The position numbers were made by a program, and so were the translations under genes. Below are positions 1 through 64,000 of a stretch of DNA of 64,000 nucleotides, one piece after another. Location of the stretch: IMG/VR virus record IMGVR_UViG_3300027777_000022; one strand, given 5' to 3'. The stretch comes from a virus (taxonomy: Duplodnaviria; Heunggongvirae; Uroviricota; Caudoviricetes). The notes below the pieces were generated by a model that was not told where the DNA came from, ran no database searches, and saw only the letters and a list, made by a program, of their open reading frames with translations. How positions within the stretch are numbered: the first letter of the stretch is position 1; every line of letters begins with the position of its first letter.

Positions 1-176
1 GTTTCACGCACAGCAGTATCTGTGGCTTCTTCAAATGCTTCTTCCAGGCTTAATGCCGACAGCATGGCACGAACAGTGTTCTGAGACAGTTGATGCACTC
101 TGGCAACCATCACAATGCCTTGGATGGCTTGATTGCCAGCGTCAGTAAACATGCCATAATCTTGTGTTTTAACCAT
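1..176 (-). CDS. hypothetical protein, C-terminus lies beyond window start
   Basis: Minus-strand ORF starting at ATG 176-174 (MVKTQDYGMFTDAGNQ...) and running off the window; consensus promoter 206-234 sits upstream. Confidence 0.4.
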   Translation of the reverse strand, partial: MVKTQDYGMFTDAGNQAIQGIVMVARVHQLSQNTVRAMLSALSLEEAFEEATDTAVRE

Positions 177-205
177 TTTTGGTCCTTTTTGCTGCGTATA
201 TGAGT

Positions 206-234
206 ATTATAGCACTAGGCTGGAATCCGGTCAA
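206..234 (-). promoter_or_regulatory. sigma70-like promoter TTGACC-N17-TATAAT
   Basis: Minus strand: -35 TTGACC (plus 229-234), 17-nt spacer, -10 TATAAT (plus 206-211). Confidence 0.55.
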
Positions 235-349
235 CCAAAATCTCTGCAGAAATCAGCTTTCCACCGTATGCTTGCACGTAAGTTTCGGCTACTGCACGGA
301 TAAAAAACGTAAGAACATGACCTTTTGCTGTGATAACTGTGTACTGCAT
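215..349 (-). CDS. small hypothetical protein (44 aa; internal start of ORF 215..418)
   Basis: The upstream promoter -10 falls inside ORF 215..418, so the first Met is unlikely to be the start. Met at 349 (MQYTVITAKG...) is preceded by AAGGA 8 nt upstream. Confidence 0.25.
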   Translation of the reverse strand: MQYTVITAKGHVLTFFIRAVAETYVQAYGGKLISAEILVDRIPA

Positions 350-374
350 GTGGTGTTCCTTGTTGCTTATGTGA

Positions 375-403
375 CTATTATAGCAGTTTGAGAAATAGCG
401 GTC
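375..403 (-). promoter_or_regulatory. sigma70-like promoter TTGACC-N17-TATAAT
   Basis: Minus strand: -35 TTGACC (plus 398-403), 17-nt spacer, -10 TATAAT (plus 375-380). Confidence 0.55.
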
Positions 404-457
404 AACCTGAAATACCACACAAAAAGTGTGGTATTTTCACAACAAAAATTGTTTAAA

Positions 458-626
458 TTACAGGAGTTCTGTCAGAAGATTTCTGACGTGGAGCAGCTTG
501 ACGACTGATGAGATCAGCTTGGATCATGAGTCTGCGTATCTCACCGCGATATTGCGGATCTACGATAATTGCTAGTTGACGTTTGATGTTTTTGGGCATG
601 CGGTAGTTTGCGTTGGGTTTGATCAT
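458..626 (-). CDS. small basic hypothetical protein (55 aa)
   Basis: ORF below the 60-aa cutoff of the track: MIKPNANYRMPKNIKRQLAIIVDPQYRGEIRR... Its ATG overlaps the stop of the upstream 572-aa gene (ATGA). Lys/Arg rich. Confidence 0.3.
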
Positions 627-2341
627 TTGGTTCCTGCTGTGGGTTTTTTTGCTGCTATAGCTCTGTCTAATATTTGATCTATTTTCTTTTGCATATCTGG
701 GGGTAGTGCGTGATATGTATCCTGGTCGGGTACCAGCTTGTTAATTTCGTCGACCAAGCGGTTAAATTCAGCCTGGTCTGCTGCGTCCATGGTTTTTGGC
801 GCTGTCAAATCTTTCCATGCTTCATAACCCTGATATCCACCATACCCAAGAGCACCATATCCGGCAACAGTAGCAGTTGGTTTTACAAAAGTTTTCACTC
901 CCCATTTTGCAACCGGTTTGATCACATGTTGTACAGCCGCAGCGCCCAGCCCTTCGCTAATTATGTCACGATCACGTGCCATTTGTTCGCTTAGTGTTCT
1001 GGGTTCACGACTTTCAAAATTACTTTTCTTTAGTAATTTATCAAGTTTGTCTACTGTGTCTTTGAGGGCAGGCGGCGGCACTTTGTTTGCAGTAGCAGGT
1101 GTAGAAGCCTGTACAGGAGCAGAAGCTGGTGCAGTTGGTGTTGCAGTTGGTGTATCATATCCTGTATCCACAGCTAGATCGTGCAAATCTTTAAAGGCAA
1201 TTGCTACTCGATTTTGTATGTCTGGGGGCAAGGTATTTGCAATCTTGGGATCTTTCATAAAACTCATAACCACTGCAAGATTCTGTTTGACCACAGCTTG
1301 ATCTGCATCATTCATACCTTCAAGATTATCAGAATCTTTGTATGCATCATACAGCATGCTACCTATATCCCAAATAGTATATGCTGTGGCTGCAAGGCCT
1401 ACCAGTGGAGAAAGTGGGCCTGACGCCGCTGTAATTCCTGCTTTGGCCGCTGTTCGGGCCCCTAATCCAGGCAACTTAGAAACAATTTTTTGTCCGATCC
1501 TGGCTGCCCACCCTGATGGCTTCAATTCTACGGCCTTTGCAAGTTCTACTGGAGCACCGCTAGGCTTGTTGAATCTATCGTATATGGAAGAAGGTTGCGC
1601 TGGCTTGGTTGATAAGGCACGACTAGAATCTAGATTTGCTTGTGCAGCTTTTTGTAAACGTATGCGTTTTTGTTCGGGGGATTCATTGGGATTTGCTACT
1701 GCTGGTGCTGCCACATCTGGAGGAATGCTCTGCGCAATGCGATCCTGGTATTCTTTTGCGCTCAACCGAGGGTCAGCTTCGTAGATCTGGCTTTCGGAAA
1801 CTTTGGTATTGCCTTTATACTTCTTGATGATAGTTTCGATAGCACTCAGCGCAGAGATCAACTTGCTGGTATCCACAGCTGGGGTTGAAGCTTGTGCAGC
1901 AGATGCACCGCTGAGATCAGCATATTTGGCAGAGATGGCAGGGTACTTGATCATTGCAGCCTGGGTCAACGGACCTATATCGCCATCTATGCCGTCTTGA
2001 TTGGCACCAGTTCTTCCTAAGGCAGCACCTGCTGCCGACAACTCGCGTTGTAATTGTTTGATGCGTGAAGTATCACCATTACCACCACTTTGAGCAACAG
2101 GTGCAGGTTGAATGTCGTTACCAGCTACAAATTGATGTTGTAACTGCCGATGTTGACTTTGTGGTGTGCCACACACTGCACAGCGTGGTTCACTCCCGCC
2201 GGTCATTTGTCGATTTAGGTTGGCAATGGCATCATCATTACTGAATGTCCCAGAACTTGGTAATGCCACAGTGGTATTGGGTGGTACTAGATCTGCCTCA
2301 TTCAAGAGGTCAAGGTACCGGCGAAATTGATTAGTGCTCAT
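623..2341 (-). CDS. hypothetical large protein (572 aa), Ala/Pro/Thr/Gln-rich low-complexity segments; possible structural/internal protein
   Basis: Long uninterrupted minus ORF; plus-strand ORFs inside it are antisense artefacts. No catalytic motif recognised. Confidence 0.55.
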   Translation of the reverse strand: MSTNQFRRYLDLLNEADLVPPNTTVALPSSGTFSNDDAIANLNRQMTGGSEPRCAVCGTPQSQHRQLQHQFVAGNDIQPAPVAQSGGNGDTSRIKQLQRELSAAGAALGRTGANQDGIDGDIGPLTQAAMIKYPAISAKYADLSGASAAQASTPAVDTSKLISALSAIETIIKKYKGNTKVSESQIYEADPRLSAKEYQDRIAQSIPPDVAAPAVANPNESPEQKRIRLQKAAQANLDSSRALSTKPAQPSSIYDRFNKPSGAPVELAKAVELKPSGWAARIGQKIVSKLPGLGARTAAKAGITAASGPLSPLVGLAATAYTIWDIGSMLYDAYKDSDNLEGMNDADQAVVKQNLAVVMSFMKDPKIANTLPPDIQNRVAIAFKDLHDLAVDTGYDTPTATPTAPASAPVQASTPATANKVPPPALKDTVDKLDKLLKKSNFESREPRTLSEQMARDRDIISEGLGAAAVQHVIKPVAKWGVKTFVKPTATVAGYGALGYGGYQGYEAWKDLTAPKTMDAADQAEFNRLVDEINKLVPDQDTYHALPPDMQKKIDQILDRAIAAKKPTAGTK

Positions 2342-2375
2342 GTAGATATTTATCTTTTTTCATGAGCACCAGATT

Positions 2376-2609
2376 TCAGTATTTCCTGTGATGGCTTTTG
2401 CTCACAATATCTTGCGGTTTGTACAGCCAACTGCGATCCACGTGACCCTGCTCAATTTCGCGCAGGGCAGTGACTGCATGACTGGATACTTTGGTCACTT
2501 TGGGTCGGTCTCCACGTGCTAGTTCTCGCGCTCGACGTGCTGCGATCAGTACCAATTCGTAACGATTGCCGATCATTTCTGCTGCAAGTTGACTGGTAAT
2601 TCGTGCCAT
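2376..2609 (-). CDS. rpoZ: DNA-directed RNA polymerase omega subunit homolog
   Basis: [31 protein letters not shown]...ALREIEQG aligns closely by eye with E. coli RpoZ ([30 protein letters not shown]...ALREIEEG). GGAG sits 6 nt upstream of Met at 2609. Confidence 0.7.
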
Positions 2610-2667
2610 ATAGTTCTCCAATGTTGATGATTTATACAGTATACAACATCGTATTCACAAAGTCAAG

Positions 2668-2910
2668 TTAAAACTCTTTCAATTTGGCAATATCTCGGTG
2701 CTTGACTATGATGATGTTGCGGATCATGCCTTCATGTTTGATCGGAAGATCCAGGTGAATTGAGATTCTAGGCCCGGTGTTGTCAATCACAGTATCGTTG
2801 CCCACAGTACCAACAAATGGGATCTGGTTCCAGCGTCCAAACACACGATCACCAATCCAGTACTTGGGTTGATATCCAATGCGTTCAAAGTATTCAGTTT
2901 GTTTGCCCAT
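2668..2910 (-). CDS. hypothetical protein (80 aa)
   Basis: ORF immediately downstream of promoter 2914-2942; the predicted transcription start lies at or near the ATG, so the transcript may be leaderless. Confidence 0.35.
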   Translation of the reverse strand: MGKQTEYFERIGYQPKYWIGDRVFGRWNQIPFVGTVGNDTVIDNTGPRISIHLDLPIKHEGMIRNIIIVKHRDIAKLKEF

Positions 2911-2913
2911 GCT

Positions 2914-2942
2914 AGTATATAGTGATCAAAAATAACAGTCAA
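2914..2942 (-). promoter_or_regulatory. sigma70-like promoter TTGACT-N17-TATACT
   Basis: Minus strand: -35 TTGACT (plus 2937-2942), 17-nt spacer, -10 TATACT (plus 2914-2919). Confidence 0.45.
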
Positions 2943-2945
2943 AAG

Positions 2946-2975
2946 AAAGCCCGCCAAAGCGGGCTTCTGTTATTT
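2946..2975. terminator. bidirectional rho-independent terminator
   Basis: GCCCGC-caaa-GCGGGC stem with T-runs on both strands (plus ...cttctgttatttt; minus ...ttttctttt). Confidence 0.6.
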
Positions 2976-3350
2976 TCTGTTACGAGGTATAACTACCCTA
3001 AGCTGAGTTTAGGCAGCTAAGGCAAAAAGTTCGTCATTTGCATTTACGTTTTTTGTGTCTCCAACTGTGCTCCGTCTTTCTATGCTATGTGCATAGCGAC
3101 CTAAGTTACCACAATCCTAACGGCTTCTACATTGCCGGACAGTCCATTTCCGTACTCTTGACTCAATCGATCCTGTGTCATCCCCATCAGAAACAGTCTT
3201 GTATATGAATGCACTATGGACTTATAACATATGACCCAAACTGCTTATGGTGGAGATGTCGGGCACTGCCCCCGAGTCTTGAATCCTTTTCTGTCTACTT
3301 CATACCATCATACGTTACATTGTAACAGAGTATTTATAATCTGTCAACAA

Positions 3351-3962
3351 TCAAGATGTCAACATTTCATTGATATACGCATAGTGAGGTATGCGCTCAA
3401 TCACCGCAACCATTTCCAAACATCCGGTGCTGTGTGTAAATGCCGATAGTGAATAATCAAACCCAGCATCATTGTCGTACATTTCTCGCAAGCGCCATTG
3501 TCCAAATGGCAGTGCTCTTTCAATTTCCAACAACAAGGTGCTGGGCATGTAAAACTTCAAATGCTCGCCGCTGTATCTGCTGGGCATGATCATTTTCTTT
3601 TCGTACAATTGCTGATGAGGTACTACCACAACTAAAAATCCACCCACTCGCAGCACACGAAACCAGTCGGCCAACGCTGCTGCTGGATTGGGCAAGTGTT
3701 CTAGGCAATGACTGGAATACACAGTGTCTTGACTGGCATCTGGAAAAGGCAAATGTACACCATCATATCCTGGATAATGTTGATCAATACCAATGGCATT
3801 GTCGGTGATGGGCAATGCACCGTTGCCGCCTGCATATCCAATTTCAATAGTGTTATCACCGCTGAAATAGCGTTGCATGAAACCTGATTCAATCAGAGAA
3901 CGATAGCTTTTACTGGTTTCGGACCCCACGTGTCGATTAGGATCAAATGTTTTTGTTTGCAT
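3351..3962 (-). CDS. class I SAM-dependent methyltransferase
   Basis: Methyltransf_11-like region: CLEHLPNPAAALADWFRVLRVGGFLVVVVP. Confidence 0.65.
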   Translation of the reverse strand: MQTKTFDPNRHVGSETSKSYRSLIESGFMQRYFSGDNTIEIGYAGGNGALPITDNAIGIDQHYPGYDGVHLPFPDASQDTVYSSHCLEHLPNPAAALADWFRVLRVGGFLVVVVPHQQLYEKKMIMPSRYSGEHLKFYMPSTLLLEIERALPFGQWRLREMYDNDAGFDYSLSAFTHSTGCLEMVAVIERIPHYAYINEMLTS

Positions 3963-3964
3963 AG

Positions 3965-5377
3965 TTAGAGAACAGTTTTTAATTTTTTAATCACATCATC
4001 CACTGAGAATCTGTTTGTGCATTCGTCGTCGCCGCGCACACATTCATATCTGGTAACAGGTGCTGGTTGATTCTCCACACATCCATAACATTCAATGTCA
4101 CTGGCGATACCAATGAATGGAGCATTACGATTTCGTGGGGCTCGGTATTGAGATTTTACACTGGTAAACAATCCAATAATAGGAGTGTTAGTAGTTGCTG
4201 CTATGTGCATGGGTCCGCCGTCGACACCAATAAAGGCTCTTGCCCGCGATATAAGTGCAGCGGTCTGATGCAAACTTAAATGTCTAGTTAGATCATACAG
4301 TAGACCATCTATAGTACCAAACGTGTGATCACCCTTGCTGCCAATTTGCACAACTGCATGACCAGTCTGACTGAAAATTTCGTTCATGAGATCAATATGA
4401 AAAATTCTTGGTAAGTTGCGACTGGTCCAGGGGTGATGCCTTTGATGTACAACCACAAACTTCTCTGGCAATCCAACTTGTGCAAGGAACGCATGATGCT
4501 CTGGTTGCACAAACAATTCTGTATGTAGATCAGTTGTGGCAGGATCAATTCCGGCTCTGGCAGCATAGGCATCTATGGTATGCATGCGAGGATTGAGCTC
4601 ATATGCCATTTCCAGATCAACCACTAGATCATACCGACTTCTATCAAATTGATCAGCTGGCGCAGCATATCTTATGTGATGGCTACCACTAAACACGTAA
4701 AAATCGTTTGTGGCCACGTCAACGGCTGCTTGTGGATGACGTTGCTTTAATGCACGTACAATGCCAGTGGCCATGATCACATCACCTAGTGCAGCTGGTC
4801 TAATAACCAGTATGTTTTTAATTTCAACACGTCGGTCAACAATGATATAACCTTCTTCGTTTAGTACGAGGCTAACATTTGCATCTGGAAATATCTCATG
4901 CACAAATTGATACCCGCCGGGCACTTGTAACCATTCAGTATTGCCATGTTCGAATTCAGCTATGGTATAGATCCTGGCATCATCACAGATGATGATATCG
5001 TTTGCATTGGGCCGATATTTCTTTATTAGCCGTAGCTCTTGTTCCAACGGCACTGCATCTGGTGCAGATACATCGTATGGTTTACCACGATAATCGCTGC
5101 CCGGAAAGTGTGCATCAAGAAAAAACAAAACAGTTTGATCTGATGGCAAGTCGTCTTTAAGCCACTGTTCTAGTGCTGCGGTAGACAGCCCATGTGCAAT
5201 AGTCGCAGATGGAAATCTGCTTCTTGCGCTGGACACACAGTCCAGATCCATATCTACCGAATAGCATTTTTTAAAATGCGGAATGGCCTTTGACAAAGTA
5301 CCGCCGACTCCTGTACCGGTTTCGACATAAACATCACACTTGTAATTGGCAAGATCGAAGTCTCTTAGGGTTCCCAT
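3965..5377 (-). CDS. bifunctional protein: N-terminal SAM methyltransferase-like domain fused to GT9 heptosyltransferase-like domain
   Basis: N-terminus has DVYVETGTGVGGTL (methyltransferase motif I-like). C-terminus has ILVIRPAALGDVIMATG ... IGVDGGPMHIAATTNTPIIGLF, typical of the GT9 RfaF/WaaC family. Confidence 0.65.
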   Translation of the reverse strand: MGTLRDFDLANYKCDVYVETGTGVGGTLSKAIPHFKKCYSVDMDLDCVSSARSRFPSATIAHGLSTAALEQWLKDDLPSDQTVLFFLDAHFPGSDYRGKPYDVSAPDAVPLEQELRLIKKYRPNANDIIICDDARIYTIAEFEHGNTEWLQVPGGYQFVHEIFPDANVSLVLNEEGYIIVDRRVEIKNILVIRPAALGDVIMATGIVRALKQRHPQAAVDVATNDFYVFSGSHHIRYAAPADQFDRSRYDLVVDLEMAYELNPRMHTIDAYAARAGIDPATTDLHTELFVQPEHHAFLAQVGLPEKFVVVHQRHHPWTSRNLPRIFHIDLMNEIFSQTGHAVVQIGSKGDHTFGTIDGLLYDLTRHLSLHQTAALISRARAFIGVDGGPMHIAATTNTPIIGLFTSVKSQYRAPRNRNAPFIGIASDIECYGCVENQPAPVTRYECVRGDDECTNRFSVDDVIKKLKTVL

Positions 5378-5520
5378 TGTTTATTTTTTCTTTCGTACTA
5401 CACGTTTGGCCATGGCTTTCATGGTCTTGGGTTTTGGTGGCTTTTTGCCATTGAGGATTTGACTTGCTCTACGTGGACTTGGCATTGCTATCTCCTTGAT
5501 TGTGTTACTTAGTGATGCAC

Positions 5521-5595
5521 TGGTGCTCCCAACAAGAATTGAACTTGTAGCTCGTCCTTACCAAGGACGTGTATTGCCATTATACTATAGGAGCG
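5521..5595 (-). tRNA. tRNA-Thr(GGT)
   Basis: Hand-folded cloverleaf: acceptor GCTCCTA, anticodon arm CGTCC-TTGGTAA-GGACG, T-arm GTTCAATTC, CCA encoded. Confidence 0.6.
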
Positions 5596-5670
5596 TGGTC
5601 TCTGCGACCAGAATTGAACTGATATTTCGTCTTTAGGAGAGACTGGTTCTATCCATTGAACTACGCAGAG
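5596..5670 (-). tRNA. tRNA-Arg(CCT)
   Basis: Acceptor CTCTGCG/CGCAGAG, anticodon loop CTCCTAA, T-loop TTCAATT, CCA encoded. Confidence 0.55.
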
Positions 5671-5712
5671 ATTTAAAAATCTGATGCACGGTGAAATAAA
5701 TATACATACATT

Positions 5713-6519
5713 ATGTCTAAACTAACTAACTTTCCCACTGTGAACTATATCACTCTATACGAGAACGTGGCCCGTATGGAGTTTATGAATGAGCAGTTGG
5801 CTAGATATGGTATCCGTTATGTGCCATGCTTAAATCATAGATACACCACATTCCAGCATACGATCAATATCACGTGGCCCAACATTATCAGAGAGGACAC
5901 TGAAATATTTCGAGGATTTAGCCATCCGGGAACAGTGATCAGTTATCTAACTGCAATGCGAAATTGGTATGACACCACCAGCGAAGAATATGCAATATTC
6001 TGTGATGACGACATGAGTTTTGAAAGCATTGATCATTGGAGTTTTACCTGGCAAGAATTCTTAGATATGTTACCCAATGATTGGGAATGTGTGCAACTTG
6101 TGCGTATCAACAATTGGATACCAGGCCTGATCAACAATGGATTCAAAGTTGAAGTACCGTCACTGAGTATGAGAGTAAAGGAATGGGATGACTTTGGTGG
6201 TGCTGGACTGTTCAAACGTGCCTACGTCAAAAAAATACTAGATCGACATTGGATAAGTCCTTTGGATTTTAATTTTGAAATACCAAGCCGATACGACCCG
6301 GGATTCTTTTACTATGCCACAATTGAAAATGTGTTGTTTAGTCATCTTGCTGATTCAGCAGTATACAATGTTCCGCTGTTGATGGAAAAACCCTTCCCCT
6401 CAACCTTAGACGTTCCGCAAGCAGTATATTCACACTTGAAATCTTATGAGTATTATTCCGCACTATGGAAGCTGTATGGGCAAGATCTTCCACTGTCGGT
6501 GTTCATGAATCTCAGTTGA
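5713..6519 (+). CDS. glycosyltransferase family 25-like (LPS glycosyltransferase-like)
   Basis: RGFSHPGTVISYLTAMRNW...EYAIFCDDDMSF...DWECVQL fits the GT25 pattern (S-H...EDD...dwD). One of only three plus-strand genes in the window. Confidence 0.4.
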   Translation: MSKLTNFPTVNYITLYENVARMEFMNEQLARYGIRYVPCLNHRYTTFQHTINITWPNIIREDTEIFRGFSHPGTVISYLTAMRNWYDTTSEEYAIFCDDDMSFESIDHWSFTWQEFLDMLPNDWECVQLVRINNWIPGLINNGFKVEVPSLSMRVKEWDDFGGAGLFKRAYVKKILDRHWISPLDFNFEIPSRYDPGFFYYATIENVLFSHLADSAVYNVPLLMEKPFPSTLDVPQAVYSHLKSYEYYSALWKLYGQDLPLSVFMNLS

Positions 6520-6594
6520 TGGTGGGCCCTGCAAGAATCGAACTTGCATCTTGAGTTTCGAAGACTCGGATTCTATCCATTGAACTAAGAGCCC
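6520..6594 (-). tRNA. tRNA-Arg(TCG)
   Basis: Acceptor GGGCTCT/AGGGCCC, anticodon loop CTTCGAA, T-arm GCAAG-TTCGATT-CTTGC, CCA encoded. Confidence 0.55.
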
Positions 6595-6611
6595 TGGCTA
6601 AAATTTTTACT

Positions 6612-8063
6612 TCAATCTAAAGTTTTATCTGCAATGAGTTCAAACAATCTTTTTTTATATTCTGAAAAAAACAAAATTGAATGTACATGAGGTCTATGTG
6701 TATGCCATAGAGATGTAGTTGATATCTGTTTATAATTCATATGAAACATGGTAGCAAGTTTTTGAGCTTTATCAGAATTAAGTTCATTATTTTCCCACGA
6801 TAATGCAAAAGGATTTTCATTGGTTACTGCTCGATATCCAAATTTTTTATAATCTTTAGTAATTTTACTTTCAAATACCAAGCCATTTTCTTTTTTACCA
6901 ATGATCAATGGACGAACTACAACTGTGTCTAGTTTTATTTCATGCGAAATTAACGCATCTAATGTACGTCTAATAGATTCTTCAGATTCGTAAGGAGTAC
7001 CAATGATAAAACTTCCATGTAAGTGAATGTCTGGATAAGTTTCTTTAATGTGCGATATCATTGCTATTTGATTTTCTCTATTGTATCCTTTACCTATAGC
7101 CAATCCAGACTTTCTGTCAAGTGTTTCAATTCCAAACATCATTTTTCTTATTCCGATGTCATATAACATCTGCATTGTGTTAGGGTGCGTACATATTAAA
7201 TCTAATCTGGCATAACACCAAAATTCTGGTTTGAATGGCAATCCTATTATAACTTCTCGTATTTGTATTAATTTATCAACCGAATCATTGAAAGTATCAT
7301 CTGTTATATAATACTGAGTTATACCATAGTTATTAAAATTATATAATAACTCGTCTGCTATTATTTCTGATTCTTTAATAAAATCTAGCTTTTTCTTTCC
7401 GTTCATTGGGTAAGAACAAAATGCACAACTAAATATGCACCCTCTACCAATTTCAATAGGCAATATGGTGTTATTAACTACGTCTTCGGGTAACCATGTC
7501 ATTGAGTCGGTGGTAAATTTATATCCCTCTGCCAGTACATTATTAATAATAATTTTGTTATTGATAATATTTCTATAACTATTTTTTAATGGAGCATTGT
7601 CTTTTACATGATCAACTAAATTTACTATATTTGCTTCTGCATATCCTAATACCAAAAAATCAGCATATTTGCATTTTAAATCTGCACAAATCATTGGACC
7701 ACCAACAGTTATTTTTACCTTATGGTTTAGTCGTTTGATGTGGTAAAAAATTTGATCATCAAATTCAGCTCCTTGGGGGAACAAATTAAAATTTTCCGCA
7801 AGCAAGTCAACTTTTTTAGTGTTTAAAATATTATAGAATGTTGTACTGAACCCAATCAAGTAAGTGTTATCACCTACAGTTGTGTCTAGTAATTTACAAA
7901 TTTCATCAACTGTAAATTTTGAAGTATGGTGTACTACTAAACATGAGTATCCACTTTTCCGAAGGGTATTTGCTAATTTATATGCACCAATTCCGGGCGA
8001 TAGTACGTTATCATCTTGGATTGTAATTACATCAGTGAAAAGAATAACATTATATTTTGACAT
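6612..8063 (-). CDS. B12-binding domain / radical SAM protein
   Basis: CIFSCAFCSY (CxxxCxxC) preceded by an N-terminal Rossmann-like B12-binding-type segment (MSKYNVILFTD...). Confidence 0.65.
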   Translation of the reverse strand: MSKYNVILFTDVITIQDDNVLSPGIGAYKLANTLRKSGYSCLVVHHTSKFTVDEICKLLDTTVGDNTYLIGFSTTFYNILNTKKVDLLAENFNLFPQGAEFDDQIFYHIKRLNHKVKITVGGPMICADLKCKYADFLVLGYAEANIVNLVDHVKDNAPLKNSYRNIINNKIIINNVLAEGYKFTTDSMTWLPEDVVNNTILPIEIGRGCIFSCAFCSYPMNGKKKLDFIKESEIIADELLYNFNNYGITQYYITDDTFNDSVDKLIQIREVIIGLPFKPEFWCYARLDLICTHPNTMQMLYDIGIRKMMFGIETLDRKSGLAIGKGYNRENQIAMISHIKETYPDIHLHGSFIIGTPYESEESIRRTLDALISHEIKLDTVVVRPLIIGKKENGLVFESKITKDYKKFGYRAVTNENPFALSWENNELNSDKAQKLATMFHMNYKQISTTSLWHTHRPHVHSILFFSEYKKRLFELIADKTLD

Positions 8064-8260
8064 GTTTTATTTATCAAAGAAAAACCCTACCGTATGTAAC
8101 AACTTCTCAGAGTGGCAGTTACACAGAGGGCAGGGCCGTGTTATCCGATGGAGTGAAGTTTATACCCGGCCTTTCCTCCAGCTCAAATAAAACATAAGTG
8201 TCCTTTGTTATTCTTATGTTTATTTATATTAGTTCGACGCTTGTGCGCGAACTCAAGGGC

Positions 8261-8348
8261 GGAGAGCAGAGGAGTCGAACCCCATCCCATTTCTGAGAAC
8301 CTGGTTTTCAAGGCCAGTCGCAGGACCATCCCCGCTGCATTACTCTCC
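8261..8348 (-). tRNA. class II tRNA-Ser(TGA)-like, 3' CCA not encoded
   Basis: Acceptor GGAGAGT/GCTCTCC fully paired, D-stem GCAG/CTGC, anticodon loop CTTGAAA, long variable arm, T-loop TTCGACT. 3' tail is GCC, not NCCA, unlike the other tRNAs here. Confidence 0.45.
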
Positions 8349-8492
8349 AAATTGGTGGGATTCGTTTTGAGGCCGGTCCCGGTGAGTAGATCACTACTGC
8401 CTGTTACATCGCATTATTGTACTATTGCTTGCCCAAGGATTTACCGCGGTACCTTGTGACTCATACTGGCGAATGTAACTTCGCCGCTGCTC

Positions 8493-8567
8493 TGGAGCGG
8501 GCAACGAGAATCGAACTCGTGACTTAACTTTGGCAAAGTTATGTGTTACCACTAGCACTATGCCCGC
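8493..8567 (-). tRNA. tRNA-Gly(GCC)
   Basis: Acceptor GCGGGCA/TGCCCGC, anticodon arm TAACT-TTGCCAA-AGTTA, T-loop TTCGATT, CCA encoded. Confidence 0.65.
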
Positions 8568-8602
8568 TTATGTTGTTATTATATATTGAATCTTGAATCA
8601 AG

Positions 8603-9001
8603 TCAAGAGTTTTGTTCTTGGCTGGCACAGTTTGGGCACAGCATTTTCAAATTGTTAGGTGCATTGTTGTCTGGATTGCCATCCATGTGATACATCACAA
8701 ACTTCAACGGCTTGTTCATGTAGCTGGTTATGTCACAGCACTCACATTGTTGTTCACGTACCTGGGCAGCGTCAGACGCTTTTTGCTGTCGGTATTCTTC
8801 TACCACGTCATTGACCTTGACTGCCACTGGTACTGTTTCCATAACCTTGGCCAACTGCTGTACTTCAAACGGAACCAATGAGTTTCTTGCTGCCTCTGAT
8901 GCCTGGCACCGGGTACTGCAAAACCCAGGTGTACGCCGCTCTTGAGACCAAAGATACCGATTTCTACAATGTTCACAGTAATAGGGTTGATGCACAGTCA
9001 T
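8603..9001 (-). CDS. HNH endonuclease
   Basis: C-terminal HMDGNPDNNAPNNLKMLCPNC (H-N-H with flanking Cys pairs); N-terminal CxxC zinc ribbon. Confidence 0.7.
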   Translation of the reverse strand: MTVHQPYYCEHCRNRYLWSQERRTPGFCSTRCQASEAARNSLVPFEVQQLAKVMETVPVAVKVNDVVEEYRQQKASDAAQVREQQCECCDITSYMNKPLKFVMYHMDGNPDNNAPNNLKMLCPNCASQEQNS

Positions 9002-9049
9002 ATAGTATTTATTCTAAATATGGATGCTGCGGCCCAATAAATATTTGCC

Positions 9050-9334
9050 ATGCTAAAACAACGTATACCATTGAATCTTCGACGCAGGATCGTCGAACGC
9101 GACGGCTTGCATTGTGTGTACTGTGATGAGGATCTGTCAGATTCTGAGATACATATGGATCATGTGATTCCAGAATCAAAAGGTGGAGAAACCACTTACC
9201 ACAATCTACAAGTTACTTGTCGCAAGTGCAATCTAGCAAAAGGTGTGCTATCTGAACACGAGTTCTCTAAGAGATTGAGAACTCGTGCAATGAACATCCT
9301 TTACAGACTTGGGCCTACAGCAGACCTTCCGTAG
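9050..9334 (+). CDS. HNH endonuclease
   Basis: CVYCDEDL...HMDHVIPESKGGETTYHNLQVTCRKCN is a canonical HNH motif. Confidence 0.75.
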   Translation: MLKQRIPLNLRRRIVERDGLHCVYCDEDLSDSEIHMDHVIPESKGGETTYHNLQVTCRKCNLAKGVLSEHEFSKRLRTRAMNILYRLGPTADLP

Positions 9335-9899
9335 TCAACACAGTGACCACATCGGCACTGAGTTCAATCTCAGTACGAACGTTGATTTCCAACAATTCGT
9401 CTTGTAACTTTTGCTTGGCCTTCTTGCCCATGCTCACAGCAGTACGGAAACCTGCAATATCTTCTTGAGTGAAGATAGAAGTATCCACAGTAGCGTCGTG
9501 TCCGTAGTACAAACTACGAGAGTCTTCTTTGCGATTACGCAGTTTGTCCATCTTGCCTGCCACAACCTCTGCACTATCGCGCACAGTCTTGCCTGACAAT
9601 TCGGCAAGGTACTGGATCTTCTTGTCCATCAAGGCCACATCGGCCAGCTTGACATCCACACCTTGTGCCGCATTGGCCTGGCTCACTGCCTTGCGGATAT
9701 CGTACAGGCTGTTGAGCAATCCGCGATGACGTTCTTGGTTGGCAACAAAGGCTTCACGTGCCTTGGCAATTTCGTCTTCGGCTGTTTGGAATTCGTTGAC
9801 TTTGATTTCAGTGTCAAATTTGATACTTTTGATTGCTTCCTGAACACTCAGTTGCAATGCGTTGGCTTTACGTAGATTGATTTTCATAATTTCTTTCAT
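9315..9899 (-). CDS. hypothetical protein (194 aa), predicted coiled-coil rich
   Basis: Long ORF with no recognised motif. Confidence 0.5.
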   Translation of the reverse strand: MKEIMKINLRKANALQLSVQEAIKSIKFDTEIKVNEFQTAEDEIAKAREAFVANQERHRGLLNSLYDIRKAVSQANAAQGVDVKLADVALMDKKIQYLAELSGKTVRDSAEVVAGKMDKLRNRKEDSRSLYYGHDATVDTSIFTQEDIAGFRTAVSMGKKAKQKLQDELLEINVRTEIELSADVVTVLTTEGLL

Positions 9900-10203
9900 T
9901 AAACAATAAGGGTGGCAAGACCCAAGTCAAGTCACAGACTAAGCAAGGTGCAATACGCAACATGCAAAATACAAACCACAGTGGCCTGCGTATGTCCGGT
10001 TATCAAAGTGCAGATGTCTATAATAGGTCCGGTTCACACAAGCACGATCCAGGTTTCCCCAGAGGCCATTTTAAGTGTCAGCTGTTAAGGCTGGTCGGAA
10101 TAATCCAACAGTTGTCTGTTCTAATCTACTCAAATCTTGCCTGCCAGCTTGCGCTGACAAAACTAATTATATGCGAAACAGCGACGGAAATCAACTGTTT
10201 TGG

Positions 10204-10686
10204 TTAAGCTGCTCGGCGATTGCTCAACACCCAATCCAGTCTGTCAGCAGCATAGCTGGCAGCAAAGGCTCGAGGTTTGACCATTGGAATCACATTGCAA
10301 GTGCCTTTGATGTAACCAATTGCTTGGTTAACCACCACGGAGCTCTTGTGCATCTGATCAGGGTTGATGTCCAAGTGTACTTCCACCAGTCGGTCTTCTA
10401 GTACATCACTCATCTTTTGAAACAGTTCTGATACCTTGTACACTTCGTTCATGAGTCTCATAGCAGGCTTGTCGCTGCGTTGATCCCAATCACGTTCACG
10501 TTGTACTTCACCAAAGATTTTGCAGCCATGGCAGCTATCAATGTGTACAACCACTGCCAGCGCATAGTCTGCGTACCATACGCCATTGACTTTTACTCGT
10601 TCGCTGTCGCAGCCTAGATACACCGAAGTTTCTGGACTTTGAGCAGTGATAAATTCTTTGACCTGAGCCATGTCCATTTTTTTCAT
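10204..10686 (-). CDS. hypothetical protein (160 aa)
   Basis: Long ORF; possible RNase H-like fold (YLGCDS ... VVVHIDS) but the call is not secure. Confidence 0.45.
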   Translation of the reverse strand: MKKMDMAQVKEFITAQSPETSVYLGCDSERVKVNGVWYADYALAVVVHIDSCHGCKIFGEVQRERDWDQRSDKPAMRLMNEVYKVSELFQKMSDVLEDRLVEVHLDINPDQMHKSSVVVNQAIGYIKGTCNVIPMVKPRAFAASYAADRLDWVLSNRRAA

Positions 10687-10743
10687 AATTTACTTTCTTT
10701 TATTTAATTAGTGTAGATAATTCTGAGGTCGATAAATAGTACA

Positions 10744-11877
10744 ATGTCTAAAACTATTATCTTAAATTCAACAAATTCTTTTTTAGAGTGGGCGGCTGAA
10801 TCAGCTGCCATCAAGAAAGTGAATATAGTTATTTTTTCGATAGATCATTGGCAAGATAACATTACAGTATGGGATGATGATCAACTTGACCAATCTCCAA
10901 TTAGAATATTTCAAAAATTTGTCCAGGAGCATGCTGACTGTAAATTTCTGTTATTTTCTACAATAATCAACTTTGAATCACAGTTTGATCATTTGCACAA
11001 TGTTAGAGTTGTGTATTGGGGTCCTGATTTTATTAGAGATGCTCGAAATACACATTTATTATACCGTCCGGCATCCACTAAAAATTTTAATGAATACTCT
11101 CATCATTGGATTGTACTTTGTAGGATGATGAGAGAACATCGTGTACTATTGATGTTATTGTTGTTAGGAAAAGATCTAGAAAAAACAGGACTGATTAAAG
11201 CTAGTGTTCCTAAATCACTTCATTCAAACAATTCAATTGATGACTATTTAAGAATGATCAACTGTCAACATTTATGTGACGAAATCATACATTCGCAGCG
11301 AAGTCATATCTATCAAAAAGGGTTTGATAAAATTATTCAAAATGCACCAAACAATTTTCTAGGGTTTAGATCAAATCATACGGAAGATGACTTTTCATTT
11401 AAAGACTCTGATAACGGACAAAATTTTAATTGTCTAAGAACTGATTATCAAAACAGTCTAATAGAAATCATTGTTGAAACTATATTTTTTCATAACAATG
11501 GGTTGGTAAGTGAAAAATTTGCCAACTGCGTTTATGGTTTTAATTTTTTTATTGCATTGGCAAGTCCGGGATACGTCGAACATCTGCGACAGTTAGGATT
11601 TGATGTATTTGATGATGTGATTGATCACTCATACGATCAAATCGTAAATCCTTACGATCGACTCGAAGCCTCCATTGAATCTAATAGAAAAATTTTACAA
11701 GATAAACAATTTGCATTTGACCAATGGACCAACTGTAAATTCCGGATGCAATCTAATTTAGAACAGTTGATAAAACTTATGAAAAGTTCTTATATCTTCA
11801 GATTACCAGGTAATCTTAAAACATGGGCCGACGCTAACATAACTATTGAAAATTTTGACACAATACTACTGCCTTGA
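10744..11877 (+). CDS. hypothetical protein (377 aa), AT-rich gene
   Basis: Long plus-strand ORF with lower GC than its neighbours; no motif recognised. Confidence 0.5.
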   Translation: MSKTIILNSTNSFLEWAAESAAIKKVNIVIFSIDHWQDNITVWDDDQLDQSPIRIFQKFVQEHADCKFLLFSTIINFESQFDHLHNVRVVYWGPDFIRDARNTHLLYRPASTKNFNEYSHHWIVLCRMMREHRVLLMLLLLGKDLEKTGLIKASVPKSLHSNNSIDDYLRMINCQHLCDEIIHSQRSHIYQKGFDKIIQNAPNNFLGFRSNHTEDDFSFKDSDNGQNFNCLRTDYQNSLIEIIVETIFFHNNGLVSEKFANCVYGFNFFIALASPGYVEHLRQLGFDVFDDVIDHSYDQIVNPYDRLEASIESNRKILQDKQFAFDQWTNCKFRMQSNLEQLIKLMKSSYIFRLPGNLKTWADANITIENFDTILLP

Positions 11878-11882
11878 CTAAT

Positions 11883-11956
11883 TGGCGTACCCACTAGGAC
11901 TCGAACCTAGACTGACGGTTTTGGAGACCGCGATGCTGCCATTACACTATGGATAC
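11883..11956 (-). tRNA. tRNA-Trp(CCA)
   Basis: Acceptor GTATCCA/TGGGTAC, anticodon arm GCGGT-CTCCAAA-ACCGT, T-loop TTCGAGT, CCA encoded. Confidence 0.6.
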
Positions 11957-12007
11957 ATAAACGTGGTGGAAACGTTGAGATTTGAACTTACGAGAGTTAT
12001 CTTCTAT

Positions 12008-12637
12008 CTAATATTTTTCGGCAATCAATTCAGCAATTTTGTCTGAATGAACTCCTATACTAATTGCAATTCGAGAATCAGTTATATTTTGTACACTGTG
12101 TATGATGTTGGTTTTTATCATAGCCCATGAATTAATTGGTATCTCAATCTGGGACATCTCTACCAGTGCAGTTGAATCCAAAGCCACTGTATGGGGAAGT
12201 CTAACAAGATCTTCTCCTGGCTGTTGCCACCAATGAGTAGTGACTGGACTTTTGGGATTCCCACTTTTTATAAGATATAGCATTGTATATTTGCCTCTTG
12301 CGCTACCATCGGTATGCGGCAACAATGCAGATACAAAACCAGTCACGCTGGTGCAATATTGAACTCCGGTAGTAATACTAGAGTTGTTTAATTCGTTGAT
12401 ATTTTTGTATAACCACTCATCAAGTGTAGGATTAATTGGACCGGTGACTGGAGTTCTATAATATAATGCCCCGTCTTGTGTTGACCCATCACTTACAATA
12501 ACCTTGTGTTGTGTTAGTTCTTGTTTATTGGCAACTGTAGTTGAGTTATCAACATTGTTTGAGTCAACATACACTATTTGATCAAGCAATTCAGACGGGA
12601 TTACAGGAAGCTGATTTAAAAATTTAAAATATTGCAT
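12008..12637 (-). CDS. hypothetical protein; possible 2OG-Fe(II) oxygenase-like
   Basis: LLPHTDGS (HxD) and a later LPHTVAL His might form an HxD...H facial triad; weak. Confidence 0.4.
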   Translation of the reverse strand: MQYFKFLNQLPVIPSELLDQIVYVDSNNVDNSTTVANKQELTQHKVIVSDGSTQDGALYYRTPVTGPINPTLDEWLYKNINELNNSSITTGVQYCTSVTGFVSALLPHTDGSARGKYTMLYLIKSGNPKSPVTTHWWQQPGEDLVRLPHTVALDSTALVEMSQIEIPINSWAMIKTNIIHSVQNITDSRIAISIGVHSDKIAELIAEKY

Positions 12638-12658
12638 ACAAAATGAACCTAATGTTAT

Positions 12659-13489
12659 TTAACAAATATTGTTTTTTAAATATTGAGAATATAGCAAATC
12701 AGCAAAATACGCATTCCATTCATGGCCAAAGTGTATTTTATCTCGGGCTCTGGGAAATCTAAATTCGTGTCCTAGAGTATTATCAGTAGGGCCCAATGGA
12801 ACAACGTCACGTTCGTAAGCGTAAACATCAAAAGACTCCAGATCTTCATTTTTACATAAATTGATTTCTTGTAGTGGTATTTTTCTATTTTTGCAAATTT
12901 CTTGTAACATAATGCGATTTTTATCATAATGATACTTTAAATAGCTATTGTCATTGAATATGTCAGCTGCCTGTTCCAAACGTTTACTGCTGTTGGTATG
13001 ACCATCATAGGTTTCTAAGAATATTTTATACGGCAGATATCGACGTTTGATAGAAATTTCTCTTGAAGAAATAAACGGCCATTGCACAAACACTGCTCGA
13101 GGACATAAAACATCAATGGTTTTGGCAATTGCTCTAACCACATAGTCACTGCTAGCAGCAGCAAGACCTAAATTGTATAACTTGGTATTGGGAAATTTCT
13201 CTCTCAACATGTGTGGCCAAGTGTGTTCAACAGGGCATCCGATACCAATGGTGCAACTGTCTCCGATGGCTATTATGGAATCTCGTCCATCGTTAACAAA
13301 CTCGTCTGATCTGAACCCGTGCGTGTTCCACCGGTAAGTAATGTCAGTGTCAGAGTAGATGCTGTTGGGATTTATTCCAGGACAATCTCTACGATACCAA
13401 TAACTGGTATTGGTATTTTCTGGCCCACCGGGCACCCCTACAACACTAAAAATTCCTTGGTCCCAATTGTTAAAATCTGAAGTTAGCAT
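12659..13489 (-). CDS. SGNH/GDSL-type hydrolase
   Basis: IIAIGDSCTIGIG (GDS block I motif). Confidence 0.6.
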   Translation of the reverse strand: MLTSDFNNWDQGIFSVVGVPGGPENTNTSYWYRRDCPGINPNSIYSDTDITYRWNTHGFRSDEFVNDGRDSIIAIGDSCTIGIGCPVEHTWPHMLREKFPNTKLYNLGLAAASSDYVVRAIAKTIDVLCPRAVFVQWPFISSREISIKRRYLPYKIFLETYDGHTNSSKRLEQAADIFNDNSYLKYHYDKNRIMLQEICKNRKIPLQEINLCKNEDLESFDVYAYERDVVPLGPTDNTLGHEFRFPRARDKIHFGHEWNAYFADLLYSQYLKNNIC

Positions 13490-14166
13490 AGATTGTGTAA
13501 ATCCAGTTTGTGCCTAAGTCTAATGCTAAGGCTAGTTCTTGGCAGTTTACCCAAATTAATTGCTCGGTGTGGAATAGTCACATTCAGATATATTGGTTGC
13601 GTTAGACTTGCTCGTGCCACTTCAACTGCCGAAGAATCGTCATATGCCATACTACTATTTGACCAATTCATCACAATATTTTTCATTGATTCCGATGGAG
13701 AATCAACAAAATCTGCGGTTATAGATTTGTCACCTAATTTTGTTGTTGAATACCAAACTGTGTAGGAATCATCATAATTTAACAAAGGAACGTTAATGGC
13801 TTCGCCGGTTACATCTAACATTAAATCAAATGGAACATCACCGTCACGGTCAGTGTCTACGTGTATGGGAAACATTTTAAGACCATTGCTGGAAACAACA
13901 ATCCAGGCCACCGCAAAAATATCACGAAATTGTATATTTTTACTAGATAACCAATCCGCAAATATGGGACATGCATTTTTAAATTCTTTAAGTTTGCGTA
14001 AATATTTTGTGCCAACTTCACTTTTGTTGTTGATCAACCCAGTTGATGTAGTATCCAAATCAATCATTGACACGTATAATGGGCAAGTGGTTCTTAGATA
14101 GGTATCAATTTCTGCAGACATCTGCTGCAGATTTGGAGCGGTAAGTGTTTTGTAATATGGTAACAT
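13483..14166 (-). CDS. hypothetical protein (227 aa)
   Basis: Long ORF, no motif recognised. Confidence 0.5.
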   Translation of the reverse strand: MLPYYKTLTAPNLQQMSAEIDTYLRTTCPLYVSMIDLDTTSTGLINNKSEVGTKYLRKLKEFKNACPIFADWLSSKNIQFRDIFAVAWIVVSSNGLKMFPIHVDTDRDGDVPFDLMLDVTGEAINVPLLNYDDSYTVWYSTTKLGDKSITADFVDSPSESMKNIVMNWSNSSMAYDDSSAVEVARASLTQPIYLNVTIPHRAINLGKLPRTSLSIRLRHKLDLHNLC

Positions 14167-14233
14167 GATAGGTTAAATTATACTCTGTAATATAACCTAT
14201 TTAGTTTGGCAATATGACAAATTTAAATAATTA

Positions 14234-14325
14234 TGGTACCAGCGGAGAGATTCGAACTCTCTCAAGAACGCTAATCTGGCGCTAAAAGGCTTATAAGACC
14301 TCTCTGACTACCCAGTCTCGCTGGC
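14234..14325 (-). tRNA. class II (long variable arm) tRNA, anticodon loop CUUAUAA (UAU?); identity uncertain
   Basis: Acceptor GCCAGCG/CGCTGGT, T-arm GAGAG-TTCGAAT-CTCTC, 22-nt variable region, CCA encoded. Confidence 0.45.
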
Positions 14326-14331
14326 ATTGTT

Positions 14332-14406
14332 TGGTCCGGCGTAACAGAATCGAACTGCTATCTAGGGAGTAGAAATCCCCTGTATTATCCATTATACTAA
14401 CGCCAG
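14332..14406 (-). tRNA. tRNA-Arg(TCT)
   Basis: Anticodon arm GGGGA-TTTCTAC-TCCCT, T-loop TTCGATT, CCA encoded. Confidence 0.55.
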
Positions 14407-14447
14407 ATAAATTTACTTTGGTATTCTCTGTAAATTTACTTTGGTAT

Positions 14448-14534
14448 TGGTGCGACTGGCCGGGATCGAACCGGCACGCCCTCACAGGCGTCAGATTTTA
14501 AGTCTGGTGCGGCTACCAATTACGCCACAGTCGC
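14448..14534 (-). tRNA. tRNA-Leu(TAA), class II
   Basis: Acceptor GCGACTG/CAGTCGC, anticodon loop CTTAAAA, long variable arm, T-loop TTCGATC, CCA encoded. Confidence 0.6.
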
Positions 14535-14538
14535 TTGT

Positions 14539-14612
14539 TGGTCTCGGTAGGAAGAATCGAACTTCCGCTTCATGCTCCCAAAGCACGGGTGATACCATTT
14601 CACTATACCGAG
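14539..14612 (-). tRNA. tRNA-Pro(TGG)
   Basis: Acceptor CTCGGTA/TACCGAG, anticodon loop TTTGGGA, CCA encoded. Confidence 0.55.
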
Positions 14613-14619
14613 TATTAAT

Positions 14620-14697
14620 TGGAGCAACGGGAGGGATTTGAACCCCCGGTTTTACGGATTTGCAATCCGTTGCATTGGGCCGCTCTGCCACCGTTGC
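14620..14697 (-). tRNA. tRNA-Cys(GCA)
   Basis: Acceptor GCAACGG/CCGTTGC, anticodon arm ACGGA-TTGCAAA-TCCGT, T-loop TTCAAAT, CCA encoded. Confidence 0.65.
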
Positions 14698-14701
14698 ATA
14701 T

Positions 14702-14777
14702 TGGTACCTGGTGACAGACTCGAACTGTCATCGCTCTCCGTGTAAAGGAGACGTATAACCTCTCTACGCAACCAGGC
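14702..14777 (-). tRNA. tRNA-Val(TAC)
   Basis: Anticodon arm TCTCC-TTTACAC-GGAGA, T-loop TTCGAGT, CCA encoded. Confidence 0.6.
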
Positions 14778-14816
14778 AGTTTTTTTGTTTTGAATTGTTA
14801 AAATCTATATATCCAC

Positions 14817-14895
14817 ATACACTTGCAGGAATTGAACCTGCCTACCCCGGATTGACCAGAGCTGTAATCCGCTACATCTGCCTGGCCCGGGCATT
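14817..14895 (-). ncRNA. tRNA-like element with canonical T-arm (GCAGG-TTCAATT-CCTGC) but no foldable acceptor stem and no CCA; possible degenerate or interrupted tRNA
   Basis: T-arm is perfect, but I could not pair an acceptor stem by hand; an internal GGATT...AATCC helix carries a 12-nt loop. Confidence 0.25.
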
Positions 14896-14986
14896 TGTGC
14901 ATGTGGATATAAAGACTTGGACTGTTTCCAGTCTTTATATCATGTAAATTTTTAATGAGCGTATGTTAATTTCTTAACATGCTGCA

Positions 14987-15015
14987 ATTATAGCATCACC
15001 CGTGATACTTGTCAA
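14987..15015 (-). promoter_or_regulatory. sigma70-like promoter TTGACA-N17-TATAAT inside tRNA array
   Basis: Minus strand: -35 TTGACA (plus 15010-15015), 17-nt spacer, -10 TATAAT (plus 14987-14992). Confidence 0.5.
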
Positions 15016-15016
15016 C

Positions 15017-15090
15017 TGGTAGACTCTACAAGAATTGAACTTGTGTCTGTGCAATGTCAATGCACCGTTCTACCATTGAACTAAGAGTCT
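15017..15090 (-). tRNA. tRNA-Val(GAC)
   Basis: Acceptor AGACTCT/AGAGTCT, anticodon arm GTGCA-TTGACAT-TGCAC, T-loop TTCAATT, CCA encoded. Confidence 0.5.
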
Positions 15091-15094
15091 GAGT

Positions 15095-15169
15095 TGGTGG
15101 AGGATAGCAGATTCGAACTGCTGATGCTGCCATGCCATGGCAGTATGTTTCCAACTATATCAATCCCCC
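15095..15169 (-). tRNA. tRNA-Ala(GGC) with G3-U70
   Basis: Acceptor GGGGGAT/ATCCTCC gives the G3-U70 wobble that is the Ala identity element; anticodon arm CTGCC-ATGGCAT-GGCAG; CCA encoded. Confidence 0.55.
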
Positions 15170-15173
15170 AAAA

Positions 15174-15249
15174 TGGTGCCCTAGGTGGGACTCGAACCCA
15201 CAGAACCTGGTTTCTAAGACCAGTACGTATGCCATTCCGTCACCAGGGC
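15174..15249 (-). tRNA. tRNA with anticodon UAG (Leu-decoding) but short variable arm
   Basis: Anticodon arm CTGGT-CTTAGAA-ACCAG, T-arm GTGGG-TTCGAGT-CCCAC, only about 5-nt variable loop (class I geometry), CCA encoded. Confidence 0.45.
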
Positions 15250-15250
15250 A

Positions 15251-15325
15251 TGGTGGTCATGGTTGGTATCGATCCAACCTCCTCGCCTTATGAGGGCGGT
15301 GCGCATCCATCTACGCCACATGACC
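15251..15325 (-). tRNA. tRNA-Met(CAT) (initiator, elongator or Ile-lysidine type not resolved)
   Basis: Acceptor GGTCATG/CATGACC, anticodon loop CTCATAA, T-loop ATCGATA, CCA encoded. Confidence 0.55.
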
Positions 15326-15505
15326 AATAAATACTTGTGTGAGACGCTATCAAAACCTAACACCACAGGGCTTGAATTTCCATTTAAGCCTAAGTGATAT
15401 CGGTGTTTGCTGCATCATCGTTTATGATGTGTTCACAGCCGAAGCTCAGTTGCGTTATTTTACCAACGTGAATCTAGCTTTGCGCTTTATAAACAATCTT
15501 TAATT

Positions 15506-15580
15506 TGGGTTGACCAATGGGTATCGATCCCATGCTACGACTTTCACAGAGTCGGGTGCTTCCATTACACCATGGCCAAC
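15506..15580 (-). tRNA. tRNA-His(GTG) including G-1
   Basis: Anticodon arm CGACT-CTGTGAA-AGTCG, discriminator C, and an extra 5' G (plus C at 15580) as expected for His. Confidence 0.6.
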
Positions 15581-15883
15581 ATAAAACCATATAAAAACAC
15601 TTTAGATATTAGTTCAATGCTGGCACAAAGAACCGTTCGCCCCTGCCAGGGGACCGAAGTAGTTACCGCATTTATGCGCGGCACCCTCCCCGTCAAAAAT
15701 GTTTATATATGGCCCCAGTCTCTCCTAGGAAGTCACGACTGACGCTGCCGTTTACGCTGAGTAATGACCTCAGACCGGAATCTTGTCATATAGAAACACA
15801 CTACAGTCCATTCGGTAGGAAAGTTACAACTCAACAGGCTACCACCGCTGTCAAATTTGTAATGTGTTTATATATGGCGAACT

Positions 15884-15962
15884 CATTGTAGGCAGGACTC
15901 GAACCTGCATTCGCCTCTTGAGCGAGGCTTTCCTACCATTAGAAGACTACGAGTTCATCGGG
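15884..15962 (-). ncRNA. tRNA-like element (T-arm GCAGG-TTCGAGT-CCTGC; 6-nt anticodon-like loop GCUCAA; no CCA)
   Basis: T-arm and D-like GG present, but anticodon loop is non-canonical and the acceptor pairs poorly; possible pseudogene or unusual tRNA. Confidence 0.25.
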
Positions 15963-16082
15963 TCATGACTCCCGATTATGGATCAGGGTAATTACTCCTG
16001 TTTTTACCATATAGAAACACACTAAAACACAACCTTAGTTTCCCAGTTACGGTATTGTCAGTTGGTATAATGTGTTTGCATA

Positions 16083-16157
16083 TGGTCGGGGCACAGGGAC
16101 TCGAACCCTGATAGACCGGGTAAAAGCCGGTTATTCTAGCCATTGAATTATACCCCG
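16083..16157 (-). tRNA. tRNA-Lys(TTT)
   Basis: Acceptor CGGGGTA/TGCCCCG, anticodon arm ACCGG-CTTTTAC-CCGGT, T-loop TTCGAGT, CCA encoded. Confidence 0.65.
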
Positions 16158-16161
16158 TATA

Positions 16162-16236
16162 TGGTCCACTCTCTGAGACTCGAACTCAGTTCTCTCTGCT
16201 TAAGAGGCAGGACTTCACCTTCAAAGTTTAGAGTGG
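16162..16236 (-). tRNA. tRNA-Lys(CTT)
   Basis: Acceptor CCACTCT/AGAGTGG, anticodon loop CTCTTAA, T-arm CTGAG-TTCGAGT-CTCAG, CCA encoded. Confidence 0.5.
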
Positions 16237-16346
16237 GTTGTGCATATCAAATTGTCTTTAATGTGCCAACCCTAGACCATATACGGGATCTACGATTGAC
16301 ACTAGCGTTTAGCACGTTTCATGTCATGTTTCCTTGTTAAAAATGT

Positions 16347-16375
16347 ATTATACAACAATTGAGGTTTGTTGTCAA
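16347..16375 (-). promoter_or_regulatory. sigma70 consensus promoter TTGACA-N17-TATAAT at head of tRNA array
   Basis: Minus strand: -35 TTGACA (plus 16370-16375), 17-nt spacer, -10 TATAAT (plus 16347-16352), reading toward tRNAs 16236 down to 14234. Confidence 0.55.
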
Positions 16376-16376
16376 C

Positions 16377-16682
16377 CTACCAGAGATCCTGTATACCAGT
16401 GGTGACCAAAGTTATATTATAAGTTGGTGCAGTAACAGTTACAAAATCAATAAATTCCTGAGCAGCAGCATGATTGATCCACGCGGCAAATTCTATGGAT
16501 TGTGACCGACCTGGTAATCTAACCCAACATGGAGTTAACGTAGTTTTACCTTGGTTAAACATTATTTGCATCAAATTTTCTTTTTCTATAAAAAAATTTG
16601 TTTCATATTGATCAGTTGTGTTTTGATATGTTATCTCACTCAAACAAGTATTTTTTGGCATAATTGCAACTCCTATATTCAT
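16377..16682 (-). CDS. hypothetical protein (101 aa)
   Basis: ORF between tRNA-Arg(ACG) and the tRNA-array promoter. Confidence 0.35.
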   Translation of the reverse strand: MNIGVAIMPKNTCLSEITYQNTTDQYETNFFIEKENLMQIMFNQGKTTLTPCWVRLPGRSQSIEFAAWINHAAAQEFIDFVTVTAPTYNITLVTTGIQDLW

Positions 16683-16766
16683 TATTTATCAAATTTAGAT
16701 AAAATTTGATAGCCTTGAGAGATAATGGTTCTCCAACTGTTATACCTTTTGATCAACGGCCATGCA

Positions 16767-16843
16767 TGGTACCACCTGAGAGATTCGAACTCCCAACCCC
16801 CGGATTCGTAATCCAGTGCTCTATCCAATTGAGCCAAGGCGGT
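16767..16843 (-). tRNA. tRNA-Arg(ACG)
   Basis: Acceptor ACCGCCT/AGGTGGT, anticodon arm CTGGA-TTACGAA-TCCGG, T-loop TTCGAAT, CCA encoded. Confidence 0.6.
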
Positions 16844-16937
16844 GAAAAACAGTCCATATTGTATGCAATTCTTGGATTGTTGTCAACCAGTTTTTTTTGT
16901 ATTTTTACAACAAATTTTTTGGATTGCAACTTTCTTT

Positions 16938-17672
16938 TTATGCCCAGTTATTATCTAACGGCAGTGTTCTCAGCGTAATTTCAAAATTGCCTACTTTAAG
17001 TTCTGTTCCATTGGCATTTTGTAAATGATGTGATAATAAACTTTCAGGGTGAAAAACCAGCCCCAAGTCGTTATATTCTTTTAAATAATTAACTATATTA
17101 GAATATATCGTCATACTGTCAGAGTTACCAATAGCAAACTGATCATTACAAGGTGGTGTCCCATACCATTGATTTCCTGGCATAATAATTGTATTTGATG
17201 ATGGAATATTATTGCGAACATCAACTTCGTGAAGTAACCCCACATCTGATCTTGTCCTAATAACTATATCATATTTAAAATTATTTTCATTTTCATAACT
17301 AGTCCTTAGTTCGTTAGTTTTGAATATGTTGTAAAACATTTTGAAATATTGTTCAGGCGGTGAATGTACTCCTGATTGATCAGATGGATGATTACATTGG
17401 GGCCAAACTTGAGTATTCGCATCTGATATTTCAAATTTTTTAAGAAAATTATTAGGTGGAAGATTTTTTTCGATTATAGACTTGGCCCAACACGGATCAT
17501 AATCAACCCAAGTATCGTGCATAACAATGCTGACCCATTTTTGAGGTTCGTAATTTTTATTAGTCAGATAAACAAACCAATCAGCTTGATCGTACCCTTT
17601 TAAATTGTTTAAAAAAAGTTGCAGATCTTCTGTAAATCTTGGTTGTCCAGAAAGCAATATAGCAATTCTCAT
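16938..17672 (-). CDS. hypothetical protein (244 aa)
   Basis: Long ORF; no motif recognised. Confidence 0.5.
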   Translation of the reverse strand: MRIAILLSGQPRFTEDLQLFLNNLKGYDQADWFVYLTNKNYEPQKWVSIVMHDTWVDYDPCWAKSIIEKNLPPNNFLKKFEISDANTQVWPQCNHPSDQSGVHSPPEQYFKMFYNIFKTNELRTSYENENNFKYDIVIRTRSDVGLLHEVDVRNNIPSSNTIIMPGNQWYGTPPCNDQFAIGNSDSMTIYSNIVNYLKEYNDLGLVFHPESLLSHHLQNANGTELKVGNFEITLRTLPLDNNWA

Positions 17673-18115
17673 AATTTATCCTTTATTAACTGTACAAAAT
17701 CACTACATATGCCGTAACAATTTGTGTCAATATTTTTTAGCTCTGGATCATGCCACTCGGGTAGTACCGCAATGCTGCGGCATGTTAGCTCTTTACCTGG
17801 ATAAGTCCATATAAAATTGTTGCTGGTAAGAACAAAATCATCTTCTTGATGCCAGAAATAATACAGACTAGTGTTAGTCAACCACCTCAGTGCTGCTAAA
17901 TTTTTGGCATGAATCCATAGACCAAATTTACTCAAGAACTCTTTGTTAACTGGATAGTCCGGTCTATCATGACCTAGATAAAATTCTGAGTTGACTACCC
18001 AAAGATCAATTTCACAATCGAACTCTTGAGATAACGTCAATTCAATTTGTTCAGGGCGATTTTCTAAATTAACATCTGGACCGTTGGTTAATCCTCTATG
18101 TGCTATTAGTTTCAT
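17669..18115 (-). CDS. glycerophosphodiester phosphodiesterase (GDPD)-like, short
   Basis: N-terminal MKLIAHRG...E-x-D (HRG motif of GDPD family). Confidence 0.4.
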   Translation of the reverse strand: MKLIAHRGLTNGPDVNLENRPEQIELTLSQEFDCEIDLWVVNSEFYLGHDRPDYPVNKEFLSKFGLWIHAKNLAALRWLTNTSLYYFWHQEDDFVLTSNNFIWTYPGKELTCRSIAVLPEWHDPELKNIDTNCYGICSDFVQLIKDKL

Positions 18116-18116
18116 T

Positions 18117-19493
18117 TTATTCGCTTTTATGATTTTTTAAAAATTGTTCTAAATCTTCTGGGGTACCAATTCCCCACATTTTGCCAACCCTGTTTACTTT
18201 AATTTTTTTACCGTCTGCAATTGCTTGATTGAATACAGGACATACATAAAACTCGTTATTCACACGAATATTTTTTGCAATCATTTCTTCAGCATATTTG
18301 ACATAGTCACTGCCATGTTTCCAATAGTAAATTCCTACTGTTGCTTCCGTACTAATAATTTTCTTTTCGGCCACTTCACTGACAAACCCATCGTGGCCAA
18401 GTTTTGCATAACTCCATTTGGGATGCCTGGCTTCAAATGTAACAATACCGCCATCAATCTCATCAGCAGTAAACGCATACATACACTCGTTGCTATTCCA
18501 TTCAACATATTGATCACTGTTGGCTATCACCAATGGTGCGTCTGAATTTATATAATCTTTGGCTAACAGCGTAGAGCATGCCGCGCCGTCTGTAATTCCA
18601 TTAACCTGTACAATATCACACCCTGGAGATATGAGATTAAGCAGGTATTTTAAATTGTATTTTTCATAGTGTTCCTGCTGCACAATAAAAATATAGTGTG
18701 CGTCTATGTTCAAGTTTTCCACAACTACTTGAATCATGGGCTTGCTGTTTACTTCAATCAAGGGTTTAGGAAAGGTATACCCGTGTTGTGCAAATCTACT
18801 ACCTGCTCCAGCCATTGGTACTAGTACATTAAGTTTACTATCTTTCCACGGTATAGAGTTTGATGTCATTTGCGAATCCATTTCGTGCAATTTTTTATTA
18901 ATTTTATTCCATGTAACATCGTGGGAATTTTTCACCGCTAACAGGTGTGCCCCACTGTCTATGGCACCTTGTCTGCCGATGTGACTGTCTTCAATTATAA
19001 GGGTGTTCCTAGGAATTGCATCAAGCATGGTCATACACTGCCAATACATCTCAGGGTAAGGTTTTGGGTGCTGCACGTCTTGGTTACTGACGTAGTAATC
19101 AACATATTCCATTACTCCAATTTTTAATAGGCTAAGTTTAACTGTTTCTCTAATGCTGTTACTGGCAACTGCTATAACATACCCTGATGCTTTGAGTTTA
19201 GAAAATATATCTACTAGTTTGTTATCAATAGGAAACTTTTTAATTAGTTCGAAAGTGGCCAGCTGTTTGCGCCGCCATACTACATCATGATAGTCTAAAG
19301 GTAGTCCCTTAGATTCTGATAACATCTTTAGTTTCTTAGTGGTATTGAGACCGTCATATACTGAAAGATGCTCGTCTCTAGTAATTACATATTTGGAGTC
19401 AACGCTGCCCAGTGCATCATTAAGGCTTTGGTAGTGTAATTCTCTACTTTCAATTAACACTCCATCTAGGTCAAATATAATTAATTTACTCAT
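18117..19493 (-). CDS. bifunctional HAD-family phosphatase / sugar-phosphate nucleotidyltransferase
   Basis: N-terminus IIFDLDGVLIES (HAD motif I). C-terminal half LVPMAGAGSRF...KPLIEV is the nucleotidyltransferase G-x-G-x-R signature. Confidence 0.6.
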   Translation of the reverse strand: MSKLIIFDLDGVLIESRELHYQSLNDALGSVDSKYVITRDEHLSVYDGLNTTKKLKMLSESKGLPLDYHDVVWRRKQLATFELIKKFPIDNKLVDIFSKLKASGYVIAVASNSIRETVKLSLLKIGVMEYVDYYVSNQDVQHPKPYPEMYWQCMTMLDAIPRNTLIIEDSHIGRQGAIDSGAHLLAVKNSHDVTWNKINKKLHEMDSQMTSNSIPWKDSKLNVLVPMAGAGSRFAQHGYTFPKPLIEVNSKPMIQVVVENLNIDAHYIFIVQQEHYEKYNLKYLLNLISPGCDIVQVNGITDGAACSTLLAKDYINSDAPLVIANSDQYVEWNSNECMYAFTADEIDGGIVTFEARHPKWSYAKLGHDGFVSEVAEKKIISTEATVGIYYWKHGSDYVKYAEEMIAKNIRVNNEFYVCPVFNQAIADGKKIKVNRVGKMWGIGTPEDLEQFLKNHKSE

Positions 19494-19546
19494 ATAGTTA
19501 TTTAAGCTGTTGGTGAGTTGTTATGAACTCATGTATTAACTAAGAA

Positions 19547-19625
19547 TGGATGCGGAGGCAGGATTCGCACCTGCGATCTCCAGCTTATGAGACTGGCGGG
19601 GACGGCTAGACTCCCCTACTCCGCA
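19547..19625 (-). tRNA. tRNA-Met(CAT), second copy with unusually long D-loop
   Basis: Acceptor TGCGGAG/CTCCGCA, anticodon loop CTCATAA, T-arm GCAGG-TGCGAAT-CCTGC, CCA encoded. Confidence 0.5.
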
Positions 19626-19639
19626 ATAACTTGTAAAAC

Positions 19640-20272
19640 CTAACGGTTTAGATTTTTTAAAATATGCTCGGCAAATGATTCATGTGCTGATCTGTAAAAA
19701 TGTATTTTTTCCGTATGAGAAAAATTGTGTTGTTGGCACCAAGCCATAAAATCTATATCCACAGGCCACTTTACCGTGGTAGGCCAAATAAAATCAGTTA
19801 CTGGCCAAAAACTATCTATGTTGATAACTTGGATACCTTGTGCCTGGGCTAATGCATTCAGAGCCATGATATTTTTTATTTTATTTAACATACCTAACTC
19901 AACGCTAGTTGAATACAACACCCAATATTTAAAATAATCAAGGTCAATGTTATCAGGCGGAACTCCTGGTACTAATCTTATCCAATGTCCATCAAAAATT
20001 TCACTTCTATTTACTCCTGACCAACAAGCAATCACAAGATCATTGTTGGTGAGTTTAGTCTCTGTAAATAATCTAAACACTGCATCATTGCTGCCGCCGG
20101 ATATTGCTCGATTGATTGGATCATATCCTAATGCTCGTGCAATTTGTGCAGGATAGCAATAGGTAAGTTCATAGTCGGACGCTTGTTCAAAACTATCAAA
20201 AACCAGTCCGGGTTCTTTATTTATTTCTGCACCTACTGCATGGCTGCATCCTAGTATTAATGCTTTTTTCAT
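19640..20272 (-). CDS. SGNH-like hydrolase paralog (catalytic Ser replaced; GCSHAVGAE)
   Basis: N-terminus ALILGCSHAVGAEIN parallels the VNGDSHTAGAEAV of the SGNH protein at 42533..43249. Confidence 0.4.
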   Translation of the reverse strand: MKKALILGCSHAVGAEINKEPGLVFDSFEQASDYELTYCYPAQIARALGYDPINRAISGGSNDAVFRLFTETKLTNNDLVIACWSGVNRSEIFDGHWIRLVPGVPPDNIDLDYFKYWVLYSTSVELGMLNKIKNIMALNALAQAQGIQVINIDSFWPVTDFIWPTTVKWPVDIDFMAWCQQHNFSHTEKIHFYRSAHESFAEHILKNLNR

Positions 20273-20277
20273 ATTAA

Positions 20278-20350
20278 TGGTGCCCCATGAGAGAATCGAA
20301 CTCCCGTCAACGGATTACAAAACCGTGATAATGCCATTATACTAATAGGG
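20278..20350 (-). tRNA. tRNA-Thr(TGT)
   Basis: Acceptor GCCCTAT/ATGGGGC, anticodon loop TTTGTAA, T-loop TTCGATT, CCA encoded. Confidence 0.5.
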
Positions 20351-20357
20351 CTTGAAT

Positions 20358-20433
20358 TTGGCTCCGACCGCTGGAATCGAACCAGCCTTCAAGGATTAAC
20401 AGTCCTCTGCCCACACCGTGTTTGCTTCGTCGG
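20358..20433 (-). tRNA. tRNA-Asn(GTT)
   Basis: Anticodon arm GAGGA-CTGTTAA-TCCTT, discriminator G, CCA encoded. Confidence 0.55.
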
Positions 20434-20457
20434 AATAATACTTTATATATCTCTTGT

Positions 20458-20543
20458 TTGGTGGACAGTAATGGATTTGAACCACTGCGCTTTTTACAGA
20501 ACGGATTTACAGTCCGTCGCCTTCAACCACTCGGCCAACTGTC
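20458..20543 (-). tRNA. tRNA-Tyr(GTA), class II
   Basis: Acceptor GGACAGT/ACTGTCC, anticodon arm ACGGA-CTGTAAA-TCCGT, long variable arm, T-loop TTCAAAT, CCA encoded. Confidence 0.6.
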
Positions 20544-20775
20544 CTGATTGAATTTGCAAGTAGTTGCTCCCTGTATTATAGCAACCATTCACCCTATGCT
20601 AAAGCCGGCCGGGATTTTGGTACGTCACTTGGGATACTGATCCAGATGATACGCCAATTGTATGCCAGTCCCACTCAAGCGACCAGCCGGGCATTGAACC
20701 CGCTACCTTCTACTGTACAGTACCTTCGAAGAATACTGCACAGCGTGACTTTCTCTTGCTGACACTTACAAAACT

Positions 20776-20850
20776 TGGTGCCACGAGCTGGACTCGAACC
20801 AGCCACACACAGATTTTCAGTCTGCTGCTCTACCTGATGAGCTACCGCGA
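20776..20850 (-). tRNA. tRNA-Phe(GAA)
   Basis: D-arm GCTCATCAGGTAGAGC, anticodon loop CTGAAAA, T-loop TTCGAGT, CCA encoded. Confidence 0.6.
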
Positions 20851-20857
20851 CATTGTA

Positions 20858-20947
20858 TTGGCGGAACGACTGAGACTCGAACTCAGAAACCGGATTACGC
20901 CGATCGACAGATTAGCAATCTGCTCCAATACCATTATGGGACCGTTC
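20858..20947 (-). tRNA. tRNA-Ser(GCT), class II
   Basis: Acceptor GGAACGG/TCGTTCC, anticodon loop TTGCTAA, long variable arm, CCA encoded. Confidence 0.55.
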
Positions 20948-20956
20948 CTTAAAACT

Positions 20957-21030
20957 ATGGAGCGGGGTGCGAGAATCGAACTCGCGCTATCAGCTTGGAA
21001 GGCTGAAATCCTACCATTAAATGAACCCCG
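20957..21030 (-). tRNA. tRNA-Gly(TCC)
   Basis: Acceptor GCGGGGT/ACCCCGC, anticodon arm TCAGC-CTTCCAA-GCTGA, T-loop TTCGATT, CCA encoded. Confidence 0.65.
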
Positions 21031-21260
21031 CATAAAAAATTGGAGACAGCCTACACAAAAGGTTTGCCTAATGTGCCGTCCACTTTATCCGCTTATCCTA
21101 GCCACTTGCCGATCACTAGATCAGGGCAGCAAAGATAAGTTTCAGTCTCCGAAAACTGTTGTCGGTATAAGGAGTCTATCCCCGACTGTGCAACACTAAT
21201 ACTCTATCCTGCGTAAGGTGTCTCCATAAACGGAGCCTTAGCGCGGTTGCATCTGAAAAC

Positions 21261-21335
21261 TGGTGGAGGCCGGGGGTATCGAACCCCTCTAGACAAGATG
21301 CTTGCAAAGCAACTCCGCACCCCTGTGCTGCCCCC
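21261..21335 (-). tRNA. tRNA-Ala(TGC) with G3-U70
   Basis: Acceptor GGGGGCA/GGCCTCC gives G3-U70; anticodon loop TTTGCAA; T-loop TTCGATA; CCA encoded. D-arm is short. Confidence 0.45.
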
Positions 21336-21343
21336 ATATTGTT

Positions 21344-21419
21344 TGGCTCCATCTGTTGGATTCGAACCAACCTCTTCCGGTTAACAGCCGGGGGTACTCG
21401 CCAAGAATACTAAGATGGA
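21344..21419 (-). tRNA. tRNA-Asn(GTT), second divergent copy
   Basis: Acceptor TCCATCT/AGATGGA, anticodon loop CTGTTAA, discriminator G, CCA encoded. Confidence 0.45.
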
Positions 21420-21426
21420 ATAAAAT

Positions 21427-21513
21427 TGGTGGAGCAGAGAGGGTTCGAACCTCTACAGAACTTGCTGACCTCCGGGTTACAGCCGGGTACCCTTCCTCTC
21501 AGGTGTCTACTCC
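21427..21513 (-). tRNA. tRNA-Tyr(GTA)-like, second class II copy
   Basis: Acceptor GGAGTAG/CTGCTCC, anticodon loop CTGTAAC, long variable arm, T-arm AGAGG-TTCGAAC-CCTCT, CCA encoded. Confidence 0.45.
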
Positions 21514-21575
21514 ATTAACTAATTTGAAGTCCTGCTTGACATTGTAGTGCAGGTAACTGTGTCGTCTTCAAAACT

Positions 21576-21649
21576 TGGTCCTCTGTAGAAGAATTGAACT
21601 TCTGTCTATCGGTTATCAGCCGATTGCTCTGCCATTGAGCTAACGGAGG
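21576..21649 (-). tRNA. tRNA-Ile(GAT)
   Basis: D-arm GCTCAATGGCAGAGC, anticodon arm ATCGG-CTGATAA-CCGAT, T-loop TTCAATT, CCA encoded. Confidence 0.6.
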
Positions 21650-21657
21650 AAAAAACT

Positions 21658-21733
21658 TGGCGGTCTTAGGGGGTAACGATCCCCACTCTTACGGCGTGAC
21701 AAGCCGTCGTGCGTCCATGAACACTTTAAGACC
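21658..21733 (-). tRNA. tRNA-Asp(GTC)
   Basis: Acceptor GGTCTTA/TAAGACC, anticodon arm ACGGC-TTGTCAC-GCCGT, atypical T-loop ATCGTTA, CCA encoded. Confidence 0.5.
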
Positions 21734-21739
21734 TAAATT

Positions 21740-21814
21740 TGGTACTGCGTACGGGTATCGAGCCCGTCTAGTCACCTTGAAAGGGTGATGACCTCACCTG
21801 AAGTCGAACGCAGT
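21740..21814 (-). tRNA. tRNA-Glu(TTC)
   Basis: Acceptor ACTGCGT/ACGCAGT, anticodon arm TCACC-CTTTCAA-GGTGA, T-loop CTCGATA, CCA encoded. Confidence 0.5.
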
Positions 21815-21834
21815 GTATCTTTGTTATATTTCAA

Positions 21835-21900
21835 CACACTACCAGTCCCCAGGATTCGAACCTGTTTCTTTAGTAGTTTACCTTGACGTTTGCAGTCGGG
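21835..21900 (-). ncRNA. tRNA-like fragment (T-arm CAGG-TTCGAAT-CCTG only)
   Basis: T-arm motif without a recognisable acceptor or anticodon arm; possible tRNA remnant. Confidence 0.2.
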
Positions 21901-22071
21901 CAAGTAATGTATTGAAATATAACTTCTCGCCACGCTGTCTTTCACAAGATTGCGGACTGTTATCACCTTGCAGCAAACTCGTGCTTGGTGTTGTCTTGCG
22001 AGAAAAATTATACTTTATAAGTTGTTAATGAACCTGTTGCAACCAACTCGATCGTTTGCTGCTAAGTGTTT

Positions 22072-22100
22072 ATTATAACACCGTTTGCTATACTGGTCAA
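22072..22100 (-). promoter_or_regulatory. sigma70 consensus promoter TTGACC-N17-TATAAT (tandem copy 1)
   Basis: Minus strand: -35 TTGACC (plus 22095-22100), 17-nt spacer, -10 TATAAT (plus 22072-22077). Confidence 0.55.
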
Positions 22101-22166
22101 CCGGTTTTGCAAAGCCCTACAACTTGGAAGGACTCTACAAATCTCGCTGCTTTCTAACTAGTCTCT

Positions 22167-22195
22167 AGTATAACACCATGTGCGATACTGGTCAA
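22167..22195 (-). promoter_or_regulatory. sigma70-like promoter TTGACC-N17-TATACT (tandem copy 2)
   Basis: Near-duplicate of the promoter 95 bp downstream: tataacacc-N8-atactggtcaac. Confidence 0.5.
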
Positions 22196-22238
22196 CTTGT
22201 TTTGTAATGCCCTTCTTGTCTGAAGGGTCTTTGTTACA

Positions 22239-22312
22239 TGGCAGACGTGCCAGGGCTCGAACCTAGAACGACAGAGTCAAAGTCTGTTGTGTTACCATTA
22301 CACCACACGCCT
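22239..22312 (-). tRNA. tRNA-Gln(TTG)
   Basis: Acceptor AGGCGTG/CACGTCT, D-arm GTGT-AATGGTA-ACAC, anticodon arm ACAGA-CTTTGAC-TCTGT, CCA encoded. Confidence 0.55.
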
Positions 22313-22318
22313 ATAAAT

Positions 22319-22397
22319 TTGGTACCCTTGCTCAGATTCGAACTGAGAGAACTCTTCCTTTTGAGAGAAGCGACTTTGCCAATTTGTCCACAAGGGC
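22319..22397 (-). tRNA. tRNA with anticodon CAA (Leu-decoding) but short variable arm
   Basis: Acceptor GCCCTTG/CAAGGGT, anticodon arm CTTCT-CTCAAAA-GGAAG, T-arm CTCAG-TTCGAAT-CTGAG, CCA encoded; 11-nt D-loop. Confidence 0.45.
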
Positions 22398-22398
22398 G

Positions 22399-23157
22399 TT
22401 ATTTTTTTCTTTTGTGAAATACCACTGGCTGGAAATCAAATTCACCAGGGCAAAATTCACATTGATCAATGGGTTGATTTCTTGTGTCAACAAAGTCTGC
22501 CAACTGTTGCTCGGTGCAGTCCACACTCAATGGTTGATACTGAGCCAACAACTGTTCTTGCCTTGCATCCATGATTACTGATTGCTGTGTACGAAACTCT
22601 GGCAACACAGCCATCACAGGACACTTGTACAGTTTTCCTTTGAATACAGTGTGACTATGCCTCATGGTGCAGGCTTTGAATGCAGTTATTGGATTGCTCT
22701 GATGAACAACAAATGCATCACCTTGCGGGATGATTGCAGCCGGAGTAAATTCTGTATTGTCAATAAGGTTGCCCCATTGTCGTTCTAATGCAGGTCGCAT
22801 CTCAGGTCGATGTACACTTATACCCCATCCCACACGGTATTTGCTGTAAGAGTCGAGATCTTTTGCTATTTTTGCATTAGTGCCATTGCTTTGTATCATG
22901 ATAGTGGTTTCTGGCCACAATCTGCGAAGATTCACTACCCAAGTTTCTAATCCGGGATGCAAGCTGGGTTCACCACCAATGATCACTATCATTGACGCAT
23001 TGATTCGTTGACTCCAGGCTTCAACAGCAGGTGCAGAATCCTCCCATGAGTAGTGACCACGGAAATCGTGATCATTGAACCTATTGCAGTTGGTGCAGGC
23101 CAGGTTGCATTGATTGGTGATGTAGAACTCTATCACTGAGTCTAAGAATACGGACAT
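22399..23157 (-). CDS. radical SAM protein (small QueE/NrdG-activase-like family)
   Basis: ITNQCNLACTNC (CxxxCxxC) and IIGGEP motif. Confidence 0.6.
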   Translation of the reverse strand: MSVFLDSVIEFYITNQCNLACTNCNRFNDHDFRGHYSWEDSAPAVEAWSQRINASMIVIIGGEPSLHPGLETWVVNLRRLWPETTIMIQSNGTNAKIAKDLDSYSKYRVGWGISVHRPEMRPALERQWGNLIDNTEFTPAAIIPQGDAFVVHQSNPITAFKACTMRHSHTVFKGKLYKCPVMAVLPEFRTQQSVIMDARQEQLLAQYQPLSVDCTEQQLADFVDTRNQPIDQCEFCPGEFDFQPVVFHKRKK

Positions 23158-23592
23158 TGATTATTTACGCAATATTTTGAATGCGTATATTAAAACACAC
23201 TTACTATCCCCTCGGGCGGCAAAACCCAAAGTTAAACATGTTCTACCATGAAAGACAATGAATGTATTTTAATATGACGAATTTTTTTATCTACAAGAAG
23301 ATAAGCCATCCTCGTCACCGCCCGTTTGCCCCATGTTTAAAGTGCAGGGCCCAGTCCTCGTTACTGGGATACTTCACACTATTTTCCTACGCTACAAAAC
23401 AAAAAACCCCAGGGTTTTTAGTCCTAGGGTCCTTGGAAGTTGAGTATGCTATTTTGTTATACTCGGTCTCCTTGGACCCAGGCCCCGCGATCATAATTCA
23501 TCTCAATCGCAAACCACAAGGCGGGGCAGGTGCCCTGACTTGGTGTCAGTGATTTGAGTGTAGAATGATGTATCGAGTGTCTCATAGCATGT

Positions 23593-23622
23593 ATTGTATA
23601 TGTTTATTTATACCTTGTCAAC
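23593..23622 (-). promoter_or_regulatory. sigma70-like promoter TTGACA-N18-TACAAT
   Basis: Minus strand: -35 TTGACA (plus 23617-23622), -10 TACAAT (plus 23593-23598); reads into the ORF-free region 23160-23590. Confidence 0.4.
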
Positions 23623-23673
23623 CTTTGTTTTGACTTTTTTTACGGTATTTTGGCAAAAAAGATGAAAATATTT

Positions 23674-23889
23674 TTATTTTGATTCAGCTGCTTCTAGTGC
23701 AGCAGCAGCTTCTTCCAAGAGGTCGGCGATACGGTCAGGCTTGCCTTCCTCTACACTTTTACGTGAAGTGATCTGCCGACGGATCTCTGCTCGCTTGCGC
23801 AAACGAAAGATCAAACTTTGTTCACTCACAGGCAAGTGACTTTCGTCCTTGGCCATAAGTTCTTCAAACCTGTCAAATTCTTCGTTCAT
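23674..23889 (-). CDS. hypothetical protein (71 aa), acidic
   Basis: Short ORF whose start overlaps the RNA ligase stop by 4 nt. Confidence 0.35.
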   Translation of the reverse strand: MNEEFDRFEELMAKDESHLPVSEQSLIFRLRKRAEIRRQITSRKSVEEGKPDRIADLLEEAAAALEAAESK

Positions 23890-24791
23890 ACAGTCTCCAA
23901 ATATTCACGTACCCATGCCAGGCGCTCTTGTTCGTTCAACACAGTGTACTTCACAATGTTGGAACGGATATGTTCCAGCAATGGATAGTATTCCTCGTCA
24001 ATTTGTTCCCGGAACTCTTGAGTCATCAACTTATCAGTACGAGGGTTACGTGCTACCCACTTTGCAGTTAGATAGTATGGTGATTTGATCTTGGCACTCA
24101 CACCATCTTCGGTATAGAACACAAAACCTTCGTGCTTGACACGCTTGGATTCGGCTACCAACTCACCAACAGTTATGCGATAAGATTCTACTGCATGACA
24201 CTTTACAGTATCCTGAGCAAATATCTTCCACACTGTATCACAGTCAAATCCATGCACCCGAGATTCCCAAGCGTTTTCACGCCAGCCAAGAAAGTACATT
24301 CCTGCCTTTTCTACCACAATGTGAGGGTCGCTTGGGTGTACGCATTCAAACATGAAAGTATGACCTTCATTGGAAGCTATTGCCAACACCCAATCTTCCC
24401 AGCACATGTGCTTCAACATCATTTCCTTGGCGTAGTCCACATAGTCGCTGGCAGTTGAGCCAGTTGTACTCACTAGGATATCGTTCTTGTACCAAGTCAT
24501 TGCTACCATAAAGCCATTGGCTTTGCGATAAGCAGTTACCTTTGTATCATCACTCAACACAGGAGATTTGGCTTCCACACCATAGTTGTAGATCTTTGTG
24601 AATGGCCGCGACACCACATTGAAGTCCTCATCAACGATAGTACCGCGACATTCTTCAAGAAAGTCATTCCATAGGTTGTCAAAGAACACACGCTTGGAAT
24701 ACTTTAGCACATAGATACCATCACCAGCAGGCCGCATATTAACCAACCGTGGGTTAGCTAGCACAAACTTTTTTAATTCATCTTGGTTCAT
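23886..24791 (-). CDS. rnlA: RNA ligase 1 (T4 RnlA-like)
   Basis: LEECRGTIVDEDFNVVSRPFTKIYNY parallels T4 Rnl1 [30 protein letters not shown]; nucleotidyl-lysine motif KANG. Start moved to Met 24791 because promoter -10 (24821-24826) lies inside the longer ORF. Confidence 0.65.
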   Translation of the reverse strand: MNQDELKKFVLANPRLVNMRPAGDGIYVLKYSKRVFFDNLWNDFLEECRGTIVDEDFNVVSRPFTKIYNYGVEAKSPVLSDDTKVTAYRKANGFMVAMTWYKNDILVSTTGSTASDYVDYAKEMMLKHMCWEDWVLAIASNEGHTFMFECVHPSDPHIVVEKAGMYFLGWRENAWESRVHGFDCDTVWKIFAQDTVKCHAVESYRITVGELVAESKRVKHEGFVFYTEDGVSAKIKSPYYLTAKWVARNPRTDKLMTQEFREQIDEEYYPLLEHIRSNIVKYTVLNEQERLAWVREYLETV

Positions 24792-24820
24792 AATTCTACT
24801 TGTTTTTGCTATAAGTCCAA

Positions 24821-24849
24821 ATTGTAACATCAAATGGATTACGTGTCAA
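24821..24849 (-). promoter_or_regulatory. sigma70-like promoter TTGACA-N17-TACAAT
   Basis: Minus strand: -35 TTGACA (plus 24844-24849), 17-nt spacer, -10 TACAAT (plus 24821-24826). Confidence 0.5.
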
Positions 24850-24852
24850 CAA

Positions 24853-26160
24853 CTAGATGTACATTCGATAAAGTTCGGGCAGTAGTTCATCTCCGATCAG
24901 TGCTGCAAATATGATAGGTGCAGCACTTTGTCCTTTGATGGCAAATCCCACAATTGTACCAATGATCAGTGTCAACCAAGTCAAAACAAAGTGCCCGCTA
25001 GCGTATGATTCCCATAGCATGGCCACGGTGATTATTACTAATAATATTGCTGCAATTTCTTTTTGATAGACAATGAAAAATCTCAAATGTGTATATAATT
25101 TTCCAGAAATATAAAAATTAATAAGACTCACTGCCACGCACAATGTACACAGCAAGATTGCATTATTTTTTATCAACTCAAAAGCAGTTTGTATCACAAA
25201 GCCTTTATTTTCAACCAACGATAATATTATTGCTTCTGATGGCAGAATAGGCAATCCCAATAGTAATAAAGGAATCAATGATGTTATAGCCCCTGCATTA
25301 TTTGCTGTTTCGGCTGATATAATATTATTATAATAAGTTTGCGGGTCGGATACCTGATTCAAAGTATTTCTAAATTTTTCAACTGCCTCTGCAAATGAGG
25401 AACTCAGCGCATAGCTAATGCCCGGTATTAACCCCGATAAACTTCCAACTGCTGACCCTATCATAATTGTTCCAGTAGAGTTTGTCATAACAGGAGTATC
25501 ATTGGTTTTCTGAAAACTATTCACTATCGTAGACTTGGATCTAACAATACCGGGTATAACCAAAAGTCCCATTGCAATGGGAATGATTGGTACCCCTCCA
25601 AGCTGCGCAATATAACTTGGAACAAATTGTTGCATAGACTCAATGTACCAAATAGAGCCGGTACTGATATACAATCCAACCAATGATAACGCTGTTGCTA
25701 TAATTTTATTGCCGCTCATGCCAATAAGTAGTAAGATAGCTATTACTAATACAGCTATTTTGATTTTGCCAGAAAAGAAATAAATCAGGGTCTCATAGTA
25801 TGGAATGGCACACATGAATATTCCCAGTGCAATGATTGCTCCTACAAAACTACCCAACGCAGTGCCTGCTAATATTTTTTCTTGAAGACCATATTTGGCA
25901 ATTTGAAAACCATTTTCTACTGCCGGGACAGAGGTGAATTCACCTACTACCCCAAACAAAATTGCACTCACACTACCATAGTATTGCATAGTCATCACAA
26001 CTACACAATAAAACCACATGAGCAATTGCCAGTTTGGAATTACGTGTGCAGCGGGCATCATTAAAATCAAAACTCCCGACACATTTAGTGACGGGAGCAT
26101 CCCTGCTAATATGCCCAAAAATAAAGCAATACCAGTGACGGTGACCCACCAGGTTATCAT
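24853..26160 (-). CDS. polytopic membrane protein, TctA-like (tripartite tricarboxylate transporter permease family)
   Basis: At least 10 hydrophobic spans; Gly-rich GLIPGISYALSS-type repeats; immediately upstream of a TctC-like binding protein. Confidence 0.4.
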   Translation of the reverse strand: MITWWVTVTGIALFLGILAGMLPSLNVSGVLILMMPAAHVIPNWQLLMWFYCVVVMTMQYYGSVSAILFGVVGEFTSVPAVENGFQIAKYGLQEKILAGTALGSFVGAIIALGIFMCAIPYYETLIYFFSGKIKIAVLVIAILLLIGMSGNKIIATALSLVGLYISTGSIWYIESMQQFVPSYIAQLGGVPIIPIAMGLLVIPGIVRSKSTIVNSFQKTNDTPVMTNSTGTIMIGSAVGSLSGLIPGISYALSSSFAEAVEKFRNTLNQVSDPQTYYNNIISAETANNAGAITSLIPLLLLGLPILPSEAIILSLVENKGFVIQTAFELIKNNAILLCTLCVAVSLINFYISGKLYTHLRFFIVYQKEIAAILLVIITVAMLWESYASGHFVLTWLTLIIGTIVGFAIKGQSAAPIIFAALIGDELLPELYRMYI

Positions 26161-26163
26161 GTT

Positions 26164-27078
26164 CTACTTGGCTAGTCCAATTGCTATTTCTGTTGCAATA
26201 ACACGATCTAATGTTGTTTCAGATGGAAACTTTGTAGGAGTTTGCAGTATTGAAGTTACATATTTTTTAATAGGTTCAGTTTTGAATACATCAACCAATA
26301 CTTTCCGTGCAGATGCGCTTGTTCCTGGAGGTACTGCAACATATTGTTCCAGAACCAAATCTATCTCGGTGTTGTTTTGATCTTTGACTCGTACTACCGG
26401 AATGTTAACCAATTCGTTCTTGGCTGACTGCATAATTCCAATAGAATTGTCTTCTGCTATCAGTTGATAGCAGGCTGTGCTAATACCCAAATCAACATCG
26501 GATGTTTTTAGTGCAATTCTGATAGGTCCTGCGCCACTGTAGGGCACAAAAGTTGCTTTGAGTTTTGGATTTTGTTCTTGTAGCATTCGCAAATACTTTT
26601 TACCAATTTCGCCAGCAGCAGCAATTCTAACTGGAGTGCCAGAAGTTAGCAATTCGGTTGCAGTTGTTACCTTGGCTGTTTTTGAGGCCGAGGTACACAT
26701 CACCTGAGGGGTAGACGACACCGAAGTGATCAAAGTCAATTCAACCGGCCAAGAATCTTGTTTAGGACACACAGCTAATGCCTTGGATTTGTCTGACCAA
26801 ATTGTGTCTCCACTAGTCATCATTACAACAGGTACCGTTGAATCCTTGATGCGACTTACTATTTGTAATGCTGCTGCACAGGAATTGGTAAATTGCCTAG
26901 ATACTGTATGTCCGTTTTTTTCTAGTTCAGCCGCAGCGGCATCGGTGATCATACCGGTTGAACCTCCAGGGCTAGCAAATTGTACAAACGTGATATTCTC
27001 TGCGCTAATTGATGTAGAGCCAATGAGCAGTGCCAATGGCAAAATCAGATTGCGTAGTGTGGTGTAATAAGTTTTCAT
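26164..27078 (-). CDS. TctC/Bug-family periplasmic substrate-binding protein
   Basis: Signal peptide, then ITFVQFASPGGSTGMITDAAA ... ATFVPYSGAGPI ... VAVPPGTSASARKVL, matching the TctC pattern (GGxxD, VPYxG, AP-GTP). Confidence 0.5.
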   Translation of the reverse strand: MKTYYTTLRNLILPLALLIGSTSISAENITFVQFASPGGSTGMITDAAAAELEKNGHTVSRQFTNSCAAALQIVSRIKDSTVPVVMMTSGDTIWSDKSKALAVCPKQDSWPVELTLITSVSSTPQVMCTSASKTAKVTTATELLTSGTPVRIAAAGEIGKKYLRMLQEQNPKLKATFVPYSGAGPIRIALKTSDVDLGISTACYQLIAEDNSIGIMQSAKNELVNIPVVRVKDQNNTEIDLVLEQYVAVPPGTSASARKVLVDVFKTEPIKKYVTSILQTPTKFPSETTLDRVIATEIAIGLAK

Positions 27079-27146
27079 AAGTTTCCTATTGTTAATAATT
27101 CATTGATACATAATATGTATTGGTCACCCTGTGTGGTTCACACAGG

Positions 27147-28235
27147 TCAACGTACTTGTCGAAATTTACCAAATCGTCCGTGATACTTATCGATGGATCC
27201 ATCGGGTGGCAAAAGACTGTGTCTCTTCATGTAGCTTATTATAGTTTGATCTGTTTGCATTGCAAGTAATCCGGCAATATAAGACTTAAATCTATCATCT
27301 TTTGTGTAAAAATTATTGTCACTTTTGGTTAATATGCCTACTGTGTTGACAGGATTTTTTGAAAGCCAAGTTCGCTGCAAGTATGTCAATCCAGAAATTA
27401 ATTCAGAATCTCTTCCACATGCAGTTGCCATAAAATTAGCATTGGTTATATTTTGTTCTGCAAATCTCAGTGAGTTCCATCCTTCATAAATTGGATAATT
27501 TGAGTTAATCATACTGTTCACTACCATGTGAGTTTGTTTAACATGCAACTCGATCAAGTCGGGACTTATAAAAAACCATTCAAATGCATTATTATCTAAA
27601 TGAGCATACCCTGAGTATATTTTATCCAAATGTGTACTGAACCATTTGCCACCTGAATAGTACACATGAGGTTTTTCTACTCCTAGTATTGCTGCCCATG
27701 ACTGCCCCCGCCACCTCTCAGTCCTTTCAATAATTTTAGAATGATTTGCAAGGGGACTAGGGCTATATGTGATTGCTGGGTTGATGGTCCAATCATCATT
27801 CAATCCCTTATAAGTGTCAAAATTTTCATTTCTATGATATACTGTGATGATAGTCGTGGGATCCCAATGATTGTCTTTTAACCACTTGACATTCTGTGCA
27901 GGATGTCCATGTTCATCTTGGTCATGGTAGTATATGATAATTTCATCAATATGAAGGTTCAATCTTTTGAAAGTGTTGTAAATTGTAATAGAGTCAGTGC
28001 CACCGCTGAAAAATAATACTAATCTATCATACTTGTGCCTTAGTTGGGCAGCTCTGATGTTGCACAATTCAGCAAATGACTGTGAGGGTTCTATTAACCA
28101 ATTGACAGCATCAAATTCTTCTTCCAGCAACTCAAAGTTGACTATTGTGTGAGGGGTGTGAACTGCGGCATACGAAATAGCTTGAAATGCGTTTATAAAT
28201 TTGTTATGGTCAGTGGACCAAATTGGATTTTTCAT
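27147..28235 (-). CDS. PP-loop superfamily ATP pyrophosphatase (QueC/TilS/AsnB-like); specific function unresolved
   Basis: LVLFFSGGTDSITI (SGGxDS PP-loop); no QueC-type C-terminal Cys cluster. Confidence 0.5.
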   Translation of the reverse strand: MKNPIWSTDHNKFINAFQAISYAAVHTPHTIVNFELLEEEFDAVNWLIEPSQSFAELCNIRAAQLRHKYDRLVLFFSGGTDSITIYNTFKRLNLHIDEIIIYYHDQDEHGHPAQNVKWLKDNHWDPTTIITVYHRNENFDTYKGLNDDWTINPAITYSPSPLANHSKIIERTERWRGQSWAAILGVEKPHVYYSGGKWFSTHLDKIYSGYAHLDNNAFEWFFISPDLIELHVKQTHMVVNSMINSNYPIYEGWNSLRFAEQNITNANFMATACGRDSELISGLTYLQRTWLSKNPVNTVGILTKSDNNFYTKDDRFKSYIAGLLAMQTDQTIISYMKRHSLLPPDGSIDKYHGRFGKFRQVR

Positions 28236-28246
28236 GCTATATTTAA

Positions 28247-28465
28247 TCAGCGTCCCAAAGTTTCAATTCGTTTCAGCAAGGCCTGTGCTCCGCACAGTTG
28301 CGTATCCAGCGCATCAATGGCAGCCCGATAGTTTGCTGGAATGTGTTTGGTATGGTACATGCGCTGATGTGCCTGCCCGGCGATTTTGACAGAGCTCATG
28401 GACCATTCCAACAACTCTACCTCACGCTGGGCTTTTTCCAGCACTGACAATTCTTTATCAGACAT
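28247..28465 (-). CDS. hypothetical protein (72 aa)
   Basis: Short ORF in operon context. Confidence 0.3.
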   Translation of the reverse strand: MSDKELSVLEKAQREVELLEWSMSSVKIAGQAHQRMYHTKHIPANYRAAIDALDTQLCGAQALLKRIETLGR

Positions 28466-28466
28466 T

Positions 28467-28970
28467 TCATTCTCCTACTATTCTGCGGGCACGAGCCATC
28501 AATGTGGCGTCACCGCGGGTCAATACCGCCAACAACATGCGTTTCTCCGCCAAGTAGATCTTGGCAAAAGCAGGGTCATGTGTCATGATGCTGCCACTGT
28601 TGGCGATCAAGTCAGCCAATTTCACAGTTTGTGCAGCAGCAGGTGCCATTGCAATATGCTCACGGTCTCGGGCCTTGCGAACAGCTCTGTTGCCATCTTC
28701 TGGCTGGCTGACATCAGTTAACCAGCTGACTAAAGACGCAACTTCGTGTCCAAATTCACGAGTGATGTCCACAATGGTAACACCAGTGTCTTCCACTGTG
28801 TCATGCAACCAGGCAGCAGCCAACATCACGTCGGTGTGTGGCACACTGGCAACAATGTTGGCAACTTCGGTAGGATGCACAATGTACGGCTCAAAGGTGT
28901 ACTTGCGCACTTGCTTGACCGCAGCATGGGCAGCAGTGGCAAATACTCGGGCTCGTTCTACTATTGTCAT
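28467..28970 (-). CDS. HD-domain phosphohydrolase, RelA/SpoT (ppGpp hydrolase)-like
   Basis: HPTEVANIV...AAWLHDTVEDTGVT...FGHEVASLV matches the HD motif of SpoT/Mesh1 hydrolase domains. Confidence 0.55.
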   Translation of the reverse strand: MTIVERARVFATAAHAAVKQVRKYTFEPYIVHPTEVANIVASVPHTDVMLAAAWLHDTVEDTGVTIVDITREFGHEVASLVSWLTDVSQPEDGNRAVRKARDREHIAMAPAAAQTVKLADLIANSGSIMTHDPAFAKIYLAEKRMLLAVLTRGDATLMARARRIVGE

Positions 28971-28999
28971 TGTATGCTCCTATTTCTGTCTATGTGTAT

Positions 29000-29028
29000 A
29001 TTATAGCAGAACGGGCAATTCCGGTCAA
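29000..29028 (-). promoter_or_regulatory. sigma70 consensus promoter TTGACC-N17-TATAAT
   Basis: Minus strand: -35 TTGACC (plus 29023-29028), 17-nt spacer, -10 TATAAT (plus 29000-29005). Confidence 0.55.
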
Positions 29029-29031
29029 CCG

Positions 29032-29577
29032 TTAGTGATGCCCTTTGATTGCACCCTTCAAGCCAAGTCGAATTGCTTCGTCCATGGCAATGGCAATTGC
29101 ACCAGTAGAATCCATGCCCACATCCACAGCACGATACTTTTCTAAGCCACTTGTACCACCGTGCAAGTGACCGTGCAAGTGAACAGCGCCGTGATGCATC
29201 TGATCCCATTCTGCAATAGGATAGTGAAACATCACAACTTTGGTTTCGTTGAACTGCACATCCAGATACTTGTGGACTTCTCGAAAACATGCACGGAACA
29301 CATTATCCTGCAGGGTTTTGCGGTCGTGATTGCCTTCGATCAGGATCTTGGTGCCGTTGCAGCGATTCATGTATTCTGCTGCTTTGGCAGCTGGCAAGAA
29401 TGCCACGTCGCCCAGAATGTACACAGTGTCTTCAGGAGCAATCATGGCATTCCATTCGATCACCATTTGTTCGTTCATGTATGCAACGTCGTTGCGAAAC
29501 CGCGCCCGTGTTACAGGGCAAAAACTCATGATGTTCTTGTGCCCAAAATGTAAATCAGATGTTACCCAAGTTTTCAT
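29032..29577 (-). CDS. calcineurin-like metallophosphoesterase
   Basis: TSDLHFGH, ILGDVAF, GNHD and LHGHLHGG motifs; start moved to MKTWV (29577). Confidence 0.7.
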   Translation of the reverse strand: MKTWVTSDLHFGHKNIMSFCPVTRARFRNDVAYMNEQMVIEWNAMIAPEDTVYILGDVAFLPAAKAAEYMNRCNGTKILIEGNHDRKTLQDNVFRACFREVHKYLDVQFNETKVVMFHYPIAEWDQMHHGAVHLHGHLHGGTSGLEKYRAVDVGMDSTGAIAIAMDEAIRLGLKGAIKGHH

Positions 29578-29578
29578 A

Positions 29579-29830
29579 TTATTTCTTCTTTGTTCTTCCA
29601 ATTCGTGATGCCTTGTTCCAGGTGTATGCCACACCATCCGGAGTCCGGCCATCCATCACACTATCCACACCAGGTTTGCCCACATGGTCAGGATCTTCAG
29701 ATACCATGGTAACAAAGATCATGCCCAGCTTGCGAAAGGCCTCGGTATACTTCAATGCTTCGTTCAATGTAACGGCATTGTGTGCATGTGACCAATCAGT
29801 TACAGGATCTGTGTAATATATTTTAAACAT
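29579..29830 (-). CDS. hypothetical protein (83 aa)
   Basis: ORF directly downstream of promoter 29836-29864; predicted transcription start at or near the ATG, so possibly leaderless. Confidence 0.4.
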   Translation of the reverse strand: MFKIYYTDPVTDWSHAHNAVTLNEALKYTEAFRKLGMIFVTMVSEDPDHVGKPGVDSVMDGRTPDGVAYTWNKASRIGRTKKK

Positions 29831-29835
29831 GATTC

Positions 29836-29864
29836 ATTATACTGCATGGACCATGAGTAGTCAA
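29836..29864 (-). promoter_or_regulatory. sigma70 consensus promoter TTGACT-N17-TATAAT
   Basis: Minus strand: -35 TTGACT (plus 29859-29864), 17-nt spacer, -10 TATAAT (plus 29836-29841). Confidence 0.55.
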
Positions 29865-29885
29865 CCTGGTGTGGCAGAATTACAA

Positions 29886-30010
29886 CTATACCAAAAGTTC
29901 TTGATATTCTTCTTGACCACAGCCGCATTCAGGGCATGTGAAACCATCGGGCAACAAGTCCCAAGCGCCTTCAGTAGCTTCATCGTGGACATGGCCACAT
30001 ACTACACAAA
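29886..30010 (-). CDS. rubredoxin-like zinc-ribbon mini-protein (about 41 aa)
   Basis: Not in the ORF track. Translation MKHVCVVCGHVHDEATEGAWDLLPDGFTCPECGCGQEEYQELLV has two CxxCG knuckles. ATG overlaps the rubrerythrin stop. Confidence 0.4.
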
Positions 30011-30019
30011 CATGTTTCA

Positions 30020-30469
30020 TTACAGGTTCTCCAGTTGTTGTTGATATGCTGCTGCATGACGCTGTTCAATCTTGGTCAGTGCTGCAAACCGTTTTTCAGC
30101 CTTGGCCAGCACCGCAGCAAATTGCTCTGCATGCTGTTTCGATTCTGCAATCTGACTATCAGCTTCGATCACAGCACGAGCATTGTGCTCATGTTCAGCT
30201 GCTCTGCGGAATTCTGGATACATGGTTTCAAACTCGTAAGTTTCTCCTTCAATGGCCCGGACCAGGCACTCCCGGGTTGAGGGCTTGCCGATCAGCAGTT
30301 CTAAGTGTGCCCAGGCATGCAACAATTCTTGATCAGCTGTGTGTTCAAAGTGCTGTGCCACTTGTTCGTGGCCTTCGGCACGAGCAATTTTTGCAAAGTA
30401 ACGATACTTGATGTGTGCTTGGCTTTCTCCAGACAATGCACTTTCTAAGTTTTTGATTGTGAGTGACAT
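30020..30469 (-). CDS. rubrerythrin / ferritin-like diiron protein
   Basis: Paired E-x-x-H motifs (AEGHEQVAQHFEH ... EFRRAAEHEHNARA). Start set to MSLTIKN, which has AAGGAG 7 nt upstream. Confidence 0.55.
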   Translation of the reverse strand: MSLTIKNLESALSGESQAHIKYRYFAKIARAEGHEQVAQHFEHTADQELLHAWAHLELLIGKPSTRECLVRAIEGETYEFETMYPEFRRAAEHEHNARAVIEADSQIAESKQHAEQFAAVLAKAEKRFAALTKIEQRHAAAYQQQLENL

Positions 30470-30547
30470 GTTTTCTCCTTGGTTGTCAAGTGTAAGTATA
30501 TAGCGTTTGCAACCTATGTGTCGATGTATTTTCATAGGATTTTGCTA

Positions 30548-30937
30548 TTAAAATTTTATATCCTCATCATAGGGTTCTACTGTCCACCCGATAGAAAATA
30601 AATCTTGACGGATCTCATCTGTGACGGTACTTTCGCTTACGTAGTGTTTTGTGCTAAACACATCATCATTTCCCAACCCGCTAGCAATACCGCTACAGTA
30701 CCAGTCCATGTAGTCGCCCTTGTTCCGCAAGCGGGCAATGATACCACCAGCATAGCGCCAACTGCATGACCATGTTAGATCTGCAAGTCTAGGCCACACA
30801 TCGTTTTTTTGGAAAACATTGTTGCACATGGCCGCATAGAGATTCTGTGCGTATGTATCGCCATCAATTACTTTTGTTACTATCCATTCACATGCAACAA
30901 TATCTTCTTCAAGATTATTGTCCGGATCGTCTCTCAT
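30548..30937 (-). CDS. hypothetical protein (129 aa)
   Basis: ORF, no motif. Confidence 0.45.
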   Translation of the reverse strand: MRDDPDNNLEEDIVACEWIVTKVIDGDTYAQNLYAAMCNNVFQKNDVWPRLADLTWSCSWRYAGGIIARLRNKGDYMDWYCSGIASGLGNDDVFSTKHYVSESTVTDEIRQDLFSIGWTVEPYDEDIKF

Positions 30938-31137
30938 TGCAAGATACGTGGCTCATCAAGAAGACCAGCTTGCACATGGTCTGGGAGATCCGCAACATCA
31001 ACTGGTCTGCTTTGTGCAGCAAGTTCTTCGGGGGTCATGGATTCAAACATTTCTTCAAGTTCTGCTATCAAAGCATCCAATTCTTCCTGGGTGCCGTCGA
31101 AGTCATCAAACGCTCCGGGTGCAAATTGTACTTTCAT
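30934..31137 (-). CDS. hypothetical acidic protein (67 aa)
   Basis: Short ORF; stop/start overlap with downstream gene. Confidence 0.35.
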   Translation of the reverse strand: MKVQFAPGAFDDFDGTQEELDALIAELEEMFESMTPEELAAQSRPVDVADLPDHVQAGLLDEPRILQ

Positions 31138-31309
31138 AATGTATCCTTGTGATAAATTGGTGGGATGTTTTGTTGGACCCTCCGGACTCGAACCGGAACC
31201 TTACAAATTATGAGTTTGCGGCACTAACCATTATGCTAGAGTCCAACAAAACACCCTTTCCTATATTGTGTGTGTGGATGCTGTCAACTTTCATAATATT
31301 ACTTATCAG

Positions 31310-31588
31310 CTACTGCTGTTCTTTGTTCAACGTAGCTTCCAGCTGTCGAATCAATTGACGCACCGAGTCAGGCCCCATGGTCAATGTAGTTGTGCCGTAA
31401 TTGATCTTTAGTACCAGCTGTGTGTTACCTGCTTGATTCAGTCCAACTGTATACAAAGCATCTGCGTTCTTATCAATAACAGGAGTTGATACTGCCTGGG
31501 TTTCATCAACCGGACATGTACCAGCATCATTGATATCTTGATCAACCTTGTTGGCAATTTGCCGTTTACGCCATCCAAACATATCCAA
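31310..31588 (-). CDS. hypothetical protein (92 aa)
   Basis: ORF, no motif. Confidence 0.4.
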   Translation of the reverse strand: MDMFGWRKRQIANKVDQDINDAGTCPVDETQAVSTPVIDKNADALYTVGLNQAGNTQLVLKINYGTTTLTMGPDSVRQLIRQLEATLNKEQQ

Positions 31589-31600
31589 CTCCTATTGTGA

Positions 31601-32398
31601 TTACTTAGGCATCATTAGTGCGTTGAAGTTACTTGGAACAACAATGGTCTGAACTTTGCCAGTCTTGATACCTTCGGAAATATTCAACATGGCCTGAGCT
31701 TGCATGAATGCAATTGAGCTGCCGCTGTTGTTGGCCAGTGCTGCCATACGACGGGATTCAGCTTCAGCAGTCTTGACTTCAATTTCCTTCTGCTTTAGCT
31801 CGTTCTTGGATTTAACCAATTCATTAGCACTTGCCACAACCGAATCTGCCGGAACAATGTTACGAATCAACACTTGACTGATGGTGATGCTACCATCCAA
31901 CTTTTCTTCGGTAAGGTTGCGAATGATCTCTTCCTTGATAAAGTTTTCCATATCGCTACGGGCATCTGCCATATCCAGAGCCTCATGCTTACGAGCAGCC
32001 TTGTAGATGGCGTTACGAGCGTTCTGCACAATGTAGTTGTACATCACGTATGTGTCGCCCTTGAACTCGGCGTGGAAGCTCTTGTTCTTGGTTGAATACA
32101 ATTCACTTACTTGCTGGGGATTGATGTTGTAAACAACCACGGCGTCAAAATCTTTCATGGTTGAGTTGTCTTTGGCAACAGGAGTCATGTCGTTAAGTGA
32201 TACATTAACGTCCTTGACTGGAAAGGTTAGAACTTCCCCAATGATTGATTGGTTGAAACTACCAGGCAACAGTTCGCCGCTTTGAACTTGCTTATCAAAT
32301 CCAATTCGTACACCCACTTCACCAGTTTCAATACGAGTACATGCAGATGTTAGTGCAACTGCGGCGGCAATAAAAGAAAGTTTAATAACACGATTCAT
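31601..32398 (-). CDS. SPFH/Band-7 (prohibitin/HflK-like) domain lipoprotein
   Basis: Lipoprotein signal ...ALTSAC, SPFH-like core and C-terminal coiled coil (KNELKQKEIEVKTAEAESRR). Confidence 0.55.
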   Translation of the reverse strand: MNRVIKLSFIAAAVALTSACTRIETGEVGVRIGFDKQVQSGELLPGSFNQSIIGEVLTFPVKDVNVSLNDMTPVAKDNSTMKDFDAVVVYNINPQQVSELYSTKNKSFHAEFKGDTYVMYNYIVQNARNAIYKAARKHEALDMADARSDMENFIKEEIIRNLTEEKLDGSITISQVLIRNIVPADSVVASANELVKSKNELKQKEIEVKTAEAESRRMAALANNSGSSIAFMQAQAMLNISEGIKTGKVQTIVVPSNFNALMMPK

Positions 32399-32493
32399 TT
32401 AGATAAATCCAGTGGAAAAAAGATAAAAACACATAACAAAACCCAACACGAAATACAAAGGCCTAAGCCAACGATCATTAATCATACAACACC

Positions 32494-32676
32494 TTAGAAT
32501 AAAATCACAAGCACTGTCATCAACATCACTGCTGCCAGTGATACAAGTATACTATACCCTATGCTTTTTGTCAAGGCCAATTGTTCCAAGCCGTTCATAT
32601 TTCTCAAAGCAGTAATGCCAAAGTGTATCAAACCGGCAAGGATAGCAAACGCAACCCAAAGTTTAATCATATTCAT
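32494..32676 (-). CDS. small membrane protein (60 aa)
   Basis: Two hydrophobic helices; promoter 32695-32723 immediately upstream. Confidence 0.35.
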   Translation of the reverse strand: MNMIKLWVAFAILAGLIHFGITALRNMNGLEQLALTKSIGYSILVSLAAVMLMTVLVILF

Positions 32677-32694
32677 CCTTTGTTAAAAAAACAT

Positions 32695-32723
32695 ACTATA
32701 GCATTGTTACAAATAGCCGTCAA
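32695..32723 (-). promoter_or_regulatory. sigma70-like promoter TTGACG-N17-TATAGT
   Basis: Minus strand: -35 TTGACG (plus 32718-32723), 17-nt spacer, -10 TATAGT (plus 32695-32700). Confidence 0.45.
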
Positions 32724-32858
32724 CCTCTGCTAATGCAGCAGTTTCTGCCACAGCATACACCAAATCCACTGACACTTTCAGCATACCAGCAACGGTCACT
32801 GGTCGGTATCCTTGCTCCAACAGAGATTCAATCTCTGCAATTATTTCTTTCATCTTGC

Positions 32859-33770
32859 TCATTTGTTGTCCTTTTTGTCGGGTAGTAAAAATTCTCGTAC
32901 TCTTGGTAATTCAAACAGCATGGCAGGCAGTTGATCCACAGGAAACCGTTTCAAAATTGACTCTGGTTCCCAGGACAAACTTTCACCTTCGACAAATTTG
33001 AATCCTCGGCTTTTATGCAGTTGATGTCCTTTATTTGGTGCATGTGCATATGATGCACTTTTGGTTTGATTCCTTGCATCTCCGCCCATCCAACTGAAAT
33101 GCCATCCAAACTCATCAAATATGTTTCCATCTATGGTGGGAGTAATTATCTGTGCAGGCACATGATATTTGCAACGAATACGATGCGGAGTTGATTGGCT
33201 GATAATGGATTTTTTACAAATACTCATAGCGGTACGCCAAACAAATGGCCACCCTGCACGAGCATATGGTCGCAGGTCGGCCCTACCATACAGATTGATC
33301 AAGGGCAATTTTACCACACAATCAGGATGGTTGCGAGCTATATTCAACGCAAATCCAATATGGTCTGGATTGATAATCTCATCACAGTCACTCATCAAGA
33401 TCCAGTCATTATCATCGAACATGTAAAGTACCTTCTGCAATGCATTGCGTTGAATGCGATCTCTGGCCACAGCTTTGATAGATTCTATATCTGCACGATC
33501 CTCAGGGAACTGTGCATTAAAGTCATGCTCTTCTAATTTTAAATCAAGATCATCAGCCATTTGCACTTCGACCACAGTGATTTTTTCTGCAGGAAGTCCC
33601 AGCTCTTTAATCAAGTTTTTCAACTGATACTGTCTAGGAATAGCAGTGTGTGTCATATTGGATTCTGAAATCACAAAATGATCCACATGATCTTTCAGTA
33701 AATTGATCCTGAATTCCAACAACTCACGCTCGTTGAAATAGGGAAAATAATCAATAAGTTGATTGGTCAT
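32859..33770 (-). CDS. glycosyltransferase family 17-like
   Basis: YFPYFNERELLEFRINLLKDHVDHFVISES fits the GT17 N-terminal signature (F-N-E-ldlLe-Rl..l...VD-FvivEs). Confidence 0.4.
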   Translation of the reverse strand: MTNQLIDYFPYFNERELLEFRINLLKDHVDHFVISESNMTHTAIPRQYQLKNLIKELGLPAEKITVVEVQMADDLDLKLEEHDFNAQFPEDRADIESIKAVARDRIQRNALQKVLYMFDDNDWILMSDCDEIINPDHIGFALNIARNHPDCVVKLPLINLYGRADLRPYARAGWPFVWRTAMSICKKSIISQSTPHRIRCKYHVPAQIITPTIDGNIFDEFGWHFSWMGGDARNQTKSASYAHAPNKGHQLHKSRGFKFVEGESLSWEPESILKRFPVDQLPAMLFELPRVREFLLPDKKDNK

Positions 33771-33785
33771 TGTTGGGGTCTTTCG

Positions 33786-34250
33786 TCAACCGGCATTCCA
33801 CACCTCTGTGTATCCTTCTTCCACAGTTGGTTCTTCCCAACCTGCGATCATACCACGCATGACATGATCAGGAATGTTCTTGCCCGGCCGGCTGGCCAGT
33901 CGACGAGCCAATTCTTCTGGTTCAGGAGTCTTAAACACCACAGCAATATGTTCGTAGTTGGGCAACATGCGGAACTTCTTCTTGCGGCTTTTGACTGTGG
34001 TCGAGGTCTGATCCCAGATCACAGTATGTCCGTGCTCACGTGCAAATACAACTTGTTCAGTCATCAAGTCCACAGCCGTGGGCATGTATTCCTTGAACAC
34101 TTCGTTGTAGGTTTTACCTTGTTTATGGGCATACGCTTCAACAAAATTGTCCGTAGAAACTATAGTCAACCCCAACGCCCAGTCTTGATCTCGAATCCAG
34201 GTGCTTTTGCCTGCGCCCGGCACTCCTACTAATACGTAAACTTTTGGCAC
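33786..34250 (-). CDS. P-loop polynucleotide kinase-like protein (T4 Pnk kinase-domain-like, no phosphatase domain)
   Basis: GVPGAGKSTWIRD Walker A; VIWDQTSTT and RPGKNIPDHVMRGM parallel the T4 Pnk kinase domain. Confidence 0.5.
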   Translation of the reverse strand: MPKVYVLVGVPGAGKSTWIRDQDWALGLTIVSTDNFVEAYAHKQGKTYNEVFKEYMPTAVDLMTEQVVFAREHGHTVIWDQTSTTVKSRKKKFRMLPNYEHIAVVFKTPEPEELARRLASRPGKNIPDHVMRGMIAGWEEPTVEEGYTEVWNAG

Positions 34251-34359
34251 TATTTCTCTACAATTCGATAATCACTCTTGGGATAGCGTTGTTGCAACCA
34301 TTCAATAAGACCTGGTTCCCAAGGCAGTTTGACTGATTCATAACGATTGGTAATGTATT

Positions 34360-34554
34360 TCATTCTTCAACTCCGAAATGTTTCAACAAAAATTCTAAAT
34401 CGGGATGACCATTATGAAACGCTTTATCAATACATTCCCTCACAATCAACTCGGCGAACTTTTCTAATTCATCTGTGTAGAATTGATATACGCAAAGGTT
34501 CTGTTTGTGTGTAGATCCAGCCTGTTCAGCAAGTTTTCGAATTCGTTCGTTCAT
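34360..34554 (-). CDS. small protein, member of a 3-gene paralog family
   Basis: Shares ...FAELIVRECIDKA...HFGVEE with the adjacent gene. Confidence 0.4.
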   Translation of the reverse strand: MNERIRKLAEQAGSTHKQNLCVYQFYTDELEKFAELIVRECIDKAFHNGHPDLEFLLKHFGVEE

Positions 34555-34745
34555 TCTTCAACTCCGAAATGTTCTCTAATCTCTTCGTAAATGTCCAATG
34601 CATCATGGTCGGCGGCAACATTGGCACATTCCCGCACAATTAACTGGGCAAACCGTTCAACATTAAGCCAATCTTCAAGTTCATACTGTGCTTGCCCATC
34701 CCAACAGGCTTTGTTGAGAAATTTTTGTATTAGTTCTTTGTTCAT
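34551..34745 (-). CDS. small protein, member of a 3-gene paralog family
   Basis: FAQLIVRECANVA...REHFGVEE; tandem duplicate of 34360..34554. Confidence 0.4.
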   Translation of the reverse strand: MNKELIQKFLNKACWDGQAQYELEDWLNVERFAQLIVRECANVAADHDALDIYEEIREHFGVEE

Positions 34746-34960
34746 TCTACATGTCCTAGCGTTTGAGGGCTGTGATCCAATCGATCCATGTTATCACCGT
34801 GATAGAAGAATGCGTCTGGATCCGTTATTGTAACACACAAATCGCTATGGGTCAAGTCATAGTCCACAAAGTCTGTGCCATTGTACACACGGAAAAAATA
34901 CTTGCCCTCAAAGGAACGAAGAAGGTGGCCTTTGACTCCATCTGCTGACGTTGGTTTCAT
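34742..34960 (-). CDS. hypothetical protein (72 aa)
   Basis: ORF in operon context. Confidence 0.35.
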   Translation of the reverse strand: MKPTSADGVKGHLLRSFEGKYFFRVYNGTDFVDYDLTHSDLCVTITDPDAFFYHGDNMDRLDHSPQTLGHVE

Positions 34961-35160
34961 TCTTGTCTCCTGTACAAGGCATCGCCTAGTTCTTGCTCCA
35001 GGCGGTCGATACGGTATTCATACCGATCAGTGATCCGAGCCACTTCATCTTCTGCACTTGAAAGTTCTTCTTGTAGATAGGTGATTTGTCCACGCAACCG
35101 AATAATCTCTTGTTCAAGCTCAAATATCTTTTCTCGTCGTGGATCTTCATCCTCGTTCAT
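34957..35160 (-). CDS. hypothetical coiled-coil protein (67 aa)
   Basis: ORF in operon context. Confidence 0.35.
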   Translation of the reverse strand: MNEDEDPRREKIFELEQEIIRLRGQITYLQEELSSAEDEVARITDRYEYRIDRLEQELGDALYRRQE

Positions 35161-35398
35161 TTTTTAACCCAGATGTTTTTGCATCATGCAATTCACCATA
35201 TCCAAATTCCAACTGAATCCATTGACGATCTAACTCATCGCTCCAGTCTCGGTCTCCGGTGTAGTAAGCACGTTCCTTGACCTCATCCAACACAGCCTCA
35301 ACAACCAACTTGGCAAACTTTTCTAGTGTTTCGCCGCCAACCATGGGATAGTGACTGCCGCCTGCTTGCAATGCAATTTCGTAAATTCGTTTGTTCAT
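35147..35398 (-). CDS. small protein, third member of paralog family
   Basis: LEKFAKLVVEAVLDEV parallels FAELIVRECIDKA. Confidence 0.35.
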   Translation of the reverse strand: MNKRIYEIALQAGGSHYPMVGGETLEKFAKLVVEAVLDEVKERAYYTGDRDWSDELDRQWIQLEFGYGELHDAKTSGLKNERG

Positions 35399-35757
35399 TA
35401 TTTGTTCTTGGTTAGATCTTTGAGATTGAGCACTTCTTCTTTCAGCTTTTTGTTCTCGCGCTTGAGATTTCTATTCTCGTGCTGCGCCCAGCCTTCTTTT
35501 TCATGTGCTTTGCGCAAGGCCAACAACTCGTCGGCTTCAATGATTCGCAGGTCCTTGTCGGGAAAGATCATCAATTTACCATTGTCCCAATCAAATCCTG
35601 ATTGCATGTTCTTGATATTGACACAGGGCGTACCACCAGCGGATCCTGCAGTCTTTACCACAACAACAACATTAACTCCTTCGGGAGTAGGATAGTTGTG
35701 ACGCAATTGACTTTCGTATAGCCAATCAACTTGTTCTTTAAGTTCTTTAAGATTCAT
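35398..35757 (-). CDS. hypothetical protein (119 aa)
   Basis: ORF in operon context. Confidence 0.4.
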   Translation of the reverse strand: MNLKELKEQVDWLYESQLRHNYPTPEGVNVVVVVKTAGSAGGTPCVNIKNMQSGFDWDNGKLMIFPDKDLRIIEADELLALRKAHEKEGWAQHENRNLKRENKKLKEEVLNLKDLTKNK

Positions 35758-35956
35758 TTTGTTTTTGCTCTTTCATAATCACAATAATTTATGTTTGCTT
35801 TTGCAACAGTGCCAAAAACTCGTCCATTCGAGCCAATTGCATGTGATGCAGATACATGTACAGTCGAGTCTCTACAGGCCAGGAACCAAATGCACTTACC
35901 ACCCAGCCCGGTACTGTTTCTTCCAGTTGTGCAACATATTCTTCAACGCTCACGAT

Positions 35957-36298
35957 TTACTCCTTGTGCCAATTGCCTTGCAAACAATGCAAGAACTCAT
36001 GCCCGGCCATACGCATGTCCACTTTCTCGGGCAGGATCATGGTACAACGATCCTGTTGATACCATGTGCATGCCAGTGCCCCTTTGGGAAATCCATTGAA
36101 TCCAAACTTGCGACTTTGCGCATCACAAGCAGCTTGGATCTCCGAAGCCTTGACATAACTTATGTCCAACTGTGTTCGGTTGGTGAGATTCTGCCGCATG
36201 TCAAACACACGGCCAGGCGAGTTATCAAAATTCCATTGTGCATGCACCGTGCTTGCAAGCAAAGTTATTGCAACAGATAAAGCAATATTTTTCAACAT
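35957..36298 (-). CDS. small secreted protein with HExxH zinc-metallopeptidase-like motif
   Basis: N-terminal signal peptide (MLKNIALSVAITLLASTVHA) and HEFLHCLQGNWH. Confidence 0.35.
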   Translation of the reverse strand: MLKNIALSVAITLLASTVHAQWNFDNSPGRVFDMRQNLTNRTQLDISYVKASEIQAACDAQSRKFGFNGFPKGALACTWYQQDRCTMILPEKVDMRMAGHEFLHCLQGNWHKE

Positions 36299-36301
36299 AA
36301 A

Positions 36302-37324
36302 TTATTTTTCTCCCAGCAGATACCGGTTAGAGATAGCCTTGAAAGTCATTCCACCACCCACTTGCTTGAACACAATACCTTCACGTTCTGGTCCAGTGAT
36401 ATCACCCATGACAGATTTGCCTTCGGCAAACTGTAGAATTTCTTCAACAGCGCCTGTGCCAAGATTCCTGTCAGTGTGCAGCACAGGAACATGCAGCAGT
36501 CCCATCTTCTCAACAAGAGCTCGACGGAATGCAGGAGAGATGTACCCGCCGCCAAACACGTCGTACACATCAAACACACAAAACTCTGGCTGGGTCAACC
36601 GGTAGATATTGCCTTGAATGCCGGGGCCGATCAGTTCACCTTGGATAGCAACATCCTTGTCACCAAACAGATTGCGGATCTTGTCTTCGATGTTGTCACG
36701 ACGTGCAACAGACCAGAATGTGTTACCTTCGGTTTCCTTAAGGTCCAGGTTGCGAGAGCAAACACCAAACTCACCATCGATCAAGTACACAGTCATTGAA
36801 GAGCCTTCCAGCTTTTCAGTAACTTCAAACTCAGCGCCTGTTTCAGCGGCAGCACGGATTTCCGCAACAAGATTCTGAGCACGTTCCTGGTCAGTCTTGG
36901 GAATCTCAGAAGGGAAGTTACCCTTGGCCAGGCCAGCCAACTGTGCATTCATAGGCATTTCCCACTTCACAATGCCCAGCAGTTCAGACACATCTTCACC
37001 TTCAGTGAAAGAATTTGTTTGTGGAATAACATCATCAAGATTCAGCAGCAGACCTTGGCTCAGTTGGCCTCGTAGCTTTACAGTACGCAGACGTTCACCG
37101 CGGATGCCTTCAAACTCGCGAGGCTCCTTGCCCTTGCTTAGGAAAGCAGCAATCTCAGTGGGAATCCAAGAGTCAATCTCGCAATACACTGCACGGTCGC
37201 CCGTCTTGAACTCGCCCTTCTTTACCACTACCTTCCATCCACCAATGGTAGCGCACTCAATTGCATCTGCACCCTCAATGGGATTCAGCGCATCAATCAC
37301 ACGGATAGTTGCCATCTTACGCAT
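36302..37324 (-). CDS. ATP-dependent RNA ligase, Rnl5/DraRnl-like with N-terminal OB/tRNA-binding-like domain
   Basis: N-terminus IRVIDALNPIEGADAIE...VKLRGQLSQGLLL (tRNA-binding/OB-like). Nucleotidyltransferase motifs TEKLEGSS (KxxG) and EGIVFK (motif V). Confidence 0.55.
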   Translation of the reverse strand: MRKMATIRVIDALNPIEGADAIECATIGGWKVVVKKGEFKTGDRAVYCEIDSWIPTEIAAFLSKGKEPREFEGIRGERLRTVKLRGQLSQGLLLNLDDVIPQTNSFTEGEDVSELLGIVKWEMPMNAQLAGLAKGNFPSEIPKTDQERAQNLVAEIRAAAETGAEFEVTEKLEGSSMTVYLIDGEFGVCSRNLDLKETEGNTFWSVARRDNIEDKIRNLFGDKDVAIQGELIGPGIQGNIYRLTQPEFCVFDVYDVFGGGYISPAFRRALVEKMGLLHVPVLHTDRNLGTGAVEEILQFAEGKSVMGDITGPEREGIVFKQVGGGMTFKAISNRYLLGEK

Positions 37325-37335
37325 TTTGTTTCTCC

Positions 37336-37536
37336 TTACTCAATTACTCGCATTACCTTCAACCATTTGTTGAAGTCTTTTTGTTTCCACTCACCTTGCC
37401 GAAGCCAACAATAAACCTTATCAACAGGCAGATGAGCAATTTCATCTTCTGACAAACGACCAACGTGTTTGATATCTTCGGCGTAAATGCCTTTCTTGGC
37501 AATACGGCAACGAATAAGTTCTTCATGTTTGGTCAT
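37336..37536 (-). CDS. hypothetical protein (66 aa)
   Basis: ORF. Confidence 0.3.
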   Translation of the reverse strand: MTKHEELIRCRIAKKGIYAEDIKHVGRLSEDEIAHLPVDKVYCWLRQGEWKQKDFNKWLKVMRVIE

Positions 37537-37745
37537 TTGCTTTTCTTTCCAATCTGTGCCACAACATTGGCCTTGCTCGAGTGCAGTTGGTACAGGAACC
37601 TACGGTACGCTCGCAATGAGGCAATGCTCATGGGATCTTCTTTGCCTTCAAGTTCGGCAATCTTTGCTTCTAACTCTTGTTCTTTTGCACGGTGGCGCTC
37701 AATGTCTGCACTGAGCCCTTTTGCTTTGTTCCAAAAGAATTTCAT
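37533..37745 (-). CDS. hypothetical protein (70 aa)
   Basis: ORF downstream of promoter 37779-37807. Confidence 0.35.
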   Translation of the reverse strand: MKFFWNKAKGLSADIERHRAKEQELEAKIAELEGKEDPMSIASLRAYRRFLYQLHSSKANVVAQIGKKSK

Positions 37746-37778
37746 AACATTCTCCTGTTTGTTGCTGTGTATGTGTGT

Positions 37779-37807
37779 ATTATACTCGATTTGTCAATTC
37801 TGGTCAA
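37779..37807 (-). promoter_or_regulatory. sigma70 consensus promoter TTGACC-N17-TATAAT
   Basis: Spacer agaattgacaaatcgag shared with copies at 38940 and 39316. Confidence 0.55.
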
Positions 37808-37951
37808 CTGTTTTATTGGCTTGATCAACTGCTGCTTCAGCATCTCGCTTGCCTGTGGGTCCAGTATGATGCCAGGGATATCCATGCAGCACCGCAATCC
37901 ATCCAGGGCTCCGCCTACCGTAGTAAGCAGAGGCTTTGATGATGTAGTGCA

Positions 37952-38326
37952 TCACAGACCCAGCAGTTCGCGTTCAAAGTCAGTCAACTTGGCCAATGCT
38001 TCCTTCTTGGCTGCTTCACGCTCTGCTGCCTTACGACGATCCTCATCCAACTGATCCAGGTCCCACATCAGACTTTCCAAGTCTATCTGGGCCTGCATAG
38101 AGTGTACCGGAGACAATGTCCAACTGTCACGACCTTCGACCAGTAGAAACTTGTTGTCACGTACTGTGAGTGTAAAGAAGTTGGGATTCTGTGTAGCCCG
38201 CTCCAATTGTGCCATCAACAGGCCTGGAAAGGAGGCCACTTCTTCTGCCTCACGCAGGGCCATGAACTCTTCGTGCTCTGCTACCTGCTCTGCTTTTGTC
38301 TTGCGCTTTGCCATGATTAACCCCAA
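37952..38326 (-). CDS. hypothetical protein (124 aa)
   Basis: ORF. Confidence 0.4.
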   Translation of the reverse strand: MGLIMAKRKTKAEQVAEHEEFMALREAEEVASFPGLLMAQLERATQNPNFFTLTVRDNKFLLVEGRDSWTLSPVHSMQAQIDLESLMWDLDQLDEDRRKAAEREAAKKEALAKLTDFERELLGL

Positions 38327-38550
38327 TCTTTTTTGTCACCAAACTGTTCGTTGTCGTTAAAGCCTGCGGTGTATGCAGTGATTTCTGCCGCAGTCATATC
38401 CTGCATTTCCACACGAGGTGTGGTGCTTGTGGCACCCTCAAAGTAGTGCGGATTGAATCCACGGCTGTAATAGCTGTCGGCGCTGCCACGATCATAAGCA
38501 CCACCGTGACGTGTATCGTATTGTGAAGTGCGAGTGTCTGTTGCAAACAT
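38317..38550 (-). CDS. hypothetical protein (77 aa)
   Basis: ORF. Confidence 0.35.
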   Translation of the reverse strand: MFATDTRTSQYDTRHGGAYDRGSADSYYSRGFNPHYFEGATSTTPRVEMQDMTAAEITAYTAGFNDNEQFGDKKDWG

Positions 38551-38562
38551 TATGTTCTCCTA

Positions 38563-38913
38563 TTACTTGAAATAACGATAAGGAAGACCAACCAAGTAGC
38601 ACAGGAACTCGTCGTCACCGTTAGAACCTTCAGCCTCGTGGATCCAACGCAGGGCCATCTCACGGTCTTTAGCACCGCAAGCCAGGATGCTTTGCACCCG
38701 CATCTCAAACGCATGAGCGGCCTCGTGCTCAGCAATCTTACGCTGGGATTCATTGGCTTCGATAGTCAAAGCCAAATGCTCAAACTCAACCTTGAATGCA
38801 TACTCAGTCCAGTTGGATGTATCCACACCACGTGGGCGGAAGCCGTAGGCATCCTTGTGCATATCCCAGTAGATGCTGTGCAGTTCTTCTTGGCGTGTCA
38901 TTGTATCTTGCAT
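38563..38913 (-). CDS. hypothetical protein (116 aa)
   Basis: ORF downstream of promoter 38940-38968. Confidence 0.4.
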   Translation of the reverse strand: MQDTMTRQEELHSIYWDMHKDAYGFRPRGVDTSNWTEYAFKVEFEHLALTIEANESQRKIAEHEAAHAFEMRVQSILACGAKDREMALRWIHEAEGSNGDDEFLCYLVGLPYRYFK

Positions 38914-38939
38914 GGTGTGTTCCTTGTTGCGATGTATGT

Positions 38940-38968
38940 ATTATAACCGATTTGTCAATTCCGGTCAA
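38940..38968 (-). promoter_or_regulatory. sigma70 consensus promoter TTGACC-N17-TATAAT
   Basis: Minus: cggTTGACCggaattgacaaatcggtTATAATac. Confidence 0.55.
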
Positions 38969-39309
38969 CCGTTTTGCTTCACACGCACATCAGTATTCAG
39001 TGCAGGTGTGTACTGAGCAATCAGCTCGCGTTCCAATTTGTGTGCATCAGCTTTGCCACGCACAATATCCACAATCACAGCGGTGATGCTGTCAGCACCA
39101 GCGATGCGAATTGCTTCGTACAGGCGCCAAGATTTGTCCTCAGTACGCGAACGATAGATGTGCTTGTTAACACGGCTACGCAAGCTCATTGGGATTGTAC
39201 GCTGAGTCTTGGCAGTGATACCAATGTAAAACTCTGTACCGATGTGCAGAGCATACACGATATGAGTGCGATCAACACGCTTTTTACGAGTGGCTTTTGT
39301 TGCTTCCAT
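38965..39309 (-). CDS. GIY-YIG nuclease domain protein
   Basis: [17 protein letters not shown]...R...E (GIY-YIG core). Confidence 0.45.
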
Positions 39310-39315
39310 ACATGT

Positions 39316-39344
39316 ATTATAACCAATCTAGCAATTTTGGTCAA
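39316..39344 (-). promoter_or_regulatory. sigma70 consensus promoter TTGACC-N17-TATAAT
   Basis: Minus: cggTTGACCaaaattgctagattggtTATAATac. Confidence 0.55.
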
Positions 39345-39396
39345 CCGTTTTTGCCGCAAAAAGAGTGGATTTTTGTGTGGGGTTTTTACAACACTT

Positions 39397-39759
39397 TTAC
39401 TGTGTATAGTGCTCAAGAAAGCGATCCAAATCCCCGTACAAATTGGCTAAAAATGCTTCTTTGGATCCGTAGAATTTGATATTAGGATTCTTTCTATCTA
39501 GATTGAGATAATATGGATCTTGTAATCGTTGATCCAACTGCACCAGGAGTTTGGGACGTATTTGTTCTGGTTTGATATCAAAATTATAATACTCGATATT
39601 CAATCGTTGCATCACAACATAACCATGAGGACTGAGTCGCATGCCTGCGCCTTGACGACTATTACGCCACCATGTTTTCATGGCCCAATCCAGTCCGGGG
39701 CGCTGTGATTCGGGATACTGCCGAATCAGTGCTTCAGTGATGGCTTGCTTATTTCGCAT
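39397..39759 (-). CDS. hypothetical protein
   Basis: ORF trimmed to an internal Met to reduce overlap with the upstream gene. Confidence 0.35.
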   Translation of the reverse strand: MRNKQAITEALIRQYPESQRPGLDWAMKTWWRNSRQGAGMRLSPHGYVVMQRLNIEYYNFDIKPEQIRPKLLVQLDQRLQDPYYLNLDRKNPNIKFYGSKEAFLANLYGDLDRFLEHYTQ

Positions 39760-40045
39760 TGGGATATATTTTATCCCCTTGCTTGAGTAATACCACAGAA
39801 AACTTTTCAGTTCTAAACTGAACATTTAGTTTACGTGCCAGGTTGATTGCGTGTCCTGGATTTGAAAAAGATACTTTTTTGTATTTCGGACCCGGGTACT
39901 GTGTGAGCAGATTGGAAGTCTTGAGATTGATCGGCTGATTATCAAAAAACACTGCCCAGATACCTTCGCTGGCCAACACCTGTTCAGTTTTATAGCTCTG
40001 TTTGTTGGTGTTCTCAATTAACACTGATGGTTTGGGTCGGCTCAT
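39749..40045 (-). CDS. hypothetical protein (98 aa)
   Basis: ORF. Confidence 0.35.
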   Translation of the reverse strand: MSRPKPSVLIENTNKQSYKTEQVLASEGIWAVFFDNQPINLKTSNLLTQYPGPKYKKVSFSNPGHAINLARKLNVQFRTEKFSVVLLKQGDKIYPNAK

Positions 40046-40087
40046 TCATAATACTCCTACATTTATTTATCCAAAATGTAGGAGTAT

Positions 40088-40297
40088 TTAGAAGTCTTTG
40101 CCGCCCAGTTCTACCGTGATAACTTCTTGTTGTTGTGCAGCCAGCAGGCGATTTTGCAAGTCTGTCATGGTCAACAGCAGCTTGGTTATATCAGCATGCA
40201 GGTCTTTGGCATCTCGCATGGACATGATGAAGTCACGTTGAGCACGTGCCTCATGTGCCTTTACTGAATCAACAAACCGATTGATATGGATGCTCAC
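40088..40297 (-). CDS. hypothetical protein (69 aa)
   Basis: ORF. Confidence 0.3.
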   Translation of the reverse strand: MSIHINRFVDSVKAHEARAQRDFIMSMRDAKDLHADITKLLLTMTDLQNRLLAAQQQEVITVELGGKDF

Positions 40298-40755
40298 ACA
40301 AACACCTCTTCATCAAGATATCGACGCAGTTCTTTGTCTGTGGGTTCTACGGTGTAGTTGTTCTTGAAGAAGATCTCATATGAATCAGAACCATACTTGC
40401 CAATACCATACAGCCGGGCAGCGTTGTCCCCGTCCCAGTTGATATAGTCTTCAGTCATTCTACGTATGCGATTCTCTTTCACGGTGCTCATGCCCAGGCT
40501 CCAGATAATATCTCGAACCTCCAATGGGGTGCTGCGTAACAAAGCACCAGGAGTGGGCCAGCGATGCACGAACAGTGGATACACAGTTTTCACTGGTTTG
40601 CGGCCAGTTTGGTTCAGCATGATCACTGCTACCATGTGTCTCCACTTTTCTACATAAGGAATATCTTCCGACCCCAGCTGTTGCTGGACCATGAGATCAT
40701 CGCGGAGAGGTTTAATCATGTTGTTTGTGTATTTAGGAGAACTTGTTAAAGGCAC
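40294..40755 (-). CDS. HhH-GPD superfamily DNA glycosylase-like (endonuclease III-like)
   Basis: MVAVIMLNQT parallels Endo III LxAVxLSAQT; helix-hairpin-helix LYGIGKYGSDSY. Confidence 0.45.
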   Translation of the reverse strand: MPLTSSPKYTNNMIKPLRDDLMVQQQLGSEDIPYVEKWRHMVAVIMLNQTGRKPVKTVYPLFVHRWPTPGALLRSTPLEVRDIIWSLGMSTVKENRIRRMTEDYINWDGDNAARLYGIGKYGSDSYEIFFKNNYTVEPTDKELRRYLDEEVFV

Positions 40756-41119
40756 CCTTCTTTTTCAAGAAAGGTTTCAAGTTTGGTGGTTCCCAACCTT
40801 GTGGCTTGAGCACCTTGCCATCTTCACGCTTGCGCACCTTGCCGTTGGCTTCGATCTTTGCAAAGTTAGTGGCCATTACTTCTTTCCAGGCTGCTTCTCC
40901 ATCAAAGCCTGCACTATGTATAGCACCAATGGTAACAACCAAGATATCAATCAAGGCATCCAATGTTTCAACCTGATCGCCCACAGCAAGAGCTTGCATT
41001 AGCTCTGTTTTTTCTTCTTCAATCAGTTTGACATACATATCAAACTGTGCAGTATCACCAGTGACGCTTTGGTCACAGGCTTTCATAAATTTTTCTTGAT
41101 CACGGAAGAGGTTTGACAT
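40733..41119 (-). CDS. mazG: MazG-like nucleoside triphosphate pyrophosphohydrolase
   Basis: EEEKTELMQALAVGDQVETLDALIDILVVTIGAIHSAGFDGEAAWKEVMATNFAK is a MazG-type EExxE...D core. Start set at MSNLFRD; the longer ORF overlaps the upstream gene. Confidence 0.55.
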   Translation of the reverse strand: MSNLFRDQEKFMKACDQSVTGDTAQFDMYVKLIEEEKTELMQALAVGDQVETLDALIDILVVTIGAIHSAGFDGEAAWKEVMATNFAKIEANGKVRKREDGKVLKPQGWEPPNLKPFLKKKGAFNKFS

Positions 41120-41558
41120 TGGCTTCTTCTCGGGTATAAAATGGACCTTGATACGGATAACGTTCCAAGGTAATGAGTTTGGGGCTTTGTACAATGGTCC
41201 AGGTTCGACGTTGTTTGACCTGATACCATCCGGCAGCATACCACGAACGTGACTTGCGACTCTTGGTAAACAGCGGAAGTTTATGTTGAACATTCCAAAT
41301 GGGATTGTATACTCGAGCTCCTGACGGATATCCTTGCACTTGATAACTGGACGGCTGTTTGTTGGGTCGGTTACCCACCGCTGGAAATTCAATATCAACT
41401 TGTTTACGGATCATGGCCATGGTCTTGAATGGCATGACCTTGTTGTTGATCCGTACTGCAAAGCCATCTCCTGTGGCTTCGATGTTGCCGACTTTTTTAT
41501 CATCCTGCGTGAGGATGTAAAACTGATCTTTAACTATGGGTTTGGCTATGATGCTCAT
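41100..41558 (-). CDS. hypothetical protein (152 aa)
   Basis: ORF. Confidence 0.45.
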   Translation of the reverse strand: MSIIAKPIVKDQFYILTQDDKKVGNIEATGDGFAVRINNKVMPFKTMAMIRKQVDIEFPAVGNRPNKQPSSYQVQGYPSGARVYNPIWNVQHKLPLFTKSRKSRSWYAAGWYQVKQRRTWTIVQSPKLITLERYPYQGPFYTREEANVKPLP

Positions 41559-42552
41559 CTAGTGTTCCTTTATAGGTTTCGTTGAGCCAGCGAGCATATT
41601 GCTCTGCTGATTCGGATATCTTGTTGAGTTCGTACTTGCCGCAGAACTTCATGAATCTCACACCAACTTGACCAATGTCCTTGTGGCTGATCTGTTCACG
41701 TATTGCGCCATCTACTTTGGCTTTGATTGCTTCTGGCTGTGCAGTGAGATCAATCAACACACGATTGCGTTCGTAGTCGTCTTTCACACGATGCTCATCA
41801 CCATTGTGGTCAGTCCAACGTTGCAACATGAGATTGTTCCAGTTGAATCCTTTTGAGTTACGGTCTTCAAATGCTTCTTGCAAGCCAACTCGGTTCTTTG
41901 TGCCCTTGGTTCTCACACCAGGATACGCTGAAAATACATTGTCTGAAGTATCACCGCGCATGCATTTTTCAAACAACAGCCATTCAGGGTCTGGAATCTC
42001 TTTGTCTGTCTTGGTTTTTTTGTCTTGCACACGCTTGCCCTTGGCATCAAAGATGCCATTCACGGTGTGAAGTTCGTCAGTGATGCCATTGTATTGGCTA
42101 ACATTGGGCGCTAGCAGTTGCACAAAATCTGTATCTGATGAAATAATATAGTGCTCATCTTGTGGATGCAAGGCTATCCAACGAGCAATAACGTCGTCCG
42201 CTTCGGCTTCTGGGTGTCGAATAACACTACAGTTGGTACCGTCGGCCAAATATTTAGTCAGGCTATCGTAGGTTTCCCAAAATAATTTGTCCTCTTCTTG
42301 CTCTGTGTCCGATAGTGCAGCACGGGCCACAGCACGATTTTTCTTGTAAGGAGCGTAGTAGTCCTTGCGCCATGATCGACCTTCCAGTGCAAAAATCACA
42401 TGATCTGTTTGAAACTGTTTGTGTACTTTGTTCACACTGCTCATCACAATGTGTAAAGCATATCCTACTTTTTCCCACGCATCGGCAGCACGGAAAACAG
42501 AGTGACGGGCACGGAAAAAAGTGTTAGCTGTGTCAATCAGGAGATATCTCAT
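41530..42552 (-). CDS. rnh: RNase H / 5'-3' flap endonuclease (T4 rnh-like)
   Basis: YYAPYKKNRAV...EADDVIA...IISSDTDFVQL aligns by eye with T4 RNase H (YYYKKNRGK...EADDHIA...IISSDGDFTQL). Confidence 0.8.
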   Translation of the reverse strand: MRYLLIDTANTFFRARHSVFRAADAWEKVGYALHIVMSSVNKVHKQFQTDHVIFALEGRSWRKDYYAPYKKNRAVARAALSDTEQEEDKLFWETYDSLTKYLADGTNCSVIRHPEAEADDVIARWIALHPQDEHYIISSDTDFVQLLAPNVSQYNGITDELHTVNGIFDAKGKRVQDKKTKTDKEIPDPEWLLFEKCMRGDTSDNVFSAYPGVRTKGTKNRVGLQEAFEDRNSKGFNWNNLMLQRWTDHNGDEHRVKDDYERNRVLIDLTAQPEAIKAKVDGAIREQISHKDIGQVGVRFMKFCGKYELNKISESAEQYARWLNETYKGTLDEHHSQTHS

Positions 42553-43249
42553 GGGGATCCAATATATTGTTTTCTATACAGTATTGTAACACAAATTCAG
42601 CCCAAAAGCAATGAGCTTCTTTACCAAAATGCCAAGAGCCATCCTTTACTGGTTCAAAACGATCTCTCAGGATTTCATTGTAAGTGAATTCCAAATACGG
42701 TGCTATGTACGAATTGCCCCAGTCCAGTTGCTGAGCAACACGATCAAACCGGTTATTACCGTTGAAGAACACATGCGGTATCTTCATCCCAGTCAGTTCT
42801 TGATGCAGTTGCCAAATCTCTCGGTGCCAATATTGTTGACACTGATTCCAATTCACATTGACCACAAACTGCCGGTATCGATCTTGAAATTTGTTAGGAA
42901 CCCAATCCAGTCCTGAACTGCCCACCTGCAAGTATTCACCGTTGTGCAACCATTCTTCTCGCTCCCAGGTACTCCATTGTATGATTGCCACTGCCGATTC
43001 CCACGGACGCAGACTCCGCATCCAATCACGTGTGGTACGTAGGATTCTATAATTTGAAGCAGCACTTTCAGCATCACAGATTAGTTCAACCCCCAACCGG
43101 TTAGCCAACTGTTGACCCCAGCTCGCAGCTAGGTTAGCAGGATGCGGTCTGCGTCCCAGTTCTGGATAGCCATCATCTTCGGCAAATGCAGCAGGTGATA
43201 CTGCTTCTGCACCTGCTGTGTGGCTATCGCCATTTACATATAGGATCAC
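42533..43249 (-). CDS. SGNH/GDSL hydrolase
   Basis: N-terminus MILYVNGDSHTAGAE (GDSH block I). Confidence 0.5.
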   Translation of the reverse strand: MILYVNGDSHTAGAEAVSPAAFAEDDGYPELGRRPHPANLAASWGQQLANRLGVELICDAESAASNYRILRTTRDWMRSLRPWESAVAIIQWSTWEREEWLHNGEYLQVGSSGLDWVPNKFQDRYRQFVVNVNWNQCQQYWHREIWQLHQELTGMKIPHVFFNGNNRFDRVAQQLDWGNSYIAPYLEFTYNEILRDRFEPVKDGSWHFGKEAHCFWAEFVLQYCIENNILDPHEISPD

Positions 43250-43950
43250 AATGTAATTGGCCCTTGGTAAAAATCAACAGACAATTTTGACATCAGATTG
43301 TTGTACAAGTTATCAGGATCCAAACATTCTCCTGAATCTGTAAATGAACAAACTTCATTGAGTTGCCAACTACGATCATGTTCAATAAAGTTATTCATAT
43401 GTTCAAATTTGATAATCTCAGCAGCGATACTACAACCATGATTTAATGCTATTGGTTGAAAATTAGCTTGATTTGTTGTCTGTATTGCTTTGATGAGTCT
43501 GTTGGATGGAGATTTTTTATTAACTTGAAAATACAAGTTGCACATAAACTCTGTGTCAAATGTCTGCTCAAAGTCTATATGATAATCATACCAGTCGTTG
43601 ACTGTTACAGCAGCATCGGGTGCCCAGTGAAAATTAAATGCATAGTACATTTTTTCAATGATTTTACGATCACTCACGTGGCAATTTTGGAATTTTTCTT
43701 TTTGTCTCTTCAATACATTTTTTTGAAAAAACAAGAAAAAATGTCGATCTAACATAGCAAAAGTTGTATGGATACATATTTTAGTGTTTGAAAACAATGA
43801 TAAGATCTGTGGATCAAATGTATGTAATTTACGGAAATCTTGCTGAACCAAATCTCCTACATCAAACAAATTATCTAATAATTTATCGTGCAAGACTGCG
43901 GCCACAAATCCTAGTCTGGATCCAGGATGTCCGTGTATAAGGAGATTCAC
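43246..43950 (-). CDS. hypothetical protein (234 aa)
   Basis: ORF. Confidence 0.45.
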   Translation of the reverse strand: MNLLIHGHPGSRLGFVAAVLHDKLLDNLFDVGDLVQQDFRKLHTFDPQILSLFSNTKICIHTTFAMLDRHFFLFFQKNVLKRQKEKFQNCHVSDRKIIEKMYYAFNFHWAPDAAVTVNDWYDYHIDFEQTFDTEFMCNLYFQVNKKSPSNRLIKAIQTTNQANFQPIALNHGCSIAAEIIKFEHMNNFIEHDRSWQLNEVCSFTDSGECLDPDNLYNNLMSKLSVDFYQGPITL

Positions 43951-44360
43951 GATACTTCAGTGCGGCCGTCACCAATGTCTGTGCTACGTACCCACACGCC
44001 GCTCTTGCTGATGGCTTCTTCTTGTTCCCAGGTTTCCATTACCACATGTCGGCATACATTTTGGAACCAACGGTCCACAATCTCTGCGTCAGTGTCGTCC
44101 TTCTTGATCATGTATCCAGCTTTGACCAGACGTGCCACGAAGATCTCATTCCAGTCCAATTCAAATGCACCTTGATGCAGGTTGTCTAGATCCACATCCA
44201 TACTGAGAATGTTCACGTAAGGCAAGTTATTTTCAGTGGCCTGTTGTTTGGCCGACTTGGGTTCTTCTTTAGGTGGCCGAACTCGGGGCTCTTTGGGCTC
44301 GGGCAATTTGGGTTCTACAACGGGTGCGATTTTCTTTCGAAACATATCAAAAAATGCCAT
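43947..44360 (-). CDS. hypothetical protein (137 aa)
   Basis: ORF. Confidence 0.45.
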   Translation of the reverse strand: MAFFDMFRKKIAPVVEPKLPEPKEPRVRPPKEEPKSAKQQATENNLPYVNILSMDVDLDNLHQGAFELDWNEIFVARLVKAGYMIKKDDTDAEIVDRWFQNVCRHVVMETWEQEEAISKSGVWVRSTDIGDGRTEVS

Positions 44361-44361
44361 A

Positions 44362-44829
44362 TTAATCCTCTTTTACTTCTATCCAAGTATAGTCGCCCAA
44401 CCACTTGACTTGTGCAATGTATTCGTAATGTTCGGGCGCACTACTGTTCCAATCATTGGGGCCTGATCTAACCAAGATGGTTTTCTTTTTGTTGGTGTCA
44501 AACACCAACCAATAATTCTGTCCATGATATGTTTGAAACTGGTATTCAGCAGCATGTACTGCATCTGTTATCTCCAGTCGGCGTTTGATATCTTGTGCCT
44601 GCGCCTCTAGTACCTTGACTAAATCCATGATGCGATTGTATTCCTGTTGAGAATGCATTCTGGCAACATTGATCATGATGTCCTTTTGTTTTTCAACAGG
44701 CACAAGATCAAACTTTGGACCCAGCGTGGATGTGGCGTACGGTGTTACATTTCTGTTGAGGAAATGCACCAGCGTACCAGTTGACTCACTGTCAAAACTG
44801 CTCACACCATTGGCTGAATTTTTAGTCAT
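44362..44829 (-). CDS. hypothetical protein (155 aa)
   Basis: ORF. Confidence 0.45.
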   Translation of the reverse strand: MTKNSANGVSSFDSESTGTLVHFLNRNVTPYATSTLGPKFDLVPVEKQKDIMINVARMHSQQEYNRIMDLVKVLEAQAQDIKRRLEITDAVHAAEYQFQTYHGQNYWLVFDTNKKKTILVRSGPNDWNSSAPEHYEYIAQVKWLGDYTWIEVKED

Positions 44830-44835
44830 GAGTGC

Positions 44836-45957
44836 TTAGAACAAGTCAACTTTTTCCCACGGCAAATGGGCTTTACCAAAATGTCCGTAGTTTGTGGTAT
44901 CGCTGTAGATTGGGCGGAACAACTCAAAGCGATCAATAATTCCTTTGGGAGTGAGATCTACCATGTTTGGAATACTCAAAGTCAGATGCCTTGCCAGAGC
45001 TCGATCCTCACATTCCACATAGAAACTCATGGGTTGTGATAGTCCGATTGCATAACTGATTTGCACAGTGGCCCACTTGGCTTGACCACTGGCCACAATG
45101 TTCTTGGCAAGATATCGCATCATGTATGCAGCACTACGATCAACTTTGGTTGGATCCTTGCCTGAAAAAGCACCGCCTCCGTGTGGACTGTATCCACCAT
45201 ATGTGTCCACAATAATCTTGCGCCCAGTTAGGCCAGTGTCACCGTCGGGGCCACCAATCACAAAACGTCCGGTTGGGTTGATATGGAATTCTGTATGCTC
45301 ATCCACATACTGTGCAGGCAAAATATCACGAATAAGAGTTTCCACATTGGCTCGTAATGCATCAGTGGTAATACAGTCACGATGTTGAGTAGAGCACACC
45401 ACCTTGGAGATTCTTACAGGAACACCATCGTTGTCGTACTCAAATGTGACCTGACTCTTGGCATCCGGGCCTAACCAATCAAGTTCTGACTGCTTGCGAC
45501 GATACGACAACATCTCTACAATTTTGTGACTCCAGTAGATGGCACTGGGCATGAACGTATCAGTTTCGTTGCAGGCATATCCAAACATTAGACCTTGATC
45601 ACCTGCACCAAACGTGTCAGTACCTAGTGCGATATCTGCTGATTGTCCATGCAGTAGATTGGTAATCTCAACTGTGCGCCAGTCAAATCCTGATTGTTCG
45701 TAACCAATATTTTTAATTGTTTTACGAATTGTTGAATCAACTTCTTCATCATGCAGCACACCCTTGTACTCGCCTGCAACTACCACACGATTGGTAGTGA
45801 CTAGAGTTTCGCATGCACATCGTAACGCAGTATCTTGCGTGGACATAACCAAGTCCAACACAGCATCACTGATAGCATCTGCTACCTTATCTGGGTGCCC
45901 TTCAGACACGCTTTCGCTTGTAAATAAATAACTCATTTTTTCCTTTTTAAATTCCAA
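44836..45957 (-). CDS. metK: S-adenosylmethionine synthetase
   Basis: FTSESVSEGHPDKVADAISDAVLD, GDQGLMFGYA, FINPTGRFVIGGP, GRKIIVDTYGG and HGGGAFSGKDP all match MetK. Confidence 0.93.
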   Translation of the reverse strand: MEFKKEKMSYLFTSESVSEGHPDKVADAISDAVLDLVMSTQDTALRCACETLVTTNRVVVAGEYKGVLHDEEVDSTIRKTIKNIGYEQSGFDWRTVEITNLLHGQSADIALGTDTFGAGDQGLMFGYACNETDTFMPSAIYWSHKIVEMLSYRRKQSELDWLGPDAKSQVTFEYDNDGVPVRISKVVCSTQHRDCITTDALRANVETLIRDILPAQYVDEHTEFHINPTGRFVIGGPDGDTGLTGRKIIVDTYGGYSPHGGGAFSGKDPTKVDRSAAYMMRYLAKNIVASGQAKWATVQISYAIGLSQPMSFYVECEDRALARHLTLSIPNMVDLTPKGIIDRFELFRPIYSDTTNYGHFGKAHLPWEKVDLF

Positions 45958-46208
45958 ATCAAAAACTCATGTTTATCAACCCAATAAGTTTTTATCACCT
46001 GATCTCCTGGCCCATAAATGTACTGATCTGCAACATATGCACGTTTACCCCATAATGGTTTTCCGCTTAAGAAACATTTTTGTGGGAGCCAACATAATTT
46101 TAATTCCCACCCCCGGGCTCTATTCAATCCCCAGTCTTGATATTCTTGGGTTTGTTGTTCACGTGCCCAATCTTGCTTAACCCATTCGTGTTGTGTCATG
46201 TGCCCCAC
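45933..46208 (-). CDS. hypothetical protein (91 aa)
   Basis: ORF between queE and metK. Confidence 0.35.
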   Translation of the reverse strand: MGHMTQHEWVKQDWAREQQTQEYQDWGLNRARGWELKLCWLPQKCFLSGKPLWGKRAYVADQYIYGPGDQVIKTYWVDKHEFLIWNLKRKK

Positions 46209-47059
46209 TCGTTCTTGAACAACGGAACCTGTAGTCGATCACTGTAGCGCCAGCCTTGATTCATGGCCATAATAGCCACAGCCTTGTTGTTCAACGAGTA
46301 AACACTTTCCACTCCGCCAATGGGCATCAAGTACACATGGCCCTTGAATCCAGCTGCACGATACTCTGCTACTGCACGTTGAGCGTCTGCAAAATCTTCT
46401 TGGGTAGCGATTACCAGCTTCAAGTATGTGTGGCCAACATCTTGGTATTGACACACGATCTCTGGACGTATGGCATCCTCCCACTTTTCACCTGAGCAAG
46501 GCAATTTAGCACTCACACTAAATGTCAATGCTTCGCGCCCACGTGACTTGTTACCTAGGGACCAGTTCAGCAGGTACTGCCTAAACTCCGTACTGAGTTC
46601 TTGGGTACCATTGGTCTCAAATGTGATCTCTCTAACACCTGCCATCTTGGGATCATCCAACAAGCTGGGATAAGCACGTTGCCAACCCAGCAATGGTTCA
46701 CCACCTGTGATCACAAGATGTTCATCGCGCCATTCTTTAAACGGCAGCATGGCCGCAATATCCTCTGCCAGTTCAGCATTTTTACGCATGGGACTTAGAT
46801 TTTTGAAATCAGGATGCCAGCTGGCGTAGCTGTCACATCCTGTACTAACCAATGGCAGTTCTTCGTATTTTGTAAATGGATGCATGGCATTCATAACTGC
46901 CACTTCATCTGCTTCTTTGCTGAGTTCACCACGCGGCATGCCAAAGCCTGCGCATTTGAAGTTGCATCCAAACACACGCAAGAACACGCTGGGTACCCCC
47001 ATATAACGTCCTTCACCTTGGATACTGTAAAACAGTTCCGCTACTTTAAGTTTACTCAT
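46196..47059 (-). CDS. queE: 7-carboxy-7-deazaguanine synthase (QueE)-like radical SAM enzyme
   Basis: AELFYSIQGEGRYMGVPSVFLRVFGCNFKC plus ITGGEP. Start set to MSKLKV to remove an 88-nt overlap with the upstream gene. Confidence 0.7.
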   Translation of the reverse strand: MSKLKVAELFYSIQGEGRYMGVPSVFLRVFGCNFKCAGFGMPRGELSKEADEVAVMNAMHPFTKYEELPLVSTGCDSYASWHPDFKNLSPMRKNAELAEDIAAMLPFKEWRDEHLVITGGEPLLGWQRAYPSLLDDPKMAGVREITFETNGTQELSTEFRQYLLNWSLGNKSRGREALTFSVSAKLPCSGEKWEDAIRPEIVCQYQDVGHTYLKLVIATQEDFADAQRAVAEYRAAGFKGHVYLMPIGGVESVYSLNNKAVAIMAMNQGWRYSDRLQVPLFKNEWGT

Positions 47060-47847
47060 ATTTTTTGTGCTTTGATTAACAGATGCCAACCTAGGTATTC
47101 TTTCACTGCTGCTCGCATGTCTTCGGGCATGGCAGCAAACCAAGGCTCCAATTCGTACTCGCCTTGCCGGTACTTAGATACATTATACATGAAATTATGA
47201 TCTTGCCTAATTCTTAGCACTCGAAACTTTGCCTCCAATAGATCATAAATTTCTTCTTTGCTGTAGGCTTTGGCATAGGGACAATCTGATTGTGCTTCAA
47301 ATTGATCTAGTCCTTTTTGGATCATGGCATATTTCCAAGAGTTCTTTGCATATACCAACATGCGGAATTCTCCGTCGGGCACCAGGGCAGCATGAATATT
47401 ATTCAAGCATGCAGTCATGTCTGGATAGTGATGCAGTACCCCGCAACTGTACACTAGATCAAATTTGCCCAGGCTGGACACTGCTGCACTATCTGCACCA
47501 TCCATCACATGAAACTCTCCAGTTAGTCCAAACAAGTCAAATCTTTGTTGACTCATAGCTACAGATTCTGCTGAAAGATCAATTCCCACATAGTCTGCAC
47601 CATGTCGGGCAAATTCCACAGCATCGGATCCAATACCAGATCCTATTTCCAACACACGTTTGCCGCGCCACAAGTGAAAACTAGCAAAATCACGTAGATG
47701 AGGTTCTACAAAGAATCTACGTTCGGTGACTTCATTCCAATATTGTTCTGTGCCCGGATCGCTCAGACTGTGTTTGACATTACAAGGTTGTACATTCCAG
47801 TAATGTTTGATTCGATCTATAAGTTCAGTGGTCAAGTGTAGTGGCAC
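47056..47847 (-). CDS. class I SAM-dependent methyltransferase
   Basis: VLEIGSGIGSDAVEFARHGADYVGIDLS (motif I, GxGxG). Confidence 0.7.
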   Translation of the reverse strand: MPLHLTTELIDRIKHYWNVQPCNVKHSLSDPGTEQYWNEVTERRFFVEPHLRDFASFHLWRGKRVLEIGSGIGSDAVEFARHGADYVGIDLSAESVAMSQQRFDLFGLTGEFHVMDGADSAAVSSLGKFDLVYSCGVLHHYPDMTACLNNIHAALVPDGEFRMLVYAKNSWKYAMIQKGLDQFEAQSDCPYAKAYSKEEIYDLLEAKFRVLRIRQDHNFMYNVSKYRQGEYELEPWFAAMPEDMRAAVKEYLGWHLLIKAQKI

Positions 47848-48667
47848 TCCAGGATTTCATTAGACCTTTGGTGTCTAGTTTCAACATCTTATGCCAGATG
47901 TCAATTTTGTTTTCTATTCCCAATTTAAAATGTTCAAGATCGTAGCCCAATTCTGCTAGATAGTTGGCAATTTTTATTGCTTCTTGCATGCGGCGGGTAC
48001 GCCATGTATGATAATTAAAATCTCTAGGATGATTAGGATTACCTTCCAGCATGGGACGATTCTTAAACACATCGTCACCATTCTTACCTGTGAGATCAAA
48101 ACGTTCATGTTCAATCATTACAGGTATGGTAATCACAATATCCAGCATCCAGCCAATCTGACTGGCCCATGCATCGTTGATCTGATGTGGCGATATGTTA
48201 CCTGTAAGCTCTACCCATTTGCGTGGCAAGATAGGAAAGATAGCATACGGATGGCCATGATTGGTTTCGGCTCGTAACAATGCAAATCGATCATTGTGCT
48301 CGCGTATGACATCGTCCCAGCCCTGAGTGGTCATCACAGCATCATCGTTCCAAAAGAAAATCCACTTTCCGGTGCTGTGATTGGCCAGCTCATTCAGGTA
48401 TTCATTCAGTCGAAGATACCCTAATCTTTTGAATTGCATGGCACTATAGGTCACACCCTTTGCATCAAGATATGGAGCAATCACATCCACAAAGTATTTT
48501 ATAGTATCTGTGTCATCATCATCAAATGCTATCAATACTTCAATGCGTTCGGGGCAAGTGGCAGTACCAATCAGAGTGTGCAAGCATTGCTCCATTGGGA
48601 TTGGTCTTGCACGTACTGGTAATAGTACACTGATATCTATGTTGGGATTTTGTGCAGGCAAACTCAT
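47825..48667 (-). CDS. GT-A fold (family 2-like) glycosyltransferase, paralog A
   Basis: ISVLLPVRAR N-terminus and WIFFWNDDAVM (DxD); shares FFWNDDAVM and HPY-IFPI-P-W blocks with 50586..51416. Confidence 0.5.
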   Translation of the reverse strand: MSLPAQNPNIDISVLLPVRARPIPMEQCLHTLIGTATCPERIEVLIAFDDDDTDTIKYFVDVIAPYLDAKGVTYSAMQFKRLGYLRLNEYLNELANHSTGKWIFFWNDDAVMTTQGWDDVIREHNDRFALLRAETNHGHPYAIFPILPRKWVELTGNISPHQINDAWASQIGWMLDIVITIPVMIEHERFDLTGKNGDDVFKNRPMLEGNPNHPRDFNYHTWRTRRMQEAIKIANYLAELGYDLEHFKLGIENKIDIWHKMLKLDTKGLMKSWSATTLDH

Positions 48668-50589
48668 TGTGTTATACGGGTAATATTAGTTTTTCCAAAG
48701 TTGCGCTTTCTACTAAAGTACATGTTTTCTAAAAAACGGTCTTCGCTCATTTCGGAATCTTCAACAGTATCAAATTGGTAAACTGTGGCGGTTTTTAGCG
48801 TGGCATTGTCTTGTATGTAACCAAGGAAGTCATATTCAAATGTCTGTGTGATTGGCAACGATTTTAAATCTCTATAGTCAATTACATAATTTCTTTGAAA
48901 CTGTAGCAATTGATGTTTCACTTGCAAATCAATATTATAATGACTCTGCAAAAATTTGTCAAGCGAATCAAACACATAATTGATCATTTGATCTTTGACC
49001 ATGTACAGAGTGGTCCTGTGCATGAGGTTCCACCCGAACACTTCAATGTTACCAATACGAGGGTGGTCAATACGTCCTTTGGTCATCCAGTTTTGGAAAT
49101 AACTGCGTGTTTCTAAAAACTGTAATTTAAACCAAGGATCTTTTTGTACCCATGCATAGAGGTCTTCATAGAACTTGCTGTAATCAATGTTTTGGTGCTT
49201 GGCTAGATATCGTGCAATGTAGGTTGATAGACCGTTGATATGGAAAGTTTGTATAAAACTACTCCATACCAAGGTATCCAACATGGTCTCTCGTGGTATG
49301 GTCTTTGTGCTTACTACCACATCAATGCTTTCGTTGAGATCCACATCACCGTAACTGCCGCTCATGTAATCGTATACAGGTACACTTTCCAACTTGTACA
49401 GCTTCTTCTGCAAGAGATTCATCTCTGCATTTTCCAGCAATTGACATTGTAGAATGTTGATCCCGCCATGATTGCCTGCTCGGAAGATTTTCCAAAAGGC
49501 TTCTTTCCATGATTCTACTGTTTCCCCCGGTAAGCCTAGAATCAATTCTGTGTATACAGGAATATTGTTCCGGTCGCACAGTGCAAAGATTTCATCAATC
49601 TTGTGTTGATCAAGATTACGACGTTTGATATTCTCTAACACATCGTTGTCCATGCTTTGCACACTGACCGTGAGCCCTTGACCAAAGTTAGGTGACTCAT
49701 CAATCAGTTTCTTAACAATGCCCACAACTTCGTTCTTTTGATTCTTGGCCCAGGTCATGGAAAAACTTTCCAGTTTACCCCAACGCTTTTGCACTTCGAT
49801 CAGTTTGTCCACAATCATGTTGTCACGCTCTACAAACATACCAAAGTTGGCATCGGTAATGGTGACAAAGCCACAATGTTCACCAATCCAATCCAATTCA
49901 TCGTATACACGTTGCAGCTCAAACTTCTTGACTTTGTTGTATGTGAGACTGCCCCAGTCGCAGAATGTGCATTGATAAGGGCATCCGCGATTGGTTTCCA
50001 GTGTGGCATTCCATATTACTTCGGGGCTCTCAGACATGATACGATCAAATACGCCTGTGAGATATGGACTAGGCACTTCGTCTAGATTGTTGATACGTTT
50101 GGGATCTCCTGTGTCAACTAGTCCTGTGCCTGTATTGATCAAAAGTCCAGGAATGTGTGTGTAGTCAGTGCCGTAATCTTCAAGAATATGTCGAAACGTC
50201 ACTTCGCCCTCCATCTTGATCACCAAATCCATAAACGGTTCTTTTTCAAACAATTCAGGATCTTCAATAGCCGGTTCGGGCCCACCGAATATTATAGTAC
50301 ATTTGGGGTTGAGCGTCTTTACTAACTTTGCTAGTTTATAATTGTAGCGATGATTCCATACGTAAGTTGAAAATGCTACCACGTTACTGGTGCTTAGTTT
50401 CAGCGCCTGTTCTTCAATGGGTTCCCTGCGCCATACCAAGTGATCTACTTCCCATTCTGCATTGACTTTTTTTGAAGCCAGTGCATAACTCAGTATAACT
50501 CCTGCAGAATACGGCAAGTAGTAGGCATTGAATTCTTTAGGACCTTGTTGAAAGTTAGGTTGTACAAAGCTGATTTTCTTTTTTGTCAT
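48664..50589 (-). CDS. B12-binding domain / radical SAM protein (641 aa)
   Basis: NRGCPYQCTFCDW (CxxxCxxC) with an N-terminal B12-binding-like region. Confidence 0.7.
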   Translation of the reverse strand: MTKKKISFVQPNFQQGPKEFNAYYLPYSAGVILSYALASKKVNAEWEVDHLVWRREPIEEQALKLSTSNVVAFSTYVWNHRYNYKLAKLVKTLNPKCTIIFGGPEPAIEDPELFEKEPFMDLVIKMEGEVTFRHILEDYGTDYTHIPGLLINTGTGLVDTGDPKRINNLDEVPSPYLTGVFDRIMSESPEVIWNATLETNRGCPYQCTFCDWGSLTYNKVKKFELQRVYDELDWIGEHCGFVTITDANFGMFVERDNMIVDKLIEVQKRWGKLESFSMTWAKNQKNEVVGIVKKLIDESPNFGQGLTVSVQSMDNDVLENIKRRNLDQHKIDEIFALCDRNNIPVYTELILGLPGETVESWKEAFWKIFRAGNHGGINILQCQLLENAEMNLLQKKLYKLESVPVYDYMSGSYGDVDLNESIDVVVSTKTIPRETMLDTLVWSSFIQTFHINGLSTYIARYLAKHQNIDYSKFYEDLYAWVQKDPWFKLQFLETRSYFQNWMTKGRIDHPRIGNIEVFGWNLMHRTTLYMVKDQMINYVFDSLDKFLQSHYNIDLQVKHQLLQFQRNYVIDYRDLKSLPITQTFEYDFLGYIQDNATLKTATVYQFDTVEDSEMSEDRFLENMYFSRKRNFGKTNITRITQ

Positions 50590-51416
50590 CCAGTATTTAC
50601 TCGTCTAGCTGTGGCATCAACTTGATTATTGGTGTCGTTGGCCCGCATCTTCTCCCACGGATCCTGCTGCCCTTGCCATGCATTAACAAAAAATGTTAAG
50701 TCAAGCCCTTGATCCTGCATCCATGTGGCCAGTTTAGCAGTATCATTGGTACGTATTTTGACCATGTCAGGATGATTTAGATCTCCTGGTTGACTGGGAT
50801 CACCTTCCATGATACAACGCTGCTGATAGGTTGCGTCGTTGTTTGCACCAGTGATGTCATATCGATTGTGATCACAATGCACATCAATGCGTTCAAAGAT
50901 ATCTAGGTAGTATGCAATCTGACTCACATACGCATCATTGCTACTGTGTTGACTGATATGCCCTAGTATTTCAAACCATTGGCGCGGCACGATGGGAAAG
51001 ATACTGTACGGATGATCATTGTGTGTATGCACACTCAGCAGTTTGAATTCACCTATGCGCTTGCGTATACATGCATCCCACCCAGGAGTTTTCATCACAG
51101 CATCATCGTTCCAGAAGAACAACCAGGAGCCTTGACTGTGTTCGGCTAGTCCATTTACATATTGGTGCAAGTTGTTGTAACCCAGTGGCTCAAACACCAC
51201 GATCTTGTGATTGACTTTGTTTTGTTCAATCCACGGGCATACGTTGTTCAGCATGTTCTCCATGCCTACCACGTCATCGTTATCTACACCAAACAATACT
51301 TCAATTGAAGCAAAATCCTCAGCCAGGGTGCAGAGACTTTGTATACTGCTCATTAGTGCCTCTGCCCGCCCGCGAGTAGGTAGCAATATACTGATATCAA
51401 TTTTGCTATTCATCAC
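50586..51416 (-). CDS. GT-A fold (family 2-like) glycosyltransferase, paralog B
   Basis: ISILLPTRGR and LFFWNDDAVM; paralog of 47825..48667. Confidence 0.5.
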   Translation of the reverse strand: MMNSKIDISILLPTRGRAEALMSSIQSLCTLAEDFASIEVLFGVDNDDVVGMENMLNNVCPWIEQNKVNHKIVVFEPLGYNNLHQYVNGLAEHSQGSWLFFWNDDAVMKTPGWDACIRKRIGEFKLLSVHTHNDHPYSIFPIVPRQWFEILGHISQHSSNDAYVSQIAYYLDIFERIDVHCDHNRYDITGANNDATYQQRCIMEGDPSQPGDLNHPDMVKIRTNDTAKLATWMQDQGLDLTFFVNAWQGQQDPWEKMRANDTNNQVDATARRVNTG

Positions 51417-51892
51417 TCAAACTCATTATCCTCACGATGACCTTGACGGCCTGCCATGTTTGAATCTGTTTCACGAACTTCTACTCTGGTACACCACACA
51501 CGTCGGGCTTCTTCCGCACCGCAGTTGGGCAAGAAGATTGTGTTAACATATTCGTACAAAAAGTCAGCAATGCCTTCACATCCGGTCTTTTCTACTTCTG
51601 TTATCTTGGCCAATTTGAGTCTGCCAAGTTCCAACAAGTGTTCACGCATGGGATCATCCTGTGCTACTAAAAAAGTGTGATCAAACCAATCTTCTAACAG
51701 GCCCTTGAGTGGTTTTAATCCACCAAAGTCTGTAACCCAATTACGGGCATCTAATGTATCTGCTTCAAATTCAAAGTGAAAACTCATTGCGTAACCGTGT
51801 ATGAGATTGCAGTGACTGTCAGCTCGCCATTGACGATACGCTACAGGCCCAATTTGCTTGTAGGTTTTTGTTGAAAAATATTTCTTTGCCAT
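51413..51892 (-). CDS. queD: 6-carboxy-5,6,7,8-tetrahydropterin synthase (QueD/PTPS family)
   Basis: SHCNLIHGYAMSFHFE parallels QueD HKCGRLHGHSFMVRLE; also NWVTDFGGLK and FDHTFLVAQDD. Confidence 0.75.
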   Translation of the reverse strand: MAKKYFSTKTYKQIGPVAYRQWRADSHCNLIHGYAMSFHFEFEADTLDARNWVTDFGGLKPLKGLLEDWFDHTFLVAQDDPMREHLLELGRLKLAKITEVEKTGCEGIADFLYEYVNTIFLPNCGAEEARRVWCTRVEVRETDSNMAGRQGHREDNEFE

Positions 51893-51971
51893 GATTTTCT
51901 CCTATGTTAGATTATAGCATAGGCGGCGGAGTTTGTATAGCGGGACGATGCCGATAGGCCGCTGTGAATAT

Positions 51972-52376
51972 TTATTCCGGTAATTGATAGCCAGTGGCTT
52001 TGTAGTCAGCTTGGCCAAATACAACTCCTCGCACACCGCCCACAGGATTAGCAGTGTCGCCCATGCGACGTGGGATAAAATGCACATGCGGATACATCAC
52101 TGTTTGCCCGGCAGTAGGGCCCATATTGATACCAATGTTGAATCCTTCACAGTGCCCTTGTTCCACCATGCGACGACCATGCAGCATGGCTGATTCCATA
52201 CAGTCAATGATCACAGCATCGGTATTGTAGTTGGGCACAAACAACAAATGACCACGTGTGACAGGATACCGATCTTCAAACACAGTGATGTGAAAATCAC
52301 TCAGCTCTTGTACCAGTTGATCCCACGGCGCCACACCAGCGGCTTGTGCATCGTCAAGTGTTTTGTAATCTATCAT
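51972..52376 (-). CDS. HIT-family hydrolase-like protein
   Basis: GQTVMYPHVHFIPRR resembles the HIT histidine-triad segment, with one His position substituted. Confidence 0.45.
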   Translation of the reverse strand: MIDYKTLDDAQAAGVAPWDQLVQELSDFHITVFEDRYPVTRGHLLFVPNYNTDAVIIDCMESAMLHGRRMVEQGHCEGFNIGINMGPTAGQTVMYPHVHFIPRRMGDTANPVGGVRGVVFGQADYKATGYQLPE

Positions 52377-53164
52377 CGTGGTGCAAATTCTTGTTGTAGT
52401 TTGATATTGTCAAAGAACTCTTTCTTGGTTCCTGAATCGTCTTTAAATGCACCTTTGAGTACAGTGGTCTGTGTGAGACTTGAATGTGCCATGATACCTC
52501 GATTGGTGCAGCAACCATGTTCGGCTTGTATATAAACTGCTACATTGTCACTGTCAGTAACCTTCATGATCTCTCTTGCAATATCGTTGCACAGTTCCTC
52601 CTGTAGCGTACCGCGGCGGGCACACCATTGAGCAATACGAGTATACTTAGACAGGCCAATAAGTTTGTTAGCAGCCAAAATACCAATATAAGCAACACCG
52701 CTGACAGGTTGATGATGGTGCGAACACATTGAACGTAGCTCGCTACGGATCACAAGCATGCCTTCGTAACGATCGTCTGAATCATTTGGAAAAGCTGTTG
52801 CGTCTGGTGCTGGTTCATATCTGCCTTGCATGATTTCGTTGTAGTACATCTTGGCCAGGCGTCGTGCTGTGCCTTTAGAGTTGGGATCTGTTTCGCGATC
52901 AATTAGTAGTGCATCTAGAACTTTTTCAAATGCTGCTGTGGCTTCATCAATCAAATCTTCTTTATCAGGGCCAACCAGATAGTCACTGATGTTGTCACCG
53001 GCCCAGAATCTTTTGCCATCAGCTCGCATACGATCACGTATTACTGTGCTTAGATATTGACCTTGTGCTGCATCTTCTTTTTTGATATACAACGTTTGTC
53101 CTTCCAGTGGAACAAATTCTTCAGTGTGTGGATGTATCACCGGATCCGGTTTAAATTCTCGCAT
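52373..53164 (-). CDS. folE: GTP cyclohydrolase I
   Basis: LRSMCSHHHQPV (C-E/S-H-H), LIGLSKYTRIAQ and NVAVYIQAEHGCCTNRG align with FolE. Confidence 0.88.
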   Translation of the reverse strand: MREFKPDPVIHPHTEEFVPLEGQTLYIKKEDAAQGQYLSTVIRDRMRADGKRFWAGDNISDYLVGPDKEDLIDEATAAFEKVLDALLIDRETDPNSKGTARRLAKMYYNEIMQGRYEPAPDATAFPNDSDDRYEGMLVIRSELRSMCSHHHQPVSGVAYIGILAANKLIGLSKYTRIAQWCARRGTLQEELCNDIAREIMKVTDSDNVAVYIQAEHGCCTNRGIMAHSSLTQTTVLKGAFKDDSGTKKEFFDNIKLQQEFAPR

Positions 53165-53165
53165 G

Positions 53166-53777
53166 TTATTCCTTAATGGTTATGTTTCGCAAATCTGGAT
53201 ACTGTACAAACTTGGGTGATTCTGGAGCTGTCGCGTACTGTACCAACAACTCTAGTCCACGTTCAGCATCTTCAATTGAGGGCTTGTAGTGATATCCCAA
53301 CTGGAATGTTTTTTGTGTTTCCCAGGGTGAGATATTTAGGTCGCGACCATCATATCGTTGTTTTATCATCACTTCGTAGGCTTGCTTGTTATCTAACAGT
53401 ATAGCACCACCGTGACCTATTTGTAAAGGCTTTGTGTGTCCAAAACTCAAGCACTGCATCTGTCCTGTACGATACATGTCAGGTTCTAATCTTCTAGCAC
53501 TATCCCAAATTCTGGTGTATATGAAATTGTATTCACCAGTCCATGTTTGTTCAGTATCATCCAGATACACATAGTCAATGCCTAACTTGTGCATGGTCAT
53601 GGGTACACTTAGATAAGTGTAAGGGGTCATCTTGAGACCCTTTACTCGCTCGTATCGCAAACACATTTCTATGGCATGTGTACAGCAATCAGTCATGATT
53701 GCAGCAGGAGCACCAGTAAACCGGGCCAATGCCCGTTCAAATTCAAGGATTTTTTCGAACATACCAGGCCCATGCAT
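53166..53777 (-). CDS. short DegT/DnrJ/EryC1-like (PLP aminotransferase-like) protein or fragment
   Basis: FEKILEFERALARFTGAPAAIMTDCCTHAIEMCL and KPLQIGHGGAIL resemble DegT-family N-terminal and Lys regions, but the protein is only 203 aa. Confidence 0.3.
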   Translation of the reverse strand: MHGPGMFEKILEFERALARFTGAPAAIMTDCCTHAIEMCLRYERVKGLKMTPYTYLSVPMTMHKLGIDYVYLDDTEQTWTGEYNFIYTRIWDSARRLEPDMYRTGQMQCLSFGHTKPLQIGHGGAILLDNKQAYEVMIKQRYDGRDLNISPWETQKTFQLGYHYKPSIEDAERGLELLVQYATAPESPKFVQYPDLRNITIKE

Positions 53778-54699
53778 GTTGAATCATATCGTCCAGAGTG
53801 TACTGACGCCAGTTGGGCATCAACTTACTAAACTTTTCTGCATTGGCAGTGAGCACAGCAGGATCACCAGTACGACGTTCTTCTACGCCAATATACGGCA
53901 TTTTGCCAACAACATCTCTTGCACGACTCATTACTTGCTTGACGCTGAATCCCCGATTAGATCCTAGATTGTAAACACCGGATGGCACAGCAGCATCCAA
54001 CGCACACACATGAGCATGAGCAATATCTTCCACATGTACATAATCACGCACACAACTTCCGTCTGGTGTGTCGTAATTGTCGCCGTATACTCTGAATTGC
54101 CCGTCATCCCTTGTGGCTTCCAAGATTCTAGCAATCACGTGTGTAGCACCGGGTTCCTGCCCATGTCGACCTAACCGGTCGGCTCCGCAGGCATTGAAGT
54201 AACGAAATGCCACATAGTCAAGACGATATGCATGATGATAGCTGGCTAACACTTGTTCGATCATGCGTTTGCTTTCACCATACGGGCTCATGGGCTCGCA
54301 TGGATCAACTTCTGAACATGGAAACAGACTTGTTCCTCCGTACACTGATGCACTTGAACTAAAGATAACTCTGGTCTTAGGCAAGGCATTACAAACCAAA
54401 TCCAACAAGTGGATGGTCTTGATCACATTGTTGTGATAGTAATCCGAAGGATATTTAACGCTGGGGCCTACCAAACTGGTTCCAGCACAATGAATAATAG
54501 CATTGGGTTGTAGCTGTATCAATTTTGTTTTGGCTTGATCGCTATCAAAGTCCGCCTGAACAAATCGACTAAACGCATCCGTCAAGAGAGGCGGGCAAGG
54601 CCTACGATCAATACCAATCACCCGGTGTCCGACATCAAACAAAGCCAATGCCACTTGGCCGCCGATGTATCCTGCTGCACCAGTTACTACCACATCCAT
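53743..54699 (-). CDS. NAD-dependent sugar epimerase/dehydratase (GalE-like)
   Basis: VVVTGAAGYIGGQV Rossmann motif and YGESK (YxxxK). Confidence 0.75.
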   Translation of the reverse strand: MDVVVTGAAGYIGGQVALALFDVGHRVIGIDRRPCPPLLTDAFSRFVQADFDSDQAKTKLIQLQPNAIIHCAGTSLVGPSVKYPSDYYHNNVIKTIHLLDLVCNALPKTRVIFSSSASVYGGTSLFPCSEVDPCEPMSPYGESKRMIEQVLASYHHAYRLDYVAFRYFNACGADRLGRHGQEPGATHVIARILEATRDDGQFRVYGDNYDTPDGSCVRDYVHVEDIAHAHVCALDAAVPSGVYNLGSNRGFSVKQVMSRARDVVGKMPYIGVEERRTGDPAVLTANAEKFSKLMPNWRQYTLDDMIQHAWAWYVRKNP

Positions 54700-55875
54700 T
54701 TAGAATTTTCCTTCTCGTGTGTGTTTTCTATAGTCTACACTCATACGCAGCATATCTTCTCCATTGCCCTGCATGATATCTAGCACACGATCGATTGTGC
54801 CGTTGTTGCGATCGCTAATCTGTCCCTGGCGTGGATGTTGCCAAGTCAGCAGTATTTCCAATTTGTTCAGTGCATCTTCTATGCTCCAGGGAACATAAAG
54901 CCTAGAATGGTCATTACTAAAAGTCTCAGGGAAACTACGATAAGCAGGGTATAAAACATTACACCCAAGACTATCTGCTTCTGAGACCGTGTTAGAAACC
55001 CAATCTTGAAGTGCGCAATTGAACACAACACGGCTATCGTTTACAATGTTGTAGTAATCGTTCTTTTCCAAATCTTCGTAGATTACCAATTTGCCTGCTG
55101 CTTGTAGATCACGTGTGCGTTGCATATAGCTTTCACTATTGCTTTTTAGTTTGCCACCACTGCATACTGCAAACTCCACAGGCAGACTGGGATGACGAGT
55201 GTGCCATGCTTCAATCAAGTCCATGTAGAAGTCTGGTTGCTTCTCTTGATCCCACCGTGCTGAAAACACCACACGTGATTTGCGTTCAGACCATGGCTTG
55301 ATACTAGACACACGTGATTGCACTTCTGCCTTGCCAAATGCCAATCCTGAAATATTATAGATCGGAGCCTGCCAACCTGCAATCTTCATGTGTGCTACCA
55401 TTTCTTCGTTTGTGGCCAGCACGCCATCTACAAAGGAGTCAACCATCTTTTCATAGTGACCCATCCAAGTAGACATACCCCAAACGTGTACAAAATCATC
55501 AGGGTCAATAGACTGAGCCAAACATCTGACAAAAATGCGAGGGCGCAAGTGTACTGGAATTTGATCCAAGATATACGGGAGGCTCTCAATTCCGGGTTGA
55601 AACATGTCTTCAAAGTAGACCACATCTTCATTGTTAATTTCTCCTGCTTTCATCATACGAACAAGATTCATCAGTTGACTCATGCCAAAGTATGTGCGAC
55701 CATGCGCATCTAATACTTGGCCTGTCACAATTGCTTGGTCGTTGCTGAGTGTTTCACCGGGCACTATGACATAGTCAATCTTGCGACGATCAAAAACCGC
55801 AGTATTCCAGTGTTGTAACTGTAGAGTGTAACGTGCTTTATAGGGCTCTAGGCCCATGTAAAACAGTTTTCTCAT
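54700..55875 (-). CDS. GT-B fold (GT4-like) glycosyltransferase candidate
   Basis: KSRVVFSARWDQEKQPDFYMDLIEAW and ...SEADSLGCNVLYP resemble the GT4 C-terminal donor-binding region. Confidence 0.35.
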   Translation of the reverse strand: MRKLFYMGLEPYKARYTLQLQHWNTAVFDRRKIDYVIVPGETLSNDQAIVTGQVLDAHGRTYFGMSQLMNLVRMMKAGEINNEDVVYFEDMFQPGIESLPYILDQIPVHLRPRIFVRCLAQSIDPDDFVHVWGMSTWMGHYEKMVDSFVDGVLATNEEMVAHMKIAGWQAPIYNISGLAFGKAEVQSRVSSIKPWSERKSRVVFSARWDQEKQPDFYMDLIEAWHTRHPSLPVEFAVCSGGKLKSNSESYMQRTRDLQAAGKLVIYEDLEKNDYYNIVNDSRVVFNCALQDWVSNTVSEADSLGCNVLYPAYRSFPETFSNDHSRLYVPWSIEDALNKLEILLTWQHPRQGQISDRNNGTIDRVLDIMQGNGEDMLRMSVDYRKHTREGKF

Positions 55876-56096
55876 GTGCGATATCCTGCCAAGCGACGAG
55901 TATCCTCATCCCACATGTTCTTGGCTGGCTTGCCTTGAGTGTGTTTGTTGAATTGTTGGAATGCATAACTGCGGAAGTTATACAGGTCCGACTCGTTGAA
56001 CTTGTATCCGTAGTCCACGCAGAACTCACGATACTGCTCCAGGTCCTCCAGAGTTTGTTCAGCACGGGGATTGTGTTTGATGATGACTTTGGCCAT
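55872..56096 (-). CDS. hypothetical protein (74 aa)
   Basis: ORF in the co-directional operon. Confidence 0.35.
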   Translation of the reverse strand: MAKVIIKHNPRAEQTLEDLEQYREFCVDYGYKFNESDLYNFRSYAFQQFNKHTQGKPAKNMWDEDTRRLAGYRT

Positions 56097-56107
56097 GATA
56101 TTTCCTA

Positions 56108-56563
56108 TTAGAGTTTGATAGATTGATAAGGTTGCAGGACATTGTACACTATCACAGCACCATTTTCACCGTCTTCGCTCACGTTGATAATGATGCTGCG
56201 ATCTGGATAACGAGCAGCAATTTGCTCATATAGATCGTCACTGATCATTTCACAACTCTTGTGATCGAGTTCCAGTGTGCCATTGGCATAGAGATTTTCT
56301 AGCCAACGCTTGAACTGAATGAACTCAATGTCACGGTCGTTGTGAAATACTTGCACAGTTACTTCAAAGTGAAACATGTGTCGATGCGGGCTTGCTAGGA
56401 AACTCACATCATATTCATCGCCTGTGGCCAGCGCAGGGTCTGTAGCTGCTGCTGGATAGCAATGGATGCCTTCCTTTTGAAATCGCACAAAGATGGTTCT
56501 AAAAGCCTTATCTTTGATGCGTGTTCGGGTTTCTTCAAGTGCTTGTTGTTGTTGCTGTATCAT
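56108..56563 (-). CDS. hypothetical protein (151 aa)
   Basis: ORF in the DpdA-proximal block. Confidence 0.4.
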   Translation of the reverse strand: MIQQQQQALEETRTRIKDKAFRTIFVRFQKEGIHCYPAAATDPALATGDEYDVSFLASPHRHMFHFEVTVQVFHNDRDIEFIQFKRWLENLYANGTLELDHKSCEMISDDLYEQIAARYPDRSIIINVSEDGENGAVIVYNVLQPYQSIKL

Positions 56564-56569
56564 AAAATA

Positions 56570-57130
56570 TTATTCCAAAGTAAAAAGATTAGAAAAAGTA
56601 GATCGAGACATGGCCTCAAGTTTCTTCATGGCACCATCAGTAAATCTAAACTGATATGACCTAGGTCCGTCGGCCATGCGTTCAAAAAACCCATAGTAGC
56701 CACCCGAGACATAATTACGTTGATCACCGTCGATGATTTTTTGTCTAGCTACTTCGTAACATTTTTCAATTTTTTCTTGTATATGTGGTGCTGAAAAATC
56801 GTATACTTCAGCCGAGACTATGATTTGATCTCTGGACTTGATTCGATATTGTTGTTGTAATTTGTGATAGATCGTGGATTTTTTATACGGGGTTGATTTA
56901 ATATTTCTAGCAGACATTGTACCAACTGTGTGTGCCGAAGTAGCGTCGAGATCTCTTGTTTTGACTTCAAAATCACATTGTGGTATATCTGCCCCTGGGC
57001 CATTGGATAAAGGAACTCCTCTCTTGATCAGTTTCTTTTCGCCGTCTCGTCCCGACGCACCGCCAAAGGTTGGTGCAATAGATTCTCCCACAATGTTCAC
57101 TTTGAGATGAGTGATCTTGGGTTTCTTCAT
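56570..57130 (-). CDS. hypothetical protein (186 aa)
   Basis: ORF in the DpdA-proximal block. Confidence 0.4.
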   Translation of the reverse strand: MKKPKITHLKVNIVGESIAPTFGGASGRDGEKKLIKRGVPLSNGPGADIPQCDFEVKTRDLDATSAHTVGTMSARNIKSTPYKKSTIYHKLQQQYRIKSRDQIIVSAEVYDFSAPHIQEKIEKCYEVARQKIIDGDQRNYVSGGYYGFFERMADGPRSYQFRFTDGAMKKLEAMSRSTFSNLFTLE

Positions 57131-57663
57131 AATGTTTCGTCCTTGGTATATTTAGACCAGTCAGTAAAGTGGTCTCGATTTTGTAGTTCATGTATGCTGT
57201 GACACCAAACGCCTGGGTTGGTAGCAGCAAAGTCTCGATCGTCCAGCTTGAGAGTGGCATTGTATCCCAACTGACGGATGTAAGGCAGCTTGACAGAGAT
57301 CATTGGAATAAAGTTGTGATATTCAACAAGGGCAGATTCTAACAAGCCCTCAACGCAGTTGACATCTATGTCTAACGTACACAGGTATCCTTTTTGTAAA
57401 AAGGGTAAAATCATATTTTCCCATTGTGTCCACTTCACATAATCGTTAGTGCCGATAGTTGGAAAGCTCTGATTGGCACCAAAATAGATATGCTTGATAT
57501 GTGTTGACTTGTTTTCGTAACTGGCAAAGTCATCAATCCAATCTTGGATTTCTTGCACAGATTGTACACCTACTACAAACAATGTTTGTTTGCCCAATGC
57601 TGGTGTGTGTTCTACTTCAATTCCGGTGAAGAATTTTACTTCTTCGTGACCTTCTCGGTTCAT
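57127..57663 (-). CDS. hypothetical protein (178 aa)
   Basis: ORF in the DpdA-proximal block. Confidence 0.4.
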   Translation of the reverse strand: MNREGHEEVKFFTGIEVEHTPALGKQTLFVVGVQSVQEIQDWIDDFASYENKSTHIKHIYFGANQSFPTIGTNDYVKWTQWENMILPFLQKGYLCTLDIDVNCVEGLLESALVEYHNFIPMISVKLPYIRQLGYNATLKLDDRDFAATNPGVWCHSIHELQNRDHFTDWSKYTKDETL

Positions 57664-59204
57664 ATTTGATCCTGTTCAAGTTGTTGTAATGCTTGTGAGT
57701 TTAACAGATCTTCAGGGTCAGAGTCAACCTCTACCACATCAAAATGAACATTAAACATGGTGTTGGCGTTCACAGTCTTTTTACCTTTAAACCCACGGGT
57801 TCCCGGAATATCCATCCAGTAGTTACGATAGTGGTGAATAAGATTTTCTGACTCTTCACGGTCGGATGTGGCAAAGATTGCCTCTACAATGTCCTCAAAC
57901 TTTGCATGATCACCGTTTTGATTCCACAACATTTGAGGCCACGAACCCGAATCAAATGTTCTATTGGCACGTTGCACTGCTTCTAAATGGGTCCACACAT
58001 TGTGCCCCATTAGTAGTGCATACGAAAACGAATCCCAAGAGGTCTTGCCTTCTTTACCAATCTTGTTTAGATCGCCGGGTTTGTAGATGCATATATCCTT
58101 CATGGTCAAAAGCTGACTGAGTGGACTTTCATCAAAGTGATCAACCAAGCCATCTGCTACCACAGCCTGGCCGTAGGGTCTTGTGTCTGTGCTGTATTTC
58201 TTGTTATCAGCAATAGGACTCATTCTATAGCACCACTTGCCATCATGTGGCAAGTCAATCTGATGATATACTTGACCATTGGCAGTGGCCAGGAATGGAC
58301 TGGCACAATCAAACGATATGGTAAAGTCAGGGTTAACATATTTCCTAACAGCACGTTGGATCACTGTAAGCAACACAGCCCATTCCAGCTTTGATGTACC
58401 CAAGAAGTGCATCCAATCGTGCTTGCCCTGTTGCAGCAAATTGTCATGCCGTAGCGCCACAAGACGTTTGAGCACAAGATGTACATCACACATGTTCTGT
58501 CCACCCATTGACCAGCCATCAAAGTGTGTGTTAGGGTACTTGGCAGGATCGCAAAAGTCCTTCATTTCTTGATACCATTGTTCTGCTGAGGTGTGATTGT
58601 CACCTTGCAACACGTTCAAGAACTTGGCACCACCGTTTTCTTTGCCCCGGCGGTTGGCCATGAAGTATTCATTGTTGAACTTGGTAGCATCCACAGCTTC
58701 TTGCAGCGTGTTGATCTGGCAGGCTCGTGATGCCTTCTTGTCATGGATTACCCAGGTAGGAATATCCAAGATCATGCCATAATCACTCACGCTGTCAAGC
58801 CAAGCAAGAACAGCAGCACGTTTCTTTTGTGCTTTGGCACAACCTGAATTGGCTTTCCAATCACCTTCCCACAAGCCCTTGGCAATCTGGAATCCTCCTG
58901 AGTCGCCCAGCATAAACGTTCCGGGTTCACGATTGCGAACCATATCTTCGGACCAGTCCTGCTTGGAGAGATCTAGGTTGGCATGCCCACCTGAATACAA
59001 ACTCCAGCGATATGGAAACAATGCTTTTTGACTATTAAGCCAGTTCATCATTTCCATGTCAGTGAGCCCAGCTGGCATGCGGGCAGGATCTACATATGGA
59101 CCATTGCGTTGCTTGCCTACAAAGGTAGCATAAAATCCAGAGATTGCTGGCAGAAACACAGCATAGTCATTCTGCTTGGCTGTGAGATTGTCTTGGTTGA
59201 TCAC
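57660..59204 (-). CDS. dpdA: TGT-superfamily transglycosylase, DpdA-like (7-deazaguanine DNA transglycosylase candidate)
   Basis: FMLGDSGGFQIA (TGT DSGGFQ catalytic-Asp motif), NVLQGDNHTSAEQW (TGT QGG region) and HFLGTS (LMGVG-like). No CxCxxC...H zinc site as in tRNA TGTs. Same operon as folE-queD-queE. Confidence 0.55.
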   Translation of the reverse strand: MINQDNLTAKQNDYAVFLPAISGFYATFVGKQRNGPYVDPARMPAGLTDMEMMNWLNSQKALFPYRWSLYSGGHANLDLSKQDWSEDMVRNREPGTFMLGDSGGFQIAKGLWEGDWKANSGCAKAQKKRAAVLAWLDSVSDYGMILDIPTWVIHDKKASRACQINTLQEAVDATKFNNEYFMANRRGKENGGAKFLNVLQGDNHTSAEQWYQEMKDFCDPAKYPNTHFDGWSMGGQNMCDVHLVLKRLVALRHDNLLQQGKHDWMHFLGTSKLEWAVLLTVIQRAVRKYVNPDFTISFDCASPFLATANGQVYHQIDLPHDGKWCYRMSPIADNKKYSTDTRPYGQAVVADGLVDHFDESPLSQLLTMKDICIYKPGDLNKIGKEGKTSWDSFSYALLMGHNVWTHLEAVQRANRTFDSGSWPQMLWNQNGDHAKFEDIVEAIFATSDREESENLIHHYRNYWMDIPGTRGFKGKKTVNANTMFNVHFDVVEVDSDPEDLLNSQALQQLEQDQI

Positions 59205-59923
59205 TTGGTTTGTGCAGGTAAAATGTAGTTGTAAACAGCCATACCAGAGTCAACAGTGATCTGCATACAGCCGTCATCGCTAATTTTCATGGTCTTGTCG
59301 CCAACCAAGCCCAAGATACTGATCACTTGTGCAACAGGCCATGACCAAGTGCGCTTGAGATTGCCAGTTACATCATGTTGAAACACAAAGTTACCGCTGT
59401 GTGTGGAATGATCTCCAAAGAAAAACTTTAGATGGTTATCTTCAACTTTGATTTGAAAGTTGACTTCTTCTAAGTTAGCTTGCCACTGCATTTTCAAACG
59501 TTGGATAGCTGCTACAGTAGGTTCAACTGTGACATGCCACGGCACACCTTTGAATTTGATATTCTGAAGTTTGACATTCACAACTTCACTGGCCATAAAC
59601 CTATAGTTGTTACGGAAGTCACCTGCTTTGTTTTCAAAGTTAATGCCATCTGGTTCACCGTTTGTTTTGTGTGTGATAGTCAACTTGGCATCTTCTTTGT
59701 ACTCTTGCAAGTTGATCAAGGTCTTGATCTTGCCAAGATTGGGCATACCAAAGGTACCAATAAAATCAGCAACAGGGTTGGCAAATTGTGCTTCCACAAT
59801 AACCGAATTGTCGGCAGCTAGCCCGTTTACTGAGGTGGCAGCATCGGTGCCAGTAATTTTGATCAAGTCGATACAGCCAAGATCAAATGTGTGTTGTACT
59901 AGGTCTAAGAGATTGTCTTTCAT
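59201..59923 (-). CDS. hypothetical protein; possible gp45-like sliding clamp
   Basis: About 240 aa, adjacent to the DNA polymerase; weak resemblance to the T4 gp45 N-terminal region. Confidence 0.25.
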   Translation of the reverse strand: MKDNLLDLVQHTFDLGCIDLIKITGTDAATSVNGLAADNSVIVEAQFANPVADFIGTFGMPNLGKIKTLINLQEYKEDAKLTITHKTNGEPDGINFENKAGDFRNNYRFMASEVVNVKLQNIKFKGVPWHVTVEPTVAAIQRLKMQWQANLEEVNFQIKVEDNHLKFFFGDHSTHSGNFVFQHDVTGNLKRTWSWPVAQVISILGLVGDKTMKISDDGCMQITVDSGMAVYNYILPAQTK

Positions 59924-61110
59924 TTTTGGGTCCTTTTAAATAATTTTCTCAATTGGTCTTCTGAAAAGTTTTGTTGTTCCAGATATGTGTCTATAGTTTT
60001 TCGAACTTTTTTGATATTGTACACACGCTTGGTAGTAGCATTTGAAATATCCACAGCCAACATTCCAGCCAGTTTAACCAATTGATCTAAGTCTAAACTA
60101 TTATAGAGTTGTTTGACAGGAATGTCAACTGCTTCTGGTAGAATTTCTTTTGCCATTACCGGTTGAGATAACACTGATTTTGTAAAAACTCCAGCTAAAC
60201 ATTGTCCACCTCGAATACTGGTCAACGATCCAGGTTTCTTTAATTCTACCCATGCACTGGCAGCATCAATTGTTTCTTGATGAACAATTTCATATCCCAC
60301 TTGCTCTGCGTATTCATATATCAATCTTGCTGGAGTATAGCAGGAAAAATAATGTTCGGTCAATGCTACTCCACCTTGCTGATCGCAATCATTGAAACTG
60401 AAAAAAAATGTTCCACCGGTGCGCAGCAATCCAAATACCTCCAACAGATATTTTTTTATAACCTCCAATGGGCGGAAATTAAAGTAGTCAAATCCGTACA
60501 CCAATCCAAATTGCTGTTGTGGTAATTTTTCAAATATAGGTTGATCGTTGAATTCATCAATCACATAACGTCGTAATCTACGTTGATATTCAGGAGGATA
60601 TTGACTAGTAGCAGGAGAAATTAGATCTTCATGAGTATCTACAAAATACATAGGGTCCAGTGCTACCAGATCTTCTACCCAAGGGCTGTGTGAAGGTCTA
60701 ATTACCATGCCGGGATATTTCCAATTAGAGTGGGTTCGCAATCTACTACGCAATTGCAATTTCTTAGCTGGGTCTATAGTTCGAATTCTTTGCAAAATAT
60801 ATTCGGGAGTTTCATTTTCTTGCATAGAGTGATACAGGTTGGTGCTGTTTTCAAAATATACAGATTCATTTTGTTTGATCAACTCCTGAACAGCTTGGCG
60901 TATGTTGTGCAAAACATGATCATATTGCTGTAGATCCAGTTTGACTTGATGTTGGGTTGCAAGTAATTCATTGGTCAACTGTGCAAATTGTATTTGATTG
61001 TGTTGTATCACATAACTGATCTTGGCCAGTTCGGCATTGACTACCACAGCTGATTCTACACCAAGTGTGTCTAAATGATTGAGATATCCAACTATGCTGC
61101 TGAGCGTCAT
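59920..61110 (-). CDS. hypothetical protein (396 aa)
   Basis: ORF between polymerase and putative clamp; no Walker A motif, so it does not look like a clamp loader. Confidence 0.45.
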   Translation of the reverse strand: MTLSSIVGYLNHLDTLGVESAVVVNAELAKISYVIQHNQIQFAQLTNELLATQHQVKLDLQQYDHVLHNIRQAVQELIKQNESVYFENSTNLYHSMQENETPEYILQRIRTIDPAKKLQLRSRLRTHSNWKYPGMVIRPSHSPWVEDLVALDPMYFVDTHEDLISPATSQYPPEYQRRLRRYVIDEFNDQPIFEKLPQQQFGLVYGFDYFNFRPLEVIKKYLLEVFGLLRTGGTFFFSFNDCDQQGGVALTEHYFSCYTPARLIYEYAEQVGYEIVHQETIDAASAWVELKKPGSLTSIRGGQCLAGVFTKSVLSQPVMAKEILPEAVDIPVKQLYNSLDLDQLVKLAGMLAVDISNATTKRVYNIKKVRKTIDTYLEQQNFSEDQLRKLFKRTQK

Positions 61111-63773
61111 TCGAATGAAAACAAACTGGTAAATGTATTTGCTGTGTTGGTACTAGATTGTAAGTCCCATCCTAGCACACCCAATAGATTGTCAATCTTC
61201 TGGTCCACCACTGTGGCTTCCATGTTGGCATCATCAAACGGCAGTTCTTTGAACCATGTTGGCAAATGATGTTCGTCTGTGGGGTATCCAACACTGGTCC
61301 ATCCTAGTGCGTTGCTCTTGAGCTTGCACACAATGGTCTTCATACCATCCACAATCTGCATGGAGTAATTGTCAGAGTTCATGCGTCGCAGAGTGTTCCA
61401 GTTCAGAGCAGCTCGCACATGGCCGGGCATGTTAGACTTGCCATTCTTCTGTTCTAGATTGCCGTACTTGGTCAAGTTGTTCACACGCTTGGGTGAACCT
61501 TTTTCCCAGCCCGGACGATCAGTAAATCTGTATTTGAATTCTCTGATAGATTCCACAATTTCTTCTCTTTGTGTTCCTGTTAGTACCTTATTTAGAAGAT
61601 CGCTGAGGAACTCTTGAATAACCACAGGAGTATCACTGCGCTTGAGATCCAGGCCCATGGCCTTGACTTTGCCCGGCTTTCCATTCACGTCCACACGTTT
61701 GTTTTCTTTGTCGATGTACAACACCGCATAACGCTTTTTAGTAATGAACAAACCAGTACGTGCTACAATTTCTCGTCCACCACGGATAACTGATCCCATG
61801 TCTCGTGGACAATGAAAAGCCTGTTCCATAAATCCTGGAAAACTATCATTAACTTGATCGGCTATGGAGTTGTACAATGCAATACAAGTCTCTGCAGACC
61901 ACTCCATTCTCCCATCTTCAACTTCGGCTTGTATCATGGGCCAAGCCGAGAAGTAACAAGAGTCTGTATCACCGTAGATGATACTTTTGCCACTGTGATC
62001 ATATTCGCCTGTGATGCATTCATTCACATAAGCATCCATGTGCTTGGCAATTGTACGACCCACAAGGGTAGTTGATTGTCCAATACGTTTGTCAAAAAAT
62101 CTACAGCCCGAATTCAAGATAGCACCATACAAACTGTTCAAGTTAATCTTCTTGACCAGTTGACGTTTGTCCCAGTATTCAAACTGCACATCGTCTCGGC
62201 CTTCGAACTCTCGTGCTTTCTTCTGCATCTCTTTACGTTCAGCATACCAGCGTTTGAGCAAGCCCGGTATTACACCTTCTTTTTCATAAGTGAAGATAGT
62301 ACCATTGGCACTGAGAATCCAAGGTTGATTGGAATCAAACAGCATCTTCCAAATTTCAGACGCTGAGTGAACAGATTCCTCACCGTCTTGCCAGTCTATT
62401 GTGATCTCTGTTCCACGTTGCTGTTCCATCACGGCTGTGTATTCAAGACTGGCAAACAATCCTTCCCATGCAGCAGCAAAGCTATCGCCTTGCGCTATCT
62501 TGGTCCGGATTAGATTATCAGTTAATACAGGACGGAGTTGACCAACAATGGTTTCTGGACCCATGTTAAGGGCCCGAATAGCACTGGGATAGAGCGAGTT
62601 GATGTCAATACTACCAATCCAGTTGTGGATTCCTTTTTTGGGGTAAGCAACATAGGCACCTGCGGCTTGCGTTTCTTCATCTGTGAATCTTTCTTTACGG
62701 TTAGGAACTACCATACCACGTTCGTGAGCTTCAATAATAATAGCTTGCTCAGTCACAGCCACTGCACCCATTGTGGTTTGCAGTAACACAGTATTCTCAT
62801 GTGCCAGGGTATTGGCCAAGCTAAGAAATTTTAATTTTTTATCCAGCTTACCAATCAGCATTGTGTCCTGGCGATTGTAATCAATAAAGATCTTGAAGTT
62901 TTGGTTGTACAACTGATCCAGTGTGCCTTCAAATGCAGTCTTGCGACCAATTTCTTCGTATTCGCCAATGGCGTCTAGTGCATAGCTATGACGCTCTTCA
63001 TAAGTGTACTTGCGATACAATTGCATATAGTCCATATGCACTCGCCCTACCAAATCATAAGTTTGATTCTCTGCACCAAATCGTTCAAACATACGTGGCT
63101 TAGGAAACTGGTTCCACAAACACATACGTCTAGTGTCATCTTTGCTGAGCACTCTGGTAATGCGATTCACTGTGTAAGGAATGTCGTAACCTTCTGAATT
63201 CCATCCAGTAAGAATGTCTGCATCTTCAATCAGATCCAAGAAGGTGTTCAACATGTCTGCTTCTTTTTCAAACATAAAGCAGTTGTCAAACTCTGCTGCA
63301 ATCTCTCTTGCAGTTGCCATGCTCATGTGGCGCGGGGGTACAGCCAGAGTCACAATCTGATCCAACCAATCCATGTATACTGAAATAGCAGTGATTGGAT
63401 TGAACGGATCAGTCACTGGTGAGAAACCACGTTCAGGATCAAAGTCTACCTCAATGTCATAAAATGCTGTGTGTAACTTTGGTCCATCTTGGCCTTTGTA
63501 GTTGTCCTCAAGACAACGAAAGATAGGATTGATGTCTGACTCGTAGATTTTCTTAGAGGAGTGCATACGCACTTCCTTGCGGAACTCCTTGTTGTTGCGC
63601 GAGGAAAATCTACTTACAGGCGTGTCGTATATGCTGCGAAACTTGCCTCGTGGGTCGTCATAGTAAAGCACATAGTTGGCTGGGTACTCTTGGTATACCC
63701 GTCGCCCATCTTGGCGTTCAACAACGTGAATTCGATCGTGTGCTCGATCATAAAGTGCGTCAACGTAACTCAT
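61107..63773 (-). CDS. family B DNA polymerase (T4 gp43-like)
   Basis: YGDTDSCYF (motif C), SLYPSA (motif A) and N-terminal exonuclease region; 888 aa. Confidence 0.88.
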   Translation of the reverse strand: MSYVDALYDRAHDRIHVVERQDGRRVYQEYPANYVLYYDDPRGKFRSIYDTPVSRFSSRNNKEFRKEVRMHSSKKIYESDINPIFRCLEDNYKGQDGPKLHTAFYDIEVDFDPERGFSPVTDPFNPITAISVYMDWLDQIVTLAVPPRHMSMATAREIAAEFDNCFMFEKEADMLNTFLDLIEDADILTGWNSEGYDIPYTVNRITRVLSKDDTRRMCLWNQFPKPRMFERFGAENQTYDLVGRVHMDYMQLYRKYTYEERHSYALDAIGEYEEIGRKTAFEGTLDQLYNQNFKIFIDYNRQDTMLIGKLDKKLKFLSLANTLAHENTVLLQTTMGAVAVTEQAIIIEAHERGMVVPNRKERFTDEETQAAGAYVAYPKKGIHNWIGSIDINSLYPSAIRALNMGPETIVGQLRPVLTDNLIRTKIAQGDSFAAAWEGLFASLEYTAVMEQQRGTEITIDWQDGEESVHSASEIWKMLFDSNQPWILSANGTIFTYEKEGVIPGLLKRWYAERKEMQKKAREFEGRDDVQFEYWDKRQLVKKINLNSLYGAILNSGCRFFDKRIGQSTTLVGRTIAKHMDAYVNECITGEYDHSGKSIIYGDTDSCYFSAWPMIQAEVEDGRMEWSAETCIALYNSIADQVNDSFPGFMEQAFHCPRDMGSVIRGGREIVARTGLFITKKRYAVLYIDKENKRVDVNGKPGKVKAMGLDLKRSDTPVVIQEFLSDLLNKVLTGTQREEIVESIREFKYRFTDRPGWEKGSPKRVNNLTKYGNLEQKNGKSNMPGHVRAALNWNTLRRMNSDNYSMQIVDGMKTIVCKLKSNALGWTSVGYPTDEHHLPTWFKELPFDDANMEATVVDQKIDNLLGVLGWDLQSSTNTANTFTSLFSFE

Positions 63774-63964
63774 TTATCTCCAATTATGGCTGGTCGGCCG
63801 TGATTCATGTTCGTAAAGTGACTAAAAATCTCATAACTATCATCTAATAGGTCAAGTTGTGTGATTGACCAACCGCGTTCTAGTGAAAATGCATTTGAAA
63901 ACGTACTGCTGGCATTTTTATTTATAGGCAGATAAGCAATTTTTTCATAGACCCTTACTTCCAC
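63770..63964 (-). CDS. hypothetical protein (64 aa)
   Basis: ORF whose stop overlaps the polymerase start codon. Confidence 0.3.
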   Translation of the reverse strand: MEVRVYEKIAYLPINKNASSTFSNAFSLERGWSITQLDLLDDSYEIFSHFTNMNHGRPAIIGDK

Positions 63965-64000
63965 GTTTAGAATCCTTTTTGTAGAAGTAATTTTATCAGT

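Follow-up and report, generated by a model that had tools for sequence, protein, structure and literature searches.

Several phage proteins bind and remodel the RNA polymerase of the host. These include AsiA, RpbA and Alc of T4, Gp2 of T7 and P7 of Xp10, as well as the phage sigma factors. To our knowledge, phages redirect the host polymerase by sigma factors, inhibitors or covalent modification and are not known to supply a homologue of one of its core subunits. No described example of core-subunit replacement by a phage was found in the literature, and full-text searches, including papers on freshwater and jumbo phages, found no mention of a phage-encoded omega.

The omega subunit (RpoZ) is dispensable in E. 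coli, with mild phenotypes. It latches beta-prime at both its N- and its C-terminal part and aids assembly of the enzyme (PMC7700224). Polymerase that lacks omega has lower processivity and is more prone to termination (PMC13192885). At ppGpp site 1 the phosphates of ppGpp contact omega residues 2-5 (PMC10191844, PMC7676912). This site acts in elongation, ppGpp-dependent pausing, backtracking and repair, and is dispensable for the stringent response proper, as it does not govern the response at promoters (PMC10191844). The function of omega and of site 1 has long been debated (PMC13192885, PMC10191844).

Three described systems are close to the one presented here. The activator GafA of RcGTA acts through direct contact with omega (PMC9638019), and thus a phage-derived element uses omega as a control point of the polymerase; there, however, the omega of the host is targeted, whereas in the present case omega is supplied by the virus. 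Dominant-lethal omega mutants ("subunit poisoning") show that the C-terminal conserved region modulates the enzyme and that a variant enters it despite the native copy (PMC7700224). Those omegas are laboratory point mutants of E. coli, whereas the gene described below is a natural viral one. Giant eukaryotic viruses encode RPB6/omega proteins of the same superfamily, which serve virus-encoded polymerases and match the phage protein weakly. Like T4 AsiA, RpbA and Alc, T7 Gp2 and Xp10 P7, the phage omega is expected to be an early product that joins the host transcription enzyme. Proteins of the AsiA, Gp2 and P7 type are phage inventions or sigma homologues, whereas the phage omega is a core-subunit homologue and would act by subunit replacement.

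The phage omega gene occupies 2376..2609 on the minus strand of the window, by which we mean the whole 64-kb stretch of DNA analysed. The reading frame runs from an ATG (2609..2607) to a TGA stop (2378..2376) and encodes 77 amino acids. A program-made list of open reading frames placed the start at a TTG at 2621, giving 81 residues. The ATG is taken as the true start because the TTG overlaps the GGAG ribosome-binding site and because all relatives begin MAR. This Shine-Dalgarno sequence (2616..2619, minus strand) lies 6 nt 5' of the ATG, and GGAG or GGA is found at the equivalent position in 12 of 13 aligned relatives. A promoter scan identified a sigma70-type promoter, TTGACT-17-TATACT, immediately 5' of the gene (2638..2666, minus strand), with a predicted transcript start near 2631 and hence a leader of about 22 nt. 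Both hexamers are unchanged in 12 of the 13 relatives while the spacer diverges. In some relatives this promoter is preceded by a GC-rich stem and then a T run (GGTGGGCTTTTT), which resemble a terminator.

The immediate neighbours of the gene in the window encode 80-aa and 572-aa proteins without known function, a methyltransferase and a glycosyltransferase. The cellular gene order gmk-rpoZ-spoT, which is typical of rpoZ in Proteobacteria without strictly defining it, is absent. Among 11 distinct copies of the gene the differences are mainly synonymous (median dN/dS 0.086 over 45 pairs, with dS at about 1 and near saturation). Purifying selection of this strength (dN/dS about 0.09) excludes an untranslated reading frame, which the preliminary description had named as a way in which its proposal could fail. 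Judged from its sequence, the gene is genuine and expressed.

That description had aligned the protein by eye with E. coli omega and proposed that it is an RpoZ homologue. The proposal is borne out at the level of profiles, motifs and predicted fold. The protein scores 53.5 bits against PF01192 (RNA_pol_Rpb6; E = 2.4e-14, curated gathering cut-off 26) and 48.8 bits against TIGR00690, the NCBIfam rpoZ equivalog (cut-off 23.6), where residues 1-57 are matched and the 60-position model is covered in full. The similarity thus survives profile-based scoring, the other point on which the proposal had been open to refutation. All 24 phmmer matches among PDB sequences are omega chains. The best of these is E. 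coli omega (E about 4e-11), aligned from query residues 1-60 to omega residues 1-62 with two one-residue gaps, and every motif quoted from the by-eye alignment (MAR-T-Q, IGNR[FY][DE]LVL, AARRAR and ALREIE-G) is found in this alignment. Both helix motifs that contact beta-prime, GNR[FY]xLVxxAxxRARxL and ALxEIxxG, are present and match those of E. coli omega position by position in the alignment. The residues invariant across the phage-type omegas and E. coli (A9, G14, N15, L19-L21, A23, R26, R28, G33, A48, E51-E53, G55 and L62) sit in the two family-defining helices.

A single-chain AlphaFold2 model, built from 82 family sequences, has a mean pLDDT of 81 and helices at 6-13, 16-31, 44-53 and 59-63. 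The best 50 Foldseek matches of this model in the PDB are all omega chains, with E. coli omega at the top (TM 0.71, rmsd 1.8 A, 63 columns). In a Foldseek search of BFVD the RPB6 proteins of giant viruses gave no close match, being recovered at E of about 1-5, with TM of 0.42-0.53 over 37-49 columns. By profile score, motifs and predicted fold, the 77-aa protein is a true RpoZ/omega homologue. It shares with the bacterial RpoZ of the proteobacterial MAR class the family, the helix motifs, the size, the predicted four-helix fold and the MAR N-terminus. It is unlike bacterial RpoZ in being phage-encoded, in lying outside a gmk-rpoZ-spoT order, in having Ser6 for Val6 and in its tail, which is basic and 13 residues long; cellular RpoZ tails are longer and acidic, or there is none. 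It also groups apart from cellular RpoZ in a distance tree.

The window belongs to a jumbo phage, as seen from its 34 tRNA genes, a T4-type DNA polymerase and 22 co-oriented promoters. Nearly all genes lie on the minus strand and many open reading frames have no family match. The tRNA genes are scattered among the protein genes. They extend from 5521 to 31245, all on the minus strand, cover nearly all amino acids and form clusters interrupted by protein genes. One of the predicted tRNAs, tRNA-Ile(tat), is 92 nt long (14234..14325). The family B DNA polymerase is nearest to those of two jumbo phages, Sinorhizobium phage Phosso (49%) and Agrobacterium phage Atu_ph07 (43%). A protein identical to the phage omega occurs on a 348-kb metagenomic contig. 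Together with the relatives on IMG/VR viral contigs, the tRNAs and the DNA polymerase confirm the phage location that had been assumed for the gene.

Two RNA ligases and an exonuclease are further products of the window, which also carries a 7-deazaguanine pathway. Genes for a QueE-like radical SAM protein, a QueD-like synthase and a GTP cyclohydrolase make up this 7-deazaguanine (queuosine-precursor) set within 46196..53164; methyltransferase and glycosyltransferase genes accompany it, and the combination suggests modified DNA bases. Host-like auxiliary genes encode a TctA tricarboxylate transporter subunit, a rubrerythrin and an SPFH/Band 7 protein (24853..26160, 30020..30535, 31601..32398). 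Related phages (L021, L106) carry TctC, DctP and the outer-membrane porin Porin_4. The auxiliary genes hint at a Gram-negative, possibly Burkholderiales, host. The sole nucleotide match to an isolated phage in the first 12 kb is a stretch at 8258..8351, which has 88.5% identity to a part of Pseudomonas phage PHB09 that carries no annotation. This stretch adjoins a tRNA-Gly gene (8493..8567) and an HNH endonuclease gene (8603..9001).

The pattern TTGAC-N18-TAYAMT occurs at 22 sites in the window, where 0.2 are expected. All are on the minus strand, co-oriented with the genes, and the omega promoter is among them. These near-consensus sigma70 promoters span 206..60128, with most in the first 40 kb, a clustering that marks a predicted large early region. 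Several promoters, e.g. those at 37779, 38940 and 39316, have in common a longer repeated upstream sequence (TTGACC.GAATTG.). The 22 co-oriented consensus promoters argue that the region is an array of early transcription units read by the sigma70-type holoenzyme of the host. A scan of approximately 60 proteins of the window, itself 64 kb of a genome of about 350 kb, yielded neither a polymerase subunit nor a sigma factor.

Phage omegas make up a large family, recovered solely from metagenomes. A single-sequence search of approximately 5.8 billion proteins returned 1041 matches. The best 120 of these include the identical protein; nearly all of the 120 have a length of 77 residues and an identity of 83% or more, and their contigs do not exceed 348 kb. 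A profile search recovered many more relatives with 45-70% identity and lengths of 66-100 residues, on contigs of up to 344 kb. The surroundings of seven different family members are all phage-like, with short unannotated genes, Peptidase_G2, Thy1, RNA-repair genes, TctA and a porin. Three omega sub-types were found on 51 IMG/VR viral loci, on viral contigs of up to 343 kb. One omega cluster defined at 90% identity is present on 86 contigs, and the family is abundant in lake metagenomes. The family signature consists of Ser6 in place of the cellular Val6 (TS[EQ] vs TV[EQ]D), [YW]LxK at positions 61-64 and a short tail of net positive charge. The phage-borne omega is a new variant of a known protein family, and it is common in lake metagenomes.

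The preliminary description had further remarked that rpoZ was not known to it as a standard phage gene, and the survey of described phages agrees with this. No PHROGs family matches the phage omega. A tblastn search of 50,697 phage records with the phage omega and a divergent member gave no match other than bacterial contigs and host-DNA contaminants. The matches rejected as phage omegas comprise Salmonella contigs, the 240-kb contigs of Acinetobacter phage MD-2021a (annotated rpoZ), 1.5-kb fragments and Campylobacter phage A11a/A18a. The matches at E = 1e-3 all have the same identity (46.9% over query residues 1-62) and include two Salmonella contigs annotated as omega; the MD-2021a contigs match more weakly than this group. 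Five records filed as phage with an enterobacterial- or Acinetobacter-type rpoZ (MG065691.1, MG065686.1, OR845831.1, OR851528.1 and CAKLQH020000003.1) look like host DNA or whole bacterial contigs.

Metagenomic copies are auto-annotated as omega in the databases. In UniProt, two auto-annotated proteins of uncultured Caudovirales match structurally (A0A6J5T227, 46% identity), and these are the only close viral structural matches. The sole named organism in the family is the "Haliscomenobacter sp." of RefSeq WP_353479879.1, from genome bin GCA_040403615.1. This bin contains two phage-like contigs, L006 and L026 (183 kb and 23 kb), and each of them encodes a separate phage-type omega. The entry is read as a binning artefact because the two omega-bearing contigs differ and have phage-like content; they were probably mis-binned into a Bacteroidota genome. 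Haliscomenobacter was rejected as the host, given the phage-like contigs and the TTGACA/TATAAT type of the window promoters. We know of no use of such promoters by Bacteroidota.

The relationship of the phage omegas to cellular ones was examined with a neighbour-joining distance tree of 152 representatives, built on 64 columns and without bootstrap. Of the 63 cellular-type sequences in this tree, 60 group in a single clade whose only further members are five other sequences of cellular appearance; the 84 phage-type sequences that remain fall outside this clade. In the genome hit list, which derives from a 7-sequence alignment whose patterns favour gammaproteobacterial omegas and is biased accordingly, no cellular omega exceeds about 58% identity to the phage omega. 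The protein is for this reason regarded as an old phage resident and not a recent pick-up. The best gammaproteobacterial omegas, from Idiomarina and Alteromonas, align over some 60 residues at 52-58% identity and need one or two gaps. A Comamonadaceae omega (locus L040, flanked by gmk and spoT) aligns without gaps over 64 residues, 34 of them identical (53%). It shares with the phage omega the loop length, the xPK[IV] and VTALREI motifs and the C-terminal motif, here an MLRK ending. As candidate donors the two groups score alike, and the matches argue for an origin from a proteobacterial omega of the MAR class. A Burkholderiales-like source and host is plausible, and fits with the TctA, TctC and Porin_4 genes in related phages.

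The features that define the MAR class lie at the N-terminus. Codons M1-A2-R3-I4-T5 (2595..2609, minus strand) align with residues 1-5 of E. coli omega, which lie at ppGpp site 1, and MARIT replaces the MARVT of E. coli, in keeping with the proteobacterial MAR class. Codon R50 (2460..2462, minus strand), in the ALREIE helix, corresponds by alignment to E. coli R52. Crystal structures from 2013 reportedly involve R52 of E. coli omega in ppGpp binding. As MARIT and R50 are kept, site 1 is predicted to be intact with this omega, and as the ppGpp-contacting N-terminus is kept, the protein seems unlike a device that blinds the polymerase to ppGpp.

Not all members of the family have this configuration. 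A MAR N-terminus is present in 97 of the 140 phage-type sequences scored. The R50 column holds R in 78 of these 97, vs 8 of the 43 non-MAR sequences (odds ratio 18, Fisher p = 7e-12, with phylogeny not accounted for). On a rough and noisy tree made from the other columns, the non-MAR tips fall into about 25 groups, most of them without R50. One non-MAR sub-family (P0131, P0132, P0136, P0141 and P0150; loci L108-L141) has an N-terminal extension ending in TAG[IL]TS[EQ] for MAR[IL]TS[EQ], usually has L, M or K in place of R50, and occurs on viral contigs of up to 343 kb. The joint retention of MAR and R50 suggests that the ppGpp contact may be selected in copies like this one and discarded in others.

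The C-terminal region (residues 57-77; 2379..2441, minus strand) contains the [YW]LxK motif and the short basic tail and is phage-specific. It is almost invariant in the close relatives listed. The pN/pS of these 21 residues is 0.12, against 0.17 and 0.11 for the two core helices and a maximum of 0.30 on the surface of the first helix, and the tail is thus as constrained as the core. All close phage-type members (100%) and 82% of the divergent ones have a tail of net positive charge; among cellular-type tails, 59% have a net negative charge. Omegas of Burkholderiales have a similar MLxK ending without any tail, so part of the [YW]LxK motif is ancestral.

A conserved hairpin (2334..2369, minus strand) lies between the omega stop and the next gene, with arms GTGCTCATG and CATGAGCAC and an 18-nt loop. 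Its 3' arm contains the ATG (2341..2339) of the downstream gene, which encodes the 572-aa protein, and no Shine-Dalgarno sequence was found 5' of this ATG. In 11 relatives the hairpin has a free energy of -12 to -22 kcal/mol and compensatory changes in the arms. The loop motif [AG]G[AG]TAAATATCT is conserved, with GATAAATATCT in 10 of the 11. The arrangement resembles a T4 device by which the start codons of early read-through transcripts are masked. The loop was also considered as the site of a T4-type late promoter, which was set aside as speculation, since TATAAATA is not enriched in the window (4 vs 2.5 expected) and the loop motif is unique. The 572-aa protein has no Pfam or PHROG match, and its gene adjoins omega only in the close family; for both reasons it was rejected as the functional partner of omega.

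The preliminary description had also pointed to a SpoT-like HD hydrolase and a MazG in the window and suggested deliberate manipulation of the stringent response. Both genes are present: 28467..28970 encodes an HD_4 protein (SpoT-hydrolase-type), and 40733..41398 encodes a member of the MazG superfamily (PRA-PH). A deliberate module of omega, HD hydrolase and MazG is only circumstantial, however. Small hydrolases of the HD_4 type are found in 246 isolated phage records that have no omega, Salmonella phage SSU5 among them, so the co-occurrence of HD_4 with omega says little and loses force as specific evidence for a module. A link of HD_4 and MazG to omega is possible. The HD_4 gene lies in an RNA-repair/alarmone group (23886..37324) together with two RNA ligase genes (23886..24833 and 36302..37324), a Metallophos phosphoesterase (29032..29652) and an AAA_33 kinase (33786..34250). 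Amid RNA-repair-type genes, it may equally serve tRNA or alarmone counter-defence.

We consider it probable, if well short of certain, that the gene encodes a functional omega that is made early and occupies the omega site on host beta-prime. The host sigma70 polymerase would transcribe the gene early from its own consensus promoter. The product would then take the normal omega site, either by filling enzyme free of omega or by out-competing the resident subunit, and the polymerase that transcribes the phage would thereby carry viral omega. There is a precedent in E. coli, where omega variants expressed from a plasmid are incorporated into the polymerase and are dominant over the chromosomal copy (PMC7700224). 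The phage omega keeps the beta-prime-latching core as well as MAR and R50, and site 1 is predicted to remain intact. Where cellular omegas have a long and usually acidic tail, it has [YW]LxK and the 13-residue basic tail, which is likely to be the phage-specific working part and possibly adds an extra contact. The probable benefit would be a stable, processive, fully omega-loaded polymerase for a genome of about 350 kb in slow-growing freshwater hosts. We infer the binding to host beta-prime, the replacement of host omega and all downstream effects; the role given to the basic tail is conjecture on our part.

Other purposes can be proposed for the same protein. Viral omega may serve mainly to set the response of the host polymerase to ppGpp at site 1, with MAR copies keeping or strengthening the response, non-MAR copies abolishing it, and both acting alongside the HD_4 hydrolase and the MazG-like enzyme. 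The retention of MAR and R50 here, their joint retention or loss in the family (78/97 vs 8/43) and the spread of non-MAR tips, mostly without R50, over 25 groups of the rough tree are what this reading would predict, although the association ignores phylogeny and the tree is noisy. In three divergent relatives (L022, L023 and L107) an HD_4 gene lies at a distance of 2-6 kb from omega, and the window has one as well, but HD_4 genes are common in isolated phages without omega (246 records). Site 1 governs pausing and backtracking during elongation (PMC10191844), which is relevant to long phage transcripts. It also requires residues of host beta-prime, however, and a copy that merely preserves the site alters nothing unless host omega is limiting. 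We regard alarmone tuning as unlikely to be the main purpose. Rather less likely still is an adaptor, in which the basic tail recruits a phage transcription factor or nucleic acid and redirects the polymerase to phage genes. The constraint on the tail, equal to that on the core (pN/pS 0.12), the family-wide [YW]LxK and a positive charge opposite to that of most cellular tails would fit such docking, and the activator of a phage-like element is known to contact omega directly (PMC9638019). The MLxK ending of the tail-less Burkholderiales omegas indicates, however, that the motif is partly ancestral. No partner was identified, and the gene next to omega is conserved only within the close family.

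The dominant-lethal mutants raise the question of whether viral omega is a poison that binds more tightly than the native subunit, impairs initiation on the host genome and aids host shut-off. Mutations of this kind in E. coli omega, e.g. N60D, map to the C-terminal conserved region (PMC7700224), and the phage omega has an Asp, D58, at the position aligned with N60. The mimicry of N60D was dropped, as 10 of the 57 cellular-type omegas have a natural Asp at this column. Gly is the residue there in most members of the phage type. The phage also relies on this same polymerase for at least 22 early promoters, and we hold a poison subunit to be very improbable. Least credible of all is that the protein belongs to a multisubunit polymerase encoded by the phage itself, or that the gene is a passenger without a role in infection. 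The omega homologues of giant eukaryotic viruses do serve polymerases of viral origin, and the window covers only 64 kb of a genome of about 350 kb; but the approximately 60 window proteins scanned include no polymerase genes, and an identity of about 50% to proteobacterial omegas over the beta-prime-binding helices fits a partner in the host enzyme. The dN/dS of 0.09, the conserved private promoter and the deep diversification within phages contradict a passenger gene.

A wider form of the preferred reading, in which viral omega joins the host enzyme, can be stated for the whole family. A widespread clade of uncultivated jumbo phages would install viral omega in the host polymerase. By carrying either the kind that keeps the site-1 contacts (MAR and R50, as here) or the kind in which both have given way to an N-terminal extension and a TAG[IL]TS motif, different phages would set the alarmone sensitivity of elongation, and the basic tail would add a phage-specific function. 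We put this forward tentatively and think it on balance doubtful; if true, it would be the first case known of a virus replacing a core subunit of a bacterial polymerase.

The presence of its own omega copy in an uncultivated giant freshwater phage suggests that part of the host transcription enzyme may be swapped during infection. If the phage omega enters the host enzyme, subunit replacement would join the strategies of phage takeover. The natural variants, in which the ppGpp-contacting N-terminus is either present or absent and the basic tail is new, would then offer probes of the function of omega and of site 1. A practical consequence is that phage omegas are already auto-annotated as bacterial rpoZ and binned into bacterial genomes, as in WP_353479879.1 of "Haliscomenobacter sp.". 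Given its abundance, the phage omega family may matter for the infection of slow-growing freshwater bacteria by large phages.

Follow-up and report, generated by a model that had tools for sequence, protein, structure and literature searches.

Positions 5521-22397 of the window (the whole 64,000-nucleotide stretch of viral DNA analysed) carry 33 tRNA genes according to ARAGORN at default settings, every one of them on the minus strand; the plus strand has none, and an encoded CCA is present at the 3' end of all 33. The array covers all 20 amino acids, as the first-pass annotation had proposed from hand folding, and every anticodon on its list was recovered at default settings except Ala-TGC and Ser-TGA, both of which appeared at a lowered threshold, the latter in a gene ending in CCC. 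The genes are listed below; ARAGORN made each call at default settings and the Rfam tRNA model matched it unless otherwise stated.

5521..5594 (-) tRNA-Thr(GGU), CCA encoded; Rfam 65.1 bits
5596..5670 (-) tRNA-Arg(CCU); Rfam 54.2 bits
6520..6594 (-) tRNA-Arg(UCG); Rfam 61.7 bits
8493..8567 (-) tRNA-Gly(GCC)
11883..11956 (-) tRNA-Trp(CCA)
14234..14325 (-) five-arm tRNA(UAU), 92 nt; ARAGORN 104.1, Rfam tRNA-Sec 30.8 bits
14332..14406 (-) tRNA-Arg(UCU)
14448..14534 (-) tRNA-Leu(UAA), canonical class II, 87 nt
14539..14612 (-) tRNA-Pro(UGG)
14620..14697 (-) tRNA-Cys(GCA)
14702..14777 (-) tRNA-Val(UAC)
15017..15090 (-) tRNA-Val(GAC); Rfam 70.9 bits
15095..15169 (-) tRNA-Ala(GGC)
15174..15249 (-) type-I tRNA-Leu(UAG), 76 nt; Rfam 60 bits
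15251..15325 (-) tRNA(CAU), Met or Ile2, T loop ATCGATA
15506..15579 (-) tRNA-His(GUG), encoded G-1 opposite C73
16083..16157 (-) tRNA-Lys(UUU)
16162..16236 (-) tRNA-Lys(CUU); ARAGORN 102.7, no Rfam report
16767..16843 (-) tRNA-Arg(ACG)
19547..19625 (-) tRNA(CAU), 79 nt, U73, 5-bp D stem
20278..20351 (-) tRNA-Thr(UGU)
20359..20434 (-) tRNA-Asn(GUU), copy 1; Rfam 33.3 bits
20459..20544 (-) tRNA-Tyr(GUA), copy 1, class II
20776..20851 (-) tRNA-Phe(GAA)
20859..20948 (-) tRNA-Ser(GCU), class II
20958..21031 (-) tRNA-Gly(UCC)
21261..21335 (-) tRNA-Ala(UGC), G3.U70, CCA; ARAGORN 98.7, lowered threshold only
21344..21419 (-) tRNA-Asn(GUU), copy 2
21427..21513 (-) tRNA-Tyr(GUA), copy 2; Rfam 35.3 bits
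21576..21649 (-) tRNA-Ile(GAU); Rfam 67 bits
21658..21733 (-) tRNA-Asp(GUC), T loop ATCGTTA; ARAGORN 108.4, no Rfam tRNA model match, lax filters included
21740..21814 (-) tRNA-Glu(UUC), T loop CTCGATA; Rfam 42.8 bits with lax filters
22239..22312 (-) tRNA-Gln(UUG)
22320..22397 (-) type-I tRNA-Leu(CAA), 78 nt; Rfam 53.7 bits
31172..31245 (-) tRNA(CAU) without encoded CCA, outside the array span; Rfam 59.1 bits

The Rfam tRNA model reached its gathering score for 29 of the 33 default calls, as well as for the CAU tRNA at 31172 and for a relic at 15884-15953, and the two finders together accept the hand-folded genes rather than rejecting most of them. The Ala(UGC) gene has a weak D arm and a T stem of 4 bp, and Rfam reports there only a tmRNA-like acceptor (16 bits). 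In total, the span holds about 35 tRNA genes in working or near-working order, grouped into several short clusters, and that this is a real phage tRNA array is virtually certain.

Three elements show signs of wear.

8258..8348 (-) class-II Ser(UGA)-like gene; ARAGORN at lowered threshold only, Rfam tRNA-Sec 34.9 bits (gathering score 47)
14816..14902 (-) tRNA relic with perfect T arm GCAGG-TTCAATT-CCTGC, the remainder degenerate
15884..15953 (-) tRNA relic with a good T arm and a 6-nt anticodon loop, without CCA; Rfam 29.8 bits

The Ser(UGA)-like gene, correctly singled out earlier as lacking an encoded CCA, ends in G73 followed by CCC, and mismatches interrupt its anticodon stem (C.A) and its T stem (U.U), while its counterpart in the syntenic relative L001 is intact and carries CCA. 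The gene is either weakened or decaying: a CCA-adding enzyme would have to mend its 3' end, or it is being lost. The first-pass annotation had also described three elements retaining only a T arm, two of which were found and the third was not.

The genes around the array place it in a large phage, as had been suggested, and provide a possible RNA repair setting.

~2966-3366, permuted tmRNA, outside the 5521-22397 span but near the array
23886..24833 (-) T4 Rnl1-type RNA ligase; Pfam RNA_lig_T4_1 3.5e-14, phrog_562 1.6e-50
29032..29652 (-) metallophosphoesterase; Pfam Metallophos, phrog_547 7e-52
8578..8606 (-) sigma-70 promoter, 11/12, directly upstream of tRNA-Gly(GCC)
14987..15015 (-) perfect sigma-70 promoter, TTGACA-17-TATAAT with extended TG, upstream of the cluster from Val(UAC) to the UAU tRNA
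16347..16375 (-) perfect sigma-70 promoter, upstream of the Lys pair
16858..16886 (-) sigma-70 promoter, 11/12, upstream of Arg(ACG)
22072..22100 (-) sigma-70 promoter, 11/12, upstream of the Glu-Asp-Ile-Tyr-Asn cluster

The window encodes a T4-type family-B DNA polymerase (phrog_262, E 4e-190), whose nearest tblastn matches are the polymerases of the jumbo phages Sinorhizobium Phosso (49%) and Agrobacterium Atu_ph07 (43%), with the Rak2/GAP32/CBB group at 41-42% in the same search; its source is evidently a T4-related jumbo phage. The Rnl1-type ligase beside the array might serve in tRNA repair, and the metallophosphoesterase, homologues of which adjoin tRNA arrays in 26 related loci by tblastn co-occurrence, might belong to RNA end healing; a second RNA ligase and an HD protein also lie in this neighbourhood. 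Sites matching the sigma-70 consensus with at most one mismatch number 19 in the window against 0.62 expected, all on the minus strand, and five of the 19 stand directly upstream of tRNA clusters; a predicted host-type sigma-70 promoter precedes most clusters.

The two short-armed tRNAs with Leu anticodons, which had been flagged for direct checking, and the UAU tRNA belong to conserved families and are not one-offs. The two with Leu anticodons have variable loops of 5 nt (UAG) and 6 nt (CAA) in ARAGORN, and the finders keep both short-armed instead of realigning them as class II Leu. Leu(UAG) at 15174-15249 possesses A73, U8, A14, A15 and U48, while Leu(CAA) at 22320-22397 has G1.U72 and A73. 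Homologues of Leu(UAG) of 76-77 nt, annotated as tRNA-Leu, occur in 393 phage records, and the copy in the T5-like phage S124 is 74 nt long without CCA. In a set of 172 sources, made up of the window and 171 fetched loci, a length of at most 79 nt is seen in 51 of 55 Leu(CAA) tRNAs and in about a third to half of the Leu(UAA) and Leu(UAG) tRNAs. In the Leu(CAA) family alignment, 99.8% of positions expected to pair do so, both sides change in 15 of 20 pairs, none of 500 shuffles reaches this, and U8, A14, A15, G18, G19 and A73 are invariant; the L001 orthologue likewise shows compensatory changes. Judged by their sequences, the UAG and CAA tRNAs are members of a covarying type-I tRNA-Leu group often met in phage arrays, those of T5-like phages among them.

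Bacterial LeuRS uses A73, the U8:A14 pair, A15:U48 and G18G19, and the long variable arm is dispensable for it. The type-I tRNAs have kept the LeuRS features and lost the long arm alone, and they probably deliver Leu to CUN and UUG codons; in orthologues, Leu stands opposite 69% of the TTG and 74% of the CTA sites of the window. One bacterial LeuRS has been reported to charge type-I tRNA-Leu, whereas E. coli LeuRS charges only the type-II form (PMC6614811). T5-like coliphages carry the type-I form despite this limit, which counts against Leu charging. On balance, we consider the type-I tRNAs to be probable Leu acceptors.

The class-II gene with a UAU loop noted at the outset is 92 nt in length; its extra arm is long and its anticodon loop reads CU-UAU-AA. 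The acceptor stem has 7 bp (with G1.U72), and a 1-nt linker joins it to the D arm, whose stem of 4 bp closes a loop of 4 nt. The anticodon stem has 6 bp and the extra arm 5 bp, the latter with the loop CAGAUUA; after 5 unpaired nt come the T stem of 5 bp, A73 and CCA. The Rfam tRNA model makes no call here, and tRNA-Sec scores just 30.8 bits; the family has a Sec-like D arm, a 7/5 acceptor/T arrangement and a 6-bp anticodon stem. At least 170 homologues are present in viral contigs, and with two search patterns that both left the anticodon position free, UAU was found in 170 of 170 matched copies; a 171st match was rejected as a chance match. A further copy in S-SKS1, again with UAU, was found by BLAST. 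Three cultured phages carry the long UAU tRNA, and its sole occurrences in 185,579 species genomes are on three MAG contigs, all with phage-type arrays. The discriminator is A73 in 82 of 82 distinct sequences, 62 of which encode CCA; 99.5% of the positions aligned as helices pair (37-44% in slid controls), both sides change in 19 of 27 pairs (0/500 shuffles reach this), and five of five helices covary. The anticodon loop is canonical (C32-U33-UAU-A37, with A at 38 in most copies), and the loop of the extra arm, C(A/C)GAUUA, hardly varies. By these alignments the long UAU tRNA forms a conserved family that is nearly confined to phages; no description of it was found in the literature searched.

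As for its function, the most likely role is that of an AUA-reading Ile tRNA, to which we give about an even chance: the 92-nt RNA would be charged with isoleucine and would read AUA, a codon accounting for 25% of the window's Ile codons. AUA as a Leu or Ser codon was rejected on an ortholog comparison showing Ile-like behaviour: window ATA sites, which are few (111) and non-independent, face ATT/ATC in 25%, Leu codons in 12% and Ser in 1%, while window Leu sites face Leu in 72% and ATA in 1%. However, the UAU anticodon is poorly charged by E. coli-type IleRS, and on E. coli ribosomes a UAU tRNA that lacks modification reads AUG as well (PMC3575796); such an Ile tRNA should therefore work badly in a typical TilS-containing host without an added trick. 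Seven cyanophage-like loci hold a canonical 73-75-nt tRNA(UAU) together with the long one, which would be odd if both did one job. The nearest described tRNAs by structure, the allo-tRNA(UAU) species, also count against this role, being inactive in translation assays (PMC5389517). Simple AUA decoding leaves unexplained the near invariance of the extra-arm loop and D arm across phages of very different hosts. If the Ile(UAU) assignment is true, the phage would possess an AUA decoder independent of the host lysidine (TilS) pathway.

With wobble, the tRNA set can read every sense codon, and it therefore amounts to a complete replacement and not a selective supplement, with which the phage can go on translating using its own adaptors. 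These might serve when host tRNAs are scarce, mismatched in codon usage or cut by host defence nucleases, and codon-usage adaptation, the reason proposed earlier for the array, is plausible. The type-I Leu and UAU tRNAs would be working parts and not decay products; which synthetase charges each odd tRNA, and that each is used by the ribosome, we infer. For the reading as a whole, a phage tRNA array with the three odd tRNA interpretations, we estimate a probability of about 0.6.

An array of about 35 tRNAs is of a known kind and ordinary in such phages. The tRNA-Cys(GCA) is 86% identical to that of Yersinia jumbo phages, the published relative AP-J-162 carries 66 tRNAs and a tmRNA (PMC11242549), and 37 tRNAs and a permuted tmRNA are present in the syntenic relative L001, which shares the odd members of the window.

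The most interesting member of the tRNA array at 5521-22397 is a 92-nt five-arm tRNA gene with anticodon UAU (hereafter the long UAU tRNA), which belongs to a conserved family restricted to phage-type tRNA arrays. With default settings, ARAGORN called 34 tRNA genes in the whole window, 33 of them within the array, where the plus strand gave no call and every gene lies on the minus strand; these 33 tRNAs cover all 20 amino acids, and every one carries an encoded CCA at the 3' end (33/33). Generally, the array shows the cloverleaf features of bacterial-type tRNAs (7-bp acceptor, 5-bp T arm, TTCRA loop and score; 33 genes by ARAGORN, 29 by Rfam). The Rfam tRNA model (RF00005) placed 29 of the 33 at or above its gathering score and also reported a CAU tRNA at 31172 and a relic at 15884-15953. 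The Glu(UUC) tRNA reaches the Rfam score once filters are relaxed, while Lys(CUU), Asp(GUC) and the long UAU tRNA were called by ARAGORN and not by this model, with Asp(GUC) escaping it under relaxed filters as well. Lowering the ARAGORN threshold added Ala(UGC) and a Ser(UGA)-like gene, and a scan for perfect T-arms outside called genes gave two T-arm relics; from these counts, the array is taken to hold 33 solid genes, two plausible genes and two relics.

RNA features of the window discussed in the text
2966-3366, minus strand: permuted two-piece tmRNA (Rfam tmRNA_permuted 100.7 bits, alpha_tmRNA 73.2 bits)
8258-8348, minus strand: Ser(UGA)-like gene
14234-14325, minus strand: long UAU tRNA
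14448-14534, minus strand: Leu(UAA) tRNA, 87 nt
14816-14902, minus strand: T-arm relic
15174-15249, minus strand: Leu(UAG) tRNA
15251-15325, minus strand: CAU tRNA with odd T loop
15506-15579, minus strand: His(GUG) tRNA with odd T loop
15884-15953, minus strand: T-arm relic
21261-21335, minus strand: Ala(UGC) tRNA with G3.U70 and CCA
21658-21733, minus strand: Asp(GUC) tRNA with odd T loop
21740-21814, minus strand: Glu(UUC) tRNA with odd T loop
22320-22397, minus strand: Leu(CAA) tRNA
31172-31245, minus strand: CAU tRNA, the 34th call, 9 kb beyond the array and the sole confident tRNA of the window without encoded CCA

The first-pass annotation, folded by hand from the sequence, had counted 35-38 tRNA genes on one strand for all 20 amino acids, and this observation is confirmed: solid genes, plausible genes and relics lie on the minus strand only, and the default calls recover every anticodon it listed except Ala-TGC and Ser-TGA, both of which appear at the lowered threshold. 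The G-1 that it described for tRNA-His(GUG) is encoded and faces C73, and the G3-U70 of its Ala TGC gene is likewise present. Two of its three T-arm-only elements were found again; the third was not, since the T-arm scan gives two only. Its interpretation of a near-complete set, as that of a large virulent phage adapting translation to its own codon usage, is supported, with the codon-usage part plausible, and under standard wobble rules the anticodon set makes all 61 sense codons readable.

Several array genes have unusual details. The four tRNAs with an odd T loop read ATCGATA, ATCGTTA or CTCGATA there, with A or C at the position of T54, a base that is near-universal in tRNA T loops. The same GGATCGTTACC T-loop motif was seen in some Ile(GAU) tRNAs of related contigs. 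Initiator hallmarks are absent from all three CAU tRNAs of the window, which are candidates for Met or Ile2 tRNAs. The Ser(UGA)-like gene, which had been described as class II without CCA, indeed ends G-CCC; G73, the long arm, a large D loop and an acceptor stem of the Ser type are kept, and two stems each contain one mismatch (C.A in the anticodon stem, U.U in the T stem). Its counterpart in the syntenic uncultured contig L001 is intact, with CCA present. UCA makes up 21% of Ser codons and the array holds no second UCN reader; the gene might be either still working after 3' repair or decaying.

The window encodes a T4-type family-B DNA polymerase (phrog_262, E 4e-190), which is 49% identical to that of Sinorhizobium phage Phosso and 43% to that of Agrobacterium phage Atu_ph07, followed by 350-kb Rak2/GAP32/CBB-type phages (41-42%). 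These nearest polymerases belong to 350-490-kb phages, and the window gives no view of its own total genome size. In addition, a 5'-3' exonuclease, two RNA ligases (one of the Rnl1 type), a SAM synthetase, several radical-SAM enzymes and sugar-modifying enzymes are encoded. A single-strand tRNA cluster accompanied by phage replication genes is what characterizes jumbo-phage tRNA arrays, and the window array is of a kind known among T4-related jumbo phages. When 50,697 phage records were searched for sequence near-identical to the array, only a tRNA-Cys matched and no close DNA relative appeared; the nearest relative is L001, in which one gene within the array is 71% identical at the amino-acid level, 37 tRNAs keep almost the order seen here and the tmRNA is likewise permuted. 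Within the same group, Sinorhizobium phage AP-J-162 has been reported to carry 66 tRNAs and a tmRNA, and Atu_ph07 33 tRNAs (PMC11242549). The tmRNA of the window is missed by default ARAGORN and called at a lowered threshold as a permuted gene with its tag not identified, while alignment with the L001 tmRNA (tag ANDEQFALAA) gives a tag frame ending in ANDELFALAA and a stop. We take this tag to resemble betaproteobacterial or gammaproteobacterial tags, which is a hint at the host.

A scan of the whole window for TTGACA-17-TATAAT with at most one mismatch found 19 sigma-70 consensus matches, all on the minus (coding) strand, against 0.62 expected by chance. Five of these promoters lie directly upstream of tRNA clusters (8606-8578, 15015-14987, 16375-16347, 16886-16858 and 22100-22072, minus strand) and one upstream of the tmRNA (3347-3319, minus strand), and those at 37779, 38940 and 39316 have the extended motif TTGACC-NGAATTG in common. 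The promoters upstream of the clusters make these look like early transcription units of the host RNA polymerase, as far as consensus matches indicate. Several protein genes lie in and near the array.

Protein genes in and near the array
10204-10686, minus strand: RNase-H-like protein (Pfam PF04308, phrog_11311), inside the array
23886-24833, minus strand: Rnl1-type RNA ligase, just beyond the array
28467-28970, minus strand: HD-domain protein, just beyond the array
29032-29652, minus strand: metallophosphoesterase (phrog_547), just beyond the array
36302-37324, minus strand: second RNA ligase (Pfam RNA_ligase and PHA02142 OB-fold)

By their domains, the ligases, the HD protein and the metallophosphoesterase would form an RNA-repair-like set next to the array, and metallophosphoesterase homologues adjoin tRNA arrays in 26 related viral loci. 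The RNase-H-like protein, which is 93-97% identical in three related loci and present in 22 tRNA-array loci, may be a tRNA-processing or array-associated factor. Between the tRNA clusters lie protein genes of low G+C (0.30-0.38, the rest being about 0.44) at 6612-8063, 10744-14166 and 16938-20272, among them a radical-SAM enzyme and a HAD/nucleotidyltransferase fusion; their use of AUA and UUA is high, and they seem to have been inserted into the array later.

Textbook bacterial tRNA-Leu is class II, and the sole class-II Leu tRNA of the array is Leu(UAA). Hand folding had placed the Leu anticodons UAG and CAA on short variable arms, and ARAGORN agrees, giving Leu(UAG) 76 nt and a variable loop of 5 nt, and Leu(CAA) 78 nt and a variable loop of 6 nt, i.e., a Leu anticodon on a short-variable-loop body as in type-I tRNA-Leu. 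These sizes and loops rule out canonical class-II tRNA-Leu, which has a long arm and about 85-90 nt. Homologues of Leu(UAG) of 76-77 nt, annotated as tRNA-Leu, occur in 393 phage records, including T5-like phages of Salmonella, Escherichia and Proteus as well as phages that infect Aeromonas, Vibrio, Xanthomonas, Streptomyces and Bacillus; T5-like phage S124 carries a 74-nt copy lacking CCA. Type-I Leu tRNAs already sit, without comment, in annotated T5-like phages. Among 172 sources (171 fetched loci and the window), 51 of 55 Leu(CAA), 32 of 88 Leu(UAA) and 33 of 67 Leu(UAG) tRNAs were 79 nt or shorter, and the short ones often stand beside class-II Leu tRNAs.

In an alignment of 29 distinct Leu(CAA) sequences, 99.8% of positions modelled as paired in the cloverleaf were paired, and 15 of 20 pairs change on both sides, a level reached by 0 of 500 shuffles, with slid controls at 39-55%. 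U8, A14, A15, G18, G19 and A73 are invariant in these 29 sequences, which therefore keep the LeuRS core determinants (U8:A14 and G18G19, joined by A73 for E. coli-type enzymes); the variable loop ends in U, consistent with A15:U48 pairing, and G1.U72 is present in 26/29. U8, A14, A15:U48, G18G19 and A73 have been reported as elements of bacterial LeuRS recognition, and the Streptomyces coelicolor LeuRS charges type-I tRNA-Leu(CAA), while the E. coli LeuRS is said to charge type-II tRNA-Leu only, in a report that does not mention phages (PMC6614811). Window TTG and CTA sites face Leu in orthologues in 69% and 74% of cases, respectively. We conclude that the short-arm Leu tRNAs are probably functional and accept leucine, and that phages commonly carry tRNAs of this type. 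A description of phage type-I tRNA-Leu was not found in the searchable literature, and an earlier account may exist elsewhere.

The class-II tRNA with a UAU loop proposed by hand folding was reproduced by ARAGORN. From its 5' end, the long UAU tRNA has a 7-bp acceptor stem with G1.U72, a linker A8, a 4-bp D stem with a 4-nt GG-containing loop, two bases, a 6-bp anticodon stem with the loop CU-UAU-AA, one base, a 5-bp extra arm with the 7-nt loop CAGAUUA, five unpaired bases (CUUGA), a 5-bp T stem with the loop TTCGAAT, A73 and CCA. The Rfam tRNA model did not report it in the window; its best Rfam match is tRNA-Sec (RF01852), an assignment rejected at 30.8 bits against a gathering threshold of 47, with anticodon UAU instead of UCA and an acceptor of 7 instead of 8 bp. 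Across 82 distinct sequences of the family, A73 is found in 82/82 and an encoded CCA in 62/82, the CCA being mostly missing in a cyanophage-like subfamily.

In an alignment of 51 distinct long UAU sequences, 99.5% of the positions in the five-helix model were paired and 19 of 27 pairs change on both sides, which none of 500 shuffles reached, with slid controls at 37-44%. The pair 66:82 of this alignment, which closes the T stem, is paired in 51/51 as GC, CG, UA or AU, and the A at position 8 never pairs, so the acceptor/T branch is 7/5 and not 8/4 or 9/3; the same two observations rule out the 8/4 allo-tRNA fold. G1.U72 is kept in 46/51. The D arm, a G.U pair of the anticodon stem, the loop C-U-UAU-A, the extra-arm loop and the GA preceding the T stem are invariant or nearly so, and C32, U33, U34, A35, U36, A37 and A73 are invariant, A38 being usual. 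The extra-arm loop was identical in 59/59 sequences of a first search, whose pattern ignored it, and in Synechococcus phage S-SKS1, a copy found by BLAST, it reads CCGAUUA. Inspection by eye gave no convincing pairing of the extra-arm loop with the anticodon loop. The centre of the extra-arm loop is GAU, the normal Ile anticodon, and exactly five bases follow the arm, which is the class-I variable-loop length; this is only a lead.

The anticodon was left free in both search patterns used. The first pattern retrieved 58 IMG/VR contigs and L001, and all 59 loci have UAU; a looser pattern retrieved at least 119 viral contigs and, among 185,579 bacterial and archaeal species represented by a single genome each, four places. 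Among the pattern matches listed, 170 of 171 were real copies and one was a chance match; UAU was present in all 170, and no other anticodon was seen in the family among these matches. A bacterial origin of the tRNA was rejected, given that the four genome-scan matches comprise the chance match and three metagenome-assembled contigs with phage-type arrays, namely L168 (NZ_JBBAKG010000001.1), L169 and L170 (CAUYTX010000437.1), filed as Haliscomenobacter and two Gammaproteobacteria. Two of the three hold 20-21 tRNAs in 8 kb, L168 has homologues of window phage genes, and they are probably phage contigs binned into bacterial assemblies. Three cultured phages carry the long UAU tRNA, i.e., Sinorhizobium phage Phosso, where it is annotated as tRNA-Ile(tat), and Synechococcus phages S-SRM01 and S-SKS1, where GenBank lacks the annotation.

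Nearly always, the gene lies within a tRNA array. A conserved cyanophage trio of long UAU, CAU and Leu(UAA) tRNAs was found in S-SRM01 (L061, 5000-5733), S-SKS1 (L173, 5996-6377), L045 and L082, and its Leu(UAA) belongs to type I in the first two. In 38 loci, the long UAU tRNA has a CAU tRNA immediately after it, which fits competition by tRNA-Met limiting the misreading of AUG, although this is only a lead. As well, seven contigs (L098, L118, L132, L140, L144, L147 and L163) hold a canonical 73-75-nt tRNA(UAU) in addition to a long one of 88-90 nt, and both share the anticodon loop CUUAUAA.

AUA makes up 25% of the Ile codons, with 242 occurrences among the 14,573 codons of 48 window ORFs. 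Window codons were compared with the aligned codons of homologous genes at 40% identity or more in related viral loci.

Codons aligned to window codon sites in homologous genes
Window ATA sites (n = 111, a modest sample): ATA 25%, ATT/ATC 25%, Leu 12%, Val 13%, Ser 1%
Window ATT/ATC sites: ATA 6%, ATT/ATC 63%, Leu 11%, Val 11%, Ser 1%
Window Leu-codon sites: ATA 1%, ATT/ATC 7%, Leu 72%, Val 3%, Ser 1%

Judged indirectly by these alignments, AUA in these phages appears to evolve like an Ile codon, at positions of slightly lower conservation, and not like a Leu or Ser codon, and at the evolutionary level the comparison rules out a recoding of AUA to Leu or Ser. The long UAU family has the loop of an AUA decoder (UAU, U33 and A37, plus A73). 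Because of the canonical anticodon loop, the conserved A73 and the loop identity with short UAU tRNAs in some of the same contigs, the most economical reading is that the long UAU tRNA would be a tRNA-Ile(UAU) reading AUA. Nevertheless, caution is needed. It has been reported that E. coli-type IleRS charges UAU poorly and that an unmodified UAU tRNA also reads AUG on E. coli ribosomes (PMC3575796), UAU has been called a "prohibited" anticodon avoided by bacteria and their phages (PMC8007984), and translation assays showed no activity of allo-tRNA(UAU) species (PMC5389517); the seven loci with two UAU tRNAs and the invariant extra arm also call for caution.

We tentatively propose, at a probability of roughly one in five, that the five-arm tRNA-Ile(UAU) is a virus-specific solution for AUA. 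The extra arm and the Sec-like core would provide, in TilS-type hosts, the recognition by IleRS that is missing with a U34 anticodon or, alternatively, might stiffen the tRNA body such that AUA is read and AUG is not. A different function, which we consider possible but doubtful, is that of a non-decoding tRNA mimic, acting as an anticodon-nuclease or defence decoy or as a protein ligand through its extra-arm loop, with charging incidental or absent. Such a role would agree with the (near) invariance of the extra-arm loop, D arm and anticodon loop across phages that include those of alphaproteobacteria and cyanobacteria, with the canonical tRNA(UAU) also present in seven loci, with the RNA-repair genes adjoining arrays, and with the failure of allo-tRNA(UAU) to translate and its link to toxin-antitoxin loci (PMC5389517). 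However, A73 in every copy, the CCA encoded in 62 of the 82 distinct sequences, and the canonical 12-bp acceptor/T branch, TTCGA T loop and GG-containing D loop, features that fit EF-Tu and the ribosome, all speak for a decoding tRNA, as do the anticodon loop, exactly that of the short UAU tRNAs in the same phages, and the location within ordinary tRNA arrays.

As a further possibility, LeuRS might recognise A73 and G1.U72, or SerRS the long arm, neither enzyme reading the anticodon; the molecule would then act as a missense or recoding tRNA that places Leu or Ser at AUA codons. This idea, which we regard as improbable, follows proposals for nematode nev-tRNA-Ile(UAU) and some allo-tRNAs. The acceptor features are indeed shared with type-I Leu(CAA) tRNAs, nev-tRNA-Ile(UAU) takes Leu in vitro according to two reports (PMC4300185, PMC3333845), and allo-tRNAs with non-Ser anticodons are predicted Ser acceptors (PMC5389517). 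The codon comparison points the other way, in that ATA sites face Leu codons about as often as ATT/ATC sites do (12% and 11%), far from the 72% at Leu sites, and Ser codons in 1%. Moreover, given its 4-bp D stem with a tetraloop, its A8 and a D loop that is not of the A14 type, the long UAU tRNA is without core elements that LeuRS uses; the discriminator is never G, the usual Ser discriminator, among the 82 distinct sequences, and the five unpaired bases after the extra arm are unlike Ser/Leu class-II tRNAs. Very unlikely is a decoding role for the extra hairpin, in which CA-GAU-UA would be a true Ile GAU anticodon loop and the UAU hairpin an insertion at position 26. Both readings give an identical secondary structure, the linker CUUGA before the T stem has the length of a class-I variable loop, and the GAU centre is kept even in S-SKS1. 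But U33 is near-universal and a purine is expected at 37, while this loop has A or C at 33 and U at 37; the UAU loop is itself canonical (C32, U33, A37 and, in most copies, A38), an ordinary tRNA-Ile(GAU) is already in most arrays, and ARAGORN and the Rfam tRNA-Sec model both put the anticodon in the UAU loop. Finally, that the odd tRNA genes are decaying pseudogenes or chance folds can hardly be maintained: the two relics and the weakened Ser(UGA) gene attest to decay in this array, but every helix covaries in both odd families across dozens of distinct sequences, which already contradicts it.

If the proposed tRNA-Ile(UAU) solution is true, phages of many bacterial phyla would read AUA without lysidine, and a new structural class of elongator tRNA with a new identity or fidelity mechanism would be at hand. 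A description of this long phage tRNA was not found in the searchable literature, though one may exist elsewhere. Its charging and invariant arm bear on tRNA identity rules, viral independence from host tRNA modification and orthogonal tRNA design, and Phosso, S-SRM01 and S-SKS1 offer culturable systems. In addition, short-arm Leu tRNAs are routine in phage arrays, T5-like coliphages included, against the stated class-II restriction of E. coli LeuRS, and their charging can be checked in already known phages. The array adds another jumbo phage with a complete decoder set, tmRNA and RNA-repair genes, which is useful but expected.

Compared with known systems, the array resembles those of the T4-related jumbo phages Atu_ph07, AP-J-162/Phosso and Rak2/GAP32 in its T4-type replication genes, dozens of one-strand tRNAs for most or all amino acids, tmRNA, RNA ligases and translation-related genes, and differs in having no close DNA match and a tmRNA of the permuted two-piece type. 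Type-I tRNA-Leu was already known from Streptomyces and mitochondria, and the phage tRNAs add new members to this kind. Like the S. coelicolor type-I tRNA-Leu(CAA) (PMC6614811), they have a Leu anticodon on a class-I-sized body, keep U8:A14 and occur with a class-II tRNA-Leu in the same genome; unlike it, they are phage-encoded and widespread and have CAA, UAG, UAA and GAG anticodons, and A73, dispensable for the S. coelicolor enzyme, is invariant in the phage Leu(CAA) tRNAs.

The long UAU tRNA is like allo-tRNA(UAU) and tRNA-Sec-like tRNAs in its long extra arm, D-arm tetraloop and 6-bp anticodon stem, and UAU is the commonest allo-tRNA anticodon (Mukai et al., PMC5389517). However, allo-tRNAs have an 8/4 or 9/3 branch, G73 or U73 and a D stem of 5-6 bp, whereas the phage family has 7/5, A73 throughout and 4 bp; allo-tRNA(UAU) is bacterial and toxin-antitoxin-linked, while the long UAU family is found in phage tRNA arrays. 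It also shares UAU, a long extra arm and a class-II-like form with nematode nev-tRNA-Ile(UAU), which has a eukaryotic Leu-like body charged with Leu (PMC3333845, PMC4300185), in contrast to the Ile-like AUA sites and non-Leu D arm of the phage family. Membership in this Leu-type class-II nematode group is ruled out by the phage origin, the D arm and the non-Leu AUA sites. With the tRNA-Ile(UAU) of Mycoplasma mobile and lactic acid bacteria, it has in common UAU without lysidine, a canonical loop context and A73, but those are ordinary 76-nt class-I tRNAs without the extra arm, and their decoding needs an adapted IleRS (Arg for Trp905) and an adapted ribosome (PMC3575796), whereas the hosts of the phage family are expected to have the TilS system. 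The long UAU tRNA thus resembles allo-tRNA(UAU), tRNA-Sec and nev-tRNA in single features and fails the defining features of each.

Follow-up and report, generated by a model that had tools for sequence, protein, structure and literature searches.

The window, a 64,000-nt stretch of DNA from an uncultured freshwater phage, carries a set of genes for putative RNA-repair enzymes, all intact and all on the minus strand (Table 1). ORF translations confirmed the coordinates and strand of the four genes reported in the first-pass annotation (two RNA ligases, a kinase and a phosphoesterase); a gene for a RelA/SpoT-type HD hydrolase, 61 bp from that of the phosphoesterase, was absent from that annotation. 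Homologues of each of these four ORFs number from hundreds to thousands and retain the catalytic residues, so that chance ORFs can be dismissed. For the metallophosphoesterase (MPE) gene, the coordinates are further matched by the gene that JGI called on a near-identical contig. A very large tRNA gene set had been noted as well, and ARAGORN indeed detected 34 tRNA genes, with all 20 amino acids represented. The kinase, MPE, HD and Rnl1-like ligase genes lie in the order Kin-MPE-HD-Rnl1 and are spread over 10.4 kb, with intervening unrelated cargo of 3.5-4.2 kb. The cargo between the ligase and HD genes consists of a transporter of the TctA family, a protein with a signal peptide, an unassigned 362-aa protein and a 72-aa ORF. 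Between the MPE and the kinase, Pfam matches revealed a rubrerythrin, a Band 7/SPFH protein and a glycosyltransferase resembling family 17, next to small ORFs and the tRNA-Met gene.

Table 1. Putative RNA-repair genes and surrounding features of the window
Feature	Position	Strand	Remarks
Rnl1-like ATP-dependent RNA ligase	23886..24791	-	301 aa from ATG; short-C-module clade, motif I KANG
RelA/SpoT-type HD hydrolase, small-alarmone-hydrolase (SAH)-like	28467..28970	-	167 aa; PF13328 HD_4
Stand-alone binuclear metallophosphoesterase, aq_1665-like subfamily	29032..29577	-	181 aa; PF00149, phrog_547
Stand-alone polynucleotide-5'-kinase-like P-loop kinase, no phosphatase domain	33786..34250	-	154 aa, GTG start
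Rnl5-family (DraRnl/NgrRnl-type) ligase	36302..37324	-	340 aa; N-terminal OB and C-terminal nucleotidyltransferase domain
33-gene tRNA array	5521..22397	-	ARAGORN; context, possible substrates or back-ups
34th tRNA gene, tRNA-Met	31172-31245		ARAGORN; within repair region
Cargo between ligase and HD genes	24853..28465	-	Outside repair set; HD abuts Rnl1 in compact relatives
TctA-family transporter	24853-26160		PF01970, E 4e-38
Cargo between phosphoesterase and kinase genes	29579..33770	-	Outside repair set; Kin abuts MPE in compact relatives

The ORF of the Rnl1-like ligase reaches a TTG at 24833 (23886-24833); the ATG at 24791 is likely the true start, because the homologues are ~300 aa long and begin with MNK..LK. 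The protein matched PF09511 with an E value of 3.5e-14 (53.6 bits against a cutoff of 28.3), and hhalign aligned it with T4 RnlA at a probability of 97% and an E value of 9e-11. The motifs ECRG, SRPF and K-A-N-G, on which the first-pass annotation had based an Rnl1 type like T4 RnlA, are all present. The equivalents of the essential T4 Rnl1 residues R54, K75, K99, G102, E159, E227, G228, K240 and K242 are invariant in the clade, and the N-terminal sub-domain (Arg54, Lys75) together with motifs I, III, IV and V identifies an adenylyltransferase domain of the T4 Rnl1 type. However, the likeness does not extend to T4 RnlA as a whole. Motif I is KANG or KVNG with an invariant Asn instead of KxDG, a Thr replaces Lys119 of motif Ia in 71/71 clade members, and the score against the T4 RnlA equivalog TIGR02308 was 44.5 bits, far below the cutoff of 242. 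In T4 Rnl1, the all-helical C-terminal domain (aa 255-374) confers tRNA specificity, and it is such appended domains that define ligase families (PMC6379707). The corresponding module in the window ligase comprises only ~63 aa, which align with both ends of the T4 domain, compared to 120 aa in T4. By these sequence features, the Rnl1-like ligase falls into a separate clade of phage enzymes, marked by an invariant KxNG, a Lys119-to-Thr change and a short C-module.

KxNG is also the motif I of fungal Trl1 (Rnl6; PMC6379707), which raises the alternative that the phage ligase acts like Trl1 and needs a 2'-PO4 at the 3'-OH end. The MPE would then act as a cyclic phosphodiesterase and leave a 2'-phosphate, as does a CthPnkp mutant that yields only 2'-NMP from the cyclic phosphate, and another enzyme, perhaps the MESH1-like HD protein, would clear it; MESH1 itself, a relative of the HD protein, is reported to dephosphorylate NADPH (PMC9765508). 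We consider this very improbable. The ligase profiles match T4 Rnl1 only and not Trl1, the C-module aligns with T4 as described above, and of the RxxR element that serves 2'-PO4 use in Trl1, just one Arg is conserved across the clade. Furthermore, searches of the window for Tpt1/KptA and for a 2H phosphoesterase found neither.

The kinase belongs to PF13671 (AAA_33, E 1e-19). The P-loop residues Lys15/Ser16, the general base Asp35 and the lid residue Arg126 of T4 Pnk have invariant counterparts across 59 kinase homologues, all of which carry Val or Ile in place of T4 Arg38, the residue that contacts the 3' phosphate of the substrate. Both the sequence and the predicted structure were closest to polynucleotide kinases, in agreement with the proposed resemblance to the T4 Pnk kinase domain, and the fold was more distant from NMP, shikimate and gluconate kinases. 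These comparisons speak against a generic NMP or shikimate kinase. The 154-aa protein consists of the kinase domain only, so that the Pnk phosphatase domain is missing, as had been noted.

The MPE was recognised by PF00149 and phrog_547 (E 7e-52). Its binuclear metal motifs DxH, GD, GNH(D/E), H and GHxH are all present, and D8, H10, G56-D57, G82-N83-H84-D85, H118 and G136-H137-x-H139 are invariant in 16 diverse homologues. A profile search of the PDB returned aq_1665 (1xm7, E 7e-25) and, weakly, GpdQ, with no match to lambda-Pase or CthPnkp; where PPP/lambda-Pase enzymes have the signature GDxxDRG, the MPE has GDVAF. These features place it in the uncharacterised aq_1665 subfamily and not in the lambda-Pase/Pnkp type. 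Binuclear metallophosphoesterases such as CthPnkp and lambda-Pase are able to hydrolyse 2',3'-cyclic phosphates (PMC2190708). The MPE had been proposed to supply the healing step missing from the kinase, as in Pnkp/Hen1-type systems. Such a replacement of the missing phosphatase is supported indirectly by the conserved synteny and the fusion proteins described below, which make the MPE a candidate enzyme for healing RNA ends with a 2',3'-cyclic phosphate or 3'-phosphate. Compared to the Clostridium thermocellum Pnkp/Hen1 and the Pnkp1-Rnl-Hen1 systems, the window proteins are separate, the MPE shows no detectable sequence relation to the Pnkp phosphatase, and the window contains no Hen1 methyltransferase.

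The HD hydrolase is a single-domain protein that matched PF13328 (HD_4; E 2.9e-15, 56.7 bits against a cutoff of 27.2) and TIGR00691 (E 1.7e-22). Among known structures, it matched the Rel hydrolase domain (5xnx, E 1.4e-15) as well as MESH1 and SAH, and the catalytic residues H32, H56-D57 and E60-D61 (LHDTVED) are present.

We examined the linkage of these genes in 27 IMG/VR loci that were anchored on Rnl1 and extended for at least 5 kb to either side, counting neighbours within 5 kb on the same strand. The MPE was such a neighbour in 26 of the 27 loci, at a median gap of 863 bp; the corresponding numbers were 14 for the kinase and 10 for the HD gene. Because the loci are phylogenetic kin, the counts do not represent independent events. 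At least three of the four genes occurred together in 57 loci and in nine different orders, the commonest of which, Kin-MPE-HD-Rnl1, is also that of the window; many of these loci span 1.9-3.5 kb, so the genes are contiguous there. Clusters were also seen in distant cultured phages. In rV5, MPE-AAA_33 adjoins Rnl1, Ralstonia RSP15 has the order HD-AAA_33-Rnl1-..-MPE, the repair genes are clustered in Acidovorax ACP17, and Pakpunavirus PaSzW-1 has the order HD-x-MPE-xxx-Rnl1-ATPase. The neighbouring ATPases of rV5, ACP17 and RSP15 are all AAA_33 proteins, and in Caulobacter Cr30 an RNA ligase is directly followed by the closest cultured homologue of the window kinase. The HD gene is a neighbour of the MPE in both ACP17 and Pakpunavirus, and of the kinase in the RSP15 cluster. 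In addition, the ten long members of the ligase clade include seven AAA_33-ligase fusions and two AAA_33-Metallophos-ligase triple fusions; the MPE domain of the triple fusions is of the PPP type, a different subfamily, with which the window MPE aligns only over the GD..GNHD core. A new finding of this comparison is that, in related phages, the genes of the kinase, the phosphoesterase and the Rnl1-like ligase are tightly linked as a cassette, of which the HD hydrolase is a frequent fourth member.

These data bear on the possibility that the genes are unrelated early or auxiliary genes sharing one accessory region. In that case, the MPE would be either a protein phosphatase or a phosphodiesterase acting on nucleotides or cyclic oligonucleotides, and the HD protein would hydrolyse ppGpp to help in taking over the host. 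The kinase would act on NMPs or other small molecules, and the Rnl1-like protein would serve to attach tail fibres, as T4 gp63 does. T4 RnlA is indeed annotated with a second role in tail-fibre attachment, and transport, redox and glycosyltransferase genes are interspersed in the window. The MPE family, moreover, is widespread in phages without an Rnl1 match: its members were present in 1444 phage records, many of them from Herelleviridae and crAss-like phages, as opposed to 857 records with Rnl1-like matches, and is therefore not exclusive to ligase-bearing phages. However, an accidental assembly is hard to reconcile with tight linkage that recurs in nine arrangements of the genes and in five or more distant lineages of cultured phages, with kinase-ligase and kinase-MPE-ligase fusion proteins, with a kinase fold closest to polynucleotide kinases, and with ligase catalytic residues that are all strictly conserved. 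We regard unrelated genes as unlikely.

The region is thus probably a spread-out, conserved cassette for RNA end healing and sealing, accompanied by an unlinked second ligase. The family assignments, the intact catalytic residues, the linkage and the domain fusions were observed directly, and from them we infer the substrates and the order of the steps. The MPE, possibly aided by the adjacent HD hydrolase, would remove a cyclic or 3' phosphate and leave a 3'-OH, the Pnk-like kinase would phosphorylate the 5'-OH, and the Rnl1-like ligase would close the break through the usual lysyl-AMP and AppRNA steps. The overall logic would be that of T4 Pnkp and Rnl1, with the bifunctional Pnkp split into a kinase gene and a phosphoesterase gene of different families. 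Several features weigh against this reading: the kinase has no counterpart of T4 Arg38, the ligase lacks Lys119 and the full T4 C-domain, the MPE is neither of the lambda-Pase/Pnkp type nor of the subfamily seen in the triple fusions, its family extends to phages without Rnl1 matches, and cargo separates the genes in the window. A role against anticodon nucleases would follow from the standard reasoning on such enzymes.

The second ligase aligned with NgrRnl (5cot) over residues 1-337 with an E value of 5e-88 and ~50% identity across its full length. It contains the PF21189 OB domain (residues 4-95, E 1.5e-28) and PF09414 (residues 165-329, E 2.8e-29), the same OB and nucleotidyltransferase architecture as NgrRnl/DraRnl, here in a phage setting. 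The sequence features that had suggested this family, the N-terminal VKLRGQLSQGLLL, KLEG and EGIVFK in a protein of 340 aa, were all recovered. It also passed the DRB0094 equivalog TIGR02306 of NCBIfam (196.7 bits against a cutoff of 151.15). A DNA ligase or an mRNA capping enzyme was rejected on the basis of this score and the full-length NgrRnl match. Judged by the residues highlighted in NgrRnl mutant structures, the equivalents of K170, E227, E312, K326, R149, R4 and K121 are conserved, and only D172 is changed. The change to Glu is conservative, and 66 of the 77 phage Rnl5 homologues share it (KLEG rather than KLDG). Enzymes of the Rnl5 family seal 3'-OH/5'-PO4 nicks in a Mn2+-dependent manner and require a ribonucleotide 3'-OH strand, an activity that is predicted for the window enzyme. 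It would seal such nicks within duplex RNA or RNA:DNA as a separate enzyme, comparable to T4 Rnl2, and may serve RNA or DNA repair; it may also act on the same healed ends as the Rnl1-like ligase. Rnl5 was near Rnl1 in just 1 of the 27 IMG/VR loci and is an unlinked second ligase outside the cassette.

The T4 system, in which Pnkp (PseT) and Rnl1 (RnlA) repair tRNA against the anticodon nuclease PrrC and Rnl2 is also present, resembles the window in having a 5' kinase, 3' healing, an anticodon-loop-type ligase and a second, nick-sealing ligase; the kinases share the fold and K15, S16, D35 and R126. In contrast, the phosphatase of T4 Pnkp is a HAD/DxDxT domain, as opposed to the separately encoded metallophosphoesterase and/or HD protein of the window, the T4 Rnl1 C-domain and Lys119 have no full counterpart in the short KxNG ligase, and the second ligase is Rnl2 in T4 but Rnl5 here.

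Closer counterparts are found in Pakpunavirus (Adele, PaSzW-1) and the rV5-like Vequintavirinae, which share an AAA_33 kinase without a phosphatase domain, a short Rnl1-like ligase, an aq_1665-like MPE and an HD/SAH protein, clustered within ~4 kb; Pakpunavirus also has a tRNA cluster and encodes a second ligase at another location, as does the window. The window differs in that cargo stretches the cassette, and the protein identities are just 28-37%. The kinase-only Pnk and two ligases of Adele have been read as a tRNA-repair system with a missing 3'-phosphatase, and that description does not tie the phosphoesterase or the SAH to the pathway (PMC12846349). For some jumbo phages, a part in RNA repair has been proposed for phosphatases of the calcineurin-like and HD-like kinds (PMC7824862). 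The concept of a repair kit is thus already published for jumbo phages and Pakpunavirus. The window set resembles a dispersed version of a cassette that many phages carry, and is therefore a real but fairly ordinary feature that shows no new principle by itself. It adds an uncultured freshwater phage to those in which two ligases accompany a split healing system of the Pnkp kind. The linkage or fusion of the kinase, the aq_1665-type MPE and the short Rnl1-like ligase extends across many lineages, including the tractable rV5 and Pakpunavirus, and offers the MPE as a concrete candidate for the missing 3'-phosphatase of the Pakpunavirus literature.

Phages are known to use RNA repair as a counter-defence, and further defences that target tRNA continue to come to light, among them PrrC, RloC, PARIS, retron-linked nucleases, Cas13 and toxSAS. 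A possible RNA-end role is suggested for phage HD hydrolases as well. The HD protein may repair tRNA 3' ends by stripping the CCA-end pyrophosphate added by toxSAS (CapRel, FaRel2, PhRel), while the kinase, MPE and ligase mend anticodon-loop breaks. Its intact RelA/SpoT-type hydrolase domain and its embedding in the RNA-repair cassette of many lineages are consistent with this idea. Some small alarmone hydrolases undo toxSAS tRNA pyrophosphorylation (bioRxiv 10.1101/2021.04.30.441581), and PaSpo, an SAH encoded by Salmonella phage SSU5, neutralises the toxicity of toxSAS (PMC9712102). However, the HD gene is found in just about a third of the Rnl1 loci, and free (p)ppGpp and (p)ppApp are also substrates of this fold (PMC12846349), so that its presence can be explained without a link to tRNA. 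We therefore regard tRNA 3'-end repair as possible but doubtful. Equally tentative is the wider proposal that the cassette is a multi-lesion tRNA repair module with this HD activity, or that the HD protein is the missing 2'/3'-phosphomonoesterase acting after the MPE. If true, either version would provide the first function for the aq_1665 MPE subfamily and an RNA-end function for phage alarmone-type hydrolases.

In HD-Pnk enzymes, namely Runella slithyformis HD-Pnk and the Pnk of Rhodothermus phage RM378, an HD phosphoesterase and a Pnk-type kinase are paired to heal RNA ends. Their HD domains are of the CCA-enzyme/poly(A)-polymerase-associated type and fused to the kinase, whereas the window HD protein is of the RelA/SpoT (HD_4) type and separate. 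The HD, kinase and ligase genes of RSP15 stand in a row, similar to the HD-Pnk pairing. The window kinase itself matches the C-terminal half of an RM378 gene annotated as 'probable poly A polymerase', which we take to be the characterised RM378 Pnk.

Nearly all transcription in the window, which is gene-dense, phage-like DNA, runs from the minus strand. ORF calls and translations showed that the two RNA ligases, the kinase and the stand-alone phosphoesterase named in the first-pass annotation are present as described. The longest ORF of the first ligase starts at TTG 24833; its homologues have ~300 aa and start at the equivalent of ATG 24791. The phosphoesterase start (29577) and the kinase GTG start (34250) match the JGI gene calls on near-identical metagenome contigs, whose samples we take, from their sample numbers, to be lake metagenomes. 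The window's relatives were IMG/VR and JGI contigs, and the phage has no close cultured relative: the complete region, searched by megablast, had no match among 50,697 phage records. A 99%-identical kinase is present on a 348-kb contig, and the window phage may therefore be a jumbo phage.

Features of the window discussed in the text
Feature	Position	Strand	Remark
SAM methyltransferase	3351-3962
tRNA array	5.5-22.4 kb		33 tRNA genes
tRNA-Ile(TAT)	14234-14325	-	92 nt, anticodon position 31 (ARAGORN)
HAD-nucleotidylyltransferase fusion	18117-19493	-	in tRNA array
Asn-Tyr tRNA pair	20359-20544	-
Asn-Tyr tRNA pair	21344-21513	-
First ligase (Rnl1-like)	23886-24791	-
TctA-family transporter subunit and signal-peptide protein	24853-27078	-	PF01970, E 4e-38 for the transporter
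SGGxDS-motif protein	27147-28235	-	362 aa
HD hydrolase	28467-28970	-	167 aa
Phosphoesterase	29032-29577	-	181 aa
Rubrerythrin	30020-30535	-
Outlying tRNA gene	31172-31245
Kinase	33786-34250	-	154 aa
Second ligase (Rnl5)	36302-37324	-
SAM synthetase	44836-45957
QueE-like radical SAM protein	46196-47143	-
SAM methyltransferase	47056-47847
QueD/PTPS	51413-51892	-
GTP cyclohydrolase I	52373-53164	-
Family B DNA polymerase	61107-63773

The first ligase was assigned to Pfam RNA_lig_T4_1 and PHROG 562, with T4 Rnl1 as its only sequence-level relative in the PDB. Nine essential residues (R54, K75, K99, G102, E159, E227, G228, K240 and K242 in T4 numbering) were invariant in 71 homologues. The earlier description as an Rnl1 type thus holds at the family level, but the likeness to T4 RnlA does not extend to equivalence: the ligase scored 44.5 bits against the T4 RnlA equivalog, far under the cutoff of 242. 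The clade differs invariantly from T4 in motif I (KxNG, also found in fungal Trl1; PMC6379707), in Lys119 (Thr) and in Phe77 (Tyr). After motif V there are ~63 helical residues, as opposed to 120 in T4; the profile-profile alignment with full-length T4 RnlA ended at T4 residue 260, and a MAFFT alignment suggests that the short C-terminal module matches the start and the end of the T4 C-domain and lacks its middle. The invariant differences, the low equivalog score and the short module led us to name the enzyme Rnl1-like and to assign it to a distinct short clade. A Trl1-type RxxR 2'-phosphate site after motif V was also considered and set aside, being conserved in the MAFFT alignment in close relatives only and not clade-wide. 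The clade also occurs in rV5-like phages, Pakpunavirus, RSP15, ACP17 and many uncultured phages. The RefSeq name of ORF097 of Ralstonia phage RSP15 (NC_030948; locus L001, 5031-5966), "metallophosphoesterase", is wrong; the protein is an Rnl1-like RNA ligase with 37% identity to the window ligase (E 9e-56).

The second ligase is, from its sequence, unambiguously an Rnl5 enzyme, as previously proposed. It aligned end to end with the Naegleria gruberi RNA ligase (NgrRnl; 5cot) with ~50% identity (E 5e-88), contains the Pfam OB (PF21189) and nucleotidyltransferase (PF09414) domains, and scored 196.7 bits, compared with a curated cutoff of 151, against the NCBIfam model for which Deinococcus DR_B0094 was the basis. 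Of the residues targeted by mutation in the NgrRnl structures, R4, K121, R149, K170, E227, E312 and K326 are kept; the sole exception is D172, which is replaced by Glu, the majority state (66/77 phage homologues). The alignment, domains, score and residues therefore identify it as neither a DNA ligase nor an mRNA capping enzyme.

The kinase is an AAA_33 P-loop kinase (Pfam) whose best solved relatives by sequence were the T4 Pnk kinase domain and Pnkp1, and whose best NCBIfam matches were the kinase domains of bacterial Pnkp and eukaryal PNK-3'Pase. K15, S16, D35 and R126 (T4 numbering) were invariant, and R38 was replaced by Val/Ile. These matches and invariant residues therefore place it among Pnk-type rather than generic NMP kinases. 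It also matched the C-terminal half of a Rhodothermus phage RM378 gene annotated as "probable poly A polymerase", presumably the characterised RM378 Pnk.

The stand-alone protein described as a calcineurin-type phosphoesterase indeed has all the metal-binding motifs of binuclear metallophosphoesterases, invariant across diverse homologues. However, its subfamily is that of Aquifex aq_1665 (profile E 7e-25), a structural-genomics protein without an assigned function, and its profile gave no match to lambda-Pase or to the phosphatase of CthPnkp. A gene absent from the first-pass list lies 61 bp downstream and encodes a single-domain RelA/SpoT-type hydrolase (HD), which matched HD_4 (E 3e-15), Rel hydrolase domains (E 1e-15), and MESH1 and small alarmone hydrolase (SAH) structures. 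Some SAHs strip the 3'-pyrophosphate put on tRNA by toxSAS defence enzymes (bioRxiv 10.1101/2021.04.30.441581), and one phage SAH neutralises toxSAS toxins (PMC9712102). The substrates of the window HD protein could be (p)ppGpp or (p)ppApp, pyrophosphorylated tRNA, or 2'/3'-phosphate RNA ends, though we consider action on RNA ends of either kind unlikely.

We retrieved 160 IMG/VR loci, each anchored on a relative of one ligase or the other, and mapped relatives of all window proteins there. Of the Rnl1 loci, 27 had flanks of at least 5 kb in both directions; in these, the phosphoesterase lay within 5 kb on the same strand in 26 (median gap 863 bp), the kinase in 14, the HD hydrolase in 10 and Rnl5 in one. 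At least three of the four cassette genes (kinase, phosphoesterase, HD and Rnl1) occurred together in 57 loci in nine gene orders, of which kinase-phosphoesterase-HD-Rnl1, the order of the window, was the commonest (17 loci). Many of these cassettes span 1.9-3.5 kb, so their genes are directly adjacent. The window cassette measures 10.4 kb because of cargo, namely 4.2 kb between kinase and phosphoesterase (rubrerythrin, a Band 7 protein, a glycosyltransferase and tRNA-Met) and 3.5 kb between HD and ligase (the TctA transporter and others). Within 5 kb of Rnl5, in 34 loci with full flanks, the kinase was found in 13, the phosphoesterase in six and HD in one; Rnl5 is not part of the cassette.

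Two of the cargo genes are auxiliary genes. The TctA gene, for the membrane subunit of a tripartite tricarboxylate transporter, is an unusual transport gene for a phage; it is followed by a 304-aa signal-peptide protein without a family match, and in relatives a TctA-like gene has another position within the cassette. The rubrerythrin gene is an oxidative-stress gene, and a small rubredoxin-like ORF was called beside it on the near-identical contig L168.

The cassette association recurs across distant cultured phages. The phosphoesterase and an AAA_33 ATPase adjoin Rnl1 in rV5; the order is HD-AAA_33-Rnl1-..-phosphoesterase in Ralstonia RSP15, HD-x-MPE-xxx-Rnl1-ATPase (MPE, phosphoesterase) in Pakpunavirus PaSzW-1 and HD..kinase-x-phosphoesterase in Sinorhizobium phiN3. 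In Caulobacter Cr30 the gene immediately after an RNA ligase encodes the kinase's closest cultured homologue, and Acidovorax ACP17 also has the association. HD accompanies the other three genes in many phage lineages. When bacterial and archaeal species were scanned, with one genome for each, cellular cassettes appeared on two MAG contigs only, which are probably binned phage DNA.

Fusions were sought with the ligase profile among 1.84 billion cluster representatives, and 10 long homologues were scanned with Pfam. Seven were AAA_33-ligase fusions and two were AAA_33-Metallophos-ligase triple fusions, the metagenome proteins P0360 (745 aa) and P0372 (812 aa). Their domain order is Pnkp-like, but the ligase belongs to the short Rnl1-like clade and not to Rnl4. 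The phosphoesterase domain is of the PPP (GDxxDRG) type and not of the aq_1665 type; the triple fusions thus support the pathway logic, not orthology.

The best-supported reading is a heal-and-seal pathway like that of T4, in which separate enzymes take the place of the bifunctional Pnkp. The phosphoesterase, possibly with HD, would turn 2',3'-cyclic or 3'-phosphate ends into 3'-OH, the kinase would make the 5'-phosphate, and the Rnl1-like ligase would seal the break. Opening of 2',3'-cyclic phosphates is an activity known from binuclear metallophosphoesterases (PMC2190708). The repair interpretation as a whole is supported, with refinements. The inclusion of Rnl5 was its least secure element: members of the family seal duplex nicks whose 3'-OH strand is RNA, and their uncharted physiological role could extend to DNA repair (PMC5397189). 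The window Rnl5 parallels T4 Rnl2.

Other candidate repair parts were rejected. The HAD protein, considered as a T4-like 3'-phosphatase, is a fusion protein that joins a beta-phosphoglucomutase-family HAD with a sugar-1-phosphate nucleotidylyltransferase and belongs to sugar-nucleotide metabolism, not RNA repair. The two SAM methyltransferases, considered as Hen1, gave generic small-molecule methyltransferase matches and no Hen1 model. No Pfam or NCBIfam match to Tpt1/KptA, 2H phosphoesterase, RlaP or CCA-adding nucleotidyltransferase, or RtcB was found in ~70 window ORFs. The 362-aa protein had no match in Pfam, PHROGs, NCBIfam or the PDB; in relatives it is often close to the ligases, several related contigs encoding weakly similar proteins (26-46% identity) in the neighbourhood of Rnl1 or Rnl5. 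By eye it has an SGGxDS PP-loop motif (FFSGGTDS), cf. ATP-pyrophosphatase-type tRNA/nucleotide-modifying enzymes.

In a comparison of jumbo phages, RNA ligases were accompanied by polynucleotide kinases and phosphoesterases, and in a few the phosphatase was apparently calcineurin-like or HD-like (PMC7824862). For Pseudomonas phage Adele (2025), tRNA repair was proposed from a kinase-only Pnk and two RNA ligases beside 17 tRNA genes; the missing 3'-phosphatase domain was noted and an SAH listed separately (PMC12846349). The concept is thus already published, and the window cassette is a diverged, dispersed further case. Our analysis contributes linkage counts and fusions that connect the aq_1665-type phosphoesterase with the pathway, HD as a recurrent fourth member, and a first ligase that is no T4 RnlA equivalent.

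ARAGORN called 34 tRNA genes, among which each of the 20 amino acids is represented. tRNA-Asn(GTT) and tRNA-Tyr(GTA), anticodon classes targeted by colicin E5-type and retron-linked nucleases, have two copies each; the copies are ~63% identical and are therefore divergent isoacceptor versions, not recent duplicates. Given its unusual length and geometry, tRNA-Ile(TAT) may be atypical, may contain an intron or may have been miscalled. The three tRNA-Met(CAT) genes differ strongly from one another; an initiator or a lysidine-dependent tRNA-Ile could be among them. The window also has a 7-deazaguanine (preQ0-type) biosynthesis set (QueE-like, QueD/PTPS and GTP cyclohydrolase I), which suggests that bases of DNA or tRNA are modified, and near it lie the SAM synthetase and several B12-binding/radical SAM and methyltransferase genes.
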